Assembly: GCA_951406725.2 (NCBI GenBank) | Contig: OX597825.1 | Location: 70,494,001 to 70,558,000, forward strand | Direction of reading: 5' to 3' | Source: Octopus vulgaris | Taxonomy: Eukaryota | DNA: 64,000 bases | Shown here: in pieces, positions 1-64,000 of the stretch | How the letters are laid out: each line of letters begins with the position of its first letter | Numbering within the stretch: the first letter of the stretch is position 1 | The notes under the pieces: generated by a model | What the model was told of the DNA's origin: nothing | Seen by the model: the letters and a program-made list of their open reading frames with translations, nothing else | Database searches by the model: none | Made by a program: the position numbers and the translations under genes

Positions 1-65
1 CTTATACTTCATTTATTGTTTTTGCAAATACTGAATACTCTCTCTTTTATTCTTTTATTTTTTTT

Positions 66-417
66 TCAGTCATTTGACTGAGGCCATGCTGGAGCACTGC
101 CTTTAGTCGAAGAAATCGACCCCAGGACTTATTCTTAGTAAGCCTAGGCCTTATTCTATCGGTCTTTTTTGCCAAACTGCTAAGTTACAGGGATGTAAAC
201 ACACCAGCATCGATTGTCAAGCAATGTTGGGAGAACAAACACAGACACAAAAACATATACACATATATATATATATACACGATGAGCTTCTTTCAGTTTC
301 CGTCTACCAAATCCACTCAGAAGGCTTTGGTCGGCCCGAGGCTATAGTAGAAGACACTTGCCCAAGAAGACATGTGGTTGGTAAGCAAGCTACTTACCAC
401 ACAGCCACTCCTGCACC
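66..417 (-). mobile_element. tRNA-head SINE family A (other copies about 15566-15728, 21005-21150, 22325-22480, 39260-39420, 44253-44690, 53513-53670)
   Basis: Repeated ggctgtgtggtaag...ggttcagtcccactg head with A/B-box-like motifs and an internal (TA/TG)n tract. Confidence 0.8.
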
Positions 418-530
418 TATATTTTTTATATATATTCTTTACTTGGACTGTACCAACATACTTGGGTGTTTGACATCCCCTTGAAGGATTTTGATCCTCA
501 CCTCCTTTATATATATATCTATATATATAT

Positions 531-583
<53 letters not shown>

Positions 584-998
584 AGATACAAAATATACAT
601 TAAGTGAAAACTAAATACTATAATTTAAACTATATGCATTAAATTAAATTATTAATTAATTAATTAATTTATTTATTTATTTATTTAATGAACATCTAAA
701 TGAAATCTTATACTCATTAAGTAATTTATATTAAAAACCTTAATGTTAAGTAATATACATAATGTTAGTACAAGCTACAAATATTAGAATTAAAAAATAA
801 CTACTGGGGTCGATTTGTTCAACTAAAACCCTTCAAGGTGGTGCCCCAGCATGGCCATAGTCAAATGACTGAAACAAACAGGGAAGAATGATAAAATGAA
901 AAAAAAAATGCACATGAAAGTACATTGTCTAGCATAAAAAAGTTGAAATATTTCAAGAAGAGACTTATACATAAATCAGGTTGTCCAAAAATACTCAC

Positions 999-1134
999 CT
1001 TGGGGCTCTTAATACTTGCTCTAACATAAATTAATCGGTCGTTGGCAGTGGCTTGAGCAGTGTTCAAGGTGCTGATATCGGCTAGCGTGGCCTTTAATTT
1101 CCGCAGCTGTTCAGAAATTATGCTTTCTATACAT
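999..1134 (-). CDS. MYO9: Myosin-IX exon: end of RhoGAP and following coiled coil (CIESIISEQLRKLKATLADISTLNTAQATANDRLIYVRASIKSPK); gene continues beyond the left edge of the window
   Basis: cag| acceptor and |gtgag donor, 136 nt, phase 2 to 0. Peptide resembles the class IX myosin post-GAP segment (CVE.I..EQ..K.KA.L.DI..L). Confidence 0.93.
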
Positions 1135-1263
1135 CTGTAATTGGGAAGGAAGAAGAAAATTGTTTTTAGAAAATATCACATTTTGATCACCATTGTTTAT
1201 TTCTAAATATTGCCATCATGAAAATGTACATCCAAATACAAATGCTTTACAAACCAGAAAAAT

Positions 1264-1428
1264 TACCATATTTTAACATGTATAAGGAATCCCCTAATTT
1301 TGGGGGCTTCAAATTTGGAAAAAAGGTTTTGTAAGGAATTAAATACTATCCATGTGTAAGAAACTCCCATATTTTTTAAACCTAATTTTTGATGAAAAAG
1401 GGTTCCTTATACATGTTAAAATAAGGTA
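1264..1428. mobile_element. Tc1/pogo-type MITE
   Basis: Terminal inverted repeats taccatattttaacatgtataaggaa / ttccttatacatgttaaaataaggta with TA ends. Confidence 0.72.
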
Positions 1429-1972
1429 AATCTATAAATTCATAACAGTATCAATGCAGGAATGGTCGTGTGGTTATGAAGTTTGCTTTGCAACCATGTG
1501 ATTTCAGGTTCAGTCCCACTGCATGGCAGTGCTGAAGTACAGTATTGGTTGCACACGCTGTGCTTTCTAGCACACAAGGCAAATTTTTCAAACCAAAATT
1601 TACGGCCAAAAAATATAGGTTGACTTATACACAAAAACAACTTTGGAGAACCGAAAAATTTCATGTGAAATACAACAGGATTTGGAAAGACAGGAATGAT
1701 GTCTGAATATTTAAAACTACATGTTTATACTATATACTAAATCAACTTGTATGATGGGGAAAAAAAAACAAAAAAAAAACGATAGCAACACTGTTTGGCT
1801 CATGGAGAGATCTGTAAAATTTGTAGCTCATGTAATTAAGCGTTCTTTAATTACTACACTTGCTGTATGAATGCAATGTGCTAACGATTTGAATGAGAAG
1901 CAGGAACAGAAGAGGGTGCGAGAAAGTTTTTCAAAATATTAAGTTACCCATCTCCTACTATCTATTTCTTCT

Positions 1973-2258
1973 GGAGGCACTTGGCCTAGTGGTTAGAGCA
2001 GCGGACCCGCAGTCGAGGGATCACAGGTTCGAATCTCAAACCAGCCGATGTGTATGATTATGCGAAACACCCAAGCTCCACGCGGCTCCGGCAGAAGGTA
2101 ATGGCGAACTTCTGCCGACTCTTTCGCCACAACTTTCTCTCACTCTTTCCTCCTGCATCTTGCAGCTCACCTGCGACGGACCGGCGTCCCGTCCAGGTGG
2201 GGAACCTATACGCCAAGAAACCGGCCCTTATGAGCCAGGCATGGCTCAAGAAGGAACA
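1973..2258 (+). mobile_element. tRNA-head SINE family C (other copies about 20669-20970, 45708-46010)
   Basis: tggcctagtggttagagc...ggttcgaatctc A/B boxes followed by a shared body. Confidence 0.8.
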
Positions 2259-5132
2259 GAAAAAAAAATCTATTTCTCCACTCCTCTCTCTTACAACAAA
2301 ATGCAGTGATAATAATCAATGATATCAAGACATGATGCACCATGGGAAAATATCACTCAACAACAACATCAACAACGCTATACTATACATGCAAAAATAA
2401 TAACATTGAGGAAAAAAAGACCAAGGTAACTGGAATCATTAACAACAACAGATAACGAACCATAGAATATATATTTCTTTATTACCCACAAGGGGCTAAA
2501 CATAGAGGGGACAAACAAGGACAGACAAAGAGATTAAGTCGATTACATCGACCCCAATGCGAAACTGGCACTTTATTTATCAACCCTGAAAGGATGAAAG
2601 GTAAAGTCGACCTCGGCAGAATTTGAACTCAGAACATAGTGGCAGACAAAATACTACTAAGCATTTTGCCCGGGGTGCTAACAACTCTGCCAGCTCGCCG
2701 CCTTAACGGACCATAGAATATAGTGGAACAAATAATCAATAGTTATTGACTAACAACACCACAAGGTCCAGTCCTTGCTGCAGCATGATAGCTTGTATGC
2801 TTAACCCTTTAGAACTCAGATTACTCAAATGTAATGCTTATTTATTCCCACTGGTTTTGAATTAATCATGAGTTATCTTATAGCCTCGAGATTTTAACGG
2901 GTGATTATTTGATTTAAAAGAGACATTGTAGGGTAGGTGTCAGAGGTTGGACCTGGCTGATTTGAACACAGAGCAAGTAGAATATTTGAGAGCCAGATAT
3001 GGCCAGTTTAAATGTTAAGAGTTAAATGACCCAAAGAGTTATGCCTGTAGCGCACAAGCTGCTGGTAGGGCCTCTCATGCTGGACGGGTCAAAAGATAAA
3101 GGCCAGATTAATATGGACCACTTCTACCCAGAAGCAAAAATGGGTTCGCATAGGGCCAACAGTACAACCAAGAAAAACAAACCAAAGTTACAAAAGCATT
3201 GATGACAATTCAAAACTAACAAGACTCGAAAGAGGAAGTAGAAAAGACAGTCCAGAGTTGAAAACAGGAGAGCAAAGTTGCCGAGGGATTTCTGACAGGG
3301 AGCAAAGGGCTTAAGTAAGTCAGTGACTATGAAATGTACAAGTGTTTTGGATCACATGGCTAAAACCTTGAATACTTGGTGTATTCCTTGTAGAATAACA
3401 AAACAGAACTGCAAACAAATTTTTAGCAACAGAACCATCATAATAATTTTTTCTGTAATAGGCAGAAGAGAAGGCCTGAAATTTAGTGGGAAGCTGCTAG
3501 TTGACTATGCCAACCCCAGTACTCAACTATTACTTATTTTATTAACACCTGAAAGAGTAAAAGGAACTGGTCAATGTTGATAGAATTTGAACTCAGAATG
3601 TAAAGCTGGAAGAAATATCACTTAGCATTTTGTCTAGTATGCTGGCAATTCTGCCAGCTAGCTGCCTTTGTAATTTTTGGCACAAGGTCAGCAGGTATGC
3701 AAGGAGGGGCAAGTTAATTACATTGAACCAGTAATTTATTGGAGCCAATGTATTTTATCAACATCAAAAGTACAAAAGGCAAAGCTGACCTCAGCAGAAT
3801 TTGAACCCAGGACATAAAGCTAGAAGAAATGCTATTTAGTGTTAGTCCAACATGGTAATGATTCTACCAGCTCACTGCCTTTAAAGTTGATCCTAATGAT
3901 TCTACCAGATTCTACCAGAGTATAATGACTCCACCAGTTCACTGTCTTTAAACTTAATGATTCTACCAGATTCTACCAGAGTCTAATGATTCCAATAACA
4001 AAGGTTTCTAATTTAGTCATAATGCCAACAATTTTGAAGGAAGGGAGTTAGCCAATATCATCAACCCCCATACCAGATTAGGATTTTCTTCCATTGGCCC
4101 TGAAAGGGTGGAAAGAAAAATTTGCGTTGACTGGTTTACAATTCAGAATTTAAAAAAAAAGTTGGGGAGGGGACTACACTAACACTAAAAATTATACCAA
4201 TCCCCTACCATTAATTATGTCAGCTTTTATTATATTGATTACTTCAATACACATGTATGTGTGTGTGTGTGTGTGTGTATGTGTGTGTGTTTGTGTGCAC
4301 ATGTGTTTGTGTTTGTGCTTGTCCCCTCCCATGACGACTTGACAGCCTGTGTTTGTTTGTTTGTATCCTAGTAACTTAAGCAGTGTTTGGCAAAAGAGAC
4401 CAGGCTTAAAAAAATAATCACTGGGATTGATTTGTTTGACTAAAAACTCTTTGAGGTGGTGCCCCAGTATGGCCACAGTCCAATGACTGAAAACAAGTAA
4501 GAACATAGGTAAAAAAAAACAATCAAAGATATACACTATGTAAAAAGAAATATATATATAAAACATTTGCAAAGTTGTCGTCGCTGCCGTTTAACAGGAG
4601 CCGGCCAGGCTGGAGCCTACACCACACTTCTGTGTCTGTTTTTGGCAGGTAGGGAAGTAAATATCACTACTACTGCTGCTACAACTCCTCTTCCTTCTCC
4701 TCCCCTCCTCCTCTTACTACAGCTGTTACTAGTTACAGCACTATTTCTACCGTCATCACAACAACAGCATGAACAATCTCTAGTACACTACTAATACTAC
4801 TGCTACTGCAACTGTCGTTGTTGCATCAACTACTACAACTATTGGTGATGCTACCACCACAACTACCATCACCACTACCATCAATGCCACTACTACTAAT
4901 TATGATCTCTTTTGCAGAGATACACTGTCCACATTTGAATTGTACAGCCTCATTTGATTTCACTCCTGTGTATCAGTAGGATTCACTATGGGCTCGGGGA
5001 AAGCAAGGGAACCTCTCTGTCGTTGCTTGACCTGTAAGAAATAGTAGCCAAATCTCCTTCAAATCACACTCTGCTGTCTTAAACGACAAAGCGAGGATGG
5101 TCATGACTGGAATGTCTTTGATCATAAGACTG

Positions 5133-5862
5133 GCTGATCAATCAGTAGGGGCTGGTCAATCAGCAGGGGCTGGTCAATCAGCAGGGGCTGGCCAATCAGC
5201 AGGGGCTGGTCAATCAGCAGGGGCTGGTCAATCAGCAGAGGCTGGCCAATCAGCAGGGGCTGGTCAATCAGCAGGGGCTGGTCAATCAGCAGGGGCTGGC
5301 CAATCAGCAGGGGCTGGTCAATCAGCAGGGGCTGGTCAATCAGCAGGGGCTGGCCAATCAGCAGGGGGCTGGTCAATCAGCAGGGGCTGGCCAACCAGCA
5401 GGGGCTGGTCAATCAGCAGGGGCTGGCCAATCAGCAGGGGCTGGCCAATCAGCAGGGGCTGGCCAATCAGCAGGGGCTGGTCAATCAGCAGGGGCTGGCC
5501 AATCAGCAGGGGCTGGCCAATCAGCAGGGGCTGGTCAATCAGCAGGGGCTGGTCAATCAGTAGGGGCTGGTCAATCAGCAGGGGCTGGCCAATCAGCAGG
5601 GGCTGGCCAATCAGCAGGGGCTGGCCAATCAGCAGGGGCTGGTCAATCAACAGGGGCTGGCCAATCAGCAGGGGCTGGTCAATCAGCAGGGGGCTGGCCA
5701 ATCAGCAGGGGCTGGCCAATCAGCAGGGGCTGGTCAATCAGCAGGGGCTGGCCAATCAGCAGGGGCTGGCCAATCAGCAGGGGCTGGTCAATCAGCAGGG
5801 GGCTGGTCAATCAGCAGGGGCTGGCCAATCAGCAGGGGCTGGTCAATCAGCAGGGGCTGGTC
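5133..5862. repeat. 18-bp GC-rich minisatellite (GGGGCTGGYCAATCAGCA), about 40 copies
   Basis: Read directly from the sequence; explains the AGAGQS / GWPISR / PLLIDQ pseudo-ORFs. Confidence 0.97.
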
Positions 5863-6756
5863 TGAGGCTTAACAACAATTTCTAGAGTGAAATTTGGTTT
5901 CTGAACACATACAGTACTGCTGCAACCATTTGACGAGAAAGTATTTATTGCCATGCTGCATGCAAGTCTACAAAGAACTGAACTCCATTCCAGAACTAAG
6001 GCCTACACAGAACAGAACTCCACTTCTATCCCACTCCAGAACTAAACTCTGCAGAAATCAGAACTTGCCATCTGCTAAGATTGAACACAAACCCCTCATA
6101 ATGCCTTTACCCCAGTTGACCATGCTGAGTTAATTAACACTATCATGCAAAACAAATTAACTAATTAATATAAAGAGACTACATCAATAACAACCACAAC
6201 AAGTTGCATAATATCATATACAAAAGATGAATTCATAAAGGGATGATGAAGAGGGGAAAATGATAAAAATGAAATAAGGATGAAAATTTGATGGAATTTT
6301 CGTGTCAGATAACAAGAAATTTAGAGTTATCTCCCTTATAGATTTTTTTCTCTCATATGTGTGTGTTGCTAGTATTCACCAAGCTACTAGGGTAACCTCT
6401 TAATGGTCACCAGACCTGCAAGAAATAGCAGCCAAATTTCCCTTAAATCACACCATACCATCTATTAAAAAACAACAACAACAACAAAGAGAGGACACAT
6501 TAGATAATGTAGTCCAAGATATCCTTAAACAAGATAGGATGTTTATGGCTGGAATGTCTTTGACCACGTGTCTACTGGATCAAGGTTGACCTGGTACTAA
6601 ACAACACCAACAACAAAAACAGTCAAATCTGTAGCCCTTTCTATCTTAATATAATACAAAGAACACATTAGATAATCCAGTCCAAAACAGCCCTAAAAAC
6701 GACATGATGGGTAAGGCTGGAATGTCTTTGATTGTGCAAATATATGACTGAGTTGA

Positions 6757-7420
6757 AGGCAACGAGCTGGCAGAATGATTAGCATGCCAGGCAAAATGCT
6801 TAGCGGTATTTCATCTTGTCTTTACATTCTGAGTTCAAATTCCACTGAGGTCGACTTTGCCTTTCATCCTTTTGGGGTCAATAAATTAAGTACCAGTTGT
6901 GTACTGGGGTTGATCTAATCAACTGGCCCTCTCCCCAAAAATTTCAGGCTTTGTGCCTAGAGTAGAAAAGAATATATGACTGACTCGAAGGCAGACAGCT
7001 GGCAGAAACGTTAGCATGCCGGGCGAAATGCTTAGCGGTATTTCGTCTGCCGTTACATTCTGAGTTCAAATTCTGCCAAGGTCGACTTCACCTCTCATCC
7101 TTTCGGGGTTGATAGATTAAGTACCAGTTACGCACTGAGGGTCGATGTAATCGACTTAATCCCTTTGTCTGTCCTTGTTTGTCCCATCTGTGTTTAGCCC
7201 CTTGTGGGTAGTAAAAAGATAAGAAACGTTAGCACACCGGGCAAAGTGTTTAGCGGTATTTCGTCTATCTTTACGTTCTGAGTTCAAATTCCGCTGAGGT
7301 CAACTTCACATTTCATCCTTTGGGGGTCGATAAATTAAGTACCAGTTGTGTACTGGAGTTGATCTAATCAACTGCCCTGCCCCACCAAAAAATTTCAGGC
7401 CTTGTGCCTAGAGTAGGAAT
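6757..7420 (+). mobile_element. Tandem cluster of SINE family B (other copies about 2473-2703, 28055-28195, 51400-51730, 59120-59410, 63521-63750)
   Basis: Repeated ggcgagctggcagaaacgttagc...gagttcaaattcc...gcctttcatcctttcggggtcgataaattaagtaccag unit. Confidence 0.85.
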
Positions 7421-7865
7421 GTACGACTGAGTAATGTTACCCAGACAAGGGGTACTTGTTAATACTTAAGGTACTATTTATTTGATCTTCATGTAAAAGA
7501 ATTTCAGAATGGTTGGCCAGAAAGAAAACAGAAAACAGAGACAAATACAAACCAGGAATTTTATAGAACATAATGCAATTGAAAATATTTGGAAGGAAAA
7601 AAATGGAAAAACAACAAGAAAACAACTGCATCTCATAAACAGAGAAAAAGATATCTTTGTCAGATATTAAAAATAAATGAGTAAAATTTTATAAACTACA
7701 ACTATGATATTAAGAATGATGAGAAATGGGTAGAAAAGGTTTTGGAACTTCACACAGCATTTTCCTTTTACTTTTTAAAAAATTTTTTTTGTTTTTAGAT
7801 AGAAATAAGGGGGTTAGCTGAAACATGTCCAAAAGTTATTCCGCAGACAAAAAGAGATCGCTCAC

Positions 7866-7934
7866 GTTTGGAAATGCCACCTTAAATTGTTGGCTACATA
7901 AGAAAAATCTGCCCCTTGTGGTTGGCTACAACAC
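7866..7934 (-). CDS. MYO9: Candidate 69-nt cassette exon of MYO9 (Q-CCSQPQGADFSYVANNLRWHFQ-T)
   Basis: Pyrimidine tract plus gagtag| acceptor and |gtgagc donor. Phase 2 to 2, matching its intron, and open in that frame. No homology support. Confidence 0.55.
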
Positions 7935-8121
7935 CTACTCAAAGAAAAACAAAAACAAACAAAAAAGACGAAGAAAAAGACAAAAAAAAGCAACAAAAAT
8001 AGAACTGATCTGTCCAGTCAAAATCCTGCGTTATTCACAAAATACACATTTTCATAATCAGACAATTTTTTATTCAATTTCTTTTAAATTCCAAATTTAA
8101 CAAAATAATAATAATAATAAT

Positions 8122-8596
8122 AAAAGATAGGCTACAGCAAATATTCTGCTCAATAACAGAGATTTGCTTGTCAGTTGTTTGACCATAACCAGTTGACCAT
8201 GTCCCTTAGTGGCTGACGATATGTGCATCTTTGATCACGAGCAGAAGTAGTGGGGGAGCATCATAGCTGTGTGTTGGAAGGAATTCTTTGTGGTTTGGAT
8301 AATTCACTAATTCACCTTCGGAAACATGGGTGTTTTGTTCAACATCCTTAAACAATCCTTATTCAGGGACCTTTTGAGCAGGATGGGCTACTCGACCAAA
8401 AGAAAATTCTAACTGGGCCCCACTTGAAAGGTCATGTGCTGTTTGTCTTGATATGAGATCACCATGTTGCGCCCATATGGTTGTGATGCATGTGCCTGGT
8501 GTACCCTTATCAGACGGGTAGTCATGATGGGTATACTGGGCTTCGTATATTTTACCCCAGTATCACTTTAATGGCATGCACTGCTCCCTCACTCAA
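8122..8596. mobile_element. Dispersed repeat inserted in (AAT)n; inverted partial copy at 16072-16323
   Basis: 8344-8594 is the reverse complement of 16072-16323 with few mismatches; both are flanked by AAT/TAT tracts. Confidence 0.8.
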
Positions 8597-8969
8597 TAAT
8601 AATAATAATAATAACAACAAATAAGGGCTGCAATAAGCCATTTTTGGAGAGGGGGAAATGTTGATTACATTGACCTCCCACCGCCGACGCTGACAAAGAA
8701 GAAGAAGAAGAATTCTTTCTATTGTGTATGTGTGCACGCATACATGCGTGCCCTCATCTAGACATCATGTGATGGTTGTTAATGAGTGCCACTGACATGC
8801 AAGCAATGCGGTTTCACGTATTCTGTGTGAAGCATTGTCTGGCACTGGGGGGAATGTTACCTTGCTTGGAAACAGGTGAGGTTTAGTGACAAGAAGGGCA
8901 TCTGGCTGAAGATAATCTACCTCATTAAACTTCACCTGATCCAAGCAAGCATGAAAAAGTGGATATTAA

Positions 8970-9010
<41 letters not shown>

Positions 9011-9326
9011 GAAGAAGAAAGAAAGGAGAAAACCACAGCTTACTACCTTAAAAAATGGGGAGTGATCAACACATCAGACAATAGTAGTCCTTGATACACT
9101 AAGACAATAATAACAGCCATGGTTAGAACACCTTTGATCACAGGTCTACTGTGTCACAGCTGATCCAAGGGCTAAACAACAATAACAACACAATAAAAGG
9201 CAAAAAAAAAAAAGCAAACTAACAAACAAACAGCAAAAAGTCTTGTATGTAAGATGAGAAGATGAAATGTGAAGTAAAAAAATGTGGAGAATTCAGATTG
9301 TTACAAGAAGACTTTTCAGAACTTAC

Positions 9327-9458
9327 TGAGATTGTTTGGGCACTTGCTGGAGAGATTCTTGTGCTTGCATTTTCTTGTTGGTTCGCAGAAGACAGGGAAC
9401 GAAAATGATTGCCAATCCATTGGCAGACATCTTGTTACTGTCTTCATGTTGGGCCACA
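9327..9458 (-). CDS. MYO9: Myosin-IX exon: RhoGAP C-terminal motif (VAQHEDSNKMSANGLAIIFVPCLLRTNKKMQAQESLQQVPKQS)
   Basis: aag| and |gtaagt, 132 nt, phase 2 to 2. Contains the canonical RhoGAP N.M...NLAI.F.P.L motif. Confidence 0.96.
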
Positions 9459-9628
9459 CTTTTTTGGAAAAAAAAAAAAAATGTGGAGGAACAAAATATT
9501 AATTAAATTTCATTCAATATTTCCCGAAAAAATGATAATTACTTTTTTAAAACCACACAGATGAGAAATCATTTTTATGTCACCCTTTTGGATATGGTGC
9601 CAGTCTAACACAGGAAAAATATTTACAG

Positions 9629-9856
9629 TTAACCCTTTCGTTACTGTATTTATTTTGAGATGCTCTGTGTTTCTTTTAATTACTTTAAATATAGCAAAGA
9701 ATTTATCAAAATAACTTAGTTATTATTCAGCTAGTGTTAAGAACATAAATTGTGACTAAGGTTTGGTGGAAGATTTTAATTCAAAACTTATGAAAACAAG
9801 ACATTTGTATTCAGAGCCAAGGCCAGTTTCAGCCGGGTTGGTAACGAAAGGGTTAA
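9629..9856. mobile_element. piggyBac-type MITE (TTAA target duplication, CCCTTTCGTTAC termini)
   Basis: ttaa-ccctttcgttac ... gtaacgaaaggg-ttaa; other copies in the window. Confidence 0.85.
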
Positions 9857-10397
9857 ACACTACAGTTTAACAAATCACCAATTTTATAGTGCTCCCACCA
9901 CTTACACTAGCAATTTCTGCTGCTCTGTGGTATTCTGTAATAAACTCTACTATTCTGCAATAACTACTTACAACTGTGACCTCAACCACTCACTCGATGG
10001 TAACTACCGACATCAGAGTGGATTCAGTTGATGAGGGTTTAGTATTGTCGTGAGTAAACTGTGGCCTGCAAAGACTTTCTAAATGGCATGCCTAATAAAA
10101 AATTGCCTTCATTTTTTTTTTTTTTTAGTAGTTTGATCCTTCTAATGATGATCCAAGTTTCATGGAGCTCACTTCTCGAAAAAGGTTGTCCATGTCTGGT
10201 TTAGTTGTTGGACACTGATACAATGTAGGGAAAGAATACCAGGGAAATATTTGGTACTTACTTTCACCAACTAGGTTCATAACACACTTGATACATTAAC
10301 ACGTGGTACATGCCCTGTGTGTTTGTAATCACCAGGCCACATACTCATCAGGTACATATACACCTGGTACGTTGATACATCACACACAGATACCTGA

Positions 10398-10655
10398 CAT
10401 GTACATATTACATACACACCTGGTGTGTATATTTGCTGGGATATACACACCTGAGAAATACACACAAATCTAAAAATATATACATGTACATATTACATAC
10501 ACACCTGGTGTGTATATTTGCTGTGATATACACACCTGAGATATACACACAAACCTAAAAATATATACACGTACATATTACATACACACCTCTTGTGTAT
10601 ATTTTCTGGGATATACACACCTGAGACATACACACAAATCGAAAAATATATACAC
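10398..10655. repeat. 85-bp tandem repeat, 3 copies
   Basis: gtacatatta recurs at 10401, 10486 and 10571; each unit has a ggtgtgtatat...atatacacacc hairpin. Confidence 0.9.
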
Positions 10656-11436
10656 TTTATGCATACATATATATATAGTCATCATTTTCATCCATTGGAG
10701 CATCAAGGACTATATAGTCATCCTGAAGGAGCATCTGGTCAGCTAGTCATGACCGATGACTTGCAGCCTCCCTCTTTCGACTGTGACCACCTTCAATTCA
10801 GTCTCAAGACCAGGTGAAGATGACTGGAATTAAGATGAGTCCAGTGGATGACAAAGATGTCTTAAATATCACATTTTGCTCTCTGCCCTCCACAAGGCAT
10901 TGCTGCAGCCACCCTCCCTTCCACTGAGCTACGATGGTTTCTTTCCACAGAGCCCGCTAGATCCAGTCTTCACCCACATAGGTAAGCAAGCGATAATATG
11001 CCAATTAACCCGTTGCTGAGACCTTGATAGGTGCTATTGCTCTGGGTCAGTGTGAACTTGAGGATAATAGTAGCCTAAAAGTGGTACCACACTCCTCAAA
11101 ATTCTGGAACTTCCGAACCAGGGGTGCCCCAGCATGGCCGCAGCTGAAACATTTTTAAGGATTTAAGGATTTTTTACTCGATGCAGTTTAAAGTCATATT
11201 CAGGACTTCCATATAAAGTATGTATATGCACACCTTGTATATGCATACCTGGTACATATGAACATATGAATGGACCTGCTGTATGCACACATAGTAATGT
11301 ATATATTAATACAGACATATAAAACATAGAACATGCGTACACATGATACATACCTATCTTACACACACACACTTGGTACAGACACAGATGTTACTTTAGA
11401 ATCAAATGGAAGTGAAATAAACCATTCTTTCCTTAC

Positions 11437-11542
11437 CGGGCAAGATGGAATATGAGACGTTCAAATAAATGGTAGTTAGATTTGGGAAGACGTTCTGTAA
11501 CTGCATACAAAGCTTGGATGGCCTCTACCGACTCTTTGATTT
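11437..11542 (-). CDS. MYO9: Myosin-IX exon: RhoGAP (IKESVEAIQALYAVTERLPKSNYHLFERLIFHLAR)
   Basis: cag| and |gtaag, 106 nt, phase 1 to 2. LP..N...L..L..HL RhoGAP motif. Confidence 0.96.
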
Positions 11543-11930
11543 CTGAAGAGAATAACATGAGATAGTGTTACAGGAAAGAGAGAGAGAGGCACACAGACAG
11601 ACTGAAAGAAAATATCAAAATTTTAGTAAATGAACATTTTTGAATAGATAATAATGTCTTAAATTGGCGATTGGTCGTTAAGGTGGAAGATACTTTAAAG
11701 TAGAGTGAATGAAAGGTAATGAGAAACTTAGTGAAATTTGAACTCAGAACACAGGTGAAGCAGGTGAAAACTAAAAAGAGCCAAGCAGTATTGAGTTTTT
11801 TTACTTGTTTGTTTGTTTGTAAGTATGTATGGATGTATGGATGGATAGATGGAAACATAGACAGACAGACAAAAACATAAATAGATAGATAGATAGACAG
11901 ATGGAGTTTGTCTATTTGCGAATCAATTAC

Positions 11931-12059
11931 CTGAGGCTTGAATGAAATCATCATAAAGATCGTATGTTAAAAGGGGTTCTGGAAGCTCGCGGAAGAAACA
12001 CTTCAACGTCGTGGTGAGTACGTGAATTGGATATTCATCTAAGTCTACATTTTCAATAC
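11931..12059 (-). CDS. MYO9: Myosin-IX exon: RhoGAP (GIENVDLDEYPIHVLTTTLKCFFRELPEPLLTYDLYDDFIQAS)
   Basis: cag| and |gtaatt, 129 nt, phase 1 to 1. LK.FFRELPEPLLT motif. Confidence 0.97.
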
Positions 12060-12276
12060 CTGAAAGAAGAATGGAACCAATTAAATGGTGTACACTAACA
12101 ACTCTGCCAGATCAATGTATAATAATAATAATAATAATAATAACGACGCCGACGCCACCAATGACCTCCTTCGGTCATGACACAGACCATGGGATTGCAC
12201 CTAGAAAGTTACCCTCCCAGGCACAACCTCATGATCGTAAGCTTGATGCTCTAACCACTGAGCCATGTGCCTTCAC

Positions 12277-12337
<61 letters not shown>

Positions 12338-12623
12338 CTGATGTGCTAACAATTCTGCCATCTAGCCACCATAATGGTGGTGGTGGTGGTGGTGATGGTG
12401 ATAAAGGAAGTAGACTGATTTAATTAAATAGACCCTAATACTCAACCAGTATTTTATTTTATTAAACACTGAAAGGATTAAAGGCAAAGCTGACTTCAGA
12501 TGGATTTCAGTTGAGATCAATATGCCATAAGCACTTTCCTAAAAATAATAACAATAATAATTTAAAAAAAAGAAAAAAAAAAGGAGCCATCCCTGTCCGT
12601 TCCTTCCTGTAAAGGCTACTCAC

Positions 12624-12816
12624 CTTCTTCATCTACTGCATTCTTCAACTGCTTCACTTTGGCAGCGGCACCACATTTTCGGTATAAGCCAACTGTATAA
12701 AGACCGTGTAGTTCTATAGCTGAGATTAACTTTTCAGCGACCAAAGGCACATTTTCTCCATCAGTTATCAAAGACTCAAGAGGAAAGCCAAACACTTGGT
12801 TATTTCCAACTGAACC
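12624..12816 (-). CDS. MYO9: Myosin-IX exon: RhoGAP N-terminus with arginine finger (GSVGNNQVFGFPLESL...HGLYTVGLYRKCG...VDEE)
   Basis: cag| and |gtgag, 193 nt, phase 0 to 1. FG.PL..L and GLYRK.G motifs. Confidence 0.97.
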
Positions 12817-12949
12817 CTGTGAAAATAGACAAGGGAAAGAATCATTCCAACAGTGAATGTTTGGAAAGCATTTCAATAGCATAATCCTAGCATATATCTA
12901 TCTATAAATATATATATATCAAAATAAGCAACAAGGATATCCAGAGGTA

Positions 12950-13038
12950 ATGCAGTACGATCGTTTCATGCAACTCCATTTAATTGAACAATGCAATCCT
13001 TACATCAATTGAAAATGCAGAGCGATCCTCAGCTGCAC
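12950..13038 (-). ncRNA. Type I hammerhead ribozyme motif (C3-G8, long stem II) in the left arm of a fold-back element
   Basis: Minus strand: GTGCAG-CTGAGGA-[long stem II]-GAAA-CGATCG-TA-CTGCAT. Palindromic stem III ACGATCGT, GUA cleavage triplet. Confidence 0.75.
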
Positions 13039-13278
13039 AAAGACATAGAATTTAATTAAATTAGAACAGATGGACACATTAGTATAATTATACCTAAAAT
13101 CTCCAAGAAGTTAAAGGAGATAGACAAAGAACATGCATCTCCACTCCAGCATAGAAGTTACTCTATGTTAAAGTAGAGACAGCATGTTCTTTGTCTATCT
13201 CCTTAACTTCTTGGAGATTTTAGGTATAATTATACTAATGTGTCCATCTGTTCTAATTTAATTAAATTCTATGTCATT

Positions 13279-13367
13279 GTGCAGCTGAAGATTGCTCTGC
13301 ATTTTAAATTGATGTAAGGATTGCATTGTTCAATTAAATGGTGTTGCATGAAACAATCATACTGCAT
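13279..13367 (+). ncRNA. Decayed hammerhead copy in the right arm of the same fold-back
   Basis: GTGCAG-CTGAAGA-...-GAAA-CAATCA-TA-CTGCAT. Stem III palindrome damaged by CpG-type transitions. Confidence 0.55.
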
Positions 13368-13477
13368 AACCTCTAGATATCCTTGTTGCTTATTTTGATT
13401 TTAATCACCTTACTTTGAAATTGTATGGATAATACCGTACTAAATTCTGGTGCCTCAGCTTAAGTACCATATTCATC

Positions 13478-13536
<59 letters not shown>

Positions 13537-14133
13537 TATCATATAAATAACAAAGTAGAGAGATAGGTCCAGGTAGATATCTGTTCAGTCTCAAATTTGG
13601 TTCTGACCCCACACATAGTATTAATTCCAGTTAAAACACTTAGTGTAGCAGGTCCTGAGAATATGTAATAACGTAGATGATCGAAACAAATATAATAATC
13701 CTTTATTTATTTATCCATATAAATAAATAATTTTCCAACATATGTTTCTGCTTAATTACTAAAAGTAAATCTATCTTGATTAGTTAATTAAATAAATAAT
13801 TAAATAATTGTCAATACAATGCATTTAGTAAAATATATATATATATCAATGTGCTTGTGTGTGTATGCATGTATATTTATAAGTGTGTGCCTTTATGTGT
13901 GTATATATGTATAAAAGTGTGTGTGTGTGTATGCATATGTAGGCACGTGTACATATATTTATAAGTGTGTGTCTATGTATGTGTGCATGCGTGTGTGAAA
14001 TGTTTTTTTTTTCATCAAAATGGAATGTCCGTATTAAACAAATAAAACCAAAACAAATCTATTTATTTCCATAAAACAAAAATAAATTAAGCAACTAAGT
14101 ATGAAAGACTGACAGAAAGACAAGAAAACTTAC

Positions 14134-14216
14134 ATCATTGGCCCGGGGAGTCGGAATACCTTTACAAGAAGTTGTCGATCTAAAACAACATTTTTTGTGA
14201 CATGTATATTTACAAA
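14134..14216 (-). CDS. MYO9: Myosin-IX exon: second half of C1 zinc finger (VCKYTCHKKCCFRSTTSCKGIPTPRAND)
   Basis: cag| and |gtaagt, 83 nt, phase 1 to 0. C..C....H..C.......C pattern completes the C1 domain. Confidence 0.95.
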
Positions 14217-15265
14217 CTGAAAAAGAAAAAAAGAAAACAAAAAAAATATTCGTTATTAGCGATGGAAGCAGTATTAGATCAAATGAGCATTGTGTATATC
14301 ATACTAAATGCAAATACAGAGTTGTCGAGAAAGCACCTCATATAGATTTATAGTGCTAAAAAACACAGCATCACTGCTAGACACTTTTCGTCTCCTACTG
14401 ATACGTTTCTGAGTCTTTTAACACTATATGTCTGAACAAGATGCTATCTCCAGATAGATACTGCAGTTTCACAGCTTCCAACAGTATGTCTGCATTAATT
14501 ATGGTATACAGAATACTAAAAATAATAATAATATGTAATGACAACAGTAACAACAACAATAATAATGCTAATTTGAATAATGGCTTCTGATTTAAACACA
14601 AGGCCAGCAATTTTGTGGTGAGGAGTCAGTCAATACCATCAAGCTCAGTACTTGAATGGTACTTTATTTTATCATCTCCAGAGGGATAAAAAGCAAAGTT
14701 GACCTCAGCAAGATTTGAACTCAGGATGTAAAGAACCAAAAGAAATATCATAAGGCGTTTTGTCTGACACTCTAATGATTCAGCCAATCTACTATTACTC
14801 TTAATGATTGCTTCTCATTTAGGTACAAGGCCAGCAATTTTGGGATGTGGGGCTTCGTCAATTATATCGACCCCAGTAGTTGACTGTTCCTTTATTTTAT
14901 CGATCTCAGAAGGATTAAAAGCAAAGTTGGTTTCAGTGGTATTTGAACTCAGAATGTAAGGTTCTGGAAAAAATACTGCAAGACGTCTGATCCCACACTC
15001 AAATGATTCTGCTAATCTTCGACCCAATAAAGTACGTATCAATTGAGCACTGGGGTTGATTTAATCAACTAACCCCCTTCATCTAAAAATTGATGGCCTT
15101 GTAACAAAAATTTGAAAAACAATTGTAACTATTCTTTTCTACTCCAGGCCCAAAACTACAATTTCCATTTGATTTTTATTTTGATGCTGATGTACTTGAT
15201 TCAATAGGTCTCCTCAAGCACAACAGGTTGCCAGAAAGATGAATACTTTGGAAGTGTCTACTTAC

Positions 15266-15371
15266 CTTGACATACAAAACCCTTTTCCATGATCCATATA
15301 ATTGATGAACATAGCTCACAGAAAGTTGGAATGTTGAATTGAACTGTAAGGAATTTGTGTCCCAAATACTC
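15266..15371 (-). CDS. MYO9: Myosin-IX exon: first half of C1 zinc finger (EYLGHKFLTVQFNIPTFCELCSSIIWIMEKGFVCQ)
   Basis: cag| and |gtaag, 106 nt, phase 0 to 1. GH.F....F.IPT.CE.CSS.IW.M is typical of the MYO9 C1 domain. Confidence 0.96.
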
Positions 15372-15742
15372 CTGCAGCATCAAAGAAGAAATAAAGCAAA
15401 TACATTAATGACATTAACAAAAACAAAACAAATTTTTAAAAAAAAAATTACCTGACAAATGTGTTTTGTTTCCAAATATATTTTAAAAAGAGAAAATATA
15501 ACGTTTAATAATAATCATTTAGTCATAGCAAACTATGAATACCTTCCTTAAAATTTACCAGGTGAAAGCATGGCTGTGTAGTAAGAAGTTGGCTTCCAAA
15601 CCACATGGGTTCAAGTTCTAGGTTCAATCCCACTGCATGGCACCTTGGGCAAGTGTTTTCTACTATAATCCCAGACTGACCAAAGCCTTGAGAGTGGATT
15701 TAGAAGATGGAAACTGAAAGAAGCCCATCATGTGTATATACA

Positions 15743-15781
<39 letters not shown>

Positions 15782-16327
15782 CAGAGTGTGTGTGTGGTTA
15801 TGTTTGTGCTTGTCTCTCACCACTGCTCTCTTACTCGATAATAATAATAATAATATTGGTTTCACATTTTGGCACAAGGTTTAGGAGAAGGGCTAAGTTG
15901 ATTAAATCAACCTGTTTTCAACTGGTACTTATTTTATCGACCCCAAAAGGATGAAAGGTAAAGCCAACCTCAGCAGAATCTGAACTCAGAACATAAAGAC
16001 AGACAAGATGCAGCTAAACATTTTGCTCAGTATGCTAATGACTCTGCCGGCTTATTATTATTATTATTATTGAGTGAGAGAGCAGTTCATGCAATCAAAG
16101 TGACACTGGGGTAAAATATACGAAGCCCAATATACCCATCATGACTACCCATCTGATAAGGGTACACCAGGCACATACATCACAACCAAATGTGCGCGAC
16201 ATGGTGATCTCATATCAAGATGAAACAGCACATGACCTTGCAGGTGGGGCCCAGTTAGAATTTTCTTCAGGTTGAGTAGCCCATCCCGCTCAAAAGGTCC
16301 CTGAATAAGGGTTGTTTAAGGATATTA

Positions 16328-16379
<52 letters not shown>

Positions 16380-16380
16380 C

Positions 16381-16413
<33 letters not shown>

Positions 16414-16463
16414 GAATCAGTAATAATTAGTAGAAATAATAAATAATTAGTACAGTGGCTTAC

Positions 16464-16712
16464 CAACATATCTTTCTTCTGGCGCTCTTTTTTCGTAGAT
16501 TTGGATTCAGTTTTTCTCTCTTCCTTCTTTTCTTTTCGCCGGATTTCTTTACTCTCCTTCATGAATTCATCTAAGAAGCCACGGAAAGCATTGACCCCCA
16601 TTGTCACTGGGAAAGCAGCATTGGTTCCTACATTTTTCACCTGTGCTTGTAACACCTGTTCAAAATTGTTCATTAAATCTCTGTACCTGTACTGAGTGGT
16701 CACTACGTCTTT
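16464..16712 (-). CDS. MYO9: Myosin-IX tail exon (KDVVTTQYRYRDLMNNFEQVL...MGVNAFRGFLDEFMKE...KKDML)
   Basis: cag| and |gtaag, 249 nt, phase 0 to 0. Y.DL...FEQ and VN.F..FLDEF motifs of the MYO9 pre-C1 helical region. Confidence 0.94.
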
Positions 16713-18059
16713 CTGAAATAGGAGAAAAAAAAAAAAAGAAAAAACAGAAAAATAGATAAATCAAGAAATAAAATAAAAGCAAAGACATGATAAAAATATT
16801 CACTTCTTTTTACAAAACTACAAAGGACATTTGTTGTTATTGTTGTTGGTTATTTAGCCTCAAGTCTGTCCTCCTCCAATAGACCTGTGAGCAAAAATGC
16901 TGACCAGCATGCTGTTATTGGGATATAGTATATCTAGGACTATAGTGGAGGTGCATGGATCAGTGGTTAGAGTATTAAGCTCACAATCATGAGGTAGTGA
17001 GTTCAATTCCCGGACCGGGCTGTATGTTGTGTTCTTGAGCAAGACACTGTATTTCACATTGCTCCAGTTTATTCAGCTGTAGAAATGAGTTTCTACATCA
17101 CAGGGGCCAAACTGTATAGGCCTTTGCCTTTCCCTTGGTGGCACAGAGAAGGGAGGCTGGTATGCATGGGTAACTGCTCATCTCCAATAAACAACCTTGC
17201 CCAGACTTGTGCCTCAGAAGGGAACTTCCTAGGTGCAATCCCATGGTCATTCATGAGCAAAGGGGGTCCTTACCCTTTATGTCTAAGACTACCTCTCTCT
17301 CTTTCGGAGAGGCACAAGCACCTACACGTACATATACACACATGGCAGTAACTTCCGCCTGCCGAATTCAATCACAAAGCTTCGGTCGGCTCGGGGCTAT
17401 AGCAGAAGACACCTGCCCAAAGTGCCATACATTATGCAGTATTTCTTCTATTTTTAAGATGGTAGCATCTTGGGTATATGTTGTCAATCATAACCTTGGG
17501 TTTAACAAAGCCTTGAATAAAGTTTTCCAGAGAGCAACTGCACACATGCACAGCAGCAGCAGAGGCACCATTGTCATCATCATCACCTTTATCATATATA
17601 CAAGAGGGTTCCATTCAGATCATCCATCTGCCAAATTTCACTCAGGGCTTTGGTCAACCTGAAGATAACTAACACCTCTGTGAGGGACAACAAAAGAGAA
17701 AAACTTGAGGAATTTAGTTTGAGTTACGTCCCTTTACAAGAAGGTGAACCAACTTAGTTATTTTGTCTCTTGCAACAGGGGATCCCAGTCACCATGCCAT
17801 GGAGCACATGGTACTGGACCAAAGAGAAAGTATAATTTTTTGCAGGATATTCTTCCATTATATGTGTATTATTATATATGTAATAATTAAATTAGATATT
17901 GTACGCTTTATTGTGTTTTGTTATATTGGTGATCCACCCAATCCATGGGAAAATTGTCTTGAATGAAACCAGTCTGTGGTGTGAAAGAGGTTGGGAACCG
18001 CTGCCTTACAACATTGATATAAGTAAGAAAAGCAGGCAATTATCATCATCATTATCATC

Positions 18060-18270
18060 GTTTAACGTCCGCTTTCCATGCTAGCATGGGTTGGACGATT
18101 TGACTGAGGACTGGCAAACCAGATGGTTGCACCAGGCTCCAAACTTGATCTGGCAGAGTTTCTACAGCTGGATGCCCTTCCTAACGCCAACCACTCCGAG
18201 AGTGAAGTGGGTGCTTTTACGTGCCACCAGCACGAGGGCCAGTCTGGTGGTACTGGCAATGGTCATGGAA
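18060..18270 (-). mobile_element. Dispersed SINE-like family D with (GAT)n tail (others about 29490-29645, 47160-47400, 52603-53050, 61300-61570, 63120-63300)
   Basis: Recurrent tttaacgtccgctttccatgc...ctggatgcccttcctaacgccaaccac unit next to (CAT)n. Confidence 0.8.
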
Positions 18271-18417
18271 AATTGTATTTTTTTTTTATGTGTCACCTGC
18301 ACACCAGCACAAGTGCCAGTAATTATATTTAACTAACACCCATAAAGGCTTGCTGCCAGCAAGAGAACAGTTCAAAGACTGAAATTAAAGTACACAAAAA
18401 AGACAACAACGTAGCAG

Positions 18418-18654
18418 TAGAATGGTTGTATACTGTCAATTTAACGTGACAGTAGGGGATTACACCACCACTGTTTAGCCCTAGGAGGCATCGACGCCTC
18501 CTGATGGCTTTGACACATTTTTTTTCCTGTGTCCTTATATATGTGTCCTTATAAATGTGTCGAAGCCATCGGGAGGCGTCGATGCTTCCTAGGGCTAAAC
18601 AGCGGTGGTGTAATCCTACTGTGACGTTAAATTGACAGTATACAACCATTCTAT
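18418..18654. repeat. Long inverted repeat (about 100-bp arms), MITE-like
   Basis: tagaatggttgtatactgtcaatttaacgt... pairs with ...acgttaaattgacagtatacaaccattcta. Confidence 0.9.
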
Positions 18655-19009
18655 CGCCCCACCACCGTACATATCTCTATGAGATATTTAGAAATTTAAT
18701 ATTTCTGAATGTAGCAGTATTAGTACCAAAAAGTAATTTTTATGTTATGACGTGGGTATACATGTCTGGTGTAAAATGGTATTACATAAATATATGGTTG
18801 GTTGTGGTTAACTAATATATGTTAACTCAGAATGCACTCCATACTACTCAAACATAGGTACAACACTTAGTATTCACTGTTCAACTACTGACAGTTAAAC
18901 CATCTCACATCGAAATTACACAGTAGACCAACATGGTTGAACTAACACCGTCAACTAATCTAACCTGAAAGTTCACTCAGTTCCTATCTATTGTAATCGA
19001 TTAGTCCAC

Positions 19010-19520
19010 CTTCAGTCACATGGAGGTGTTCAAGACTGTCGCATATTCTGAACGCCTTACTTCCCTGGGCATGGATACATTGAAACTCCGACGTCTGGCA
19101 GCTGACTTGGCAGACAACCATAAAATTATTAACCATCTTACTAACAATAACTCTGAGCACCTTTTCAAACTCCACCCGTCTAACACCCGTGGACATATTT
19201 ACAAAGTCAGAAAACAGCACAGCTCCCATGACTTTCGGAAACATATTTTCACGCTAAGAGTTGCTGAAGCATGGAACAAACTGCCGGCATCAGTCGTTAG
19301 TTGTCGGAGCACTGCATCCTTCAAAACTTCTATGCTTCCTGAGATTCGCCAACACTACACCTGATTTTCTCCCCTCCATACACACACAAGCATGTATCTG
19401 ACTCATACATTGTTCACTTTCCAGACATTTGTACATTACTGCATATGCTTTATACGCACTTTTGACAAGTTGTGGTGCACCTGAGCACTGTATACAATAA
19501 TTTCATTATTATTATTATTT
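19010..19520 (+). mobile_element. 5'-truncated CR1-clade LINE (ORF2 C-terminus, 3' UTR and (TAT)n tail)
   Basis: Peptide Y.ERL..L...TL..RR...DL...TRGH..K...R..F..RV...WN.LP..VV....SFK is the typical CR1 RT C-terminus. Confidence 0.88.
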
Positions 19521-19706
19521 TAACACTTTATATCCAACTTAACATGGTTGTTTTGTTAGATCATCAAATACTGAAGTACACCATGCATTCTTAGGTGAAT
19601 ACCACAAACAAACCCTCCAGGTGAAGTTGGATGTAACGATTGACTTTTAGAATTTTAGAAAATATATATAAAAAAAACAACAAAAACTACAAACAATGGC
19701 ACTTAC

Positions 19707-19823
19707 CAACATTGCAATTGACAAACAAGCTGTCAGGTCTCGATGAAATTCTTTGAGAGATTTTTTAAAAACTACATCACAGATAGTATCTCGTTGACTG
19801 TTGTACAGACTGAGGTTCATTAG
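19707..19823 (-). CDS. MYO9: Myosin-IX tail exon (LMNLSLYNSQRDTICDVVFKKSLKEFHRDLTACLSIAML)
   Basis: cag| and |gtaagt, 117 nt, phase 0 to 0. DT..DVVFKK.LKEF motif as in MYO9A. Confidence 0.93.
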
Positions 19824-21294
19824 CTGAAAGTAACAAGAGACAGAAAATGGTTATTAAACTCACCATTCCTTCAGTGGCATCAGAGCTACTGAAAGGACAA
19901 CAGAAGAATCTAGACTAAGCAGCTTCAACTTTTTCCCAAGAAGCAGGCCACATGAGACATGGCTCATCATCAGGTAGGCCAAACTACTAAGGAAATTCCA
20001 GGTAATTTTTTTGTTAGAAATATCACTGAGAAAGTCCTTTGGACTGCATGCGGCCTGTGGGCTGCAGTTTGCTCAAGACCGAGGTTCAATAGTTTAATAC
20101 AACACATAGTACAGAAAAAGTGGGGCTTTTTAACTTATAATTTTTTTTTTGCTTCAGGTGTACAGTCAAGTGGTTAAGAACTTAGCTTCACAACAACATG
20201 GTTCTGTGTACAGTCCCAGTCAATGCACAACACCTCAGGCAAGTGCCTTCTGTTGTAACCTTGGATTGACAAACTTGTGGGTGAAAATTTGGTTGATGGA
20301 AATTGTATTAAGCTTATCATGTGTACATATATATTTGTGTGTGTGTGTATACACATATATACACATACTACCATGCATACAGAGAAGGGGTTGGGAATCA
20401 AACAGATTTGGTAAACTTAGAGTCTCCTCTGCATGTTTGTGCTAAGTGATGCCTATGTTGTCATTATTATAATCACCTGTTCTTAGCTGTCAGAGACTTG
20501 CAGAACATAGAAACCTTTTGCCTGAAAAACAGGCAAGGGTTGGCAACAGGAAGAGCGCCCAGCCATAAAATCTTGTTAATTCTTCTCCAAGCCATGATAG
20601 CATAGGAAAACAGATGTTAAGGAAACAACCAATCTGTGTGTGTGTGTGTATATATATGTGTGTATGTGTGGAGGCGCAATGGCCCAGTGGTTAGGGCAGC
20701 AGACTCGTGGTCGTAGGATCATAGTTTCAATTCCCAGACTGTGCGTTGTGAGTGCTTATTGAGCGAAAACACCTAAAGCTCCACAAGGCTCTGGCAGGGG
20801 GTGATGGCGATCCCTGCTGTAGTCTTTCACCACAACTTTCTCTCACTCTTTCTTCTGTAGGCCTGCTCGCTTAGCCAGCGGGGTGGCATCATTTGAAGGC
20901 TAAAACAATGCAAAGGACATTGTGACCAGCGATGTGTAGCAACATCTGATAGCCTGGTCGGTCATGTGATTATATATATATATATATATATAGGTCACAT
21001 AAGTCCAAGCATAGCTGCGTGGTTAAGAAGCTTGTTTCCTAACCACATGGTTTTGGGTTCAGTCCCACTATGCAACACCTTGGGCAAGTATCTTCTACTG
21101 GAGCTCCCAGACTGACCAATTCCTTGTGAGTGGATTTACTGGACGGTCACTGTGTTGAAAATGAGCTCTTTTAACCACACAGTCATACCTTCAATATCAA
21201 AAAGCAATGACTTAGCTGTCCAATAAACAGAGACTGATGAGATAAGTACCAAACGGTAATAAATTCTGGGGGTGTGACGATTGAGTAAAACACC

Positions 21295-21523
21295 TTAACC
21301 CTTTCCTTACTGTATTTATTTTGAGATACTCTGTGCTTCTTTCAATTAATTTTAAATATAACAAAGAATTTAGTAAAATAACTTAGTTATCATTCAGCTA
21401 ATGTAAGGAACATAAGTTGTGACTAAGGTTTGGTGGAAGATTTTAATTAAAAACTTATGGAAACAAGACATTTGTACTCAGAGCCAGAGCTGGTTTCAGC
21501 CGGGTTGGTTACGAAAGGGTTAA
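21295..21523. mobile_element. Same piggyBac-type MITE, nested in a SINE 3' end
   Basis: TTAA-flanked, highly similar to 9629-9856. Confidence 0.85.
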
Positions 21524-21588
21524 CGGAGTGCTCTAGCATGGCCACAGTCTAATTCGTGAAACTGGTACATAAAAGAATAAGAAAATAC

Positions 21589-21878
21589 CTTTTTGTAAAT
21601 AAATTCATCAAGCAACTGCAATTCCCGGATATCAGAGACCATGAGTTCTTCAGGATATTGCCACTGGGAGGTGCCTGCCACACTCCAGTTTGTGGGCGGC
21701 ATCTTCATGTCAGACTTGCTACGCATTCCACGTCGATGGGGTTTCTTCCGATTGGAGCTTGCTCTGCGTCCATCCATAAGAACTGGACCGCAGGGCACTT
21801 GGATGCCATAGCTGCTGGTTTGGAGAATTTCATCATGCCCGAAAGTAGGTAAATATTCCAGGTTTGTCGGGGCACCAA
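21589..21878 (-). CDS. MYO9: Myosin-IX tail exon (IGAPTNLEYLPTFGHDEIL...WQYPEELMVSDIRELQLLDEFIYKK)
   Basis: ccag| and |gtattt, 290 nt, phase 1 to 0, open frame. The W...EL..LDEF..KK motif fits MYO9. Confidence 0.9.
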
Positions 21879-21956
21879 CTGGAAAATAGACAATTCGAAA
21901 CCACTGATAACAACAACAGCAACAACAATGAAAAATATTTGTGAAAGAAAACAAAT

Positions 21957-22249
21957 TCATTTTTGGATTTGGTTTGCAAGATTCTTTATATGAGTTCGTG
22001 TGTTGAAGCATATTCTATTGTGTCTGGGGGAGTCATTTTCTTTTTGTGCCTTATTATTATGTAAAACACTCACCGGTAAAATTTCCATGTTTTTCTTATT
22101 TTTATTGTCCTAAAATTTTCGTTGCGTCTTGCAACCTTTTCAATAGTTTTAGGACAATAAAAATAAGAAAAACGTGGAAATTTTACTGGTGAGTGTGTTA
22201 CATAATAAGGCACAAAAAGAAAATGATTCTCCTCAGACACAATAGAATA
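21957..22249. mobile_element. Fold-back repeat, same family as 57213-57443
   Basis: Arms about 22012-22117 and 22147-22249 are inverted; hammerhead-like loop; homologous copy at 57.2-57.4 kb. Confidence 0.8.
22110..22146 (-). ncRNA. Minimal hammerhead motif with U3-A8 core variant
   Basis: Minus strand: CTA-TTGAAAA-G-GTTGC-aagac-GCAAC-GAAA-AT-TT-TAG, sitting in the loop of a fold-back element. Confidence 0.6.
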
Positions 22250-22564
22250 CAAATTCAATAAAGCTCATTAAGCAGCTTACAAAATTAAATAAAGTTAATT
22301 ATCATCATCATCATCCTCATTTAGGCACAGGTGGGGTTTTGTGGTTAAGAAGCTTGCTTCCCAACCACATGATCTCAGGTTCAGTCCCACCTGCTGGCAT
22401 CTTGGACAAGTGTCTTCTACTACAGCCCCAAGCTGATCAATGCCCTCTGAATGGATTTGGTAGGCATGAACTGAAAGAAGACTGTTGCACACACGTGCAT
22501 GCATGTGCATGTGTGACCTTGCCGTAATATCATGTGATGGATGAAAATGAGCTTCACCCTCAAA

Positions 22565-23575
22565 TGAAGAAGGCTGGAGGAGGAGGACGGAAGAGGAAGA
22601 AGGCTGGAGGAGGAGGACTGGAGGAGGAAGAAGGCTTGAGGAAGGGGACTGGAAGAGGAAGAAGGCTGGAGGCGGAGGACTGGAGGAGGAAGAAGGCTGG
22701 AGGAGGAGGACTGGAGGAGGAAGAAGGCTGGAGGAGGAGGACTGGAAGAGGAAGAAGGCTGGAGGAGGAGGACTGGAGGTGGAGGAGGACTGGAGGAAGA
22801 AGAAGGCTAGAGGAGGAGGAGGAAGAAGAAGAAGAAGATTTCCAGGTTTCTTTAAAAAAACATTTCTAATCATGGGGAAATATTATCTTGCTATGAAACA
22901 GGTGAGGGCTGGCAACAGGTGGAGCATATTGCCATAGAAAATCTGCCTCAACAGATTGCATCTGACCCATGCAAGCATGGAAAAGTAGACGTTAAACAGG
23001 CACAGGCATGGCAGTGTGATAAGAAGCTTGCTTCCTAACCTCAGGGTTCTGGGTTCATAACTGGCACGTAAAAAGCACCCACTACGCTCTTGGGGTGGTT
23101 GGCGTTAGGAATGGCATCCAGCTGTAGAAACCATGCCAAATCTGATAGGAACCTTGTGCAGCTTCCCAGGTTTCAGTTATACTGTCCAACCAATGCCAGT
23201 ATGGAAAAACAGACATTAAAGCATGATGATGATGTTGATGAGGAGGAGGTAGGAGGAAGTTGAACATGGGGAGGGGAGGAGGGGGCTGAAGAGGAGGAAG
23301 GCTGGAGGAGGGGGAGGAGAGGAGGAGGCTGCAAGGGGACTAAAGGAGGAGGTGGAGGAGGAGGAAGAGGAGGTGAAGAAGGAGGAGAAAGGCTGGAGGT
23401 GGAGGAAGTGGTGGAGGAGGAGGAGGAGGAGGAGAGAAAGGCTGGAGGAGGTGGAGGAGGAGGAAGAAGGCTGGAGGAGGAGGACTGGAGGAGGAAGAAG
23501 GCTGGAGGAGGAGGAGGATTGGAGGAGGAGGAGGACTGGAGGAGGAGGAAGTAGGCTGGAGGAGGAGGAGGAATG
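22565..23575. repeat. Two GGA-rich purine satellite tracts (22565-22838 and 23240-23575)
   Basis: Units gaaggctggaggaggaggactggagg. Confidence 0.9.
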
Positions 23576-23812
23576 ATGAGTATTACAGATTAGGATACGC
23601 AAAAACAAAGAAAAAAAAGAACCAGACTGAACGGTCATGGCTGGAACATTTTTCACCATACACCATTTACTCAATCAAGGCTAGGCTTTAGCAAATGACG
23701 ATGATGATGATGCTCCTCCTCATAAAAAATCAACAACAGCAGCAGCAGCAACAGCAGCAGTTGCAGGAGAAACCATAGTCTTAGCTAAAGATAAAGAATT
23801 AATAATACTCAC

Positions 23813-23908
23813 TTTCAAGAGGTCGTTGCATTTTCACTTGAAGATCATCTGGAATCGAATCATCACTATCATCATAAGGGATATCCTTCCTACCTCCTTT
23901 ACGATTAC
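23813..23908 (-). CDS. MYO9: Myosin-IX tail exon (GNRKGGRKDIPYDDSDDSIPDDLQVKMQRPLE)
   Basis: cag| and |gtgag, 96 nt, phase 1 to 1, open and phase-compatible on both sides. Confidence 0.82.
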
Positions 23909-24104
23909 CTGTCAGGGTTTAAGAATAATTGCACGAGAAATATTATACAGTTTCTTAAATTTTTTTTCAGAATGGAAAACAACAGACATCTTAAAAAAAT
24001 TTAAATAACGGAAAAATTTGTAAGAATAAGTGAATAATTTTAAAAATATTTTTGTCTGTGTATATATTCTAGTAAGAATTCAGCTTTGAATGCACAAGTT
24101 TGAA

Positions 24105-24204
24105 TATATACATGCATTTATTTATGTATGTACACTTATAAATATATATATGTATATACATACATATATATATATATATACATACATAAAAATATATACA
24201 TACA

Positions 24205-24245
<41 letters not shown>

Positions 24246-24425
24246 ATATATATACATACATACAGATATATATGTATATACATACATATATATACATACA
24301 TTTATGTATATGCATACATACATACATACACATATATATACATATATGTATATGCATACATACATATATGTATAAACATACATACATATATGTATATACA
24401 TACATATATATATATACACATACAC

Positions 24426-24485
<60 letters not shown>
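24105..24485. repeat. (TA)n/(TACA)n microsatellite, representative of many TA, CA, AAT, GAT and GGT tracts in the window
   Basis: Read directly from the sequence. Confidence 0.95.
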
Positions 24486-24490
<5 letters not shown>

Positions 24491-24677
24491 TTAATAATTG
24501 GTTAAGCAAATTAAAACAGAAATAATCGAAAAAGCCTACTCAGTACAAACGATAGAGAGGACTAGTAATAAGGGAGAAGACTCTTACTTCAACCTATTGC
24601 TGAAAGCAACTGTAGAAGAAAAAACAAGCTTCGTGAAAAGCTGCCTTAAATGAACTACCCCACTATTACACACACAA

Positions 24678-24713
<36 letters not shown>

Positions 24714-25886
24714 TTCTATATACATACATACCTAGGCACACACACACATGCATGTGTGCATGTGTGTGTATAATATATGTAACATATGGTATAATTATAA
24801 ACAGGGCAAATTTTAGCCATTTCTCTGCAGACTGATAAAACAATGAACAACCTTAATCGATTTTCGAACCTTATACACACACACACACACACATGTACTT
24901 ACATATACAAACATACAAAATCCAAGAAACCCTTACTTAAAAGTATTAAATGCAACTGCCAGTAAAACAGTGAAGACAGTTTCTTTTTTTTTTGGATTAA
25001 TTAAGTAGTGGATTAATTATTTTGGGATTAATAAAGTATTTAAAACACACAATCACACACAGACACTCACATGCAATACATACAGTGTTTCAAGCACTTA
25101 AATTCCTCAAAAGAACCAATTCAATTTCACAATTTACATCAGTGTAAATCAAGCAAATTCTATTAGAGATAAGAAAATTGAATATGTCATCCAGCTGGGA
25201 TTCCACAGAGTACATCAGGGCTGCTTTTTTATGAAATTCAGGCACACAGCTTCAATAAACATTCTTTGAATCCATATACTCCATCGGTTACAACAAGTGT
25301 CCCAGTTGATTGGATCAACAGAACAGACTGCTCATGAAATTAGCATGAAAGTAGCTGAGCCCTCCACTATCACAGGTACCCTTAACATAGTTCTCAAAGA
25401 AATTCAGCAGGACATAGAATGCAACAAGGCCGGCCCTTTGAAATACAGGTACTACTCATTTTTGCCAGCTGAGTGAACAGGAGCACTGTGAAATAAAGTG
25501 TCTTGCTCAAAGAAAAAACACGTAGCTGGGTTGTGGTTATTATAGTAGTTTTGACTTTAAGAGTCCCTCCTAGCGTGAGGCATTTATGTATAGTAATGCC
25601 CTTAATATATATATATAACAAAGTGAAGTTGTAAGGTACTGCACAAGTGAAATTATATATAAAAGAAGGTTTGAAAATGCGATTTTAAAAGAAATCTTGG
25701 GAAAAGATTTCCCAAGATTTTTCCTTGTAAACCGTTTCTAACATGTCTTTATTATTATTATCAAAGACTGTATATATGTACTGTAATATTTTGTGACAAC
25801 CAGTACCTAACACAACAAAGCTTTTACATGTTACTTTTGACTATCTTTTTCTGAAAAAGTGAAACCGGTCTGCATTTTCAAACCTT

Positions 25887-25936
<50 letters not shown>

Positions 25937-26046
25937 AGAGTATTGTAATTTGCTTGAAGCATTGTGTATTGTTTGTGAAATATAAAGTGTCTTGAATGGC
26001 ACAACAATGCAGAGTGGATTATAATAACTGTTGTAATTTAATTATT

Positions 26047-26216
26047 GCAGCGTGGAAGGCGTTTATAAGCCATTTAAGAAACACAAAAACCGTTAGATTC
26101 GCTTCAACATTTAGATTTAATTTGTCAAAATATTTTCATCGCTTTGAGACTGCGACCTGTTCACTGACAAAACTCCATGCTGCATCGGCATCTCTTGCTA
26201 TGCAAGTACATCTCCA
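26047..26216 (-). mobile_element. Short hammerhead-bearing retroelement with 13-bp target-site duplication
   Basis: Flanked by taatttaattatt at 26034-26046 and 26217-26229; homologous to 35602-35747. Confidence 0.75.
26121..26171 (-). ncRNA. Minimal hammerhead motif with G3-C8 core variant (copy 1)
   Basis: Minus strand: TTTGTCA-GTGAACA-G-GTCGC-agtctcaaa-GCGAT-GAAA-ATAT-TT-TGACAAA. 7-bp stem I, palindromic stem III. Confidence 0.68.
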
Positions 26217-26250
26217 TAATTTAATTATTCATAGTCTGATATGCTGATAG

Positions 26251-26450
26251 ACTTCCATGCTTCCTGAGATTCGCCAACACTACACCTGATTTTCTCCCTT
26301 CCATACACACACAAGCATGTATCTGACTCATACATTGTTCGCTTTCCAGACATTTGTACATTACTGCATATACTTTATATGCACTTTCTGACAAGTTGTG
26401 GTGCACCTGAGCACTGTATACAATAATTTCATTATTATTATTATTATAAT
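26251..26450 (+). mobile_element. Very short 3' fragment of the same CR1 LINE
   Basis: Near-identical to 19325-19520 including the (TAT)n tail. Confidence 0.85.
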
Positions 26451-26593
26451 TATGATAATATTTTCGGAATATAAAAATTCCTTCTTCAGATATTGCTAGG
26501 AATTGATCAGGTCACTGCTATAATCAGTTTTTTATAAAAAAATTGAGTAACCATTGGAAAACCAATTATAGCAGAGACTTGATCAATTCCTAG

Positions 26594-26640
26594 TGATATC
26601 TGAAGAAGGAACTTTTATATTCTGAAATATTATTATATCA
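26594..26640 (+). ncRNA. Hammerhead motif (C3-G8) in the right arm of a fold-back element
   Basis: TGATAT-CTGAAGA-AGGA-acttttata-TTCT-GAAA-TATTA-TT-ATATCA. An inverted copy at about 26452-26495 has lost its 3' stem I strand to a CR1 insertion. Confidence 0.6.
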
Positions 26641-29600
26641 GACTATGAATAATTAAATTATAACAGTTATTATAGTCCACTCTACATTGATCTGCTATTC
26701 AAGACACATTATATTTCACACACATATATATTGGCACTACGTTGGTTACCATGACGAGTGCTCCAGTTGATCCGATTAACGGAGCAGCCTGTTTGTGAAA
26801 TTAATATGCAAGTGGCTGAGTACTCCACAGACGTGCATACCCTTAATGTAGTTCTCGGGAAGATTCAGCTTGACACAGGATGTCACAAGGCTGAGCCTTT
26901 GAAATACAGGTACAACTCATTTTTGGCCAGCTGAGTGGACTGGAGTAATGTGAAATAAAGTGTCTTGCTCAAGGACACAACGTTTCACCAGGAATTGAAC
27001 TCACAACCTTACAATCACAAGCCAAAAATCCTAACCACTGAGCCACGTGCCTTCACTCATGTATATACACACAAACATATTCAAGATTCATTTAAAATTA
27101 CACACATACACATACACACACAATCATCATCATCATCATCATTATCATCCCTTTAACAGATGTTGTTTCATGCATGTAGGAGTTAGACAAGAATTTGTTG
27201 AGGCAGATTTTCTACAACCAAATGTTCTCGCTCTACCTGCCTGCCATCCTTTGATCAGCAAGATGGGCACAAACACATACACACACATGCATGCGCACGC
27301 ACACGCACACACACACATACACACACAAAAGGCTTGTTTCAGTTTCCGCTTGCCAAAAGCACATACATGATATTACCCCAGCCCAGGATTATAATAAAAG
27401 ACATTTCACACACCCCCATCCACCCACCCCAGGTCCCATGCAGTGGGTCTGCACCCAAAACTATGTAGTTGCAAAGTAAACCTGTCAGCCAGCCACACAG
27501 CTATACCTGCCTCCCCTACCTACTGCCACACACACACACACACACATACATACACAAATGTGTGCACACATAGCAGAAAGGATTGCTGATTGTAAAAGTA
27601 CTGCCTTAATCAAGCACCCATCTAACCTATGCCAGTATAGAAAAATGGATGTAAAAGGAACACAAAAGATTACAAACACAGGAGTTGAACCTGTTTCGAC
27701 ACGACTCGATCCAAGATTCTATGTTTTAAGAAAAGCAATTATTTCATGAAAGAGCCAAGAAAACCATTTATGTTTTTATTGCCCACAGGGGGTTAAACAT
27801 AGAGGGGACAGACAAGGACAGACAAAGGGATTAAGTCAAAATACTAACCCTAACCCTAACCTTTGGGCTGGCTGGTGCCCATTTTCCTTTGTTATCATGA
27901 GGTTTTTTTTTTGAGCTGGATTTTCTATGGGGAGCATGCCCTTGCTTACCCCCAACCACAGTTTCTAGACATGAGTGGTCCCAAGACCAAGGCCTCTACC
28001 ACTAATTTTAAGAAATGTGGTGAAGAACTAGCTCTGGAAGGCAGGGACATGTATAACTGGTATTTATTTAATCGACCCCGAAAGAATGAAAGGCAAAGTC
28101 AACCTCGGCGAAATTTGAACTCAGAATATAGCAGCAGATGAAATACCGCTAAGCATTTCGCCCAGCGTGCTAACGTTTCTGCCAGCTCGCCACCTTCTGG
28201 TCTATCACACCTAGCCTACAATGTCATCCTAAAAGTAAACGATCACCTCATCAAAATCTAAAAGCTACAAGATAATGGATGATTAATTCAAAATATTGTG
28301 AATAAATAAGGATTTCATTTTCGCAGGGTAATCTGAATGTTAAAGGATTTCTTTTTAAAATAGAAAAAAATTCTTTGGCTGCATTTTCAACATGGCATTA
28401 GAAGTTAATTAATGGGAAGATGGCTTCTTTACAACAAACGGAGCAAATAGCAAAATAAAAATAAAAATAAAAAACTGGGATTTATATGATAAGCATTATT
28501 GATTAAACATGTTATAATTAAAATAAGCAAATAACAGTCTGCAACAGACAGAACAGAACGAAAGTACCAAAGTAATTAACAAGAATTGCTAATGAAGCAG
28601 AAAGTTTCACATTCAAAGCAAGAAACCTTAAGCTTTAGAACAAGGCTCTGCAGATAAATGTTTTTGTTTTTTGTTTTTGTTGTTGTTGGTGGTGGTGGTA
28701 TATTGCACCTGGTACATTGTATTCAAGTATCATATCTATGATCAAAGGCATTCCAGCCATGACCATGCCAAATCTTTCCAATGTTCAGGATACCCTGCAC
28801 ATTATCTAATGTGTTCTTTCCTATGAATGTAGGAAGAGAGCTGATGGTGATTTGGCTGTTATTTTTAGCGTATTGAGCCACCACAGAGATGCTCTTTCAC
28901 TGGCATGTTGTTGTTGTTGTCTGCGTGTGTGCGTGCATGTGATTAATTCATGAATGAACTACTCATTAAAGCACGTTCATATCTTTCCTCACTTTTCAAG
29001 AAAATAATAGATATTTAACAAAGGGTGCTACCTCAAGGTCAGCAGCTCTCAACCATAACTCCCAGATCCACATGCGGCCCTCAAGCATGCTTCTGGCGAG
29101 CCCCAACAATCTTCCCTCTTTAAATATAAATTTTCTTTAAGTGACTTGCGTTTTACTTTTTTGAATGTGGCCCTTGTAAAAAAAATCCTGGTGTGGGAGC
29201 TAGCAAGGATATTAAGAACCACCACTCTAGGTGGTCAATCATCTTGCTAGAAACAGCAGTCAAATCTCATCAACTCTCATTCTACTGTCTCAAAAAAATG
29301 AAACGCATATTAGACAAAAAAATAGCTCTAGACTTAATATGTTTTGGTGTGGTAGTGGTGGGGGAGGGAGGGAATATGTGGGGATGGTATTCATAACAGG
29401 AACACATTTGTCCATTTCTAATTGTGACTTCACTTTCAGCACATCAGATCCCTCTTGCTTAATCGGGAAACAAAACATCATCATTATCGTTTAACATCTG
29501 CTTTCCATGCTGGCATGGGGTGGATGATTTGACTGAGGACTGGTGAACCAGATGGCTGAACCAGGCTCCAATCTTGATCTGGCAGAGTTTCTACAGCTGG

Positions 29601-30349
29601 ATGCCCTTCCTAACGCCAACCACTCTGAGAGTGTAGTGGGTGCTTAGTAATAATAAAAAACCCAACAACAAAAAACATAAGCGTTGGAAGAAACAGCTCA
29701 AAGACTCCTTCTCCTCACTCACACTCACCCCCTGCAACCTCGCTCACCCTAATAGTAGAAGTGGATGCCTCCACTCAACAACAAAATCGAGTCGACATTA
29801 ACTGAAAACCAAACTTAGAATCCTAAGACAGTAACAGGGACATAGACATGGTTGTGCAGTTAAGAGGGCTGTGCTAAGTTCTTGTTCCAACTTTGGTATG
29901 GTTTCGTCAGTGGGGTGCCCTTCCTAATGCCAACCACTTAACACAGGGTGCTTTTTTATGAGACACAAGATACAAATTAATGAATCTGGAATGGAAGGCA
30001 GAAATGTTATAGATCAACTACAGAAGTTTTTGAATGGCTGCACCAACAAAAAAAGGTTACATTGAACTTTTCTAGCAGGGCTGCCTGCCTGATGATGATC
30101 CATGTCTCATGTGGTCCACTCCTCAAGAAAAAGTTGCCTAACCCTGTTAAAGAGAATTAAAGGGCTCCAATAACTTGACTGGCAAAATACTGTATTGACC
30201 TCTACAAGACTAAAAAGAAAACTGGACCTTGGTATGAGAAGAGATACAAGTAAATACCACCAGGTATTTTGGCCAGCTCTGTGGTGATTGCTTCCAATGC
30301 AGTGCCCTTTGGTCAGTGATAAAACTGAGATATCATGTCTATGTCAAAA

Positions 30350-31000
30350 TGACCAGGTACATTACAGCTACATTCTAAATATTCAGGTGTTATATCACAT
30401 CTCAGCAAAAGGTGACCCATTTATCATAGTGATCCCAGGTATATCCCAGCTACACTCAAAATGATCAGGTATATAAAAATTCTACTCAAAATGATCACAG
30501 CTACACTCAAAGTAACCAGGTACACCACAGTTACACCCAAAATAATCAGGTACATCACATCTACACTGAAAGCGGTCAGGTACATTACAGCTATACTCAA
30601 AATTACCAGGTACATTACAACTACACTCTAAGTGGCTAAGTGCATTACAGCTACACTCAAAAGAACCACACAGCAACACTCAAAGTGACCAGGTACATCA
30701 CAGTTACACTCAAAATAATCAGGTACATCACAGCTACACTTAAAGTGGTCAGGTACATTACAGCTATGCTCAAAATTACCAGTTACATTACAACTACACT
30801 CAAAGTGGCTAAGTGCATTACAGCTACACTCAAAGTGGCTAAGTGCATTACAGCTACACTCAAAAGAACCACACAGCTACACTGAAAATGTAGATAACTA
30901 AGTACATTATAGCTGTACTCAAAGTGATCAGGTACATCAAAACTACACTCCAGGTGACTAGGTACTTCACAGCTACACTCAAAATAACAAGACACATCAC
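30350..31000. repeat. About 30-bp minisatellite (aggtacattacagctacactcaaagtgacc) with higher-order structure
   Basis: About 20 diverged units read directly. Confidence 0.9.
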
Positions 31001-31179
31001 AACTTGAAAGTGACGAGTTTAGGTATCAAGCAAGCAGTATTTCTAGGACTTAGCAGACAAAGATAAAAAGATTTTTAAAAATCGTTTCACCCCAATAAAG
31101 ATTACACAAATCATTGAGTATATAATATAAAGAGAAATTAGTTTTACAATGAATGTAGTTACATTATACATTACAGCTA

Positions 31180-31414
31180 CGATGAGTCTACGATGATAAA
31201 AAAATTTACCATCATTTTTTCGCATTTTTAACGCATTTTTTGCTCGGTTTATATAAGGGAAGTAACTCTCTAAAAATGCTTATATAGTTATTTCCCTTAT
31301 TTTACACCGAGTAAAAAATTATTTTGTTGAGAGTCGATATTACTTAGTTTGGTTTGAAATAAGGAACTTGATTAGCTTAATAATCGCAACTTAATGTCGG
31401 GTTATACTGCTAGT
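31180..31414 (+). mobile_element. Helitron-like 3' fragment flanked by a 59-bp direct duplication
   Basis: Ends in gtcgggttatactgCTAG|T; internal hairpin; 31121-31179 is identical to 31414-31472. Confidence 0.5.
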
Positions 31415-32655
31415 ATAATATAAAGAGAAATTAGTTTTACAATGAATGTAGTTACATTATACATTACAGCTAGTTGTACAAAATGTCATGCTATGAATAA
31501 AAAATTTTAAATAAAAAGGAGAAAATACTATTAGAAAAATGTGAAAAAAAAATTAATATTAATTTAAGAAATATTTTTAAAATTATAAAATACATGGTAT
31601 GAGAGCTTATTTTTTCTTCCTAAATTTATTTTTATTTAAAAAAAATTACAGTGAAAAAATAAATATTTTGTTTAAAAATTTAAATAAAATTATTTTTCAA
31701 AAAAATGTATCATATGCATATATTGCAGAGACTTGAAGCTTTAGAAGAATACCACAATCAAAATAAAGTTTTGCAATCTGCAGTTTGTGAGATGAAATTT
31801 AACAAGGGAAAGTGGAAGATATGAACAAGAAAGAGGTAAAAAAATATATATATATCTTCCATTAAAAGATTAAGGCTTGTGTGAGGGATTGGGTGAAAGA
31901 GAAAGAAGAAAAAAAAACAGTAAAGCTGGATATGGACAGTGTCCAGATAGCCATGCAAGACCACAAGTGACCACTGATAGCCATGCAATAAGGACCAGAA
32001 CTTAGCCAAAGTCAATAGCTAAAGCATTCCTGCAGATTGGCAGTAATACAACAGAGGTATGAAAGAAATGTTCAAATTTGTTTCATTGTTTAGCTGGAGG
32101 AGGGAGAAAGGTCTGTGCTCATGGCCCTGGAGAGAATGTGGGGATTGAAGGTCAGTACTAATGACCCTGGAGGCTGGGAGTGTTCGGAGGGGAGGATGAA
32201 AAGGGCCATAACTTATATGCCAGTGTTTGGAGGGGAGGATGAAAAGGGCTATAACTTATACACCACTGTAGTAGGGAGTGACACATGAAGAGACCAAGTT
32301 AGGAATCCTAGCACCAGAGACCCAATTTAAATGCCTGTAACAGAGTACAATGAACACCATAGCTATTTTTGAAGCAAAAGCAAGGGTAAGCCACACAAGG
32401 CCCTCCCACAAGACGGTCTTTCTCATCATGGTTGCTTTTCCTTAAAAAAGTAATTTTGGGTTAGCTGCCCTTCATGGTGCTAACCCTTTTAGTCACCTCA
32501 AACAACATGTAAAGATACTGTGTACCTATTCAAAAACCAAGGTTACACACAAAGGGACAATGTGAAAGCAGTTAATGGTACCCAACTGTGAGACAGTAGG
32601 AAGTAAAGCATAAGGTCTTCCACAATAGACCACAATAATGTCACAATTTCTCATT

Positions 32656-32787
32656 TGTTGCATCTCAATATGCAATGGTTGAATGCCATAGAGGTCAAAT
32701 GTTGCATCTCAATATGCAATGGTTGAATGCCATAGAGGTCAAATGTTGCATCTCAATATGCAATGGTTGAATGCCATAGAGGTCAAA
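32656..32787. repeat. 44-bp perfect tandem triplication
   Basis: tgttgcatctcaatatgcaatggttgaatgccatagaggtcaaa at 32656, 32700 and 32744. Confidence 0.95.
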
Positions 32788-34336
32788 TGGTAGAACCCAC
32801 AATGCTATAAGAGACAAACAACCAAGTGAGAAAAATGTATGGTTTACAACAGTACCAAATATTGCCTACTGGTATGGGAACATAAACATATATTCTGATC
32901 TTGTGAAACATGTTGGTATAGATGACATGAAGGATAGTGAAGTGTCCATTTTTTTTTTTCAGTTCACCACATGGGTCAGTCCTTGTGGTATGATGTTTTG
33001 TATGTCTCACTGACCCTGAGAGCTGTGCCATCAGAGTGCAAGTTTCTGGCAGATCTCCTACGCTGGACAGATCATAGGATAGCGACCAGACTAATATAGA
33101 CCACCTCTTTCCAAAGATAAAAATGGGTTTGTCTAGGGCCAATGTCCTTACCTAGAAAAAGCAAAGTTATAGAAGCACTGATAGCAATTCAAAATTAATG
33201 AAACCTGGAAGAGGTAGACAACAAAGAGTTGAGAACAGTGAAGAAAAATTCTCAATGGCCTATGCTCCACTGAGACAGCAAAGGGCTTCACTAAGAAATT
33301 ATTGATTTATACAATATGTTTGAGCAGAACATCTCCACTTTCTACTGGAATTCAAACGTGTGTGAGTGTACATGTGAATGTGTGTGTGTGTCACTCCAGG
33401 ATAACAAACCAAGACAGAACTTGAAAATTTTATAATGATACCAATAATCAAACACTCAAAATTAGGGACCATTAAAGAGATGCGCCATGACCTGGCAATT
33501 TTAAATGTCAAATGACCAATCAAGATGGTATATGCAAAAAGACAAAAAAAAAAAATAGTAATAATAAGAGATAAAAAATTTTAAAAAGTAGCCAAAGATG
33601 TTTCCATATTAAAGAAGGAAAAAACATTTTGAAATGGTGATTCATTGATAACCTCAATTATTTGTGCTATACACACACACACACATATGTAAGCATACAT
33701 AATCATATATATATATGTATGTATGCATATACATACATATATACATACATGTATGCGGGGAAAAGAACTTTAAATTTCCTTTTATAAAAATTTATAACAA
33801 AAAAAAAATGGAAAACAAGATCACTTTTCAAGTATTTACACTCAAATTTTGAAACATTAATTAACTTTAGGCCAGACACACCTATGTATAAATATCTACA
33901 TCATCATCATCATCATTACCAACACCAACCATAGATTCATCACTGTTATATTCACCACCACCACCATCATTATCATCATCATTATCATTATGAAAATAAA
34001 TAGTTCCAATTTGCAAATTGTGAAATCCAGTGTCCTACAGAAACCAGTATTTAAGACTACCACCTTCAAATTGATTGTCTTATATCTAAAAGAATGTATA
34101 TAAATTTAAAAAGTAGTACACTTTACATACGTAGATTGAAGTGTGCATGTGTATGTACGTATGTATGTATATATCTTATGCATATATATTATATGTATGT
34201 ATATATAGATATGTATGTATGTATGTATGTATGTACGTATGTATGTATATATATATATCAATTACAGTTTGTAAAACGGACAAGATTGGTGAAACAAGTG
34301 ATGTGAAATAATACATACATACATACATACATATAC

Positions 34337-34388
<52 letters not shown>

Positions 34389-34949
34389 CACACACACACA
34401 CACACGCATACATATATGTAAAGAAAAACAACTCATCATAAAAATGTGATTGTGATATCAGATAATTAAATGTGTGAAGCTGTAACGACATGTCAGCTAA
34501 TCCTAAAGAAACTCTGGTGATAATTACGCATTCTTCAGCTTCGTTAGACTAACTGATGATCATGCATGAAATCAAATACAAACAACAACAATAATAATAA
34601 CAACAACAACAGAAAAAAAAATTGAGGGAAAATCACAAACCACACACAGACACACACACACACACACAAAAATAAATCACACTCTCACGCACACATGCAC
34701 ATACGAAAGAATTACTAAAAATCACCAGTGGATATTCCAACCAAAAAGAAAACCAAAGAAATGTTATTAGATCAAACTGAACACACGTCAAATTCAACTA
34801 ACAAATTCAACAAACAGCTTGATATATTATAAAAATAAAATTCAACTCCTTAATACACACATACATTCATACACACATACATATATATGTATATATGTGT
34901 ATATGATATTTGCACATAATATATCTGTATATTCTTTATTTGTAGGTTG

Positions 34950-35003
34950 AGGCTACTATTGGTTTCATGCTAAGAGAGAAATTCCTTAACAATTATCAAG
35001 CCT
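34950..35003 (-). ncRNA. Hammerhead motif with U3-A8 core variant (left arm of a fold-back)
   Basis: Minus strand: AGGC-TTGATAA-T-TGTTAAG...CTTAGCA-T-GAAA-CCAATAG-TA-GCCT. Confidence 0.62.
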
Positions 35004-35159
35004 GCCTCAAATTTAGGCAAGGGAGATAATAATTCAAATGTCATCCTCCCTGATATTCATTCCGTTTACTCAAAATCTCACATTATTTTATCACGATCTT
35101 ATGTGACGTTATCATGGTTTAATCCAAGATGGAAAAGAAACACCGATGTTACATGTGGC

Positions 35160-35215
35160 AGGTTTGATAATTGTTAAGGGATATCTCTCTCCTAACATGA
35201 AACCAATGGTAGCCT
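35160..35215 (+). ncRNA. Hammerhead motif with U3-A8 core variant (right arm of a fold-back)
   Basis: AGGT-TTGATAA-T-TGTTA...TAACA-T-GAAA-CCAATGG-TA-GCCT. Stem III ACCA-a-TGGT, GUA triplet. Confidence 0.65.
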
Positions 35216-35601
35216 TAACCCATAAAGAATTTTTATCCACTAATAGTCTTGAGCAGTCATTCTCATTGTTCAATATTAACATGTGTGTGTGTGTATATAT
35301 ATACACAGACACACGCACACACTCACATGCACACATATACTGGCAATACTAATAAAGTTAGTCAGAAGAAATGAAGGAATTGTTCCTTGGTTTATTCATG
35401 CACAGGTACAGAATGTTTTCACATTTTCCAAGGAAACAAAATGAGATAGAATGATATAAAATGAATTGAAATAAAATAAAATAAAATGAAATAAAGAGCA
35501 TTTACATTATTACATTTAAATTTCTTAAATGTATCAATGCATATATGCCACTTTGTTTTACTTAATTTGGCTTTATTTTAAATTCATTTCATTCCATTTA
35601 A

Positions 35602-35747
35602 GAAACACACAAAAGCCGTTCGATTCACTTCAACATTTAAGTTTAATTTGTCAAAATATTTTCGTCGCTTTAAGACCGCAACCTGTTCACTGACAAAAAT
35701 CCGTGCTGATCTCAGATCAAATCACTTGCTATGCAAGTACATCTCCG
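35602..35747 (-). mobile_element. Second copy of the short hammerhead-bearing retroelement with 13-bp target-site duplication
   Basis: Flanked by tcattccatttaa at 35589-35601 and 35748-35760; same terminus (gtacatctcc) as copy 1. Confidence 0.75.
35647..35697 (-). ncRNA. Minimal hammerhead motif with G3-C8 core variant (copy 2)
   Basis: Minus strand: TTTGTCA-GTGAACA-G-GTTGC-ggtcttaaa-GCGAC-GAAA-ATAT-TT-TGACAAA. Confidence 0.68.
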
Positions 35748-35858
35748 TCATTCCATTTAATTTCCTTGGAAAACACATCTACAGAAAATGTGAAAACTTT
35801 CTGTAGCTGTATATACAAATAAATCACACAAGAACAATTCCTTCACTACTGACTAAGC

Positions 35859-35898
<40 letters not shown>

Positions 35899-38798
35899 CA
35901 TTATTATTATCATTATTATTATTATTATTATCATTAACAACATCATCATCATCATCATTATTATTATTATTACCAATATACTATTCTGTACACAACCAAA
36001 AATGCTTTATTCACACACACACAAACGCACACACACACACACACACACAAATGCACACAGATACATACACACGTACATAGGTTTAGGTTAAAAAGCAGTG
36101 ACGTCCAAATGTTGACTGAAAACAAAAAAAGGAAACAAATAAATAGATAAATAAATAAGTAGCAAGGTTTTAGTAAATCTCTGCTTCTTGCTGTCTTTGG
36201 AAATGGCAAAGCTTGGGGAATAAAGGCTGTCTCCACAGGAACCAATTCCGATTCCAGTTCAAGGAAAAAATCAACCCAAAACAGAAGAATGGAAAATGTG
36301 GTAGGGCTAGAGGTGGGGTGGGGGAGAGGTAGAAAAAAGAAACTGAAGCTCATTCACGAGGATGCTGGAAAAATAGTCGTTAATTTTTTTAATTTTTTTT
36401 TGGCATTTTTTTTTTCTTTTTCGTTTGACTTCAAGAATATGAAAAGCAATAAAGAAGAAAAAGGAGTCGAAAATAGAAAAATAAAACAATGAATAAAATA
36501 AATAAATAAATAAAATACAAAAATCATACATGTCATGCAGGCATTGCCAAGTTGATATCTAACAGTGAGATAATTAAACATGCTTAATATCTCTTTGATA
36601 GCAACAGATATCCTTTTTCGTCCTGTTGCTCAATCACATATTTTCTGTCTTTTTTTTTCTCATCAGCAGAAGTCCATTTATTACAGAAGTGTGTTGTACG
36701 TTTTAATATACTAAAAAAAAATCGGTACCACAGGTTGGAGAAGGGTGGGTGGGTGTGTGGCTGGCTGTATTATTTATATTATCGTTAAGAGAAAAATTTT
36801 CATAATTTATCCAGTGTAATCAAATTTTGATTTTGAAGAGATTATTTCAGAGAAATATTTTAAATATGCAGTGAAACAAATTATAGTGGAGGAGAATGAT
36901 TTTTCCAATTAAAAACTGTTTGATAAGTGGTTGGTAATTTTGTAATATAATTAATAAACATGATATTTTGGTATATAATAGAATAAATACAATATGTCAT
37001 AATTTATAAAATGCCATCACAAATGTGATATATTATAATACAGTATCATATGTCAAGCAATATCTTGTAATATCAGTTGATAATGTTACAGATGTTTTAT
37101 AATATTATAAAAGTCATATTTGATGTTTTGCAAAATAAATATAACATGCAATATTTATAATATGATGTGATATTTTGTAATATGGCATATAATATGCAAC
37201 ATTTTGGAATGTGATATAATAACGTATTTTTGATATTTTGTATTATGACATAATACAGTGTGTTATTTATGTGAATATATTGGGACTTTTTTGTCAGGTG
37301 GTGTAATATGTGGTGTTTTCTAACATACAATATGCAATGATATATTACATTAAATTGTTAACAACAGATTCCTGTGGTGTAAAAAATCATTCACACTAAT
37401 CTGTCATGCTGTGGAAAGGGAGTAGAAAAAATTGTGTGCACAGTAGAGTGAGAGACAAAGACAGAGGTTCAAACAATCACAAGGGGCCCATGCACTCACA
37501 CATCTATGTTACAGAGATGATGAAAGTATGCGTGTGTGTGTAAGAGAGAAAGAATGAGACAGAGCGAGAGAGATTCAAATAAACACTACTAGCACATACA
37601 CACACATGCCAATGCTCTTGGTGCATGCACACACACCTAACAGTTTAATACTTGCTGATTGTGTCTTAATTAAACTATGGAATACCAATAGGGTTACCTA
37701 ATATTGTATAATACACCATACTACATTATATATATATAATAGACATTGTAATGATAGATAATGGTTTCATATTTTGGTTTTTGGCACAAAGCCAACAGTT
37801 TTAGGCGAAGGGTCAAGTTGATTGTATCAACCCCAGTGCTCGAATAAAACTAATTTTGACAAACTTGATAGATTGAAAAGCTAAGATGACCTCAGCAGAA
37901 TTTGAACTCAGAAAGTAAAAATTTGGAAGAAATGCTACCAAACATTTTGCCCAAAGCACCAACGATTCTGCCAGCTAACTACCTTCGTAATGGCATATAA
38001 TAAATAATCAGTTCAAATTTTGGCACAAGGCTGGAAATTTAGGGGGAGGGATTAAGTCGATTACAACAACCTCAGGGTTCGACCCCCGATATTGTGCCAA
38101 AATTCGAAATCAATATTTTGATATAACATAAAACAATGTAATAGTGAAAATAAAACTAAAATGAAATTTTTGTTATATCAAGTGACTCAAAATGAGATTT
38201 TAGTTTACAGATGGTCTTCAATGTGTATTGAAACAGGAAGCACCTTATAAGTAGGTAGTGGATGATAAACATAAATCAGTTACCTACTTGCCATCCCTTA
38301 CATGCCCTTAACAAAGTGCACTCTGTTCAATGCAAACATTTAGACTTGGTCTTCAACCTGAGGGTTCTTCAAGAAAACAGCTCCTATTCTCTAGGAATAC
38401 CTGACCAAAAGTTAGACCACCACAGGAATTAAAAATTATTGATGAAACCTATACTGGCATGAAATATTTTCACTCAACCATGTGAGGAATGGACTAAGAA
38501 GGATGCCAAGAGCAGAAACAAAATCATCATCATTATCATCATCTTCACTCAATGTCTACTTTTCTAAACTTGCATGGGTCAGGTGGAATTCGTTGAGGCA
38601 GATTTTGTACGGCCAGATGCTCTTCCTGTTGCCAACCCTCACCTGTGTCCAAACAAGGAAGATAGGAAACAAATAATCACTTCTATGATGGGGATACCTT
38701 TTTGCAATCATCACATGATGTCAAGACATGGACACAAACACACACACACACATACATGTGGATTTAGTAGCTGGAAACTGAAAGAAGTCCTTCATACA

Positions 38799-38858
<60 letters not shown>

Positions 38859-38919
38859 TATATAATTCAAGTGTGTGTGTATTTTGTTTTGTATTTATAT
38901 TTTTATGATTGTACTTTAT

Positions 38920-39047
38920 AATCCCTGATGAGGCCTAGAGATATATATAAGTACCTCATTTTCAACTGCCTATTACCTCAATATAGTTGACTAATATGGG
39001 CAGAATGAGATGCTTTTATCTATAGGCTGAAACAGCTGTAAGTGATT
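38920..39047 (+). ncRNA. Hammerhead motif (CUGAUGA) with about 100-nt stem II and degenerate stem I, in a TA-flanked element (about 38865-39228)
   Basis: CTGATGA-GGCCTA...TAGGCT-GAAA-CAGCTG-TA. Palindromic stem III ACAGCTGT; stem I only partly paired (aatc/gatt). Confidence 0.6.
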
Positions 39048-39226
39048 TTAATAATTTATATTCATGTTTTTTAATAATTGCTTGTATTCTTATTTTATAT
39101 GCATAGAATAATATACTATATGTATGTATGTTATCATAATTATCATTTTAATAAATAAATAAGTTAACATTTTAATGTCCCAAAAGTTGATGAACCAACT
39201 ATTGCACTTCTCCATTTTCTTATTTG

Positions 39227-39262
<36 letters not shown>

Positions 39263-39595
39263 GACTTGTTCCAGTTTCCATCTACCTAATCCACATACAA
39301 AGCTTTGGCCAGCCCAGGATTATAATAGAAGACACATGTCCAAGGTGTTACAGAGTGGGATTGAATCCAAGACTGCTCAATTGAGAAGTAAGCTTCTTAA
39401 TAACACAACCATGCCTGCACTTTTATCTAATACATAAAAGAAGAGAATAGAAAGCATGTGTGTCTGTATGTGTGTGTGTGTGTGTTCAAGCAGTTATATG
39501 GAGAAAGATGGATGACAAAGCTAGAAATAAAAAATTAAGATACAATCAAAGAGGATGAGAAGTGGTGTGGTGGTGGTGGTGGTGCTACAGCTGGT

Positions 39596-39637
<42 letters not shown>

Positions 39638-39849
39638 TATGTATGCATGAAATGTTGTGTGGCATGTGTGTTATGTGGTAAGTTTGTGTGTGTGCAAGTA
39701 TGTGTGTTTAGAGGATTGTGTACATGTGTGTGCGATGTAGCAAGCAAGTGTGTAGTGGACCATAAAATGGAAAAAGATAAAAAAAAAACACTATGATAGA
39801 TATTTTAAATTGGCAAGAGAACAACACAGTACAAAACACCTTACACCTT

Positions 39850-40268
39850 TGTACTGAATTTGGCCAAACTTAAGACTGAATCGGTCCAACACCGAGCTGA
39901 AACTAGTAAAGCTTAGGACTGATTCGTTCAACTTGAGACCAAATTTGGTCCAGTATAGGACTTAGCTTACTCTAGTTTACCAGTGAAATTCATCGGCTTT
40001 AGAACAGAATTTGGTCCAGCTTGGGACAGAACTTGATCAAACTTAAGACTGATCTTAGTTCAACTTAGGACTAAGCTTGGTCAAACTCAGTACACCTTTG
40101 TACTTGAATTATTCAAAGTTAGGACTTAACTTTATCCAATCTAAAGTAGGACTCAACTCAGTATAACTAAGTCAAACTGAACAGCTCAACTGAGCAATGA
40201 ATTGAGTAGTAGATGGTTTTGAATTTGATCCCATTTAGGACTGAACTTAGGATAAAGATGGAGGACTT
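39850..40268. repeat. Degenerate about 23-bp minisatellite (aacttaggactgaatttggtcc-like)
   Basis: Recurrent acttaggact / ttggtcca motifs. Confidence 0.7.
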
Positions 40269-40475
40269 AAACCAAAAAAAGATTAACATTTTGTGTATCA
40301 TAGAATGACAACATAAAGCAAGAGTGAAAATATGTGTGTGTGTGTGTGTATCTGTGTGTATATGTCCGCATGTATAGCCGGGGAAGGGGGGGGGATAGAA
40401 TAGGGGGATGGAGAGAAAAAAAGAATTTTTGTTTAGATAGACCATGAAATAATATATACATACATACATATATAC

Positions 40476-40528
<53 letters not shown>

Positions 40529-40674
40529 CATGTATATGTATCTGTATATATGTGTCTACCTCTGTGTGTGTGTATGTGCATAGGCACATACATACATACA
40601 TACACACACACTTCTGCAACGATGGACTTCTGTGGTGCGCAGCAGCACTGCTCAATTCCGGGGGAACTACTCAC

Positions 40675-40758
40675 TTTTATCCTTAATAACCTGAATGGTG
40701 GACCTTGTATGTCGCATCAAATGGTACGAAGCATTGCATGGCTTCGATTCCTTGAGAT
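40675..40758 (-). CDS. MYO9: Candidate 84-nt cassette (or alternative first) exon of MYO9 (DLKESKPCNASYHLMRHTRSTIQVIKDK)
   Basis: Branch-like ctgat, pyrimidine tract, tgtag| acceptor and strong |gtgagt donor. Phase 1 to 1 in a phase-1 intron, open frame, non-repetitive island. Confidence 0.5.
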
Positions 40759-40882
40759 CTACACATCCAAGAAGGAGATTAAGGAATAAACATCAGTGAG
40801 AGCTTTAACCAAGAAAAATGAATTGACAAGGAATTGGTTTTGTTTTACACAAAAAAAATATATAATTTTGTCACATAAAAGA

Positions 40883-40914
<32 letters not shown>

Positions 40915-41174
40915 AAATAAATAAATGGAGTTAAACGCAGGTGTTATTCAAATTCTTTTACTTCCGACACATGTTTCGAAGATATCCCGACACGTGTTTC
41001 GAAGATATCGCTCTATTTATTTATTTATATATATTATATAAAATATATAATGTAAACCCGAAGTTTTTGCCTTTAAAAACAAGGAGTTACAACCTTTTTA
41101 CTTGTGTGATCTTTTGCTACCCTGGTAACTATTTAGATATTTTTTTCCATGTTAATTGTTAACAAGGGAAACAT

Positions 41175-41245
<71 letters not shown>

Positions 41246-42316
41246 CAAAAACAAAAATACAAATTGCAGATTACTGTTTCCCCAAACATATTTTAACAAT
41301 CCATCATCATCATCATTTGATTCCATTCCCATCAATTTTATTTCCAATGTCTTCTTCTCCACCCTCATTTTAGCATTTAAATTGGCTATGTACAGGCTAA
41401 ATATTCTACCTGTTTTTCAGTCATATAGGCCAGATCTGGCCTCTCGAGCTTAATCTACAATGTCATTCTAAAAATATGCAATCATATCTTCAAAAGATCG
41501 AAGCTACAAGATAATCCAAGATTCATTCAAAATGACGTGGATAAACAGATATTAAATTTAACAGAATAATCTATATGCTAAAGGGTTAACCTTTAGCATG
41601 CTTAAGCACATCATGTCACTGCACAGGTTTTCTCCCCTGTAGCTTCAGCTGCAATGTGTTGCATTGAGAGAGGAGAAACCTCACACGGCAGCATGAAGCA
41701 CCTACAAAATGCTAAAGATTAAAGAATAATCTTCCAAAACAATCAGTTGGAAATTGAAAACATTGGTGATGATAGGTGTGCAATAAAAAAAAAAGTTATG
41801 TGATAGTTTACTGACAGTAAAATAATTAGCTTAACTGAATCAATTTAACATATCTGGTGTTGTCTTGCTAGCTCTGCTATAAAATTCAACAGAGACATTT
41901 AATGAAAATAAAAATTAAAAAATGGTATAAAATTTGATGTTTTATTTACAATATTTTATTTTCAGTAAATATAGTTTAATATATCATGTACCAACTTGAA
42001 GCCCAGTTTTCTACATAAGACATGGGGTACAGAGTCACAGAAGGTTGCATCTATGAATTGCATTTATAGTGTAATTCCTTACCAAATACTGAAACATAGA
42101 TCACAGATGAAATAAAGGAATACTAAATTCAAGCCCATGTTCTTTTTTTTTTCTCTCATTATTAACGTGCTCTTAATTATATTACATCATAGCCCTCCTC
42201 AGACTACATAAAACCTTGTGAGATCAGGCAACTGTAGAAGTTTAACATGATTAACAATAAGAGCCAAAACCTGAATGGCTAAATTACCACACACTGAGTG
42301 CAGTGTGTGTGTGTGT

Positions 42317-42368
<52 letters not shown>

Positions 42369-42426
42369 TTGATTTAGTATTTCTAAATTGAATTTTTCCC
42401 TGTAAGTTTGGAATAATATTCTCTCA

Positions 42427-42471
<45 letters not shown>

Positions 42472-42472
<1 letters not shown>

Positions 42473-42681
42473 AGGGTGTCCCAGAAGTCACGTACCATTC
42501 TGGTTTTCATTTAAAATAATTAAAGCATTTTATTCTATCATACTTTTTTCTGCCTGTTTTATTGTAGAGGGTGCTCAAATTGAGCATTTGCTGCAATTAA
42601 TTTCAATAAAGTGTTTTTGAAATCAAGAAGGATGTATTCTTTTAAAAAACCAGAATGGTGCACATTTTCTAGGACACCCTG
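42472..42681. mobile_element. Tc1/mariner-type MITE
   Basis: TA-cagggtgtcc ... ggacaccctg-TA termini with extended subterminal inverted similarity. Confidence 0.8.
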
Positions 42682-42867
42682 TATATATATATATAACAAA
42701 TTGTTTACACCTGGTAGTTTATATTTGCCATATCTTATATGTATTGAATTATAAGATATATATGTATGCTATTAAGGTTCTCATTTTGTTAAATTAATAA
42801 ATAATTCAACATTCTAATATCTGAAAGTTGATGAACAAACTAAATTGTTTCTCCATTTTCTTATTTG

Positions 42868-42923
<56 letters not shown>

Positions 42924-43135
42924 GCACATACACATACATACTTGTTTGTATTGTGTTTTTATTTCATGCTATATTTATAAGCAATTTAACATTAAACTGA
43001 AAGATTACTCAACACATTATTTTTAGTAAAATACATGTTCAGTAAACTGTAACAGGGTAAGAGTTGACAACAACTTCAAAGATTCGGTTTGCTTAAATTC
43101 ATTACTGTGATATATGCATGCATGTGTGTGTGTTG

Positions 43136-43178
<43 letters not shown>

Positions 43179-44413
43179 CAAGTTTAAATGGATGGATTAC
43201 AAAAAAAGAAATTAAAAGAAGCATTAACACTAGGAAAAAGCCTTAACGAATCTCAAGGAAATAGAAAAAAATAACATCAACTATTGGTAAGGGTTCCAAT
43301 TGCTTTCTGTTTTCCATTAATAGGAAATTCCAATAAATTTAAAATCAGTTCTGTACATCTTATAACTTAACTATCGAACTTATACTAGTGGGTTGCCCTT
43401 CCCATCTCCATACAGGTCATTTCTCTTGACTCTTATTTCTACATATATAAATGAAAAAAAACCCAGCTAGTTGCAATGTTATATCATCAAGGAGAATTAT
43501 AGTCATCAACTAAGTGTGATTAAGGGTGTCAAGACACCTACATGTAGCAATGTACTCACATTTAGTTAACACCTGTAATTATATATATATGGACACACAC
43601 CTACAAATGTGTGTGCATGCAAGTGTATCAGGCATGAATATGAAACTGTTTCATTTTCTTTCAAACAGACCTAACTCTATGTTATTTATTTATCATAACA
43701 TGTTATTTAGTTATTTATTTTGTTTTTGCTTTTTTTTTTTTTTGAGGTCCCCCAGGAAATCTTTCTCTCCATGTGTCTAAGATAAGACATTCCAGAAGAA
43801 CTCTTCCTCTTCCTTTCCCAAGTTACAGCAAAAATGGGTGTGGAGGGCAGTAGAACACAGATACATACAACTGTCTTTGCCACTTTACAGCAGTAAGCTG
43901 CACCACTGCATGGGACTTATTTACAACTAGGCAAGCAGAGCCATAAACGATGTGGCACTGGTGGTGAAACACAACAGCAGGTTCTTGGCTAGTTAACTGA
44001 CCATACCAACCAAAACCAGTTAAAACCACATTTTTTTTCAGAGATGTATTTGCCAGGCAAATGATATGATCTGAGATCATTATCCTTAAATCCTTAAAAA
44101 TGTTTTAGCCCGAAGGCTGCGGCCATGCTGGGGCACATGGCAGACACATATTGACCATTCAAGAATACAGTGGGATCAGGTCAGTGACCAGATCACTGGT
44201 TGGCATGATGAAAATTTTGTCACCAAATAATAAATCTTTAAGAGAAGTTAAGGCATAGGAGGGGCTGTGTGGTAAGTAGATGGTCCCGGGTTCAGTCCCA
44301 CTGCATGGCACCTTGAGCAAGTGTCTTCTACTATAGCCTAGGGCCGATCAAAGTCTTGTGAGTGGATCTGGTAGACGGAAACTGAAAAGAAGCCCATAGT
44401 ATATATGTATGTG

Positions 44414-44450
<37 letters not shown>

Positions 44451-46713
44451 ATGTGTGTGTGTGTGTGTATGTATGTGTGTGTGTGTATATGTTTGTATGT
44501 CTGTGTTTGTCCCCCCCAACATCGCTCGACAACCGATGCTGGTGTGTTTAGGTCCCCCGTAACTTAGCGGTTCGGCAAAAGAGACTGATAGAATAATTAC
44601 TAGGTTTACAAAGAATAAGTCCTGGGGTTGATTTGCTCGACTAAAGGCGGTGCTCCATCATGGCCACAGTCAAATGACTGAAACAAGTAAAAGAGTCTTT
44701 GTGTGATTTTGAATGGCTTGGATGTATCTGCCAGGCTGCAGTCATTTATAACTATTTTCTTTCTTCTTAGATTCTGAATAAACTGTTAATAAAATATATG
44801 ACACTATGTTGTCGACATGGTAACCCAGGTTCGAAATCTGGTCATGACAGCTAATACTATCAATTTTATTTTTAAATTTATTTTAAAGATGGCAGCCCAG
44901 CATAGCTGCAGCCTCTAGCTGGCACCATTAAAAGTTAAAGTGGTAAGAATGTAAAAAACAAAAAAAAAAGTAACATAGTTATTTGTTATTTACATGTAAC
45001 GGCCCTTTAATACAACAAAACAGCTAAAAATCAGCTTCAATAAAAAGAATTCTTTTTGTTATACAACAAACAGGGAATTATGAGGTCTGAAATAATTATG
45101 GAAGAAGAACTGATATTTATGTTTCTAATTTGTAGAGGAGGAACAGAGAAAAAAAAATGTTTAAAATACATACATTTACCAGCATTTGGTAATACCGCAA
45201 ATGAAAAAATTACATTTTGTGGCACCAGAAATGGATGAAAGAACTTTTGTCCAAACAATGAGAGACACATATGGTTGATTGCCATATTTATATACATATA
45301 CATCTGTGTATATATAGATATATATATATATACACACTTGTACAGGTAAAGCTTTGGTATTCTGACAAGGTCAGACAGACCAAAACACATATGTCCATAG
45401 CTGTTGCCTGCTTACAAACAAAGAGATCAGACTGTCCTTTCACTAAGTATGCAAATTAGCATGCAAATTTATTTGCAGTTTACTGAAATTATCTCCCCTT
45501 TTACTTTCATTTTCCTTATCAATTGCCACAAGGTCCTTTTTGCTTCCTGCTTCAAACTGAATTCGAGGCAGGAAACCCTAGGAAGTTTCACAAGCACTCA
45601 TCTTTAAGTGCACTGCTTCTAATAGCAGAAACAGTTGTAAGCTAATGAAGTTCATTGCATAATTACATGTTCTTTTGTCGTTAATTGATTGCTTCATTGA
45701 TGTATGTGGAGGTACATGGCCCAGTGTTTAGAGCAGCGGACTCGCGGTTGAGGGATCATGGGTTCGAATCTCAGACCAGGCAATGTGTGTGTTTATGAGT
45801 GAAACACCTAAGCTTCACATGGCTCAGGCAGAAGGTAATGGTTAACTTCAACTGATTCTTTCACCACAACTTTCTCTCACTCTTTCCTCCTGTATGTTGC
45901 AGCTCACCTGTGACAGACCGGCATCCCATCCAGGTGGGGAACCTATATGCCAAGGAAACCGGGAAACTGGACCTATGAGTCAGGCATGGCTTGAGAAGGA
46001 ACAAACAAACAACATTGACGTATGTATGCACACATACACACACACAGGTCAGTTATACTGTCCAGTTATGATAAATGTTGCAATAACTATCTATAGTATA
46101 CCAGGCCACACTGTCTACTGTTCCATAACCAATCATGGTGATGAGGTAGTGATGGTTATAGTAATGATGATGGCAGTGATGGTGGTGGTGGTGGTGGTGG
46201 TGGTGGTGGTGGTAGTGACAATGACACTAGTAATGATGGTTGTTGAAGTGGTGGAGGAGGAAGAGGAGGAAGGGTGCAAGGTGGTGGTGATAGTGATGGT
46301 GGTTACAAGCTTAAGAGTAGTGATCATCATAGAAGTAACAATGATGACGGTGGTGTCGATAGCAGAAGTAGTGGTGGTGGTGGTAGTGGTGGTGGTGGTG
46401 GTTGTGAAGGTAGTGGTAATAATGACAGTAGTGGTGGTGGTGACAGCAGTGGTGATGGTGATGAGGATGGTGATGCTTCCAAGGGCACTTAATCTTTTAG
46501 ACAGAAAGTGATCCATGGTGGAATGCCATCGAATTTCAACACGAAACTTCGGAAGGGAATTTCTAGAAATGCTATTGGCACTACAGAATAAAGAATGGTA
46601 AACGAGTGTAAAGAGGACTGATTCTGTGTGCTTGTGCTTAGGTTTAGAGGTGTGTTTCTGAATGACAAGTGGAAGCCAGTGTATGCAAACTGATAACTCT
46701 GTATGCCTAAGTG

Positions 46714-46750
<37 letters not shown>

Positions 46751-46773
46751 CTGTGTGTGTATATGTGAGAGAG

Positions 46774-46825
<52 letters not shown>

Positions 46826-48436
46826 ACTGAGTCAGAAAAGGGAACTGGAACATATGTGAAATCTTCACCATCATCATCATCTTTTGATGTCTGTTTTGTT
46901 CCATGTTTGCATATGTTGGATGGAGTTTCCTTGAGGCAGATTTTCTTCAGCCAGATGTCTTTTCTTGTTAACTCTCACCTGTTTCCAAGCAAGGTATAAT
47001 ATTTCCATGAGGCCTGACCTTCCAAGAGAATACTGGAAATGAATACCAGTTCTATGACTGTGACACTTATTTACAACTACCACACGGTATCAAGAAAGAA
47101 GACACAAACACACACTTATTGAAATGTGTGTGTTTGTGTATGTGTGTGCCTTGATCATCATTAATGTCCACCTTCCATGCTAGCATGGGTTGGACGATTT
47201 GACTGAGGACTGGTGAACCAGATGGCTACACCAGACTCCAATCTGATCTGGCAGAGTTTATACAGCTGGATGCCCTTCTACAGCTGGATACCAACCACTC
47301 CGAGAGTGTAGTGGGTGCTTTTACGTGCCACCAGCACGAGGGCCAATCTGGCGGTACTGGCAACGGTCATGCTCGAAATGGTGTTTTTTACATGCCACCT
47401 ATTATGTAAAACAGTGGTTCCCAAACTTTTCGGCCTTGACACCCACCCCACATTCCTAGCACCCCCACCCCAACTAAACCATCACAAACATAGACCTCTT
47501 TCTGAAGCAAATTCAAACCAACTGTATTTCACAAATAAAACTTAACTTCATGAACCCATTATGTTGTTGTTTTACATGAATCACCGCTCCATTACCGCCC
47601 GAATTTTTACTTGAATAGCTACCCCATTATCGGCCTCTTGGAACTTTCTACCACCCCCAGGAGGGCAATACTACCCACTTTAGGAACCAGTGTTGTCAAT
47701 AAAAGGATAAAATTCATCATCGTACATGTGGTGTTCTTCATTCTCTAACTTCTGTGCAAGCATGTTTGGGTCGTCAGGGGGAAAATATTAACTTACTTGG
47801 AAACAGGCAAGGGTTAGCAACAGGGAGGGCACCTAGCCGTAGACAATCTACTTCAACAAAATTCTATCTAGGCCATGCAAGCATGGTAAAGTGAAGGTAA
47901 AAATGATGATGATGTGCATATTTAGATTACATTAAACCACAAAAGCCACAAAGGAAAATTGTATAATAGGAGATATGATCTCAAAACAGTCATTATTTTG
48001 CCCATACAATGTTGCTCAGGTGATATTTGTGAAAAAAAAAAAAAAAAACTATTATGCTTTCATATAATGTACAAACATGTATTCAGAAATCCAATATTTT
48101 AAGAGGTAGCTGGCTCAGTTTTGTCGGCTGAACGGCAAATGCATGAAACCGCTGGTAGAGACATTTTGAGCCATCCAGTTCAAATTTCATATCAGAAAAT
48201 ATTCTGCTTCCACATATTGAGCTTAGAGGTCTATCACTTTTAGGTTAATCAACATAAATTAATAAATGTATTGTTGGTGTCATAAGAATTTATAAACTTT
48301 CAAGACAACATGAAATAATTGTTTCTTTTTTTCTTTTTTGAAACAGTGGATCTCAAAGCACATATATAGTATATAGTATATGAATACTGAGTTGAAAAAC
48401 ATTTTTATAGCTTTATGTGCTTCAAGATCTATTGTT

Positions 48437-48489
<53 letters not shown>

Positions 48490-48493
48490 ATAT

Positions 48494-48545
<52 letters not shown>

Positions 48546-48714
48546 GTACATATATATATATATGTATGTATAATATATATGTGACAAATACAAGCATATC
48601 AAATACTTCACAACATAGATTCTTGATTGATTAAAATTATTTCTGCCTCCAGAGAATGTGTCTTAATTACAAAATAGAAACCAAGACTACCACACACACA
48701 CATATGCATACACA

Positions 48715-48745
<31 letters not shown>

Positions 48746-49573
48746 CCGAGAGGTATCCATCTACAACCTAGACTCTAATATTCTGGTTTCCTGTGCGTGT
48801 GTGAAAAAACATTTTTTGAAATCCTTTAGTATTCAGCCCACACTGTAAAATACAATATGCTTATTTATTTGCCTTGTTTTGAATTCACCATGCATTATGT
48901 CACATCCTCAAGACTTTGATGATGTGCTCATTTTTACAATGATATAGCAGGACGAATACAAAAGGTAGGATCTATGGTTTGAACATAAAACAGGAGAATA
49001 TTTGAACCAGATATGACTGGTATTGATGCCAAATGGTTTAATTATGCTATAACCAATATCATTTTCATTATTAAACAATAAAAACAACAAAAAAATCTGA
49101 CAGGCACATCATCAAAAGCATTCAACTCTTGATAATCCCATATGTGTGTGCACATATATATGTGTGTGTGTGTGTGTGTGTCTGTAATTGTTAAACAGGA
49201 TGTCAAACATTATGTACCTAATTGTTTAGATCACCTGTGAACTAAACCCCTATACATTGTATATATATATATGAAGGGATATAATTAATAAATACCCTAG
49301 AAACAGCTGTAAGACCTTCTATCTATAAATGTTCTAATATCTGCACAGCCTTGGGTTTTTTAAATCTCATTATGCAAAAAAATTATTTTATATATATATA
49401 TATATGTACTGTAACAGTTTTAAAGTAAGATAATAGGGTGTTTATATGCATGCATGTATAAACATGCGCATACATATATACAAGTGTGTGTGTAGTTGTA
49501 TAAATGCATGCATGCATATACACAGGTGTACATGAATATATAAAAATGTTCATGTGCACACACATATATATAT

Positions 49574-49616
<43 letters not shown>

Positions 49617-49699
49617 AAGGTGCATATATGGATGTAGATGTACAGATGTGCATGTATATATTGTGTGTGTGTATACATATACACACACATATATATACA

Positions 49700-49739
<40 letters not shown>

Positions 49740-49984
49740 ACATGTATGTATGTTTATAGAGGTAAACACAGATGTACTACAACTATTTCTAATGTTAATA
49801 CAAGGCAGAGAGAAAGGAAATCATTCTTTAAAGAGATCCAACTGTGAAATTTGAACCCAGAACTTAGCGATGGTTGAAATTCCGGTAAGCATTTCGTCTA
49901 GCATGCTAACAATTCTGCCAGCTTGCCACCTTAACAACAACAACAATAATCCTTTAAACTATAGGCACAAAGCCAGAAATTCTG

Positions 49985-51350
49985 GTGGCGAAACTATAAA
50001 AAAAGTTGGAGAGGAAGGATATAAGTACCTGGGTATCATTGAAAGAAATAAGATGAATGAACACAAGATGAAATAAATGTACAGGAAAGAGTATTTGAGG
50101 AGAACTTGGCTTGTGCTCCAATCGAAGCTGAATGGCCACTATAAGATTAGAGCAATTAACACGTGGGCTGTTGCTTTGATGAGATATGGGGCAGGATTAG
50201 TATCTTGGAAGAAGAATGAATTACAAGTGATAGACTGGAAAAAACGTAAATTAATGACAATGAACAAGGAACTACACCCGAAAAATGATGTGTCAAGATT
50301 GTATGCTAAGAGGAAAGAAGGGATATGGGGATTAATGCGTTGTGAAGGTTGTGTAAGGGAAGGGGAGAATAGCCTGGCTTGGTCTGTCAAGGGGAGTAAA
50401 GAAGAAATGATTGAAGCAGTGAAAATGCAGGGAACCTTAAAAGTGAATGAAGCCGTAGATCCAACACAATTTAAGAAAGACTAGAAAGAGGAGATGAAGA
50501 AAATTTGGCAGGACAAAAAAATGCAGTCAGTTCTTGAAGAATAAAGATGAGATTGACTGGAATAGAACCTAGCAATGGCTGAAGAAAGGAGACTTAAAAG
50601 GGCCCACTGAAGCATTAGTGTGCAGTGCTCAAGAACAAGCTCTCAGAACAAACTACTCCAAATATCACATTGATAAAAGCACTGACTCACCACATAGCAG
50701 GATATGCTCTGAGAAGGGAGAAAGTATAAGCCATATTGTTGCTGAGTACTGTAAGCTGGCACAATGCAAATACAAAAGGAGACACGACAATGTGGCCAGA
50801 TATGTCCACTGATTGTTGTTCAGTGAAGCAAACCTTGAGAGAGCCAAACAATGGTATGAACACAAGCCAGAGGGAGTAATGGCAAATGGACATTACAAAA
50901 TACTCTGGGATTTTAACATGCTGTGCAATCAAGTCATAGGGGCGAGATGGCCAGATATCGTGATCATCCATAAAGATGAAAAAGAAGCAAAGATAATGGA
51001 TATTGCAATACCATGCGATTCGAGGGTGAAATGTAAGGAAACAGAAAAGATTGAAAAATACCAGCCACTGCGGGACGAGATAGGAAAGTTATGGGGCATG
51101 AGGAAAGTAATGGTGATACCGGTGGTAATTGGAGAATTAGGAACAGTTTCCAAGAGCTTTGAAAACCATATTAAGAATATTGGAGTTGCTGTCAAGCTCG
51201 AGGTGATCCAGAGGACAGCAATGTTGGGTACAGTTCACATTCTAAGGAGAGTATTGTCTCTTTGAGTCACTACTTGAAACCTTTAGTGATTTGTTATTAC
51301 CTACTTTCAAGTAAAGATCAATTACAAATAGTACCGCCAGAATCAAAACA
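49985..51350 (+). mobile_element. Degenerate 5'-truncated non-LTR retrotransposon with restriction-like endonuclease (R4/Dong-like)
   Basis: Broken ORFs 50077-51265: RT thumb region, AQEQAL.T, zinc-knuckle remnant, RRHDNVA, ILWDF, PD..I..K and DIAIP.D..KE.EK..KY. Several stops and frameshifts; ends in an (AAC/AAT)n tract. Confidence 0.88.
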
Positions 51351-52073
51351 ACAACAACAATAATAATTATAATAATAATCTTTTCTACTCTAGGCAAAAG
51401 TCCCAAAAATTTGGTGGGGGGTAGGCGGAGCAGTCGATTAGATCAACCTCAGTACGCAACTGGTACTTTATTGACCCCGAAAGGATGAAAGACAAAGTCA
51501 ACCTTGGCAGAATAATAATAACAATAACAATAATCCTTTCTACTATAGACAAACATCCCAAATTTTAGGGGAGAGGTCTAGTCAACCCCAGTGCACAACT
51601 GGTACTTATTACATCAATCCTGAAAGGAAGAAAGGCAAATTCGGCCTTGGCAGAATTTGAACTCAGAACGTAAAGCCAAAAGAAATGCTGTCAAGCATTT
51701 TCTCCAGCATGCTAACAATTCTGCCATGTAGGTTTGTGGTGACATCCATGCCTTTCCTATAGCCAATACATATGTATGGGAATGACATGAGAACTTGTAG
51801 TGAATTTGACGATGATGATGATGATGACGATGATTGTGGTATGGTGATGACAATGATGACACTGCTGATGATTGTCATGCTTATGATCATGATTATCATG
51901 ATAGTGTTGGTGGTGGTTGAAGGTGATGATAATAGTGATGATGATGATGATGATGATGATGACGACAACACTGACAACAAAGATGATGACAGAAGGTTTC
52001 ACTATTTTCATTTCATTCTTTTTAAAATAAAACACAATAATTAAAATATTCAACTTTTCTAATTCCAGTGTGT

Positions 52074-52127
<54 letters not shown>

Positions 52128-54126
52128 TAGTTGTCTACTCCTTAAGCAGAGTTTAACCCCACCTCCCTGTACCTACTACACCTTAGAACCATCATGGTAT
52201 CTGATGTGGCTTTTCAAACCAGACAGTGTTTTGAAAAGACACCCACATAGATTGCATATCCGATTTGGACCACCAAGAGCTGCAGAGAAGATCTGAACTT
52301 TGAGGATCTTAAAATGTCTTTTGAGGCCTCCGTTAGATTTGATGGAAGGAGTGAGCTGATGTGCGGCAAGAACATTTCATCACTATAAACAATTCATTTG
52401 TGCTGGTCACTTGGCAAAAACTGAATACTCATATGTTGTCTTCAAAAGGGGAGTCCAGCATATATCCTCTTTTCTGTCCATAATGTTTTTGCCCAGTTTT
52501 CATCTATTTTTCCTCTCTCTGTCTAACTTTTAAATATATCTATATATCTATATATATATACACATACACATACACAATATATCATCATCATCATCATCAT
52601 TGTTTAATGTCTGTTTTCCACGCTGGCATGGGTTGGACTGTCCGACTGGGGTCTGGGAAGCCAGATGGCTGCACCAGCCCCCAATCTGATCTGGCAGTGT
52701 TTCTACAGTGGGTGCCCTTCCTAACGCTAACCACTCTGAGAGTGTAGTGGGTACTTTTTAAGTGCCACCGGCACAAGGGGTCAGAGGAGCTGGCATCGAC
52801 CACAATCAGATGGTGCTTTTTACGTGCCACCAGTACGGAAGCCAGTTAAGGCGGCACTAGCATCAGCCACATTCGGATGGTGCTTTTTACATGCTACTGG
52901 CACGGGGCTCACAACTGCAATTTCCATTTGATTTGATTTTGATATTGCTGATGTTGATGTACTTGACTCAGCATCAGCCACATTCGGATGATGCATTTTA
53001 TGTGCCACCAGAAAAGAAGCCAGTCAAGGCAGCACCTGGCATTGCCCACGTTTGATATTTACATATATAAATATATATTGTCAATTATCACTATCATCAT
53101 CATATATATTTTGTTCTTTTCTGTCACACTATGCTTGCATGGCTTCGATGGTTTCTCTCAATGCTCCTTCTTTACTCAACTGACATCCTCCATATGTTTC
53201 ATATTTTCATACGTTTTAAGTCTTCTCTCTTACACATTACATTAATTCCCTTTACAACCAGTTTTTCTCTCAGCTCATTTACGCTCAGTTGTCCAGACAC
53301 ATCCAGTGTAACCGGCTTGCTTCATTTGTGTGCAGCACTTTGCAGAAACACCAAATAATCTACGCTTCACTTAGAGAGAGAATTGCTTTGGAGAAAGTTG
53401 AGAAAATAGCCTTCAGAGTTTTTTTTCCACATCTCCGACACATTTTGCAACTATCATGCAATGCCAAGACAAGGAGACAGTAAAACATGCACACACACAT
53501 ATATACATATGATGGGCTTCTTTAAGTTTCCATCTGCCAAATTCACTCATAAGGCTCTAGCTGGCTTGTGGAGCTATAGTAGAAGACATTTGTCCAAGGT
53601 ACCATGTAGCAGGAGTGAACCAGGAACCATGTGGTTAGGAAACAAACTCCTTACCACACAGCCATGCCTGCATTTTTCACTATTCCAAATCAGATTGGAA
53701 CCTGGTTCAGCTCTCCAATTTCAGTTCAAACCACCTAACCCACACCAGCATGGAAAGCAGATGCTAAATAATGATGATGATGATAATATTATACACACAC
53801 ACATAGCATGATTACTCCGCCACACTCTCTCTCCCCACCTGATATAGACATGTTTTCCCCCCTTATGCAAGACTCCTTTCTCCTGTCACTCAAAACTACT
53901 CCATTCACTTCAGTTGAGGAGTCTTGTCTAAGTTATTAATCAACCTCACTGCTGTTGGTGCCATGTAAAAAGTACCCAGTACACCCTGTAATGTTACTGG
54001 GGTTAGTCAAGGGCATCCAGCCTTAGACACTATGCCAAAGCAGACAGCAAAGTTTGGTTTCTGTCAAACCATCCAATGCATACCAGCATGAAAAGTGGAC
54101 ATCAAATGATGATGATGATGATGATT

Positions 54127-54166
<40 letters not shown>

Positions 54167-54874
54167 TATATGTAAGTATATGTGTGTGTATCTATAAATA
54201 TATATGTAATTATGAGGAGTTGTGGCCAATCTCCAATGACCCAATCACTAGGTCACTATTGACCAACATCTGGTTCCCTTCCGGAATGCTACTGGAAATG
54301 TCTACAGGTACAACAAAATCATTAGATTAATAACCCCGACTGATTACGGCCTTGGAAAGCATTAACAGAATAGAGAAATTAAGTTCTAAAAGACAATCAA
54401 CCACTGGTGTCAACAGAATTAAAGATATCACAGAATTTAGAACGCCATAGAATTTAGGATGCCACGGTTTGAGAATGCCATCATTGTAGATAGAAAAACT
54501 TTAGGAGAAAAAAGATGCATTGATAATAGGTTCATGGTAATGAAACTAAATATTGGTAGGAGAATAGAAAAAAAATAATAATTTGAATGAAAAAACAGTA
54601 AAATAAAAATGAAAACTAATTAATAATATGATATTAGCCAAGAACTCTGACCACTGATCAATCTGAAATATGGACACTGAAATGGTAATTAGTATCTAAA
54701 AAATAATATTATTATTTACTAAGTATTAACTATTTACGAGAAAAAAGAACATGTTTATCATACGTGCTTTGTTTTATGAAAAATCTTCTCTAACACACAA
54801 ACAATAATTTAAAAATATATTTCGAAATATACATTAAGCAATATTTCTATCAATAAATGATAACGATGACTCAC

Positions 54875-55049
54875 CTCCCATTATATTCTTGAAATGTTTC
54901 CGGGCACGACGGAATGGGCTGATGTTGATGACAGACTTTTCTCCACCGCCTTCAGTTGATTGTTTTTCGTACACAAACATGGAAGCGCGTTCATTATTAC
55001 CTTGCTTCTCAGGTGATATTAGCGGAAATAGTGCTGATGACGATAACTC
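54875..55049 (-). CDS. MYO9: Myosin-IX tail exon (ELSSSALFPLISPEKQGNNERASMFVYEKQSTEGGGEKSVINISPFRRARKHFKNIMG)
   Basis: aag| and |gtgag, 175 nt, phase 0 to 1, joining the 23908 exon in frame. GC-richer coding-like island. Confidence 0.82.
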
Positions 55050-55842
55050 CTTTAAAAATGCAACGTATACTAATTAATTAATTGAAAGTCAATTAGATCA
55101 ATAAATAAATAAATAAATAACTCATTGAAAATAAATGAGAAAATGAGCTTTAAAAGTCAGTTCAAAAAAACAAATTCGTTAAAATCATAACGAGATATCT
55201 AACTGGAGAATGAAGAATATGTACATTTAAAACAATTATATTAAGTGTGTAATAGACATCCAGCACTAGTTTTGGGAGTGAAAGCTAACAAACCTAACTC
55301 AATCTTACTTGAAGCAGGAATAAATGACATCAACAATTAGAAATGCAAAACTTTGAAAATTTATTCAAGTATATTATTTACTGCAATCTTAAATCCACCC
55401 CCCACCAAATTTTTCAATCAATTCAAAGATGTCTCTAGCAAACAGCAATCAAGAGAACAAAATAACAGATGACCTGAATAGACAACTTCTACATGAAGTG
55501 TCACAGTCTGCTAAAAATAGCAACCACGGAAACTGGGAAACCGACCCTTATGAGCCAGGCATGACTCAAGAAGGAACAAACAATATATATATATATTAAA
55601 GGTATTTTTAATATGCTGGCCATTGATAAAAAATTCTATCCTATATTAGATGTTAATTTAATAGTGTTCACTTCCAGACTCTCTCGCTTTACGAGAGCTT
55701 TTCGGTTCGAATCGCACGTGTCTCGAGGTGTGCTAGAGAATTTCTATTTTGGATATATTTGTGGTACTTAATTGTACTCGTGGCTTAGTGCTCGCTTCTT
55801 CCATGGGTATAAGTAAGTATTTCACTTATTTATTCACCGCAT

Positions 55843-55903
55843 TTATCACTGATGAAGAGAAGGTTCTTATGAACTAACTCTGAAATCGGGTCCGATATGG
55901 TAA
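55843..55903 (+). ncRNA. Complete canonical type I hammerhead motif in a TA-flanked element (about 55597-56044)
   Basis: TTATCA-CTGATGA-AGAG-aa-GGTTC-ttat-GAACT-aa-CTCT-GAAA-TCGG-gt-CCGA-TA-TGGTAA. All three stems pair; predicted cleavage after 55897. Confidence 0.8.
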
Positions 55904-56039
55904 TAACGGAATTTTTTAGAAACTTCTGTCGGCTTTCTTTGAAACACGTGCTTGTAGTGACAAATTACATGGTTATTGATGTAGCGTCTATTTTCGGCAT
56001 ATTTTGGCATTAGAAATTTTTTCTTTTGCCCTTACTTAT

Positions 56040-56097
<58 letters not shown>

Positions 56098-56832
56098 ACC
56101 TTGTCTCCAAGTGTTCATATCTAAATTAAAATATATCATCTTACTATTTCTTAATTATTTTCAAAATTTCTAACAATAAGGACATAACATTACTTCAATA
56201 GAAATACTATAAAAGAGATGATTACACAACTACTATGTACAGTCTATTTGTTGATAGAGCTATGGGCTCAACACCACGATGGTGATAGCTGTGAGATTTG
56301 AACGTGTAACAATATGACCGCTAGTTTATATTCTTAATTTCACAGCCCACTGGGCCTAATTTTCTCCATTTAATGTCAGCTGAAACATCCTTTTATTTTT
56401 TATCTGCTCTAATTAGAGAGGCTTGTAAAATCAGCCTCTTACTAGGACTAACTGTATTTACTGTATTTGATGGCATAAAAGATGCACCCTAATTTCAGCA
56501 GAGAATATTCAAAAACAAAGAGATAAAATTAATGCATTAAAGTATGCAATATAGGCCCAACTTTGCATATAGGAACAGGGGTTAATTTTTGAGACATTCT
56601 TTTGGGGGGGGGGGTTAAAAAAAATGTGTTAGTGTGTCTCATATGCTATCAAATATTGTAATTGCTCAACTACACTGAAAGGAAGTTATACCCATCTTGA
56701 CACAGTTCTACAAATCTACCTGGTTAACAACTGACCACAATTAATAGAAACTCCACAAATACATAATTAAACTCAAAATGAATGGGTCATTCTAACACTG
56801 TAATACTCTTTATAGTTTTATAGTTTCCTAAC

Positions 56833-56859
56833 TGTTCTTTTGTCTTCTTTTATGATACT
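56833..56859 (-). CDS. MYO9: Candidate 27-nt microexon of MYO9 (SIIKEDKRT)
   Basis: U-rich tract plus atatcag| acceptor and |gttagg donor. 27 nt, open in phase 0, matching the phase-0 acceptor at 55049. Confidence 0.35.
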
Positions 56860-57165
56860 CTGATATACATTTTTTTTTTAAAGACCAGAAAAAAATAATT
56901 GAAAAAATATTAAAAAAACTCAAACCACACCATTTACAATAAGAAAATAAAAGAACAACAACAATAACAACAGCAGACAAGATCAACAACAGCAAGATCA
57001 ATAAGTATTTCATACAAAGTGATGCAAAGTAAGGAACAACAAGAGACCATGCAAAACTGGAAGCTTGGCATTAAACATAAGCCAAAATGTAAAAAGGTAT
57101 AAATTATCACAGAAGAAAGATAAGAATGCCTATATCATTGATGAGACAGATAAATAAATAAATAA

Positions 57166-57204
<39 letters not shown>

Positions 57205-57212
57205 CATATATA

Positions 57213-57443
57213 TACTGTTGTGTCTGGGGAGAGTCATTTTCTTTTTGTGCCTTATAATGTAACACACTCACCGGTAAAATTTCCACTTTTTAGGGAAATA
57301 AAAATAAGAAAAAAGTGGAAATTTTACCGGTGAGTGTGTTACATTATAAGGCCCAAAAAGAGAATGACTCTCCCCAGATACAACAGAATATGCTTCAACA
57401 CACAAACTCATATAAAGAATCTTGCAAACCAAATCCAAAAACG
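57213..57443. mobile_element. Fold-back repeat, same family as 21957-22249, TA-flanked
   Basis: Inverted arms about 57213-57291 and 57309-57388, followed by the shared family tail gcaaaccaaatccaaaaa. Confidence 0.8.
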
Positions 57444-57452
57444 ATATATATA

Positions 57453-57486
<34 letters not shown>

Positions 57487-59688
57487 CATACACACACAGA
57501 TGGGGGAGGGCAGAGATTATAGATTTAGGTAGGAGCAAAAACAGCTGACAATGAAATTGTAATAGAGAATTCTAAAAGGCCAGAATGAATTTATTGGAAG
57601 CCATGTCCGAGCAAAAGTCCGCAAGAAACTACCAAACAGAAAGGATTCTGGAAAGAAGTAATAATCTAAAACATACATCATCATCACCATCATCACCATC
57701 ATCATCATCATCATCATTAATGTCCCCTTTTTCATGCTTGCATGGGTCAGACAGAATTTTGCTGAGGCAGATTTTCTGTGGCCAGATGCTCTTCCTGTTG
57801 CTAACCCTTCCCTATTTCCAAGCAAGGTACTCTCTCCCTATGGCCAGACATGTTTTTCCACAGAAGACTGGAAAGAAACAACACCACTTGTGTGATGGTG
57901 ACACTCATTTACAGCTATCACATTGTGGCTAGACAAAGGTGTACACACACACATCGGAATGACTGTTCTGGTTGCAGATATTGCATTTATAGGTGCTGTC
58001 TGCCATCCATGTCTTGATGCAGTTTCCTCTCGTTTTTCTTTTTTAGATGGGAACACTTTTCTTCAGCAGTAACCCCACTGCCTCTTTCTCTTTCACCTCT
58101 CATCTTTATAAAACTCTGCCTAGTTCTAGTCTCCAGTGGCAGTAATGGTTTTCACTGTCCTTCTGCCACACACAAACGCACACTATATATAAGAATCCAT
58201 CACTCTTCTAAGACCTGTATCTAGAAAGACTTGTTTCAGGCTTGTTGGTATAGTAACATCTGCTGTAGCTGTAGAGACCTACATCAGAATGAGTCCTGGT
58301 TGCAAGGACTGCATTTGTAGGTGCTGTCTGCCATCCATGTCTTGATGCAGTTTTCTCTTGATTTTGGGGGGTTTTTTGTGAGGGTTTTTATTTATTTTTT
58401 TGGGGGAGTGAAGAGGGGACTTTTTTTCAGCAGTAACCCCCATTGCCTCTCTCTCTCTCTCCCCTCTCATCTTTTTAAAGTCCTGCCACACACACAGATA
58501 TCAATATAATTATTCACTGCACTTGAGTAGAAAAGAAGGAAAAAGAAAAGCATAGAACTTCATTCACACACACACATACACACAACCACAAACATATTGT
58601 TTGTGTATAATAAACAATGATTTGCAGCAAAGCATAACAAACAGAGCTAGCAGAACACGGACAGAAGAAAGGAGCAGAATGGAGAGGAGGGGGAGGGGGC
58701 CACACAGCATGAAAAAAAAAAAAAAATTCCGCAGAAATAAACACCTACATCTTCATAATAAAGACCATGGATGTTCTAAAAGACAAAAAGAGGAAATCAT
58801 AGACTTAATTAATAAAGGGGGAAAAAAAGAGAAAAAGAAAAGGAATTTGATAAGAAACAAACAAAAAATACAAATAAGAGGAAAAAGATGAAAATAAAGT
58901 AGAAGATAAAAAAAAACAAAAAAAAACAGTACCTGTTCAACCAAGAGTTATGTAGAACTAAGGATTTTTGCAATAAGAACGGAGAAGGGGAAGGGGTGAA
59001 TTAAAACTAGTTCTTACCAAACTACAGTTCATTTAATTATTTAATACTAACTGATAATGAAAATTTACTGAACCTTTATAATAATAATAATAATAATGAT
59101 GATGATGATAATGATAATCCTTTCTACTGAAATCACAAGTCCTCAAATTTGGGGGAAGGGATTAAGTTGATTACATTGACCCCCAGTGTATAACTGGTAC
59201 TTATTTAATCGACCCCGAAAGGATGAAAGGTAAAGTGGAGCTCAATGGGAAAACATCGACCCCAGTGTTCAACTGGTACTTCTTTTATTGATCCCAGAAG
59301 GATGATATGCAAAGTCGACCTCAGCAGGATTTGAACTCAGAATGTAAAGAGCCAGAACAAATACTGTTGGACATTTCTTTTTCCAATGGCCGAACAATTC
59401 TGCCAAGTCTCCAGCTTTAGCAAGGCTAACAATCTGTTGAGGTGAAGGTGGTAGTTGATGAAACTGACCAATGTACTTGAGCTCTCCTTTATTCTATCAC
59501 CCACCAACCCAACCACACACACAAAAAAAAAAACAGATTAAAAAAAAAGTCTACCTCAGTGAGATTTGAACTCAGAAAGTAAAAAAGCCAAACAAACTAC
59601 TGCAAGGTATTTAATTAATCCATAACAGTTATAATTTCTAACATCGGCAGAAAGCCACATATTATGGAGAGGAAAGGGTACAGACAAC

Positions 59689-59916
59689 TTAACCCTTTCG
59701 TTACCAATCCGGTTGAAACCGGCTCTGGTTCTGAGTATAAATGTCTAGTTTTCAGAAGTTTTGAATTAAAATCTTCCACCAAACCTTAGTTACAGTTTAT
59801 CTTCCTAACACTAGTTGAATGACAACCAAGTTATTTTACTAAATTTTTTGTTATATTTAAAGTAATTGGAAGAAACACAGAGCATCTCAAAATAAATACA
59901 GCAACGAAAGGGTTAA
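59689..59916. mobile_element. Same piggyBac-type MITE, opposite orientation
   Basis: TTAA-flanked reverse complement of 9629-9856. Confidence 0.85.
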
Positions 59917-61203
59917 AAAGACTTTTGTACTTCAATGGTGTTTTATGTTAACGACAATGGGTAAGATGAAAGCTGAAAACCAAAGTGAACTTCAATAAGT
60001 CTTGAACTTGAAATATAAAGGATCGAAACTAAATATTGCTAGACATTTTATCTAATGATCTACCAATTTTGCTAGATACCTAATAGCTAAAATAAAAATA
60101 AAAATTTTAATGTCTACTAATTTACTAAAATTAGTGTAGCTTAGAGTTTGGCAAGTCTATTATGAAAGACAGGCATAACAATGTTAAGTTAAATGAAATA
60201 TCACACTATTTGATATGAAATATATACAAAGGTTGAAAGATCAACCAAAGATGTAGTCTCATGATAAAATGAAGTAAAGAATAGATGTATGTATGTATGT
60301 ACACACATACATGTATATTGATGTAAATTGGAATGAGCAAGAATACCTTGTGGTATTTACTGACAGAGTTAGCTCCCCTTTACACCACAAGACAAAAATT
60401 AACTCGGTCAGTACAACAAACATTACTAAAATAAGTACTAAACAAAATAATCAATATTAAGAAAAATGAATAAAGAAATAAGTCCTTTGAAGAAAGAGCT
60501 CCAGCATGGCCACAGCTGAATGATCAAATGCCAGTAAAAGAAACAATTAAAAAAAAAGGAAATAACAGCTGTCATGCAAAATAATAACAGGTGCAATAGA
60601 AAAATAGTTTATTAGTGATACCTGAGAAAGAACCAAGGTAAAAACCAGACATACAATACTACTAAAACACACAGCAGCCTTATGACAGAAAATGTGATAA
60701 CATTAATATGCTATATTTTGATAATATCACCAAAAATGTACAACACCCCTAAAAACACACAGCAGTACCATACAATAAATAAGGTATCATATATTCAGAT
60801 GTTATCACTAACATCAGGGAATTGGGTTTTAAGTTTTGGTTATAAACAAAAGGGAAGAAAAAGGTGTAGCCATTTCATTTTCATAAGGGTCACTTTACAT
60901 GAGCTCGGGGTTTTGAAAGGGGGAAAATTCCTTATTTAGGATCAAGGTTTTTTAATGGTAAAGAATGGATTTCTTGACCAAGCTCCAAGGCCTTTGATTA
61001 AATAGTGGTAGATTCATATGAAAGGGGACAGGAAAAGGGGATTGCGTAACAAGCATGCCTTTTCACATGGCTGTTAGTTTAACAATGTGAATGAGGTGAA
61101 ATAACTACAACCAAGGATGAAAAACCAGGTAAGAGATTTAGTTCACCAGGAGCATATATCTATTCAACAGTGATTGCTGCTGAGAAAAATAAGATTAATA
61201 ACA

Positions 61204-61694
61204 TTAACCCTTTTGATACTAACCTGCCTGAAACTGACCCTGATTCTGTAATACAAACTTCTAGTTTTAAAGAGATCATCATCATCACCATCATCATTGT
61301 TTAATGTCTGCTTTCCATGCTGGCATGGAATGGACAGTTTGACTGAGGACTGGTAAGCCGGGAGGCTGCACCAGGCTCCAGTCTGATCTGGCAAGGTTTC
61401 TACAGCTGGATGCCCTTCATAACGCCAACCACTCCAAGAGTGTAGTGGGTGCTTTTTAGATGCCACCGGCATGGGAGCCAGTCAAAGCACTGGCAACGAC
61501 CCCACTTGAATAGTGCTTTTTACATGACACTGACACAAGGAACCAGTCAGGCAGCACTGACATCGCCAAAAGTCTTCCATCAAAATTTTAAGCTAATTTA
61601 TGTACTAAAACCCAACTTAATAATGGCAAAGTTATTTTATTAAATTCTTCATTACTTTCAAAATCAATTGAAATATGGTAAATAAAAGGGTTAA
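61204..61694. mobile_element. Diverged piggyBac-type MITE interrupted by a SINE-like repeat (about 61276-61570)
   Basis: ttaaccct...agggttaa ends; internal halves match the MITE family. Confidence 0.7.
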
Positions 61695-62359
61695 GTTTGT
61701 GATGACAAAATGTCACCAAGATTTATAGGGAGGCAAGAACTGTGTGATGATGAGACCATGTTAGATTTATTCATTTCATAACAAGTCTCAAATGAATAAT
61801 GAGCAAACCTCAAAGTAAACTGAAATGATTGAAGATCACAAGACAGAAATAAAGGGTGAGTTTGCAAGAATTTAGGCTAGCAATCCCTGCTCTATGAATT
61901 ATGTTTAAAAAAAAAAGCGAAAAGATTAGCTCCTGGTGAGGTTTAAAACCAATGTTAATGGCTAAATCCTAAAGATTTAGTGAAATTAAAACAAGGCGCT
62001 GTGAGTCTGTTTTAATTGAAATTCAAAAGAATATAACAATAAATTATATGTATATATGTGTGTGTGTGTGTTTATATAAATAAATGAGGTGTTAAGCAGT
62101 GTGTGTTTTTTTCCCCTTTTTTTTATGCTGTAATGTACTTCAGATGATGAAATCTCCAATTTCAGCTGACACAGAGTTTGTGAATTGAACCAAGTTAAAC
62201 ACACAAGACAACTGAAAACATCCTTTCACAACTGTCCTCTGTATTTAACCCACTTATATAACACATGCAGTGCCAGCTAAAATCTTGTATATTTACCCAA
62301 AGGTACATCATAACATATGTTTCAATACAATATATACATATACATATATATACATACAC

Positions 62360-62398
<39 letters not shown>

Positions 62399-62642
62399 TA
62401 CATACATATATACATACACAGATTTCTAAAGATACATTGGCAATTTATTTTTTTTAAGACATACATTCTGTGCTAAACAACAACAACAACCAAACAATAT
62501 TATAATAACAATAATAACAATAATTAATAATAAGAAAAATAATATGAATAATAATAATAATGATTAAAAACATTACAGGTTGCACCATCACCAAATGTAC
62601 ACTGACTGGATATTAAAGAAATCTAAGATGCATGGCATTTAC

Positions 62643-62756
62643 TTGATTTGGACCTACTCGAGAATGCTTTAATCCATGGTGCTGTAATGGCAGCAAAATG
62701 GTCAACAGCAAAGGTGCGTCATAGGGCAAAGAGTACGATCCACTGGGAGAAGATGT
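62643..62756 (-). CDS. MYO9: Probable MYO9 tail exon (TSSPSGSYSLPYDAPLLLTILLPLQHHGLKHSRVGPNQ); gene continues beyond the right edge
   Basis: Pyrimidine tract plus ggcag| and |gtaaat, 114 nt, phase 0 to 0. Frame 0 is the only open frame. Confidence 0.6.
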
Positions 62757-64000
62757 CTGCCAAATTTTAGAAAGAGAAGAATACTTTTTGGTTTTTAATA
62801 TGAAGAAGAACAAACAAACAAAAAAAAGGGGTAAATAGAGTGAGAACATTCAGTGGTTTAGAAGAAACACCAGCTCATTCCTTTCACACCAGAAATGAAG
62901 GAAAAATAACAAAAGCAATGGAACAAGAGAGAGGGAGAGGGAGAGAAAGGGAGAGGTACAAAAGGAGAGCTTTTATACATTCACTCAAGCTGCTAGAAAT
63001 AGTGACCAAATCTCCACCAAATCCCACCCATCAAATTCCCATTATTGCCATAAAAAAAAATTAAAAAATAAAAGCAAACCCAGATGCAATTAACAATCAT
63101 CATCATCACCACCATCATTATTTAATATCCATTTTTCATGCTTGTATGGGTTGGATGGTTCAACTGGACCTGGCTAGCCAGAGGACTGCACCAAGCTCCA
63201 ATGTCCGCTTTGGCATAGTTTTTACAGCTGGATGCCCTTCCTAATGCCAACAGCTTCAGAGAATTTACTGAGTGCTTTGTACATGGCAATGGGCACTAGT
63301 GCAGTCGCAAAGTAGCTCACAAGACAAGGCCCCACAACCCCAACAACTGAGGTGCATGTATAGTACTGAGGGAGGTGGCTTTAAGCTAAATATGATAGGG
63401 GCATAGAAACAGATGACTTGCTGTGTGAGAGATATTTAGTTACCCCAGTTGAAGGAGGGAGACGTTGGTGGTAAAAATGTGTCAGGGCATACCCTCAAGT
63501 TACAGAACTGGGCAGTCAGATGGCGAGCTGGTAGAAACGTTTGCACACCGGGCGAAATGCTTAGCGATATTTCGTCTGCCGTTACATTCTGAGTTCAAAT
63601 TCCGCCGAGGTCGACTTTGCTTTTCATCCTTTCAGGGTCGATAAATTAAGTACCAGTTACACACTGGGGTCGATGTAATTGACTTAATCCCTTTGTCTGT
63701 CCTTGTTTGTCTCCTCTACGTTTAGCCCCTTGTGGGCAATAAAGAAATAAGAATTGGGCAGTCATGGTTGAAATGGATTTGATCACTGGATTTGATCATG
63801 CTTGGTCAAGGCTGACTTGGGCAATTTCATGTTGCTCCGGTCCACTCATCTGGCAAAGACGCATAAACCTACAATGGACTGGTGTCCCATCCAGAAGGGA
63901 ATATATAACCACAAAAACCTGGAAGAGTTTGTATGACTTGGAAAGGAGATTTATTCCCTTTTTTTAAAATCCTATTTTGATAACAGCTGGTTATGATTTG

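What the first reader, a model, noticed from the sequence alone, without database searches (positions are those of the whole stretch)
12950..55903. Intronic collection of hammerhead ribozymes whose core 3-8 pair covaries (C-G, G-C, U-A) across repeat families
Seen: about 10 motifs with the layout stem I, NUGANNA, stem II, GAAA, short palindromic stem III, UH, stem I. The cores are CUGAGGA/CUGAAGA/CUGAUGA (12950, 13279, 26594, 38920, 55843), GUGAACA (26121, 35647), UUGAAAA (22110) and UUGAUAA (34950, 35160). In each of these, positions 3 and 8 remain Watson-Crick complementary. Established: C3-G8 is the tertiary pair of the active hammerhead fold and compensatory swaps can restore activity; Penelope-like elements and retrozymes carry minimal type I hammerheads with palindromic stem III that can cleave as dimers. 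Inference: this genome has several non-autonomous ribozyme-bearing retroelement families, some with non-canonical cores that CUGANGA-only searches would miss.
Basis: partly seen in the sequence, partly recalled or inferred. Interest (0 to 1): 0.9.

Follow-up and report, generated by a model that had tools for sequence, protein, structure and literature searches.

The report
Octopus Penelope hammerheads with flipped core
Ten hammerhead ribozyme motifs in the introns of an octopus myosin gene are likely inert leftover ends of Penelope-like jumping genes, and one family of about 4,000 copies has the ribozyme's key core base pair reversed (G3-C8 instead of C3-G8), a form we found in print only as a laboratory mutant and that is predicted, not shown, to cut RNA.

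Summary
Observation confirmed. All ten motifs lie at the stated places, in introns of a myosin-IX gene, five on each strand. They belong to six dispersed repeat families plus one decayed singleton. Two families are tied to Penelope-like elements (PLEs) by coding sequence; the others look like PLE ends by anatomy only. Positions 3 and 8 covary between families, not within them: all 12 multi-copy families are Watson-Crick (4 C-G, 7 U-A, 1 G-C; permutation p 0.0003, families not independent), and 10 of 10 hits in 400 kb of unselected DNA are too. The G3-C8 family has at least 4,027 copies and is the 3' terminal repeat of an RT + GIY-YIG element (1,025-codon open frame); its sister lineage has C3-G8 and another relative U3-A8. 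PLE hammerheads, U3-A8 and U10.1-U11.1 are in print; natural G3-C8 was not found in our searches, but a key paper was unavailable. Copies mostly start about 60 nt upstream of the cut site, so uncut RNA was likely the template; cleavage is untested.

The parts
12951..13037 (-). Family D hammerhead, C3-G8 core, U10.1-U11.1, long loop II, palindromic stem III; left arm of an inverted pair (element about 12918-13509)
13280..13366 (+). Family D hammerhead, right arm; stem III palindrome damaged by two G-to-A changes
22110..22146 (-). Family C hammerhead, U3-A8 core with extra G before stem II; cut site predicted to be buried in a long hairpin made by the adjacent inverted arm (element about 21944-22252; 3' tail codes for a PLE ORF start)
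26121..26171 (-). Family A hammerhead, G3-C8 core with extra G, 7-bp stem I, 5-bp stem II, AAUAUU palindrome as stem III, U17; element about 26044-26223 with inverted tail and a 13-bp direct repeat on both sides
26446..26493 (-).
26594..26640 (+). Family F hammerhead, C3-G8 core
   Evidence: (second member L329)
34950..35003 (-). Family B hammerhead, U3-A8 core, U10.1-U11.1; inverted partner of 35160
35160..35215 (+). Family B hammerhead, U3-A8 core, U10.1-U11.1 (pair spans about 34931-35289)
35647..35697 (-). Family A hammerhead, G3-C8 core (element about 35594-35751 with inverted tail)
38920..39047 (+). Decayed hammerhead-like motif: C3-G8 core, about 100-nt stem-loop II, perfect 8-nt stem III palindrome, broken stem I; no relative in 1.26 Mb held at that time
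55843..55903 (+). Family E hammerhead, canonical C3-G8 core, 12-nt palindromic stem III (element about 55680-56060)
57202..57490 (.). Family C inverted pair that lacks the ribozyme core; tail codes for a PLE ORF start
999..62756 (-). Host gene, unconventional myosin-IX; aligned coding pieces include 62756-62658, 55052-54873, 23915-23814, 21885-21571, 14214-14128, 12822-12622 (RhoGAP); gene continues on both sides

Best explanation
The ten motifs are type I hammerhead motifs in dispersed repeat families that are likely short, inert end-fragments (pLTRs) of Penelope-like retrotransposons, directly tied to PLE coding sequence for families A and C, and the families carry different but always complementary 3-8 pairs, likely because selection kept the active fold while each lineage was mobile. 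Shown: the families, their fixed cores, the link of the G3-C8 family to an RT + GIY-YIG frame about 1 kb upstream on the same strand, inverted arms, 3' tails, and 5' ends clustered upstream of the core. Inferred: a promoter in the pLTR makes a capped RNA starting about 23 nt before the core; the PLE protein copies it, mostly uncut, into AT-rich DNA, often adding an inverted arm; the ribozyme would cut only slowly, as a dimer through its palindromic stem III or with help from the PLE protein; once inserted, copies such as these intronic ones decay neutrally. G3-C8 is the natural form of the C3G/G8C rescue mutant and would keep partial activity.
For: Excess over shuffles and 10 of 10 Watson-Crick in 40 unselected 10-kb stretches, versus 1.9 hits per shuffle of which 0.8 Watson-Crick. 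12 of 12 multi-member clusters Watson-Crick, p 0.00026. Family A: 3,890 copies with G3 (97 of the first 100 listed have C8) plus 137 without. G3-C8 hammerhead 3' of RT/GIY-YIG frames in L272, L273, L274, L275, L277, L287, L288, L289. Sister element (54-58% protein identity, 99/99 support) has C3-G8; family C, whose tail matches that ORF's first 30 residues at about 60-75%, has U3-A8. Six homologous motifs: 36 of 36 cells paired, 5 of 6 pairs change on both sides, 3-8 is C-G, G-C and U-A twice each. All 24 descriptor hits kept in 57 metagenome PLE loci are on the ORF strand. 40 of 94 arms start 57-64 nt upstream of the cut site; 27 of 39 arms carry a non-native G there. Literature: PLE hammerheads and U3-A8, C3G/G8C partial rescue and uncut template in a PLE, G3-C8 hampered by C17 while family A has U17.
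Against: No cleavage data. Only 4 of 94 arms start within 3 nt of the predicted cut, and three of them are rearranged. Within family A, 94 of 100 listed copies that lost G3 keep C8; none is C3-G8. Core columns are barely more conserved than flanks in families A (0.99 vs 0.97) and D (0.98 vs 0.97), more so in B (0.96 vs 0.88), in BLAST-biased samples. The AAUAUU stem III self-duplex is only -0.2 kcal/mol and the monomer fold costs about 6 kcal/mol. The youngest sister element has C at the normally conserved A9. Families B, D, E, F were not linked to a PLE frame. The six-row alignment was chosen by me for fitting the fold, and families share ancestry, so the p-values are optimistic. One metagenome hit was A3.G8 (L450).
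Confidence: 0.82

Rival explanations
1. The G3-C8 motif is a dead or purely structural relic: the lineage no longer needs cleavage, the fold serves as a protein-binding or promoter-proximal signal, and the complementary flip was fixed by chance or by old selection.
For: Copies come mostly from uncut RNA; cleavage was dispensable for insertion in vitro in another PLE; the hyperactive sister has A9C; weak stem III; G3-C8 occurs in one lineage only, so it is one event.
Against: The 3-8 pair forms in the active conformation, and it stays complementary in all 12 families and across the tree; two independent transversions landing on a pair by chance is unlikely; U4-G5-A6 and GAAA are invariant.
Confidence: 0.25
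2. They are non-LTR retrozymes: non-coding tandem repeats that release circular RNAs and spread on their own cycle.
For: Most copies are 170-300 nt and non-coding; all 30 sampled family C copies share one 5' end (selected on that end); retrozymes are argued to derive from pLTRs.
Against: No tandem array at any motif; copies are single or inverted pairs with PLE tails; the tails code for the PLE ORF start; 5' ends are not at the cut site.
Confidence: 0.1
3. The intronic copies are kept because they cut or regulate the myosin-IX pre-mRNA (both G3-C8 copies are sense, in one intron, 9.5 kb apart).
For: Five copies are sense to the pre-mRNA; the window holds 5 strict hits where 1.6 are expected.
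Against: Five are antisense; several are damaged or buried (13280, 22110, 26446, 38920); the window was chosen for its motifs; thousands of siblings lie elsewhere.
Confidence: 0.05
4. Chance matches in AT-rich repetitive DNA.
For: Relaxed scans give non-paired singletons; no Rfam hammerhead match; 38920 has no known family.
Against: Shuffle controls, family fixation, position in pLTRs and strand bias.
Confidence: 0.01

Closest known systems
Minimal and short-helix-III type I hammerheads in pLTRs of metazoan Penelope-like elements (PMC4209133)
   Same: Type I layout, short palindromic helix III, extra nucleotide between 9 and 10.1, many families per genome, mostly solo or opposite-strand pairs from truncated PLEs, U3-A8 variant (about 1,300 hits in Schistosoma).
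   Different: Its Fig. S3 lists 56 motifs: 53 C3-G8, 2 U3-A8, 1 U3.G8, none G3-C8. Here G3-C8 is fixed in a 4,000-copy family; the extra nucleotide is G (consensus there H); U3-A8 families outnumber C3-G8 ones in my sample.
Natural hammerhead core variants (PMC3088659)
   Same: U3-A8 covariation and a U10.1-U11.1 mismatch are described as natural.
   Different: The section read names only U3-A8 at these positions, not G3-C8; its figure was not seen.
Engineered C3G/G8C rescue, including in the Anolis Poseidon PLE hammerhead (PMC11167929, PMC8495972)
   Same: Same base-pair flip; partial rescue of cleavage; uncut RNA is the main insertion template; two 3' ends giving a 'tail'.
   Different: Laboratory mutants; here the flip is the wild type of a recently mobile element. 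Activity here is untested.
C-terminal GIY-YIG PLEs with a cysteine linker (Neptune / Nematis type; PMC8557442)
   Same: RT then GIY-YIG, CX3CX2C linker, 5' truncation, inverted 5' copies, tail, insertion in (TA)n.
   Different: Clade not assigned by a tree with reference elements; the family A 3' region carries about 1 kb of microsatellite-rich spacer.
Metazoan non-LTR retrozymes (bioRxiv 10.64898/2026.07.22.740005)
   Same: Short non-coding type I hammerhead repeats related to pLTRs.
   Different: Defined by tandem units; these are single or inverted copies with PLE tails.

Membership tests
Type I hammerhead ribozyme | Core N3-UGA-N-N8-A ... GAAA ... UH with stems I and II | tested here: met
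   Met by nine motifs in parse; 38920 has a broken stem I
Type I hammerhead ribozyme | Watson-Crick pair between 3 and 8 | tested here: met
   10 of 10 in the window, 12 of 12 families, 6 of 6 aligned homologs
Type I hammerhead ribozyme | Canonical C3-G8 letters | tested here: not met
   Five of ten motifs are G-C or U-A
Type I hammerhead ribozyme | Match to an Rfam hammerhead model | tested here: not met
   No such match among rows shown for the window (42 weakest not shown) nor in two narrow scans, one on the canonical copy at 55843
Type I hammerhead ribozyme | Self-cleavage after H17 | not testable with these tools
   No assay; copy 5' ends do not pile at the site
PLE pLTR hammerhead | Lies 3' of an RT + GIY-YIG frame on the same strand (family A) | tested here: met
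   Eight loci, longest frame 1,025 codons; RT call rests on motifs and homologs, Pfam RVT_1 did not ring
PLE pLTR hammerhead | pLTR overlaps the ORF start (family C) | tested here: met
   tblastn of the sister ORF start to the tails, window copies included, E 1e-3 to 3e-7
PLE pLTR hammerhead | Link to a PLE frame for families B, D, E, F | tested here: inconclusive
   No tblastn link; D and E show graded 5' truncation and inverted arms
PLE pLTR hammerhead | Inverted 5'-truncated arm and 3' tail | tested here: met
   tail seen in A and C
PLE pLTR hammerhead | Palindromic short helix III suited to dimers | tested here: met
   Palindromes in A, B, C, D, E; self-duplex -0.2 (A), -8.2 (B), -15.0 (E), +1.4 (F) kcal/mol
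Non-LTR retrozyme | Head-to-tail tandem units each with a hammerhead | tested here: not met
   No array at the motifs; only occasional direct pairs elsewhere
Non-LTR retrozyme | Circular RNA monomers | not testable with these tools
   Only assembled contigs of runs of guessed type were on offer

The most novel reading that the evidence does not exclude
One octopus genome holds a natural compensatory-mutagenesis series of the hammerhead's hidden catalytic pair: sister Penelope lineages run on C3-G8, U3-A8 and a first natural, working G3-C8 core fixed in over 4,000 copies, and the same clade has rewired the junction so that an invariant extra G follows a position 9 that can be A or C.
Probability: 0.45. 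Interest if true: 0.62.

Novelty: new variant of a known kind. Interest (0 to 1): 0.46.

Why it matters
The 3-8 pair is a tertiary contact of the active hammerhead fold. Finding three different pairs there in homologous elements is evolutionary evidence that PLE hammerheads were selected for the active shape, although their role in transposition is an open question and their RNA seems to be copied uncut. A wild-type G3-C8 element with a near-complete open frame, and its C3-G8 and U3-A8 relatives, give a ready set for testing whether and when PLE ribozymes cut. Practically, 8 of 12 families seen here escape CUGANGA-based searches and no Rfam hammerhead model rang, so ribozyme counts in invertebrate genomes are likely too low. 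The intronic setting adds nothing.

Tried and rejected
Rfam scans gave microRNA and snoRNA noise from simple repeats and palindromes, no hammerhead. DNA-transposon (MITE) reading of the palindromes at 22011-22249 and 57210-57391: rejected, the arms are unequal truncated copies of one PLE end. A C3-G8 subfamily inside family A: none among 100 of 137 listed; 4 double changes are Watson-Crick, but three are A-U, the class that two transitions give anyway. L016 and L241 put family A beside unrelated PLE frames by nesting or chimerism; not used as links. A 3' splice site at the CAG before the family A 5' end was considered; the extra G fits a capped start better, neither is shown. Sequencing runs: no RNA holder listed; contigs of four runs of guessed type cover the stretch but cannot show ends or strand. 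No upstream frame was found for family C in 30 copies. Papers not held: Lunse 2017 (RNA Biol 14:1499), Przybilski and Hammann 2007, Hammann 2012, Martick and Scott 2006; the first could already report G3-C8.
Full report
Setting. The window is G000:C12:70494001-70558000 of a 2.8-Gb genome, about half masked by repeats held from elsewhere. Minus-strand exons encode RhoGAP pieces and match a myosin-IXa that NCBI labels Octopus vulgaris. Aligned exons run through the whole window and beyond, and every motif lies between them: 55843 in the intron 62658-55052; 26121, 26594, 34950, 35160, 35647 and 38920 in the 31-kb intron 54873-23915; 22110 between 23814 and 21885; 12951 and 13280 between 14128 and 12822. 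Five motifs are sense to the pre-mRNA and five antisense.

Observation. All ten motifs are present with the stated cores. A descriptor with positions 3 and 8 free gave 5 hits in the window, all Watson-Crick, against 0.03 per shuffle. In 40 stretches of 10 kb picked by round coordinates before viewing, it gave 10 hits at 8 loci: 4 C-G, 3 U-A, 3 G-C, none unpaired; 20 shuffles gave 1.9 hits each, 0.8 of them Watson-Crick. Eleven neighbouring stretches gave 4 more hits, 2 C-G and 2 U-A.

Families. Genome searches returned 2,963 (A, G3-C8), 281 (B, U3-A8), 1,473 (C, U3-A8), 494 (D, C3-G8) and 1,719 (E, C3-G8) first-look candidates, 40 scored each. In these similarity-biased samples 35 of 36 A rows are G-C, 35 of 35 B rows U-A, 32 of 34 D rows C-G. 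Exact patterns count 3,890 family A copies with G3 (97 of the first 100 listed have C8) and 137 with another base at 3. Of the 100 listed of those 137, 94 keep C8; the six double changes are three A-U, one U-A, one U.G and one A.A, and none is C-G (counted by hand). Change within the family is thus ordinary decay. Across 1.7 Mb held, 183 distinct relaxed hits formed 12 clusters of two or more members, whose commonest 3-8 state is C-G in 4, U-A in 7 and G-C in 1; 36 singletons were left out of that count, and the 17 of them with A9 are 13 C-G and 4 unpaired. Shuffling the states gives p 0.00026, optimistic because families are related and five were sampled on purpose.

What they are. The GIY-YIG family rings in 148 of 150 scored places, many in 781-codon frames; 11 of the 30 loci fetched show a U3-A8 hammerhead of that element's own family on the same strand downstream. 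Family A copies that reach further upstream (453 by pattern) lead through about 1 kb of microsatellite-rich spacer into a frame with RT motifs, a CX3CX2C linker and GIY-YIG. L287 has a 1,025-codon open frame with the G3-C8 motif 1,007 nt after the stop and an inverted copy at its 5' side; its start codon region is not present there. About 20 copies are 95% alike in the probed part. A sister element of 1,310-1,312 codons in many near-identical copies carries the homologous motif with C3-G8 but C at position 9. The 3' tails of family C, window copies included, match the first 30 residues of that frame, so C belongs to the same group. A and C show two 3' ends about 55-60 nt apart and inverted arms, the PLE signature described in PMC8557442 and PMC11167929. 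The copy at 26121 sits between two 13-bp direct repeats inside an inverted arm of family F. B, D, E and F have the anatomy but no coding link.

Covariation in homologs. Aligning two A copies, C, the sister and two metagenome relatives (L422, L424) leaves U4, G5, A6, the extra G, G10.1 and GAAA invariant. The 3-8 pair is G-C, U-A and C-G twice each, all 36 cells pair, and 5 of 6 pairs change on both sides; 0 of 500 shuffles reach the covariation score (rows chosen by me, two are the same family). Of 57 metagenome loci related to the A protein, the 24 hits kept were all on the ORF strand: 13 U-A, 7 C-G, 3 A-U with C9 that look like noise beside a better hit, 1 A.G, no G-C. A 13-row tree joins A with the sister (99/99) and places U3-A8 in three separate parts; long branches make deeper joins unsure. 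G3-C8 cannot be reached from C3-G8 through G.U wobble steps (inference), which may explain why it is seen once.

How it likely works. I sampled family A by a pattern 3' of the ribozyme (2,906 matches) and mapped 5' ends for 94 of the 100 listed places; six places held earlier were not refetched, five of them long copies. Forty of 94 start 57-64 nt upstream of the predicted cut, 5 run further up, 4 start within 3 nt of the cut and three of those are rearranged. Of 39 arms that begin there without the native upstream letters, 27 have G before the start (p 8e-9 against 0.25), as copying of an RNA cap would give; some of these G's belong to the adjacent inverted arm. All 30 family C copies picked on their 5' motif have unrelated DNA before it. 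I infer capped pLTR transcripts copied uncut, matching the in vitro result for an Anolis PLE, where cleavage needed the protein and was dispensable for insertion. Folding predicts stems I and II of family A as the ground state, with G3 pairing U17, and a one-pair stem III as monomer, so any cleavage would need a dimer or protein. PMC3884650 notes that a G3-C8 variant is less active with C17 (data not shown there); family A has U17. The window's copies are probably inert: 13280 has lost its palindrome, 22110 is buried in a hairpin, 26446 and 38920 lack stem I.

Against. No activity was measured; 5' ends give no sign of cutting; the A palindrome is very weak; the most active sister has A9C; core columns are hardly better kept than flanks in young families.

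Prior knowledge and what I saw. PMC4209133: main text parts 1-2 of 4 and supplement parts 1-2 of 3; it reports PLE hammerheads, the extra nucleotide, opposite-strand pairs and U3-A8, and no G3 core in 56 listed motifs. PMC3088659: outline and section 8; natural U3-A8 and U10.1-U11.1. PMC11167929, PMC3884650, PMC8495972, PMC6765202, PMC13725137, PMC11014351, PMC13282606: passages only; the last counts Penelope families in this species and has no occurrence of 'hammerhead'. PMC8557442: passages, sections 3 and 11, one supplement search. Searches for a natural G3-C8 and for octopus PLE hammerheads found none in titles, listings and the passages read; figures were not seen and four relevant papers were not held. 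Hammerhead numbering, the A9 role and cap-G copying are recalled, not from a call.

Verdict. Real, and mostly a known kind. The addition is a high-copy natural G3-C8 core tied to a coding PLE whose relatives carry C3-G8 and U3-A8. New variant of a known kind; interest 0.46.

Noticed in passing
L290:5592, L291:1037 and 5625, L292:956 and 5551, L293:2241 and 6839; L422:2497: A very young 1,312-codon PLE has C instead of A at hammerhead position 9, followed by the clade's invariant extra G; a metagenome relative has the same with U3-A8. The G may take over the role of A9.
   Followed up: partly
L300:939-3281 and L187, L189, L192, L301: Intact 781-codon RT + GIY-YIG PLE family in many identical copies, with a U3-A8 hammerhead about 0.9 kb after the stop.
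   Followed up: partly
L273:5640-5670 and most family A copies: Family A copies start at a sharp point with an extra G; the native sequence there also resembles a branch point and 3' splice site, and an ATG opens a 22-codon frame across the ribozyme.
   Followed up: partly
L276:4129-5295 (L241): A chimera or nest: a frame of one PLE family runs straight into the 3' spacer and G3-C8 end of family A.
   Followed up: partly
window 25970-26724: Nested insertions: an inverted pair of family F interrupted by a family A copy and by a 199-bp piece 96% alike to 19326-19523 (LINE-like end).
   Followed up: partly
window 18418-18653: Another 240-bp imperfect palindrome with no hammerhead hit; perhaps an inverted PLE end of another family.
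   Followed up: no
window 50077-51265 (+) and 19005-19364 (+): Broken frames that look like non-LTR retrotransposon ends (by eye; no Pfam match).
   Followed up: no
window 5132-5862: 40 copies of an 18-bp unit at 94% identity inside a myosin-IX intron.
   Followed up: no
L427:2181-2420 and L450:1736: Metagenome PLE relatives with hammerhead-like but deviant cores at the pLTR position (one lacks UGA, one reads A3.G8).
   Followed up: no
L271:3-7001: A 3.45-kb tandem duplication holding decayed family A and D-like copies; not a PLE body.
   Followed up: partly

What the first reader, a model, noticed from the sequence alone, without database searches (positions are those of the whole stretch)
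21957..22249. U3-A8 minimal hammerhead in the loop of a fold-back element, architecturally twin to the G3-C8 family
Seen: the unpaired centre reads on the minus strand CTA-UUGAAAA-G-GUUGC-aagac-GCAAC-GAAA-AU-UU-UAG. It shares with the G3-C8 family the extra G after A9, the GUYGC/GCRAC stem II and the UUU triplet, but has U-A at 3-8. It lies about 230 nt upstream of the 21878 acceptor in pre-mRNA sense. Inference: two related ribozyme lineages diverged by a compensatory core change.
Basis: partly seen in the sequence, partly recalled or inferred. Interest (0 to 1): 0.75.

Follow-up and report, generated by a model that had tools for sequence, protein, structure and literature searches.

The report
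Penelope retrotransposon end with variant hammerhead
This hairpin is one of thousands of short, folded-back copies of the end of an octopus jumping gene (a Penelope-like retrotransposon), and its centre matches a published variant of a self-cutting RNA motif that is predicted to be unable to fold in this copy.

Summary
The motif is there as described. It is no stand-alone fold-back element: it is a truncated, inverted-pair insertion (9-bp target duplication) of the terminal repeat of a Penelope-like element (PLE), in an intron of octopus myosin-IXAa. The genome holds 4,501 exact core matches, and 21 of 30 loci carrying the family's GIY-YIG endonuclease have the motif downstream. U3-A8 minimal hammerheads with an extra base after A9 are published for PLEs (Cervera and de la Pena 2014). 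The G3-C8 family is a related PLE but not the twin: a C3-G8 family is the sister (AU test rejects the twin clade, p=0.0003), so the two swaps likely arose separately. Three different Watson-Crick pairs at 3-8 in one clade support selection for the fold. Stem I stays 3 bp. In this copy the cut site is predicted to be locked in the hairpin. Family copy ends cluster just upstream of the ribozyme, not at the cut; the C3-G8 sister shows a small cluster at its cut. Cleavage is untested. Look-ups of earlier scan notes by sequence and words found nothing; the eight notes shown for this genome concern other families. New member of a known kind.

The parts
21957..22150 (-). Sense (long) arm: terminal repeat (pLTR) of PLE family A, from 4 nt before stem I to the end of the tail
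   Evidence: Matches sequence found 626-1073 nt downstream of the endonuclease in 21 of 30 loci; 3' ends at two fixed sites
22147..22249 (+). Inverted (short) arm: second, more truncated copy of the same pLTR without the tail; joined to the sense arm over AAAA at 22150-22147
   Evidence: Arm alignment; 47 of 56 inverted pairs have one long and one short arm
22110..22146 (-). Minimal type I hammerhead motif: 3-bp stem I, core UUGAAAA (U3-A8), extra G, 5-bp stem II, GAAA, palindromic AAUU helix III, UUU triplet; predicted cut 22113/22112
   Evidence: Sequence; descriptor against shuffles; fit to published alignment
21957..22036 (-). First ~27 codons of the PLE ORF (ATG 22036-22034; frameshifted in this copy); the arm ends fall inside it
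   Evidence: Translation, and continuation into the ORF in L122 with 44% identity to the sister family's N-terminus
21951..21959 (+). Target-site duplication, copy 1 (ACAAATTCA), overlapping the element end
   Evidence: Sequence
22249..22257 (+). Target-site duplication, copy 2 (ACAAATTCA)
   Evidence: Sequence
21589..21878 (-). Host exon, unconventional myosin-IXAa; the element lies in the intron upstream (previous exon about 23915-23814)

Best explanation
The feature is a truncated insertion, with one inverted arm, of the terminal repeat of a Penelope-like retrotransposon, and its centre is that family's U3-A8 minimal hammerhead motif, which likely cut weakly in the parent element and is predicted to be inactive here. 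SHOWN: family membership, target duplication, link to a reverse transcriptase + GIY-YIG ORF, two fixed 3' ends inside the ORF start, and a pile-up of 5' ends just before the ribozyme. INFERRED: the element's RNA starts about 43 nt before the cut site (likely a capped start), so the hammerhead is in the 5' leader. The element's protein nicks both target strands and starts reverse transcription at two internal sites, about 28 and 84 nt into the ORF. The two cDNAs join at a short microhomology, which gives the unequal fold-back. The template was mostly uncut RNA. In the parent the ribozyme would work as a dimer or with help from the element's protein, and a cut would remove the capped leader. In the myosin pre-mRNA the inverted arm would pair with the cut-site strand, so this copy is likely a neutral relic.
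For: 4,501 exact 21-nt core matches, reversed control 0. 665-aa open frame with YVDD, Cx4CxxC linker and GIY-YIG-like endonuclease (Pfam matches weak); motif downstream in 21 of 30 endonuclease loci. 56 of 89 tail-anchored loci are inverted pairs, 47 of 56 long+short, the layout drawn for PLEs in PMC8557442. Two internal start sites, both-strand priming and uncut RNA as the dominant substrate were shown for an anole PLE (PMC11167929). 54 of 147 arms end within -6..+8 of the sense-arm start; 7.2 end near the cut against 8.5 expected. Base before the start hotspot is G in 53 of 91 (22% expected). Three related families carry U-A, C-G and G-C at 3-8 with different stems. Stem I pairing probability is 0.00 in the fold-back, penalty 6.8 kcal/mol, against 0.18 in a linear copy.
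Against: No cleavage was measured. Stem I is 3 bp and only 18% formed even in a linear copy. Copies show no selection: G8 in 4 of 100 U3 copies and 3 of 86 C3 copies. The high core conservation (98% against 86% just downstream) is confounded by A/T content and CpG decay. The extra G was not significant in the unbiased subset (5 of 14, p 0.09). The young sister family has no sharp G start; its 5' ends spread over -69..-45 (18 of 73), so the cap reading is not general. Arm ends come from BLAST and are fuzzy in A/T runs.
Confidence: 0.82

Rival explanations
1. The copy is an active ribozyme that cuts the myosin-IXAa pre-mRNA 234 nt before the acceptor, co-transcriptionally or in trans with other copies.
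For: Core intact and in the sense of the host transcript; the exon is real.
Against: The inverted arm is made first and pairs with the cut-site strand (unpaired probability 0.14 or less, stem I 0.00). Minimal PLE hammerheads showed no cleavage as monomers (PMC4209133). An intact core is the common state among thousands of copies.
Confidence: 0.05
2. The U3-A8 motif was already a dead vestige in the last active family A elements; the fold persists only by descent.
For: No pile-up of copy ends at the cut in family A, while the C3-G8 sister has one (8 of 73); weak stem I.
Against: U3-A8 needs two changes that restore the pair. Flanks vary between subfamilies while the core does not. U3-A8 cores are reported as active in vitro (PMC3088659) and recur in schistosome PLEs.
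Confidence: 0.2
3. It is a MITE or fold-back DNA transposon whose centre resembles a hammerhead by chance.
For: Long inverted arms, target duplication, high copy number.
Against: Arms are unequal, the junction differs between copies, 33 of 89 loci had no inverted pair called, and the arm sequence continues into a retrotransposon ORF.
Confidence: 0.01
4. The U3-A8 and G3-C8 families are sisters that split by one compensatory core change.
For: Both have the extra G, similar stem II and UUU; a 21-nt stretch is 81% alike; one clade with family B.
Against: Family B (C3-G8) is sister to A (100/99); A+C rejected, p-AU 0.0003; the tail is 83% alike over 47 nt for A-B. The tree uses ORFs, so swapping of terminal repeats is not excluded.
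Confidence: 0.08

Closest known systems
Minimal hammerheads of metazoan PLEs, including the U3-A8 variant of Schistosoma mansoni Cercyon (Cervera and de la Pena 2014, PMC4209133; main text parts 1-2 of 4 and supplement file 2 part 2 read)
   Same: UUGAAAA core (S. mansoni family 4), 3-bp helix I, extra base after A9, G10.1-C11.1, palindromic helix III; GAAA-A-U-U-U as in Crassostrea gigas; in pLTRs; mostly solo copies; pairs on opposite strands were noted.
   Different: The extra base is G here (their consensus has A, C or U); stem II is 5 bp; no octopus example in the searched supplement text (file 1 not searchable).
PAc, Poseidon element of Anolis carolinensis (Frangieh et al. 2024, PMC11167929; parts 1-2 of 4 read)
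   Same: Two internal start sites in the ORF start define the tail; both strands extended; hammerhead near the start codon; uncut RNA is the main template.
   Different: Here the ORF has a Cx4CxxC linker (Neptune/Nematis type), the ribozyme lies about 75 nt upstream of the ATG rather than overlapping it, and the tail is about 56 nt.
Neptune/Nematis-clade PLEs (Craig et al. 2021, PMC8557442; passages read)
   Same: C-terminal GIY-YIG with CCHH motif and CX2-5CxxC linker; partial tandems, inverted truncated copies, one-sided tail.
   Different: Placement in Neptune versus Nematis not tested; tail longer than the 30-40 bp described.
Natural U3-A8 hammerheads (Perreault et al. 2011, PMC3088659; section 8 read)
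   Same: Covariation at 3-8, reported as compatible with activity.
   Different: That section does not deal with dimer-type motifs in retrotransposon ends.
Small hammerhead variants of Penelope-like retrotransposons (Lunse, Weinberg and Breaker 2016/17, PMC5785218; title only, text not held)
   Same: By title: small variants tied to PLEs that cleave as dimers.
   Different: Could not check whether it lists octopus, G3-C8 or C9 variants.

Membership tests
Penelope-like element (EN+, C-terminal) | Single ORF with RT and C-terminal GIY-YIG endonuclease in the family | tested here: met
   665-aa frame in L121; Pfam RVT_1 E 0.008 and GIY-YIG E 0.013-0.014, below curated cut-offs; motifs YVDD, VIY..YIG seen directly; intact 1312-aa frame in sister family
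Penelope-like element (EN+, C-terminal) | pLTR downstream of the ORF that also forms the ORF start in tandems | tested here: met
   21 of 30 loci; pLTR end encodes the N-terminus
Penelope-like element (EN+, C-terminal) | 5' truncation, inverted copies, one-sided tail, target duplication | tested here: met
   56 of 89 inverted, 47 of 56 long+short; duplications
Neptune or Nematis clade | CX2-5CxxC linker and CCHH motif | tested here: met
   CTNDNCMVC and CIEGAC..H..H
Neptune or Nematis clade | Phylogenetic placement with named reference elements | not tested
   No named reference sequences were fetched; the tree used unnamed homologues
Minimal PLE hammerhead | Core N3-UGA-N-N8-A with Watson-Crick 3-8 pair, GAAA, UH | tested here: met
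   Sequence; U-A, C-G, G-C across three families
Minimal PLE hammerhead | Extra base after A9, G10.1-C11.1, palindromic helix III | tested here: met
   All present; extra base is G, outside the published A/C/U consensus
Minimal PLE hammerhead | Helix I of 2-6 bp able to form | tested here: inconclusive
   3 bp present and conserved; predicted 18% formed in a linear copy, 0% in this copy
Minimal PLE hammerhead | Site-specific self-cleavage as a dimer | not testable with these tools
   No assay; only contigs were available; copy ends show no enrichment at the cut in family A
Rfam hammerhead families | Covariance-model match | tested here: inconclusive
   No hammerhead among the 150 matches shown of 192 at E<=5; 42 lower ones not displayed
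MITE / fold-back DNA transposon | Equal terminal inverted repeats and fixed internal junction | tested here: not met

The most novel reading that the evidence does not exclude
One octopus PLE clade has tried three Watson-Crick pairs at hammerhead positions 3-8 (U-A, G-C, and C-G with an unusual C9), and the 5' ends of their genomic copies record how often each ribozyme had cut the template: no excess at the cut for U3-A8, a cluster at the cut for the young C3-G8/C9 family. The ribozyme lies between a capped start and the ATG and acts as a decapping switch whose strength was tuned by the core swaps. This would be in vivo evidence for cleavage by a minimal PLE hammerhead and a natural G3-C8 core, which I did not find in the papers I could read.
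Probability: 0.25. Interest if true: 0.6.

Novelty: new member of a known kind. Interest (0 to 1): 0.3.

Why it matters
The single copy matters little: it is one of thousands and likely inert. The family context has some value. What PLE hammerheads do is still open (PMC8557442, PMC11167929). This genome offers three related families with different 3-8 pairs, one young and with intact ORFs, and copy ends that can be counted against the predicted cut. That makes 'does cleavage matter for PLE transposition' testable with natural variants. The data also extend the two-site internal priming model from a Poseidon element to a linker-bearing clade and suggest how long+short inverted pairs form.

Tried and rejected
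Rfam scan: only microRNA-like hairpin matches below cut-off at the locus. Longer stem I (GUC/GAC beyond a bulge): predicted in one linear copy, but the 3' side varies (GAC, GAA, AAA), so rejected as a family feature. Spliced leader at the CAG before the hotspot: the one foreign upstream piece (L036) is ORF sequence; a splice origin for the hotspot is not otherwise excluded. Cut after the upstream GUC: 1 of 147 ends at that position. Hidden C3-G8 subfamily within family A: none. Inverted arm ending at the cut: 5 of 147 arms compatible, no excess; the window copy is compatible but ambiguous. Family C 5' ends (15 of 39 at one base) come from a score-ranked set and say nothing on its cut site. Expression: no RNA holder listed on record; runs are contigs, which cannot show starts or ends; no contig showed the empty site in the part displayed. 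The careful 42-row tree did not finish; the quick tree and a careful 14-row tree agree. One search timed out. Literature on natural G3-C8: searches found only engineered cases; on octopus: searches gave one relevant paper; on capped starts: one search gave nothing specific. Lunse et al. was not held. The non-circularly permuted wiring named in earlier notes was not tested; the standard type I order fits directly.

Full report
Observation. The motif reads as stated on the minus strand, 22146-22110, with the predicted cut at 22113/22112. The stretch folds into one long hairpin (z = -20). A strict descriptor, written after I had seen the motifs, finds 3 hits in the window and none in 100 shuffles. 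The element lies in an intron of unconventional myosin-IXAa: the exon at 21589-21878 is identical to the protein that NCBI names for Octopus vulgaris, and two contigs align over exactly that exon.

It is a repeat family, not a MITE. A DNA search gave 1,862 candidates, 40 scored. Among 30 fetched copies the centre is constant but the junction with the left arm differs. Exact patterns give 4,501 matches for the core with U3, 248 with another base at 3 and 4,249 for a downstream 25-mer; reversed controls give 0. In 89 loci picked by the downstream 25-mer (taken in order from the first 100 places listed, all on contig C1), 56 are inverted pairs, and 47 of those have one arm ending near +140 and the other near +196, counting from window base 22150 as +1. 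The window copy fits: sense arm 22150-21957, short inverted arm 22249-22147, overlap AAAA, and a 9-bp duplication at 21951-21959 and 22249-22257.

The parent is a Penelope-like element. One longer copy led to an endonuclease fragment. Of the 30 best loci for that fragment, 21 have the motif 626-1073 nt downstream. L121 holds a 665-residue frame with YVDD, a Cx4CxxC linker and a GIY-YIG domain with the CCHH pattern (Pfam matches are weak). By PMC8557442 (passages) this linker marks Neptune or Nematis; I did not test which. The last ~84 nt of the arm encode the start of the ORF, which continues in L122 with 44% identity to the sister family. The hammerhead therefore lies in the leader, about 75 nt before the ATG.

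The variant is known. Cervera and de la Pena (PMC4209133) describe minimal PLE hammerheads with an extra base after A9, short helix I and palindromic helix III, about 1,300 U3-A8 hits in Schistosoma, pairs on opposite strands, no cleavage as monomers and low cleavage as dimers. Their alignment has a UUGAAAA core with 3-bp helix I, a GAAA-A-U-U-U end in oyster, and GUUGC/GCAAC stems in Drosophila. Perreault et al. (PMC3088659) report natural U3-A8 pairs. Lunse et al. could not be read. One supplement file of PMC4209133 was not searchable and may hold further cases.

Relation to the G3-C8 family. That family (window 26164 and 35690) is also a PLE: 23 of 30 endonuclease loci have its core within 1.5 kb. 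The best named homologue of family A (62%) marks a third, young family B with intact 1312-residue frames. Its motif has C3-G8, the extra G, a 3-bp stem I, and C in place of A9 in 27 of 30 loci. Identities: A-B 61.5%, B-C 57.9%, A-C 53.6%. Trees give (C,(B,A)) with 100/100 and 100/99 (14 rows chosen from the 42, which agrees). A+C is rejected, p-AU 0.0003. With C3-G8 as the usual state, U3-A8 and G3-C8 likely arose separately; that order is inferred, since the outgroups' motifs were not available. Three different pairs at 3-8, on changed stems, are the best evidence here that the fold was under selection. Among copies there is no sign of selection: G8 occurs in 4 of 100 U3 copies and 3 of 86 C3 copies.

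Mechanism. For the anole element PAc, reverse transcription starts at two sites inside the ORF start, both target strands are extended, the ribozyme needs the protein, and uncut RNA is the main template (PMC11167929). The two fixed 3' ends here match that (inference). Priming on both strands at the two sites, with joining by microhomology, would give long+short inverted pairs (inference). Of 147 arms, 54 end within -6..+8, just before stem I (12.8 expected), while 7.2 end at +35..+44 around the cut (8.5 expected). So family A templates were mostly uncut. Copies that begin at -5 are preceded by G in 62 of the first 100 listed of 964, or 53 of 91 after collapsing one tandem array (hand count; 22% expected). 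In four simple copies the G belongs to the target duplication and gives a GA overlap, as a copied cap would allow. Against this: only 5 of 14 in the unbiased subset, and family B has no such sharp start. Family B does have 8 of 73 arm ends within +29..+38 of C3, around its predicted cut at +34; 7 of 13 in the range -25..+76 after merging one duplicate, p 9e-5, with the range chosen after seeing the data. This hints at cleavage in vivo in that family only.

This copy. In the host pre-mRNA the inverted arm comes first and pairs with the cut-site strand. Stem I probability is 0.00 and forcing the hammerhead costs 6.8 kcal/mol; in a linear copy stem I is 0.18. Cleavage of the myosin transcript is unlikely. 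No read data could test this.

Verdict. Observation confirmed; interpretation partly supported; a new member of a known kind. The copy is ordinary. The three-family comparison is the part worth following. Earlier scan notes: none by sequence or by words; 249 notes in this genome fit 'hammerhead Penelope', and the 8 shown concern other families.

Noticed in passing
L281:5635-5680 and L162-L191: Young sister PLE family B (2,979 exact 31-mer matches, intact 1312-aa ORFs, tandems of about 4.6 kb) has core CUGAUGC, C in place of the conserved A9, in 27 of 30 loci; a cluster of copy ends lies at its predicted cut.
   Followed up: partly
window 26164 (-) and 35690 (-): G3-C8 family C hammerheads with 7-bp stem I and AAUAUU helix III, ends of a third PLE; many copies begin at AGATGCAGCA, which follows a splice-acceptor-like TTTCTCAG, and are often preceded by G (14 of 19).
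   Followed up: partly
window 26489 (-) and 26600 (+): Inverted pair of canonical CUGAAGA minimal hammerhead candidates, probably another PLE family.
   Followed up: no
window 55849 (+): Canonical CUGAUGA hammerhead candidate with 6-bp stem I and a longer helix III region.
   Followed up: no
window 57210-57444: Second fold-back copy of family A whose junction leaves out the hammerhead core.
   Followed up: partly
window 12918-13399: 197-bp inverted repeat, 95% complementary, of another family; a similar fold-back lies in the flank of L053.
   Followed up: no
G000:C2:15437303-15437658 and L014: Family A pieces amplified into short tandem arrays (37-bp and 36-bp units).
   Followed up: no
L121, L123 3' UTR: The family A 3' UTR carries AT-rich and (CA)n/(TACA)n low-complexity tracts, one source of microsatellite-like sequence in this genome.
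   Followed up: no

Follow-up and report, generated by a model that had tools for sequence, protein, structure and literature searches.

An Intronic Insertion in Octopus vulgaris Is Probably a Penelope-like Element Fragment Carrying a Hammerhead Motif with a Natural G3-C8 Core Pair

Results

Two Insertions of One Family in a Likely Class IX Myosin Gene

The stretch of Octopus vulgaris DNA analyzed here is 64,000 nucleotides long and is referred to below as the window. Its minus strand carries three RhoGAP-coding exons (9326–12834; Pfam PF00620) of a likely myosin IX gene, and myosin-head exons are found on the same strand ∼106 kb and ∼257 kb past the window end. Two short insertions of one repeat family are present in the window. 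Because the RhoGAP exons lie downstream and the myosin-head exons upstream of both insertions on the same strand, an intronic, sense-oriented position in a likely class IX myosin gene is supported. Exon positions and strand thus agree with the original prediction, in which the insert was placed in the same sense as MYO9 pre-mRNA. Elsewhere in the window, a tandem repeat array at 5132–5862 covers ∼730 bp, its offsets being multiples of 18, and broken plus-strand frames at 50077–51262 resemble the C-terminal region of a protein from a non-LTR retrotransposon.

The first insertion is a 170-nt insert (26047–26216) flanked by perfect 13-bp direct repeats (26034–26046 and 26217–26229). It sits within one arm of a host foldback repeat whose arms are 83% identical over 180 nt, inserts excluded. 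The opposite arm provides an empty site (26635–26689, minus strand) that holds the 13-mer only once (26648–26660), and so the 13-bp repeat is a true target-site duplication. Three nucleotides of its first copy also match the element end, and a few nucleotides of its second copy also form the end of the tail. The coordinates and the empty site together confirm the predicted insert between perfect direct repeats. The foldback as a whole spans about 25970–26720; its left arm took both the 170-nt insert and a 199-bp element (26251–26449) that recurs at 19326–19523.

The body of the insert (26047–26186, minus strand) is a piece of the pLTR of a Penelope-like element (PLE), running from the putative transcription start (+2) to a tail-less 3′ end (∼+143 to +146), and is 87% identical to the pLTR end of the PLE locus L154 described below. 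It includes what read as the first nine codons of the PLE ORF (26047–26073, minus strand, with the ATG at 26073–26071), in a frame homologous to the beginning of a sister family's 1312-aa ORF. At the inversion junction, a short repeat of the first bases of the element can be read (26187–26193, minus strand). The remainder (26194–26216, plus strand) is an inverted piece of the family 3′ tail (∼+182 to +204) that belongs to the N-terminal part of the ORF and whose peptide resembles the sister ORF start. In PLEs, this tail is where reverse transcription has its second starting point.

The second insertion (35589–35760, minus strand) consists of a body (35602–35708), which carries a hammerhead motif at 35647–35697, and an inverted tail (35709–35747) between 13-bp duplications at 35589–35601 and 35748–35760. 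The two window copies are 84% identical and have the same core. The claim of a second copy at 35602–35747 thus stands as to its own 13-bp repeat and the swapped core but not as to the terminus, which is shared at one end only; that common terminus is the family 3′ tail, inverted. Copy 2 ends earlier than copy 1, via an 8-nt microhomology that belongs to the copy 2 duplication. With up to two mismatches allowed, a 14-mer gave five matches, two of them exact, against 0.36 expected. The insertion is one among thousands, and no role for the host is apparent.

A Type I Minimal Hammerhead Motif with a Swapped 3-8 Pair

Read from 26171 to 26121 on the minus strand, the insert contains the hammerhead-like motif that had been claimed, with the architecture of a type I minimal hammerhead. 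A 7-bp stem I (26165–26171 with 26121–26127) is followed by GUGAACA at core positions 3–9 (26158–26164), an extra G (26157), and a 5-bp stem II (26152–26156 with 26138–26142) closed by a 9-nt loop. GAAA (26134–26137), AUAU, UU, and the 3′ arm of stem I complete the motif. The palindrome occupies 26129–26134, U17 is at 26128, and the predicted cut lies between 26128 and 26127. By sequence reading, U4, G5, A6, A9, G12, A13, A14, the A15.1-U16.1 pair, and H17 are all present. The consensus C3 and G8 are absent, replaced by G3 (26164) and C8 (26159), which leaves positions 3 and 8 able to form a Watson-Crick pair as G3-C8. An Rfam search at the gathering score returned no match to either the motif or the unit.

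The minimum-energy structure of copy 1 comprises stems I and II (−11.5 kcal/mol, z = −1.68). Copy 2 likewise has stems I and II as its lowest-energy structure (z = −2.10), and a young family copy gave z = −3.40. A G3-U17 pair is possible, and the predicted lowest-energy fold uses it. Through the palindromic AAUAUU stem III, a double hammerhead can be drawn without clashes at −19.6 to −27.2 kcal/mol; it is 2–3 kcal/mol less stable than two monomers (ViennaRNA) and does not represent the fold of lowest energy. A single monomer, whose stem III has two pairs, would not be expected to cut the pre-mRNA.

Two features that had been listed alongside the swapped core turned out to be ordinary. The extra purine after A9 falls where PLE minimal hammerheads have an extra nucleotide after position 9 as standard, together with a palindromic mini stem III (PMC4209133), and the UUU cleavage triplet is not unusual because U17 is shared with C3-G8 and U3-A8 relatives. 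The stem II differences between the window copies do preserve pairing through two G-U pairs, as described. However, both sit at CpG sites and are expected from neutral CpG decay, so they have little to say on selection, and we rejected this apparent compensation as evidence for it.

The G3-C8 Core Is Fixed across the Family

We use family A for the PLE family of the 170-nt insert, with its G3-C8 core. A 32-letter stem I-N7-stem II pattern with the core left free had 3371 exact matches genome-wide (like the 3′ pattern count below, a number of arms rather than insertions and a lower bound), and the reversed control had none. GTGANCA was found in 2747 of these matches (81.5%), and the corresponding stem I-N8-stem II pattern recovered only six insertion variants. 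A 28-letter pattern further 3′ matched 8086 times genome-wide. Among 192 distinct matches in the collected loci, 180 had U4, G5, and A6 intact; 162 of these carried G3-C8 and none had C3. G3-C8 is thus fixed across the whole of family A. A natural swapped core in a mobile family, which had been proposed from the window copies, is what most genomic copies retain.

Position 8 strayed from C (15 of the 180; G in 6, T in 5, A in 4) more often than position 3 strayed from G (T3 in 3 of the 180). G3-G8 was seen in six arms (loci L120, L188, L208, L237, and L369) on differing subfamily backgrounds, and three of the six copies adjoin ORF fragments. The stretch is contained in 20 sequencing runs (11 studies, 5 organism labels) as assembled contigs, which cannot reveal starts, ends, or cleavage; no RNA data set was listed as containing it. 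In four of these runs, with four organism labels, no core variant reached 3% except for a CpG change at G12. Common (≥10%) non-CpG subfamily variants affected 0 of 12 core positions, 1 of 22 stem positions (U-A to U-G), 5 of 9 positions in loop II and N7, and 13 of 106 other positions, a weak contrast (p = 0.02, or 0.10 with wobble counted).

The Parent Is a Penelope-like Retrotransposon

The upstream boundary is retained by 517 family A copies. Beyond it lies a ∼1.1-kb 3′ region that links back to a frame in which YVDD, a CX3CxxC linker, and GIY-YIG are present. Locus L154 has a frame of 530 aa that contains YVDD and GIY-YIG (Pfam E = 9e-5), and after it come the pLTR, the hammerhead, and the tail. 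Pfam detected GIY-YIG only, and the RT was assigned from YVDD and from homologs named "reverse transcriptase domain." The order of parts in the parent is RT, CX3CxxC linker, GIY-YIG, ∼1.1-kb 3′ region, hammerhead, tail, and (TA)n. Eight ORF-bearing copies with frames of 646–1025 aa are 97.9–99.9% identical over 1584 nt, and all eight have the same G3-C8 motif, showing that family A was recently active with this core. Among the best 150 of 4676 candidates scored, the longest family A frame was 1025 aa and 5′ truncated. The link to a Penelope RT/GIY-YIG ORF that the original prediction had suggested looking for is therefore present, at L154 and at eight further loci.

Other family A copies run ∼60 nt past the 3′ end of the window copy, and the first 23 nt of the window copy correspond to the terminal part of that extension in inverted orientation. 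Over its last 90 nt, the unit has an open frame that resembles the beginning of the sister family's 1312-aa ORF; the match of the tail frame covers 11 aa with E = 0.06 and is weak alone. The tail of a further family, C, is 70% identical. Upstream of the main ORF start, a short frame of ∼22 codons begins with an ATG at +3 and passes through the hammerhead (L154, 9164–9231). A short GTGTGTTT-like motif is found ahead of the start codon of the ORF at L154 (9260–9277), L200 (2240–2272), L212, and L218, which are distant clade members.

The CX2-5CxxC linker is followed by a short spacer and CCHH-type residues, and its spacing is like that of the Nematis rather than the Neptune rows in the supplementary alignment of PMC8557442. 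By these linker motifs, family A resembles the Nematis clade. Loci L097–L102 belong to another PLE family, a young one of Neptune type in which many intact frames of 781 aa are present. A scan of these loci found no hammerhead near it, and it was rejected as a partner because it shares no DNA beyond chance neighbors. Two same-strand pairs of the upstream boundary on contig C2, considered as two pLTRs, were rejected as larger segmental duplications.

Insertion Anatomy and the Fixed 5′ End

The anatomy was read at 70 loci drawn from the first 100 listed 3′-pattern matches on contig C1, which gave 78 distinct arms in 64 distinct insertions. Arm 3′ ends fell at +143 to +152 (35 of 78) or at +198 to +206 (42 of 78), with one at +174. 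Arm starts were concentrated at −3 to +4 (31 of 78); four reached further upstream and the rest were spread. Head-to-head inversions made up 35 of the 64 insertions and single arms the other 29, and the tail was on one arm only in 28 of the 35 inversions. No head-to-tail array, an arrangement suggested as a check, was seen among the 64. A microsatellite was touched by 40 of the 64 insertions. Direct repeats of 8–14 bp flanked 17 of 24 loci with unique flanks, as against 1% in mismatched controls. The idea of a mobile retroelement inserted by target priming is supported by this anatomy. The inverted arms and one-sided tail match the anatomy of PLEs (Adineta, PMC3846280; also PMC8557442), and the pair of 3′ ends corresponds to the two internal sites at which RT was measured to start in the anole element (PMC11167929).

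At the fixed 5′ end there is an initiator-like TCA, with a TATA-like box at −30. Short copies ending in AG have a G where the template has C in 17 of 27 cases (p ∼1e-6 at 20% G), or in 11 of 21 when tail joins are left out (p ∼1e-3). The base preceding the extra G varies (A in 9, T in 6, C in 2). The cap can be copied during reverse transcription, as in work on L1. We infer from these features a Pol II start at +1 and regard the extra G as a putative copy of the cap, a reading for which a literature search found no support. With a start at +1 and a copied cap, the short copies would be promoter-less cDNAs begun at an internal start and extended as far as the cap.

Sister Families Have Different Watson-Crick 3-8 Pairs

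In two sister families, a motif occupies the corresponding position. Family B, whose 1312-aa ORFs have 53% protein identity, shows the complete tandem pLTR arrangement, and all 10 of its 10 motifs combine C3-G8 with C9. Family C, with 1761 candidates genome-wide, has U3-A8 in 22 of 25 motifs. Three families of one genome therefore carry three different Watson-Crick 3-8 pairs, accompanied by compensatory stem changes. Natural covariation to U3-A8 has been reported (PMC4209133; PMC3088659). Intact 1312-aa RT-GIY-YIG ORFs of family B, with a long asparagine-rich insert, were seen at loci L199–L203 (for example, L200, 2263–6198). Inverted short copies of family C also occur in the window, at 21957–22249, with a U3-A8 hammerhead at about 22100–22147 on the minus strand, and at 57210–57444, where the copy begins near the predicted cut site.

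We scanned 24 metagenome loci with related frames for the motif. The scan found C3-G8 in L216, L218, L226, and L228 and U3-A8 with C9 in L212, a motif with G4 was found by eye in L214 (1675–1720), and L221 and L234 are degenerate with a shortened first core strand. The remaining 16 of the 24 loci, several of which lack the 3′ flank, yielded no hammerhead motif. A single-protein scan of metagenomes, plus genome and viral contigs, gave no matches. Relatives with C9, with G4, or without a motif show that the core is not strictly kept and that the clade tolerates core change.

In an alignment of 10 motifs, positions 3 and 8 are paired in every row (CG in 5, GC in 3, UA in 2), and stem II is paired in all 48 filled cells. 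Overall 90.9% of cells are paired compared with 63.2% after shuffling, and 24 are changed on both sides compared with 7.3 in shuffles, statistics that ignore relatedness in an alignment where family A supplies three of the ten rows and three rows have a misaligned stem I. A tree of 22 frames, from a quick search without bootstrap and without the family C protein, places family A as sister to B (SH-aLRT 99) inside the C3-G8 relatives. This position indicates that G3-C8 is derived.

Evidence on Self-cleavage

A cut product would start at +60/61. None of the 78 arms starts at +58 to +65, the nearest starts being +55 and +57 in one locus. Genome-wide, the cut site has 34 junctions, and a control position three bases further along has 44. 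Reading 30 junction loci of each kind changed these values to ∼29 versus 25, with 14 of 30 equally explained by stem I microhomology; 13 of the 30 control loci turned out not to be junctions, and 4 of the 30 test loci represented internal deletions.

In the active hammerhead conformation, positions 3 and 8 are paired. Statements in PMC3884650 are consistent with this. In a PLE hammerhead, cleavage is abolished by either C3G or G8C alone and comes back in part when both are combined (PMC11167929). For the anole element, the same study describes catalytic mutants as being without effect on insertion in vitro and no reads as ending at the cut site (PMC11167929). What hammerheads do for PLEs has been stated to be unclear (PMC8557442).

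Discussion

We put at roughly 0.78 the probability that the insert is a promoter-less pLTR stub of a PLE, carrying a hammerhead with a natural G3-C8 core pair that is likely kept by selection in the parent. The RT-endonuclease of the element likely nicked AT-rich DNA at points 13 bp apart, and the capped 5′ end of the element RNA would have been copied from two internal start sites. A first priming event at +146 may have run to the cap and a second, in the tail, may have stopped after ∼23 nt, after which the two cDNA arms would have been joined head to head. The fold itself would be retained by selection acting on the parent element.

Self-cleavage is predicted to occur after U17, through the AAUAUU double hammerhead, and is expected to be weak, in a dimer or with protein help. 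Because the insertion templates are mostly uncut RNA, cutting would act on the transcript and not as a step needed for integration. Tandem read-through RNA and translation are possible targets. With the rest of the core intact, a palindrome that allows a double hammerhead, and the partial rescue by C3G/G8C in its favor, we lean toward a family A hammerhead that is catalytically competent. The chances appear evenly balanced for the further proposal that family A crossed a valley of inactive single mutants and fixed a working G3-C8 ribozyme, its sisters using C3-G8 and U3-A8.

It is less probable, yet conceivable, that the insert is the same PLE stub with a hammerhead that does not cut. The fold would then be a structural signal, for RT-endonuclease binding, translation, or RNA stability, or a recent relic, and G3-C8 would be tolerated because catalysis does not matter. 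Insertions that derive from uncut RNA fit such an account, as do the lack of a clear junction excess at the cut site and the normal insertion of anole catalytic mutants in vitro with no reads at the cut site (PMC11167929). Among the relatives, A9C, U4G, and lost motifs point the same way, and so does the G3-U17 wobble in the predicted fold. It is harder to reconcile with the distribution of the changes in family A, both of which fall on partners of one tertiary pair while U4, G5, A6, A9, G12–A15.1, and U16.1 are intact. By a rough count, two random hits in 11 core positions would give a Watson-Crick 3-8 pair less than 1% of the time. The three Watson-Crick 3-8 pairs in three families of one genome argue against it as well, and the 3-8 pair belongs to the active conformation.

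We consider it improbable that the fixed 5′ end is a splice acceptor, made up of a branch-point-like CTAAC, a pyrimidine tract, and CAG, and that spliced RNA was the source of the short copies. The upstream boundary has the sequence CTAAC...TTTCTCAG, and the intron of Drosophila virilis Penelope ends at helix I (PMC4209133), but the short copies share only the one extra G after a varying base, with no common first exon, and the TATA-like box stands at −30. Least probable of all, and largely refuted for the 170-nt insert, is the SINE/retrozyme-like family of the original prediction, that is, a non-autonomous unit of ∼206 nt with its own transcription, processed by the hammerhead to monomers or circles and mobilized in trans by a PLE: short copies are indeed far more numerous than long ones (8086 matches with the 3′ pattern versus 517 with the upstream boundary), have a fixed 5′ end and target-site duplications, and could have promoter-bearing solo pLTRs as sources, and retrozymes have been argued to derive from PLE pLTRs (bioRxiv 10.64898/2026.07.22.740005), but the unit is continuous with the pLTR of ORF-bearing copies of an autonomous PLE and includes its ORF start, the short copies are without the TATA region, form no head-to-tail arrays among the 64 insertions, and do not start at the cut site as processed monomers would, and no tRNA-like head or A-tail is seen.

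A PLE stub whose hammerhead is kept by selection in the parent has consequences beyond this locus. Because single-step 3-8 intermediates are inactive in the laboratory, a family-wide swap would be evolutionary evidence that the geometry of the active site matters to the element. The three families would offer, within one genome, ready-made natural 3-8 variants. If the reading is true, they make up a compensatory series in nature. That series would then show selection on cleavage by PLE hammerheads, despite inserted copies that derive from uncut RNA, and would reveal a class of natural hammerheads missed by CUGANGA-based searches. Descriptor and Rfam searches overlook thousands of motifs in this one genome.

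In literature with partial coverage of papers on PLE hammerhead variants, we found no natural G3-C8 core, only the laboratory mutant (PMC11167929; PMC3884650). None was met in the available parts of PMC6765202, PMC6155905, and PMC13282606, the last of which does not contain the word ribozyme there.

The closest known counterparts of the family A motif are the minimal hammerheads of metazoan PLEs (Cervera and De la Pena 2014, PMC4209133). Shared features are the type I topology, an additional base located between 9 and 10.1, the G10.1-C11.1 pair (in the majority of family A), the palindromic mini stem III, the position in the pLTR, and thousands of single dispersed copies. However, the known motifs have C3-G8 where family A has G3-C8, the extra base is H in their consensus and G in family A, and stem I is 4–5 bp in Schistosoma compared with 7 bp in family A.

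In its anatomy, family A is similar to Adineta Pen2a (PMC3846280) and the anole element PAc (PMC11167929). All have the first ORF codons in the pLTR, a tail extension, an inverted arm, a TATA box with an initiator, duplications of 8–14 bp, AT-rich targets, two 3′ ends, and an uncut RNA template. Three differences are apparent. The tail is 30–40 nt in those elements and ∼60 nt in family A, their hammerhead overlaps the ORF start whereas that of family A lies ∼60 nt upstream, and stubs reaching the presumed cap dominate in family A. With the Nematis clade (PMC8557442 supplement), family A shares a C-terminal GIY-YIG, the CX2-5CxxC linker, a 7-aa spacer to the next Cys, and CCHH-type residues; it differs in having DKS for DKG and a long N terminus (ORF >1000 aa).

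Non-LTR retrozymes (PMC7229834; bioRxiv 10.64898/2026.07.22.740005) resemble the family A stubs in being short and in effect non-coding, with a type I hammerhead and a PLE origin. Nevertheless, the units of retrozymes are arranged in head-to-tail tandems and each bears a hammerhead, and family A occurs as single or head-to-head stubs. Finally, the C3G/G8C double mutant made in the laboratory (PMC11167929; PMC3884650) has the same swap as family A, where it is natural, fixed, and carried by a recently active element.

Follow-up and report, generated by a model that had tools for sequence, protein, structure and literature searches.

Two inverted arms in the DNA of Octopus vulgaris, each with a hammerhead motif built on the core UUGAUAA, raise the question of what kind of element they belong to and whether this core is a property of a family or damage to a single copy. 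The earlier note had read positions 34931–35230 of the window (the whole 64,000-nt stretch that was analysed) as an independent fold-back family, with a second origin of the U3-A8 core and a recurrent U10.1·U11.1 variant. Our analysis suggests that the locus is very probably the inverted end of an old, heavily 5′-truncated Penelope-like element (PLE), and that its hammerheads belong to a variant family.

Alignment of 34936–35009 with 35229–35154 gave an inverted match with 64 of 76 columns identical (84.2%, E = 1e-17). Inverted arms, each with a U3-A8 hammerhead opened by U·U, were confirmed; the motifs lie on opposite strands, one per arm, and both point outward (Table 1). In the right arm the order is AGGU (35160–35163), the UUGAUAA core (35164–35170), a 28-nt helix II region, GAAA (35199–35202), CCAAUGG, UA and GCCU (35212–35215). 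Its helix II opens with U35171·U35198, followed by U-A, G-C, U-A, U-A, A-U, A·C, G-C, G·U, G-C and A-U. H17 is an A in both arms (A35211 in the right), and the predicted cuts fall after 35211 and, in the left arm, between 34954 and 34953. Position 10.1–11.1 is U·U in both, the usual type I pair (commonly G-C) being absent, and both hold the core N3 U4 G5 A6 N7 N8 A9...G12 A13 A14 A15.1...U16.1 H17 with a Watson-Crick 3–8 pair. Helices of 4 bp (helix I, open-ended), 5+4 bp and 3 bp are predicted in the right arm. The left-arm palindrome of helix III is broken at 34957, leaving just 2 bp, so the layout given for both arms holds for the right one but loses a helix III pair in the left. A descriptor (helix I of at least 4 bp, helix II of at least 5 bp) matched twice in the window, whereas 100 simulated windows averaged 0.02 matches; this chance estimate comes from a descriptor composed after the motif had been seen. 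In viral contigs, none of 37 core-plus-helix-III matches had a helix I of at least 3 bp; none of nine U3-A8 matches exceeded 2 bp in helix I, and two of six C3-G8 matches reached 4 bp.

Table 1. Features of the U3-A8 element and its surroundings (positions in the window).
Feature	Positions	Strand	Description
Left flank	34852–34928	.	Decayed TA/CA microsatellite; inferred target
Left arm	34929–35009	-	Inverted 5′-truncated copy of the element 3′ end; stops just past AAUAAA; tail-less
Left hammerhead	34950–35003	-	AGGC 35003–35000, UUGAUAA (U3-A8) 34999–34993, U·U plus 8 paired positions, GAAA, CCAAUAG, UA, GCCU
Inversion-junction hairpin	35003–35019	.	5 bp: UGCCU, 7-nt loop, AGGCA
Spacer	35010–35153	+	Upstream portion of the same element, collinear with the right arm only; fewer copies
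Distal helix I extension	35154–35224	+	35154–35158 pairs with 35220–35224 across an internal loop (constrained fold)
Right hammerhead, type I	35160–35215	+	Helix I 4 bp, long helix II, palindromic helix III 35202–35210
Tail	35230–35278	+	Right end only, ~45 nt; family depth extends to 35278
Right flank	35276–35335	.	TG/TA/CA microsatellite; inferred target

The claim that the arms fold into hammerheads held for the motif but not for the minimum-energy structure: in both arms other structures were more stable (right, −12.2 for the hammerhead vs −12.6 kcal/mol; left, −11.5 vs −18.3 kcal/mol), and the right arm folded no better than its shuffles (z-score 0.19). Helix III of the right arm, self-complementary at 8 of 9 positions, formed a predicted self-duplex of −8.2 kcal/mol, and that of the left arm one of +1.4 kcal/mol. 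No Rfam hammerhead model matched at its gathering score or among the 30 matches up to E 10; the E-value matches were microsatellite sequence against miRNA models and similar. The fold-back as a whole reached −122 kcal/mol (z = −13.8), and −121 on the other strand.

The anatomy of the locus extends further than had been described. The right boundary is not at 35230, as family similarity reaches about 35278, and contigs aligned to the locus start at 34929, the left-arm boundary. Many family contigs begin within the spacer, near 35114–35122 (~35118), and few near 35010; one contig record (number 19 of run X17) covered 35009–35130 with 22 differences. Tailed and tail-less family ends are both present, the latter running into TA repeats as contig loose ends. 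Some family ends enter TATATA; TA-type repeats are common across the whole window, which overall is AT-rich, microsatellite-rich animal DNA crowded with dispersed repeats. No target-site duplication was identified at the locus, and no PLE protein remnant (reverse transcriptase or endonuclease) within the 64-kb window, the 144-nt spacer included. The junction hairpin is a possible trace of self-priming or template switching, and may equally be chance. An open reading frame starting inside the ribozyme was dismissed, since the family AAUAAA supplies an in-frame stop. A second multi-copy inverted pair (35345–35428 / 35784–35869) adjoins the element; it ends in AAUAAA and (TTA)n, and no hammerhead was found in it. 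Elsewhere, 5132–5862 is a tandem array with a unit of ~18 nt.

Published accounts describe PLE insertions with an inverted 5′-truncated copy, a one-sided tail of 30–40 bp and a bias towards microsatellites (bioRxiv 10.1101/2021.04.23.441226). Copies are mostly head-to-head, with palindromes at the junctions (PMC3846280), and the tail corresponds to two start sites of reverse transcription (PMC11167929). The tail of the U3-A8 family, at ~45 nt, is slightly longer than reported. In the name 'fold-back family', the family part stands, but the fold-back is better taken as the inverted terminus that truncated PLEs usually have. It is scarcely credible that the locus is instead a MITE-type DNA transposon, with terminal repeats that merely resemble, or have captured, a hammerhead. 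Its inverted arms do flank a short spacer, and genuine MITE-like elements occur nearby, at 22011–22249 and 57210–57391, two copies of one long-inverted-repeat family without a hammerhead. Against this, however, the ends are asymmetric, with a one-sided tail, the junctions are variable, the spacer is continuous with just one of the arms, and the variation between copies preserves the ribozyme helices.

That variation was read from contigs of four of the 24 listed public runs (X2, X14, X17 and X10, the last possibly an RNA run), aligned onto 34690–35600 at 80% likeness, a threshold that favours copies resembling the query. The aligned contigs (316, 29, 228 and 366 for X2, X10, X14 and X17) cluster on both arms and also at 35341–35450, a different repeat. 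Summed contig depth in X2 was 2,500–6,500 over the arms against ~50 in the flank; no copy number was taken from it. The U3-A8 elements are a dispersed multi-copy family. Several contigs connect left-arm to right-arm sequence, so other inverted-pair copies exist, and their junctions differ, lying on the left side from 34943 to 35055. One organism F contig covers 34977–35228 and differs at 14 of 252 positions, and a second extends over the left flank; the insertion therefore probably predates the split of organisms A and F.

Evidence on variants comes from the best-supported 40 of 184 substitution rows, the ranking rule being unstated. Among these 40, C3 and G8 are absent at 35164, 35169, 34999 and 34994, and neither the core, the U·U opener nor GAAA varies. 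Five of the variants among the 40 keep or repair pairs (contig counts for X2/X10/X14/X17). At 35163, U·G of helix I becomes C-G (21/3/23/26), at 40–60% of depth and in all four runs; at 35192, A·C of helix II becomes A-U (39/2/32/37), the majority state in three of the four. The change at 35179 turns G·U into A-U (29/2/19/29), 35223 T>C turns G·U of distal helix I into G-C (24/7/17/34), and 34957 T>C restores the left helix III palindrome (25/1/22/28). Of the others, 35158 G>A would disrupt a distal helix I pair, the variant at 34958 alters the helix III loop, that at 34970 converts U·G to U-A, and that at 35183 falls where helix II meets loop 2. Eight of the 12 listed indel rows outside 35220–35221, including every one in the arms, lie in or beside loop 2. 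Contigs with loose ends at 35193 (18/4/17/21) and 34975 match the 3′ half only; their helix II region is different and longer, marking a sister subfamily.

These data bear on whether UUGAUAA is an ordinary CUGAUGA core decayed by two changes, either locally or in a single dead source copy. In favour of decay, each change is a transition, the genome is AT-rich, and the same scaffold carries C3-G8 elsewhere. The argument that coincident changes in both arms speak against decay is also weak, since both arms were copied in one insertion and count as one observation. Nevertheless, 35163, the position next to U3, varies at 40–60% of depth while changes at the core positions are absent from the 40 best-supported of 184 rows, where a C3/G8 majority, carried by dozens of contigs, ought to appear. 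The earlier note had offered CUGAUGA in other copies as the mark of local decay, and among those 40 rows it is not seen. U3-A8 appears to be the majority state among the copies aligned, perhaps with a minority of C3-G8 copies, and so a trait of the family, and local decay is very improbable.

The same contigs speak to an independent non-autonomous fold-back, moved as a unit by a PLE acting in trans, or to a retrozyme-like circular RNA, whose double-variant ribozyme would be active and under selection. Other inverted pairs exist, the 144-nt spacer has no protein remnant, and helix-preserving variation shows selection on the fold in source copies; two more hammerhead fold-backs lie in the window, and animal retrozymes have been proposed as derivatives of PLE pseudo-LTRs (bioRxiv 10.64898/2026.07.22.740005). 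However, the junctions vary as they would for independent truncations, and retrozymes by definition have at least two head-to-tail units, whereas the window has only two inverted copies. In addition, left helix III is broken, the arms are 16% different, and the hairpin would bury the ribozyme. Such an origin is unlikely, and the truncated PLE end is the reading carried forward here.

The PLE in question was traced through relatives of the hammerhead scaffold. Metagenome contigs were searched with a pattern that fixed the letters of the opener and of helix III and allowed either core; it matched at five loci (L038–L042). Three of them (L038, L040, L041), inside bacterial coding sequence, were discounted as chance matches. 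L039 and L042 both have the scaffold UUG...CAU-GAAA-CCAAUGG-UA with a C3-G8 core and a helix II built alike; helix I is 6 bp in L039 and 2 contiguous bp in L042. In L042, the stop codon of a PLE-type endonuclease end lies ~290 nt upstream of the motif, both being on one strand, and (AT)n follows the motif. The L039 motif is directly 3′ of a decayed copy of the L042-type protein, again on the same strand (tblastn E = 5e-19). CxCX5C was found in 102 of the best 120 of 549 relatives of the L042 protein. Viral contigs contained no relative of it. In Pfam, the Hydra-like L042 ORF had no GIY-YIG match, and the other L042 ORF had a sub-threshold one (E = 0.014). This second ORF end, GIY-YIG-like and located at 3–635 (+), is followed by its own hammerhead-like motif at 730–790 and meets the Hydra-like element tail-to-tail across a single (AT)n run; by its motifs we take it to be Neptune-like.

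Hydra-clade PLEs are defined by a CxCX5C linker ahead of their endonuclease and use (TA)n as insertion target (bioRxiv 10.1101/2021.04.23.441226). The truncated PLE at the octopus locus probably belongs to this clade, an assignment of moderate confidence drawn from a 13-nt motif and the helix opener shared with two contigs. We infer the parent element, since the window holds no Hydra-like protein remnant. When both arms, L039 and L042 were compared, 8 of 15 pairs changed on both sides, including C3-G8 vs U3-A8, where slid alignments gave at most three. The covariation that had been suggested as a check is present, but in four sequences, two of which are the arms themselves. Because the same scaffold carries C3-G8 in L039 and L042, and the published U3-A8 ribozymes of Schistosoma are without U·U, the U3-A8 core of this scaffold is likely to have arisen by a switch of its own. 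The proposed second origin stands to that extent, but not as a novelty, as natural U3-A8 is in print.

Further hammerheads in the window bear on the U·U opener. The 12.9-kb family (12918–13399) is a near-perfect fold-back (93%) with C3-G8 hammerheads and a 58-nt helix II region, opened by UUGC...GCAU in the right arm and by UCGC in the left; its helix III palindrome, CGAUCG, is intact in the left arm only. As had been stated, it stands apart in sequence, with no similarity to the U3-A8 family above chance: the local score of 22 was reached by 53 of 300 shuffles. The two families probably belong to a single PLE lineage. The opener, earlier called recurrent, is better read as inheritance within one PLE lineage, since descent is a simpler explanation than recurrence for a shared U·U and the opener already occurs in published PLE ribozymes. 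It does occur outside PLEs too, as a compact type I hammerhead in viral contig L052 (~1501–1539, −) has a C3-G8 core and a helix II that opens U·U, U-A, G-C. A third hammerhead fold-back, at 26423–26661, has a CUGAAGA core at 26600 (+) and an ordinary minimal-hammerhead opener; it is overlapped by the inverted pair 25970–26046 / 26648–26724. At 55843–55903 is a solo type I hammerhead with a CUGAUGA core. Its helix I is of 6 bp, and its 5-bp helix III may allow it to fold as a monomer. Other palindromic elements occur at 18418–18653, 31235–31319 and 42458–42695.

Taken as a truncated PLE end, the locus would have arisen by copying of the pseudo-LTR end only, as a sense copy with its tail (35010–35278) and a shorter inverted copy (35009–34929), into a TA-rich microsatellite. 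The type I hammerhead of the pseudo-LTR would combine a compensatory U3-A8 core with a helix II opened by U·U. In the parent, tandem pseudo-LTRs would place two hammerheads on one RNA, the palindromic helix III strands of the two copies would pair, and the dimer would cut after GUA and trim the transcript. Such a dimer cannot form in cis at the locus, whose two motifs occupy opposite strands. A read-through transcript, whichever side it comes from, would contain one ribozyme and its complement and fold into a long hairpin, burying the sense ribozyme. Most likely the ribozyme worked in the parent element and the locus is now an inactive fossil of it. What the parent gained from cleavage is uncertain, because in one PLE hammerhead cleavage was dispensable for insertion in vitro (PMC11167929). 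It is rather doubtful that the family is an active, non-autonomous hammerhead with both variants, whose sister subfamily in the same genome, seen in the 3′-half contigs, is still C3-G8. If so, a compensatory switch in the catalytic core would be recorded within one genome, and UUG...CAU would be diagnostic of Hydra-clade PLE ribozymes missed by standard descriptors and Rfam.

Each separate trait (U3-A8, the U10.1·U11.1 opener, opposite-strand pairs at 100–700 bp) is already published. Natural U3-A8 covariation, and U10.1-U11.1 as helix II opener and best tolerated mismatch, were reported by Perreault et al. (2011, PMC3088659); in the text examined, that paper describes neither the two in combination nor their occurrence in a retrotransposon. 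No ribozyme with both variants was found in the literature examined, whose figures and supplements may contain the combination. A study by Lunse et al. from 2017 is said to describe PLE hammerhead variants that cleave as dimers, and may already include the double variant. The main text of the Octopus vulgaris repeat paper, which gives 31 recently active Penelope-like families, does not mention hammerheads or ribozymes. The significance of the family is modest, as neither a new mechanism nor a host function is indicated. It brings together two separately known departures from the consensus, and so offers a natural test of stacked core changes. The U·U-opened helix II may be the mark of a single PLE lineage in different animals and might help to place orphan fold-backs, and hammerheads with this opener are a class missed by Rfam.

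The closest known systems are the PLE pseudo-LTR hammerheads of Cervera and De la Pena (2014, PMC4209133). These minimal ribozymes have a helix II of 7–8 bp, a helix I of 4–5 bp and a palindromic helix III, cleave poorly and slowly in vitro, and are thought to act as dimers in tandem pseudo-LTRs (see also the review PMC6765202); dual ones lie on opposite strands, 100–700 bp apart. The U3-A8 family is like them in being type I with a helix I of 4–5 bp and a long helix II, an extra nucleotide after A9, a short palindromic helix III and opposite-strand pairs, and unlike them, as far as that paper's text and alignment go, in having both variants together and a distal helix I. About 1,300 U3-A8 matches are given there for S. 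mansoni. In the alignment of that paper, U3-A8 is present in two of 56 rows (S. mansoni 3 and 4) and the U·U opener apparently in two of 56 (Hydra magnipapillata and Drosophila willistoni, as read from alignment text whose GAAA column is detached), and none of the 56 rows combines them; the published Schistosoma U3-A8 PLE ribozymes have no U·U opener. Non-LTR retrozymes (bioRxiv 10.64898/2026.07.22.740005) are likewise non-coding repeats with type I hammerheads related to PLE pseudo-LTRs, but their units are head-to-tail in tandem, whereas copies of the U3-A8 family are inverted and dispersed. Hydra-clade PLEs (Craig et al. 2021, bioRxiv 10.1101/2021.04.23.441226) have hammerheads, CxCX5C and DKT features, (TA)n insertion and molluscs among their hosts; the U3-A8 family differs in having no linked ORF, and its scaffold relatives in carrying C3-G8. 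The H. magnipapillata PLE ribozyme, from a copy labelled 'Poseidon, partial' in the 2014 table, shares with the U3-A8 family the U-UG...CA-U opener and a 7-nt palindromic helix III insert (PMC4209133).
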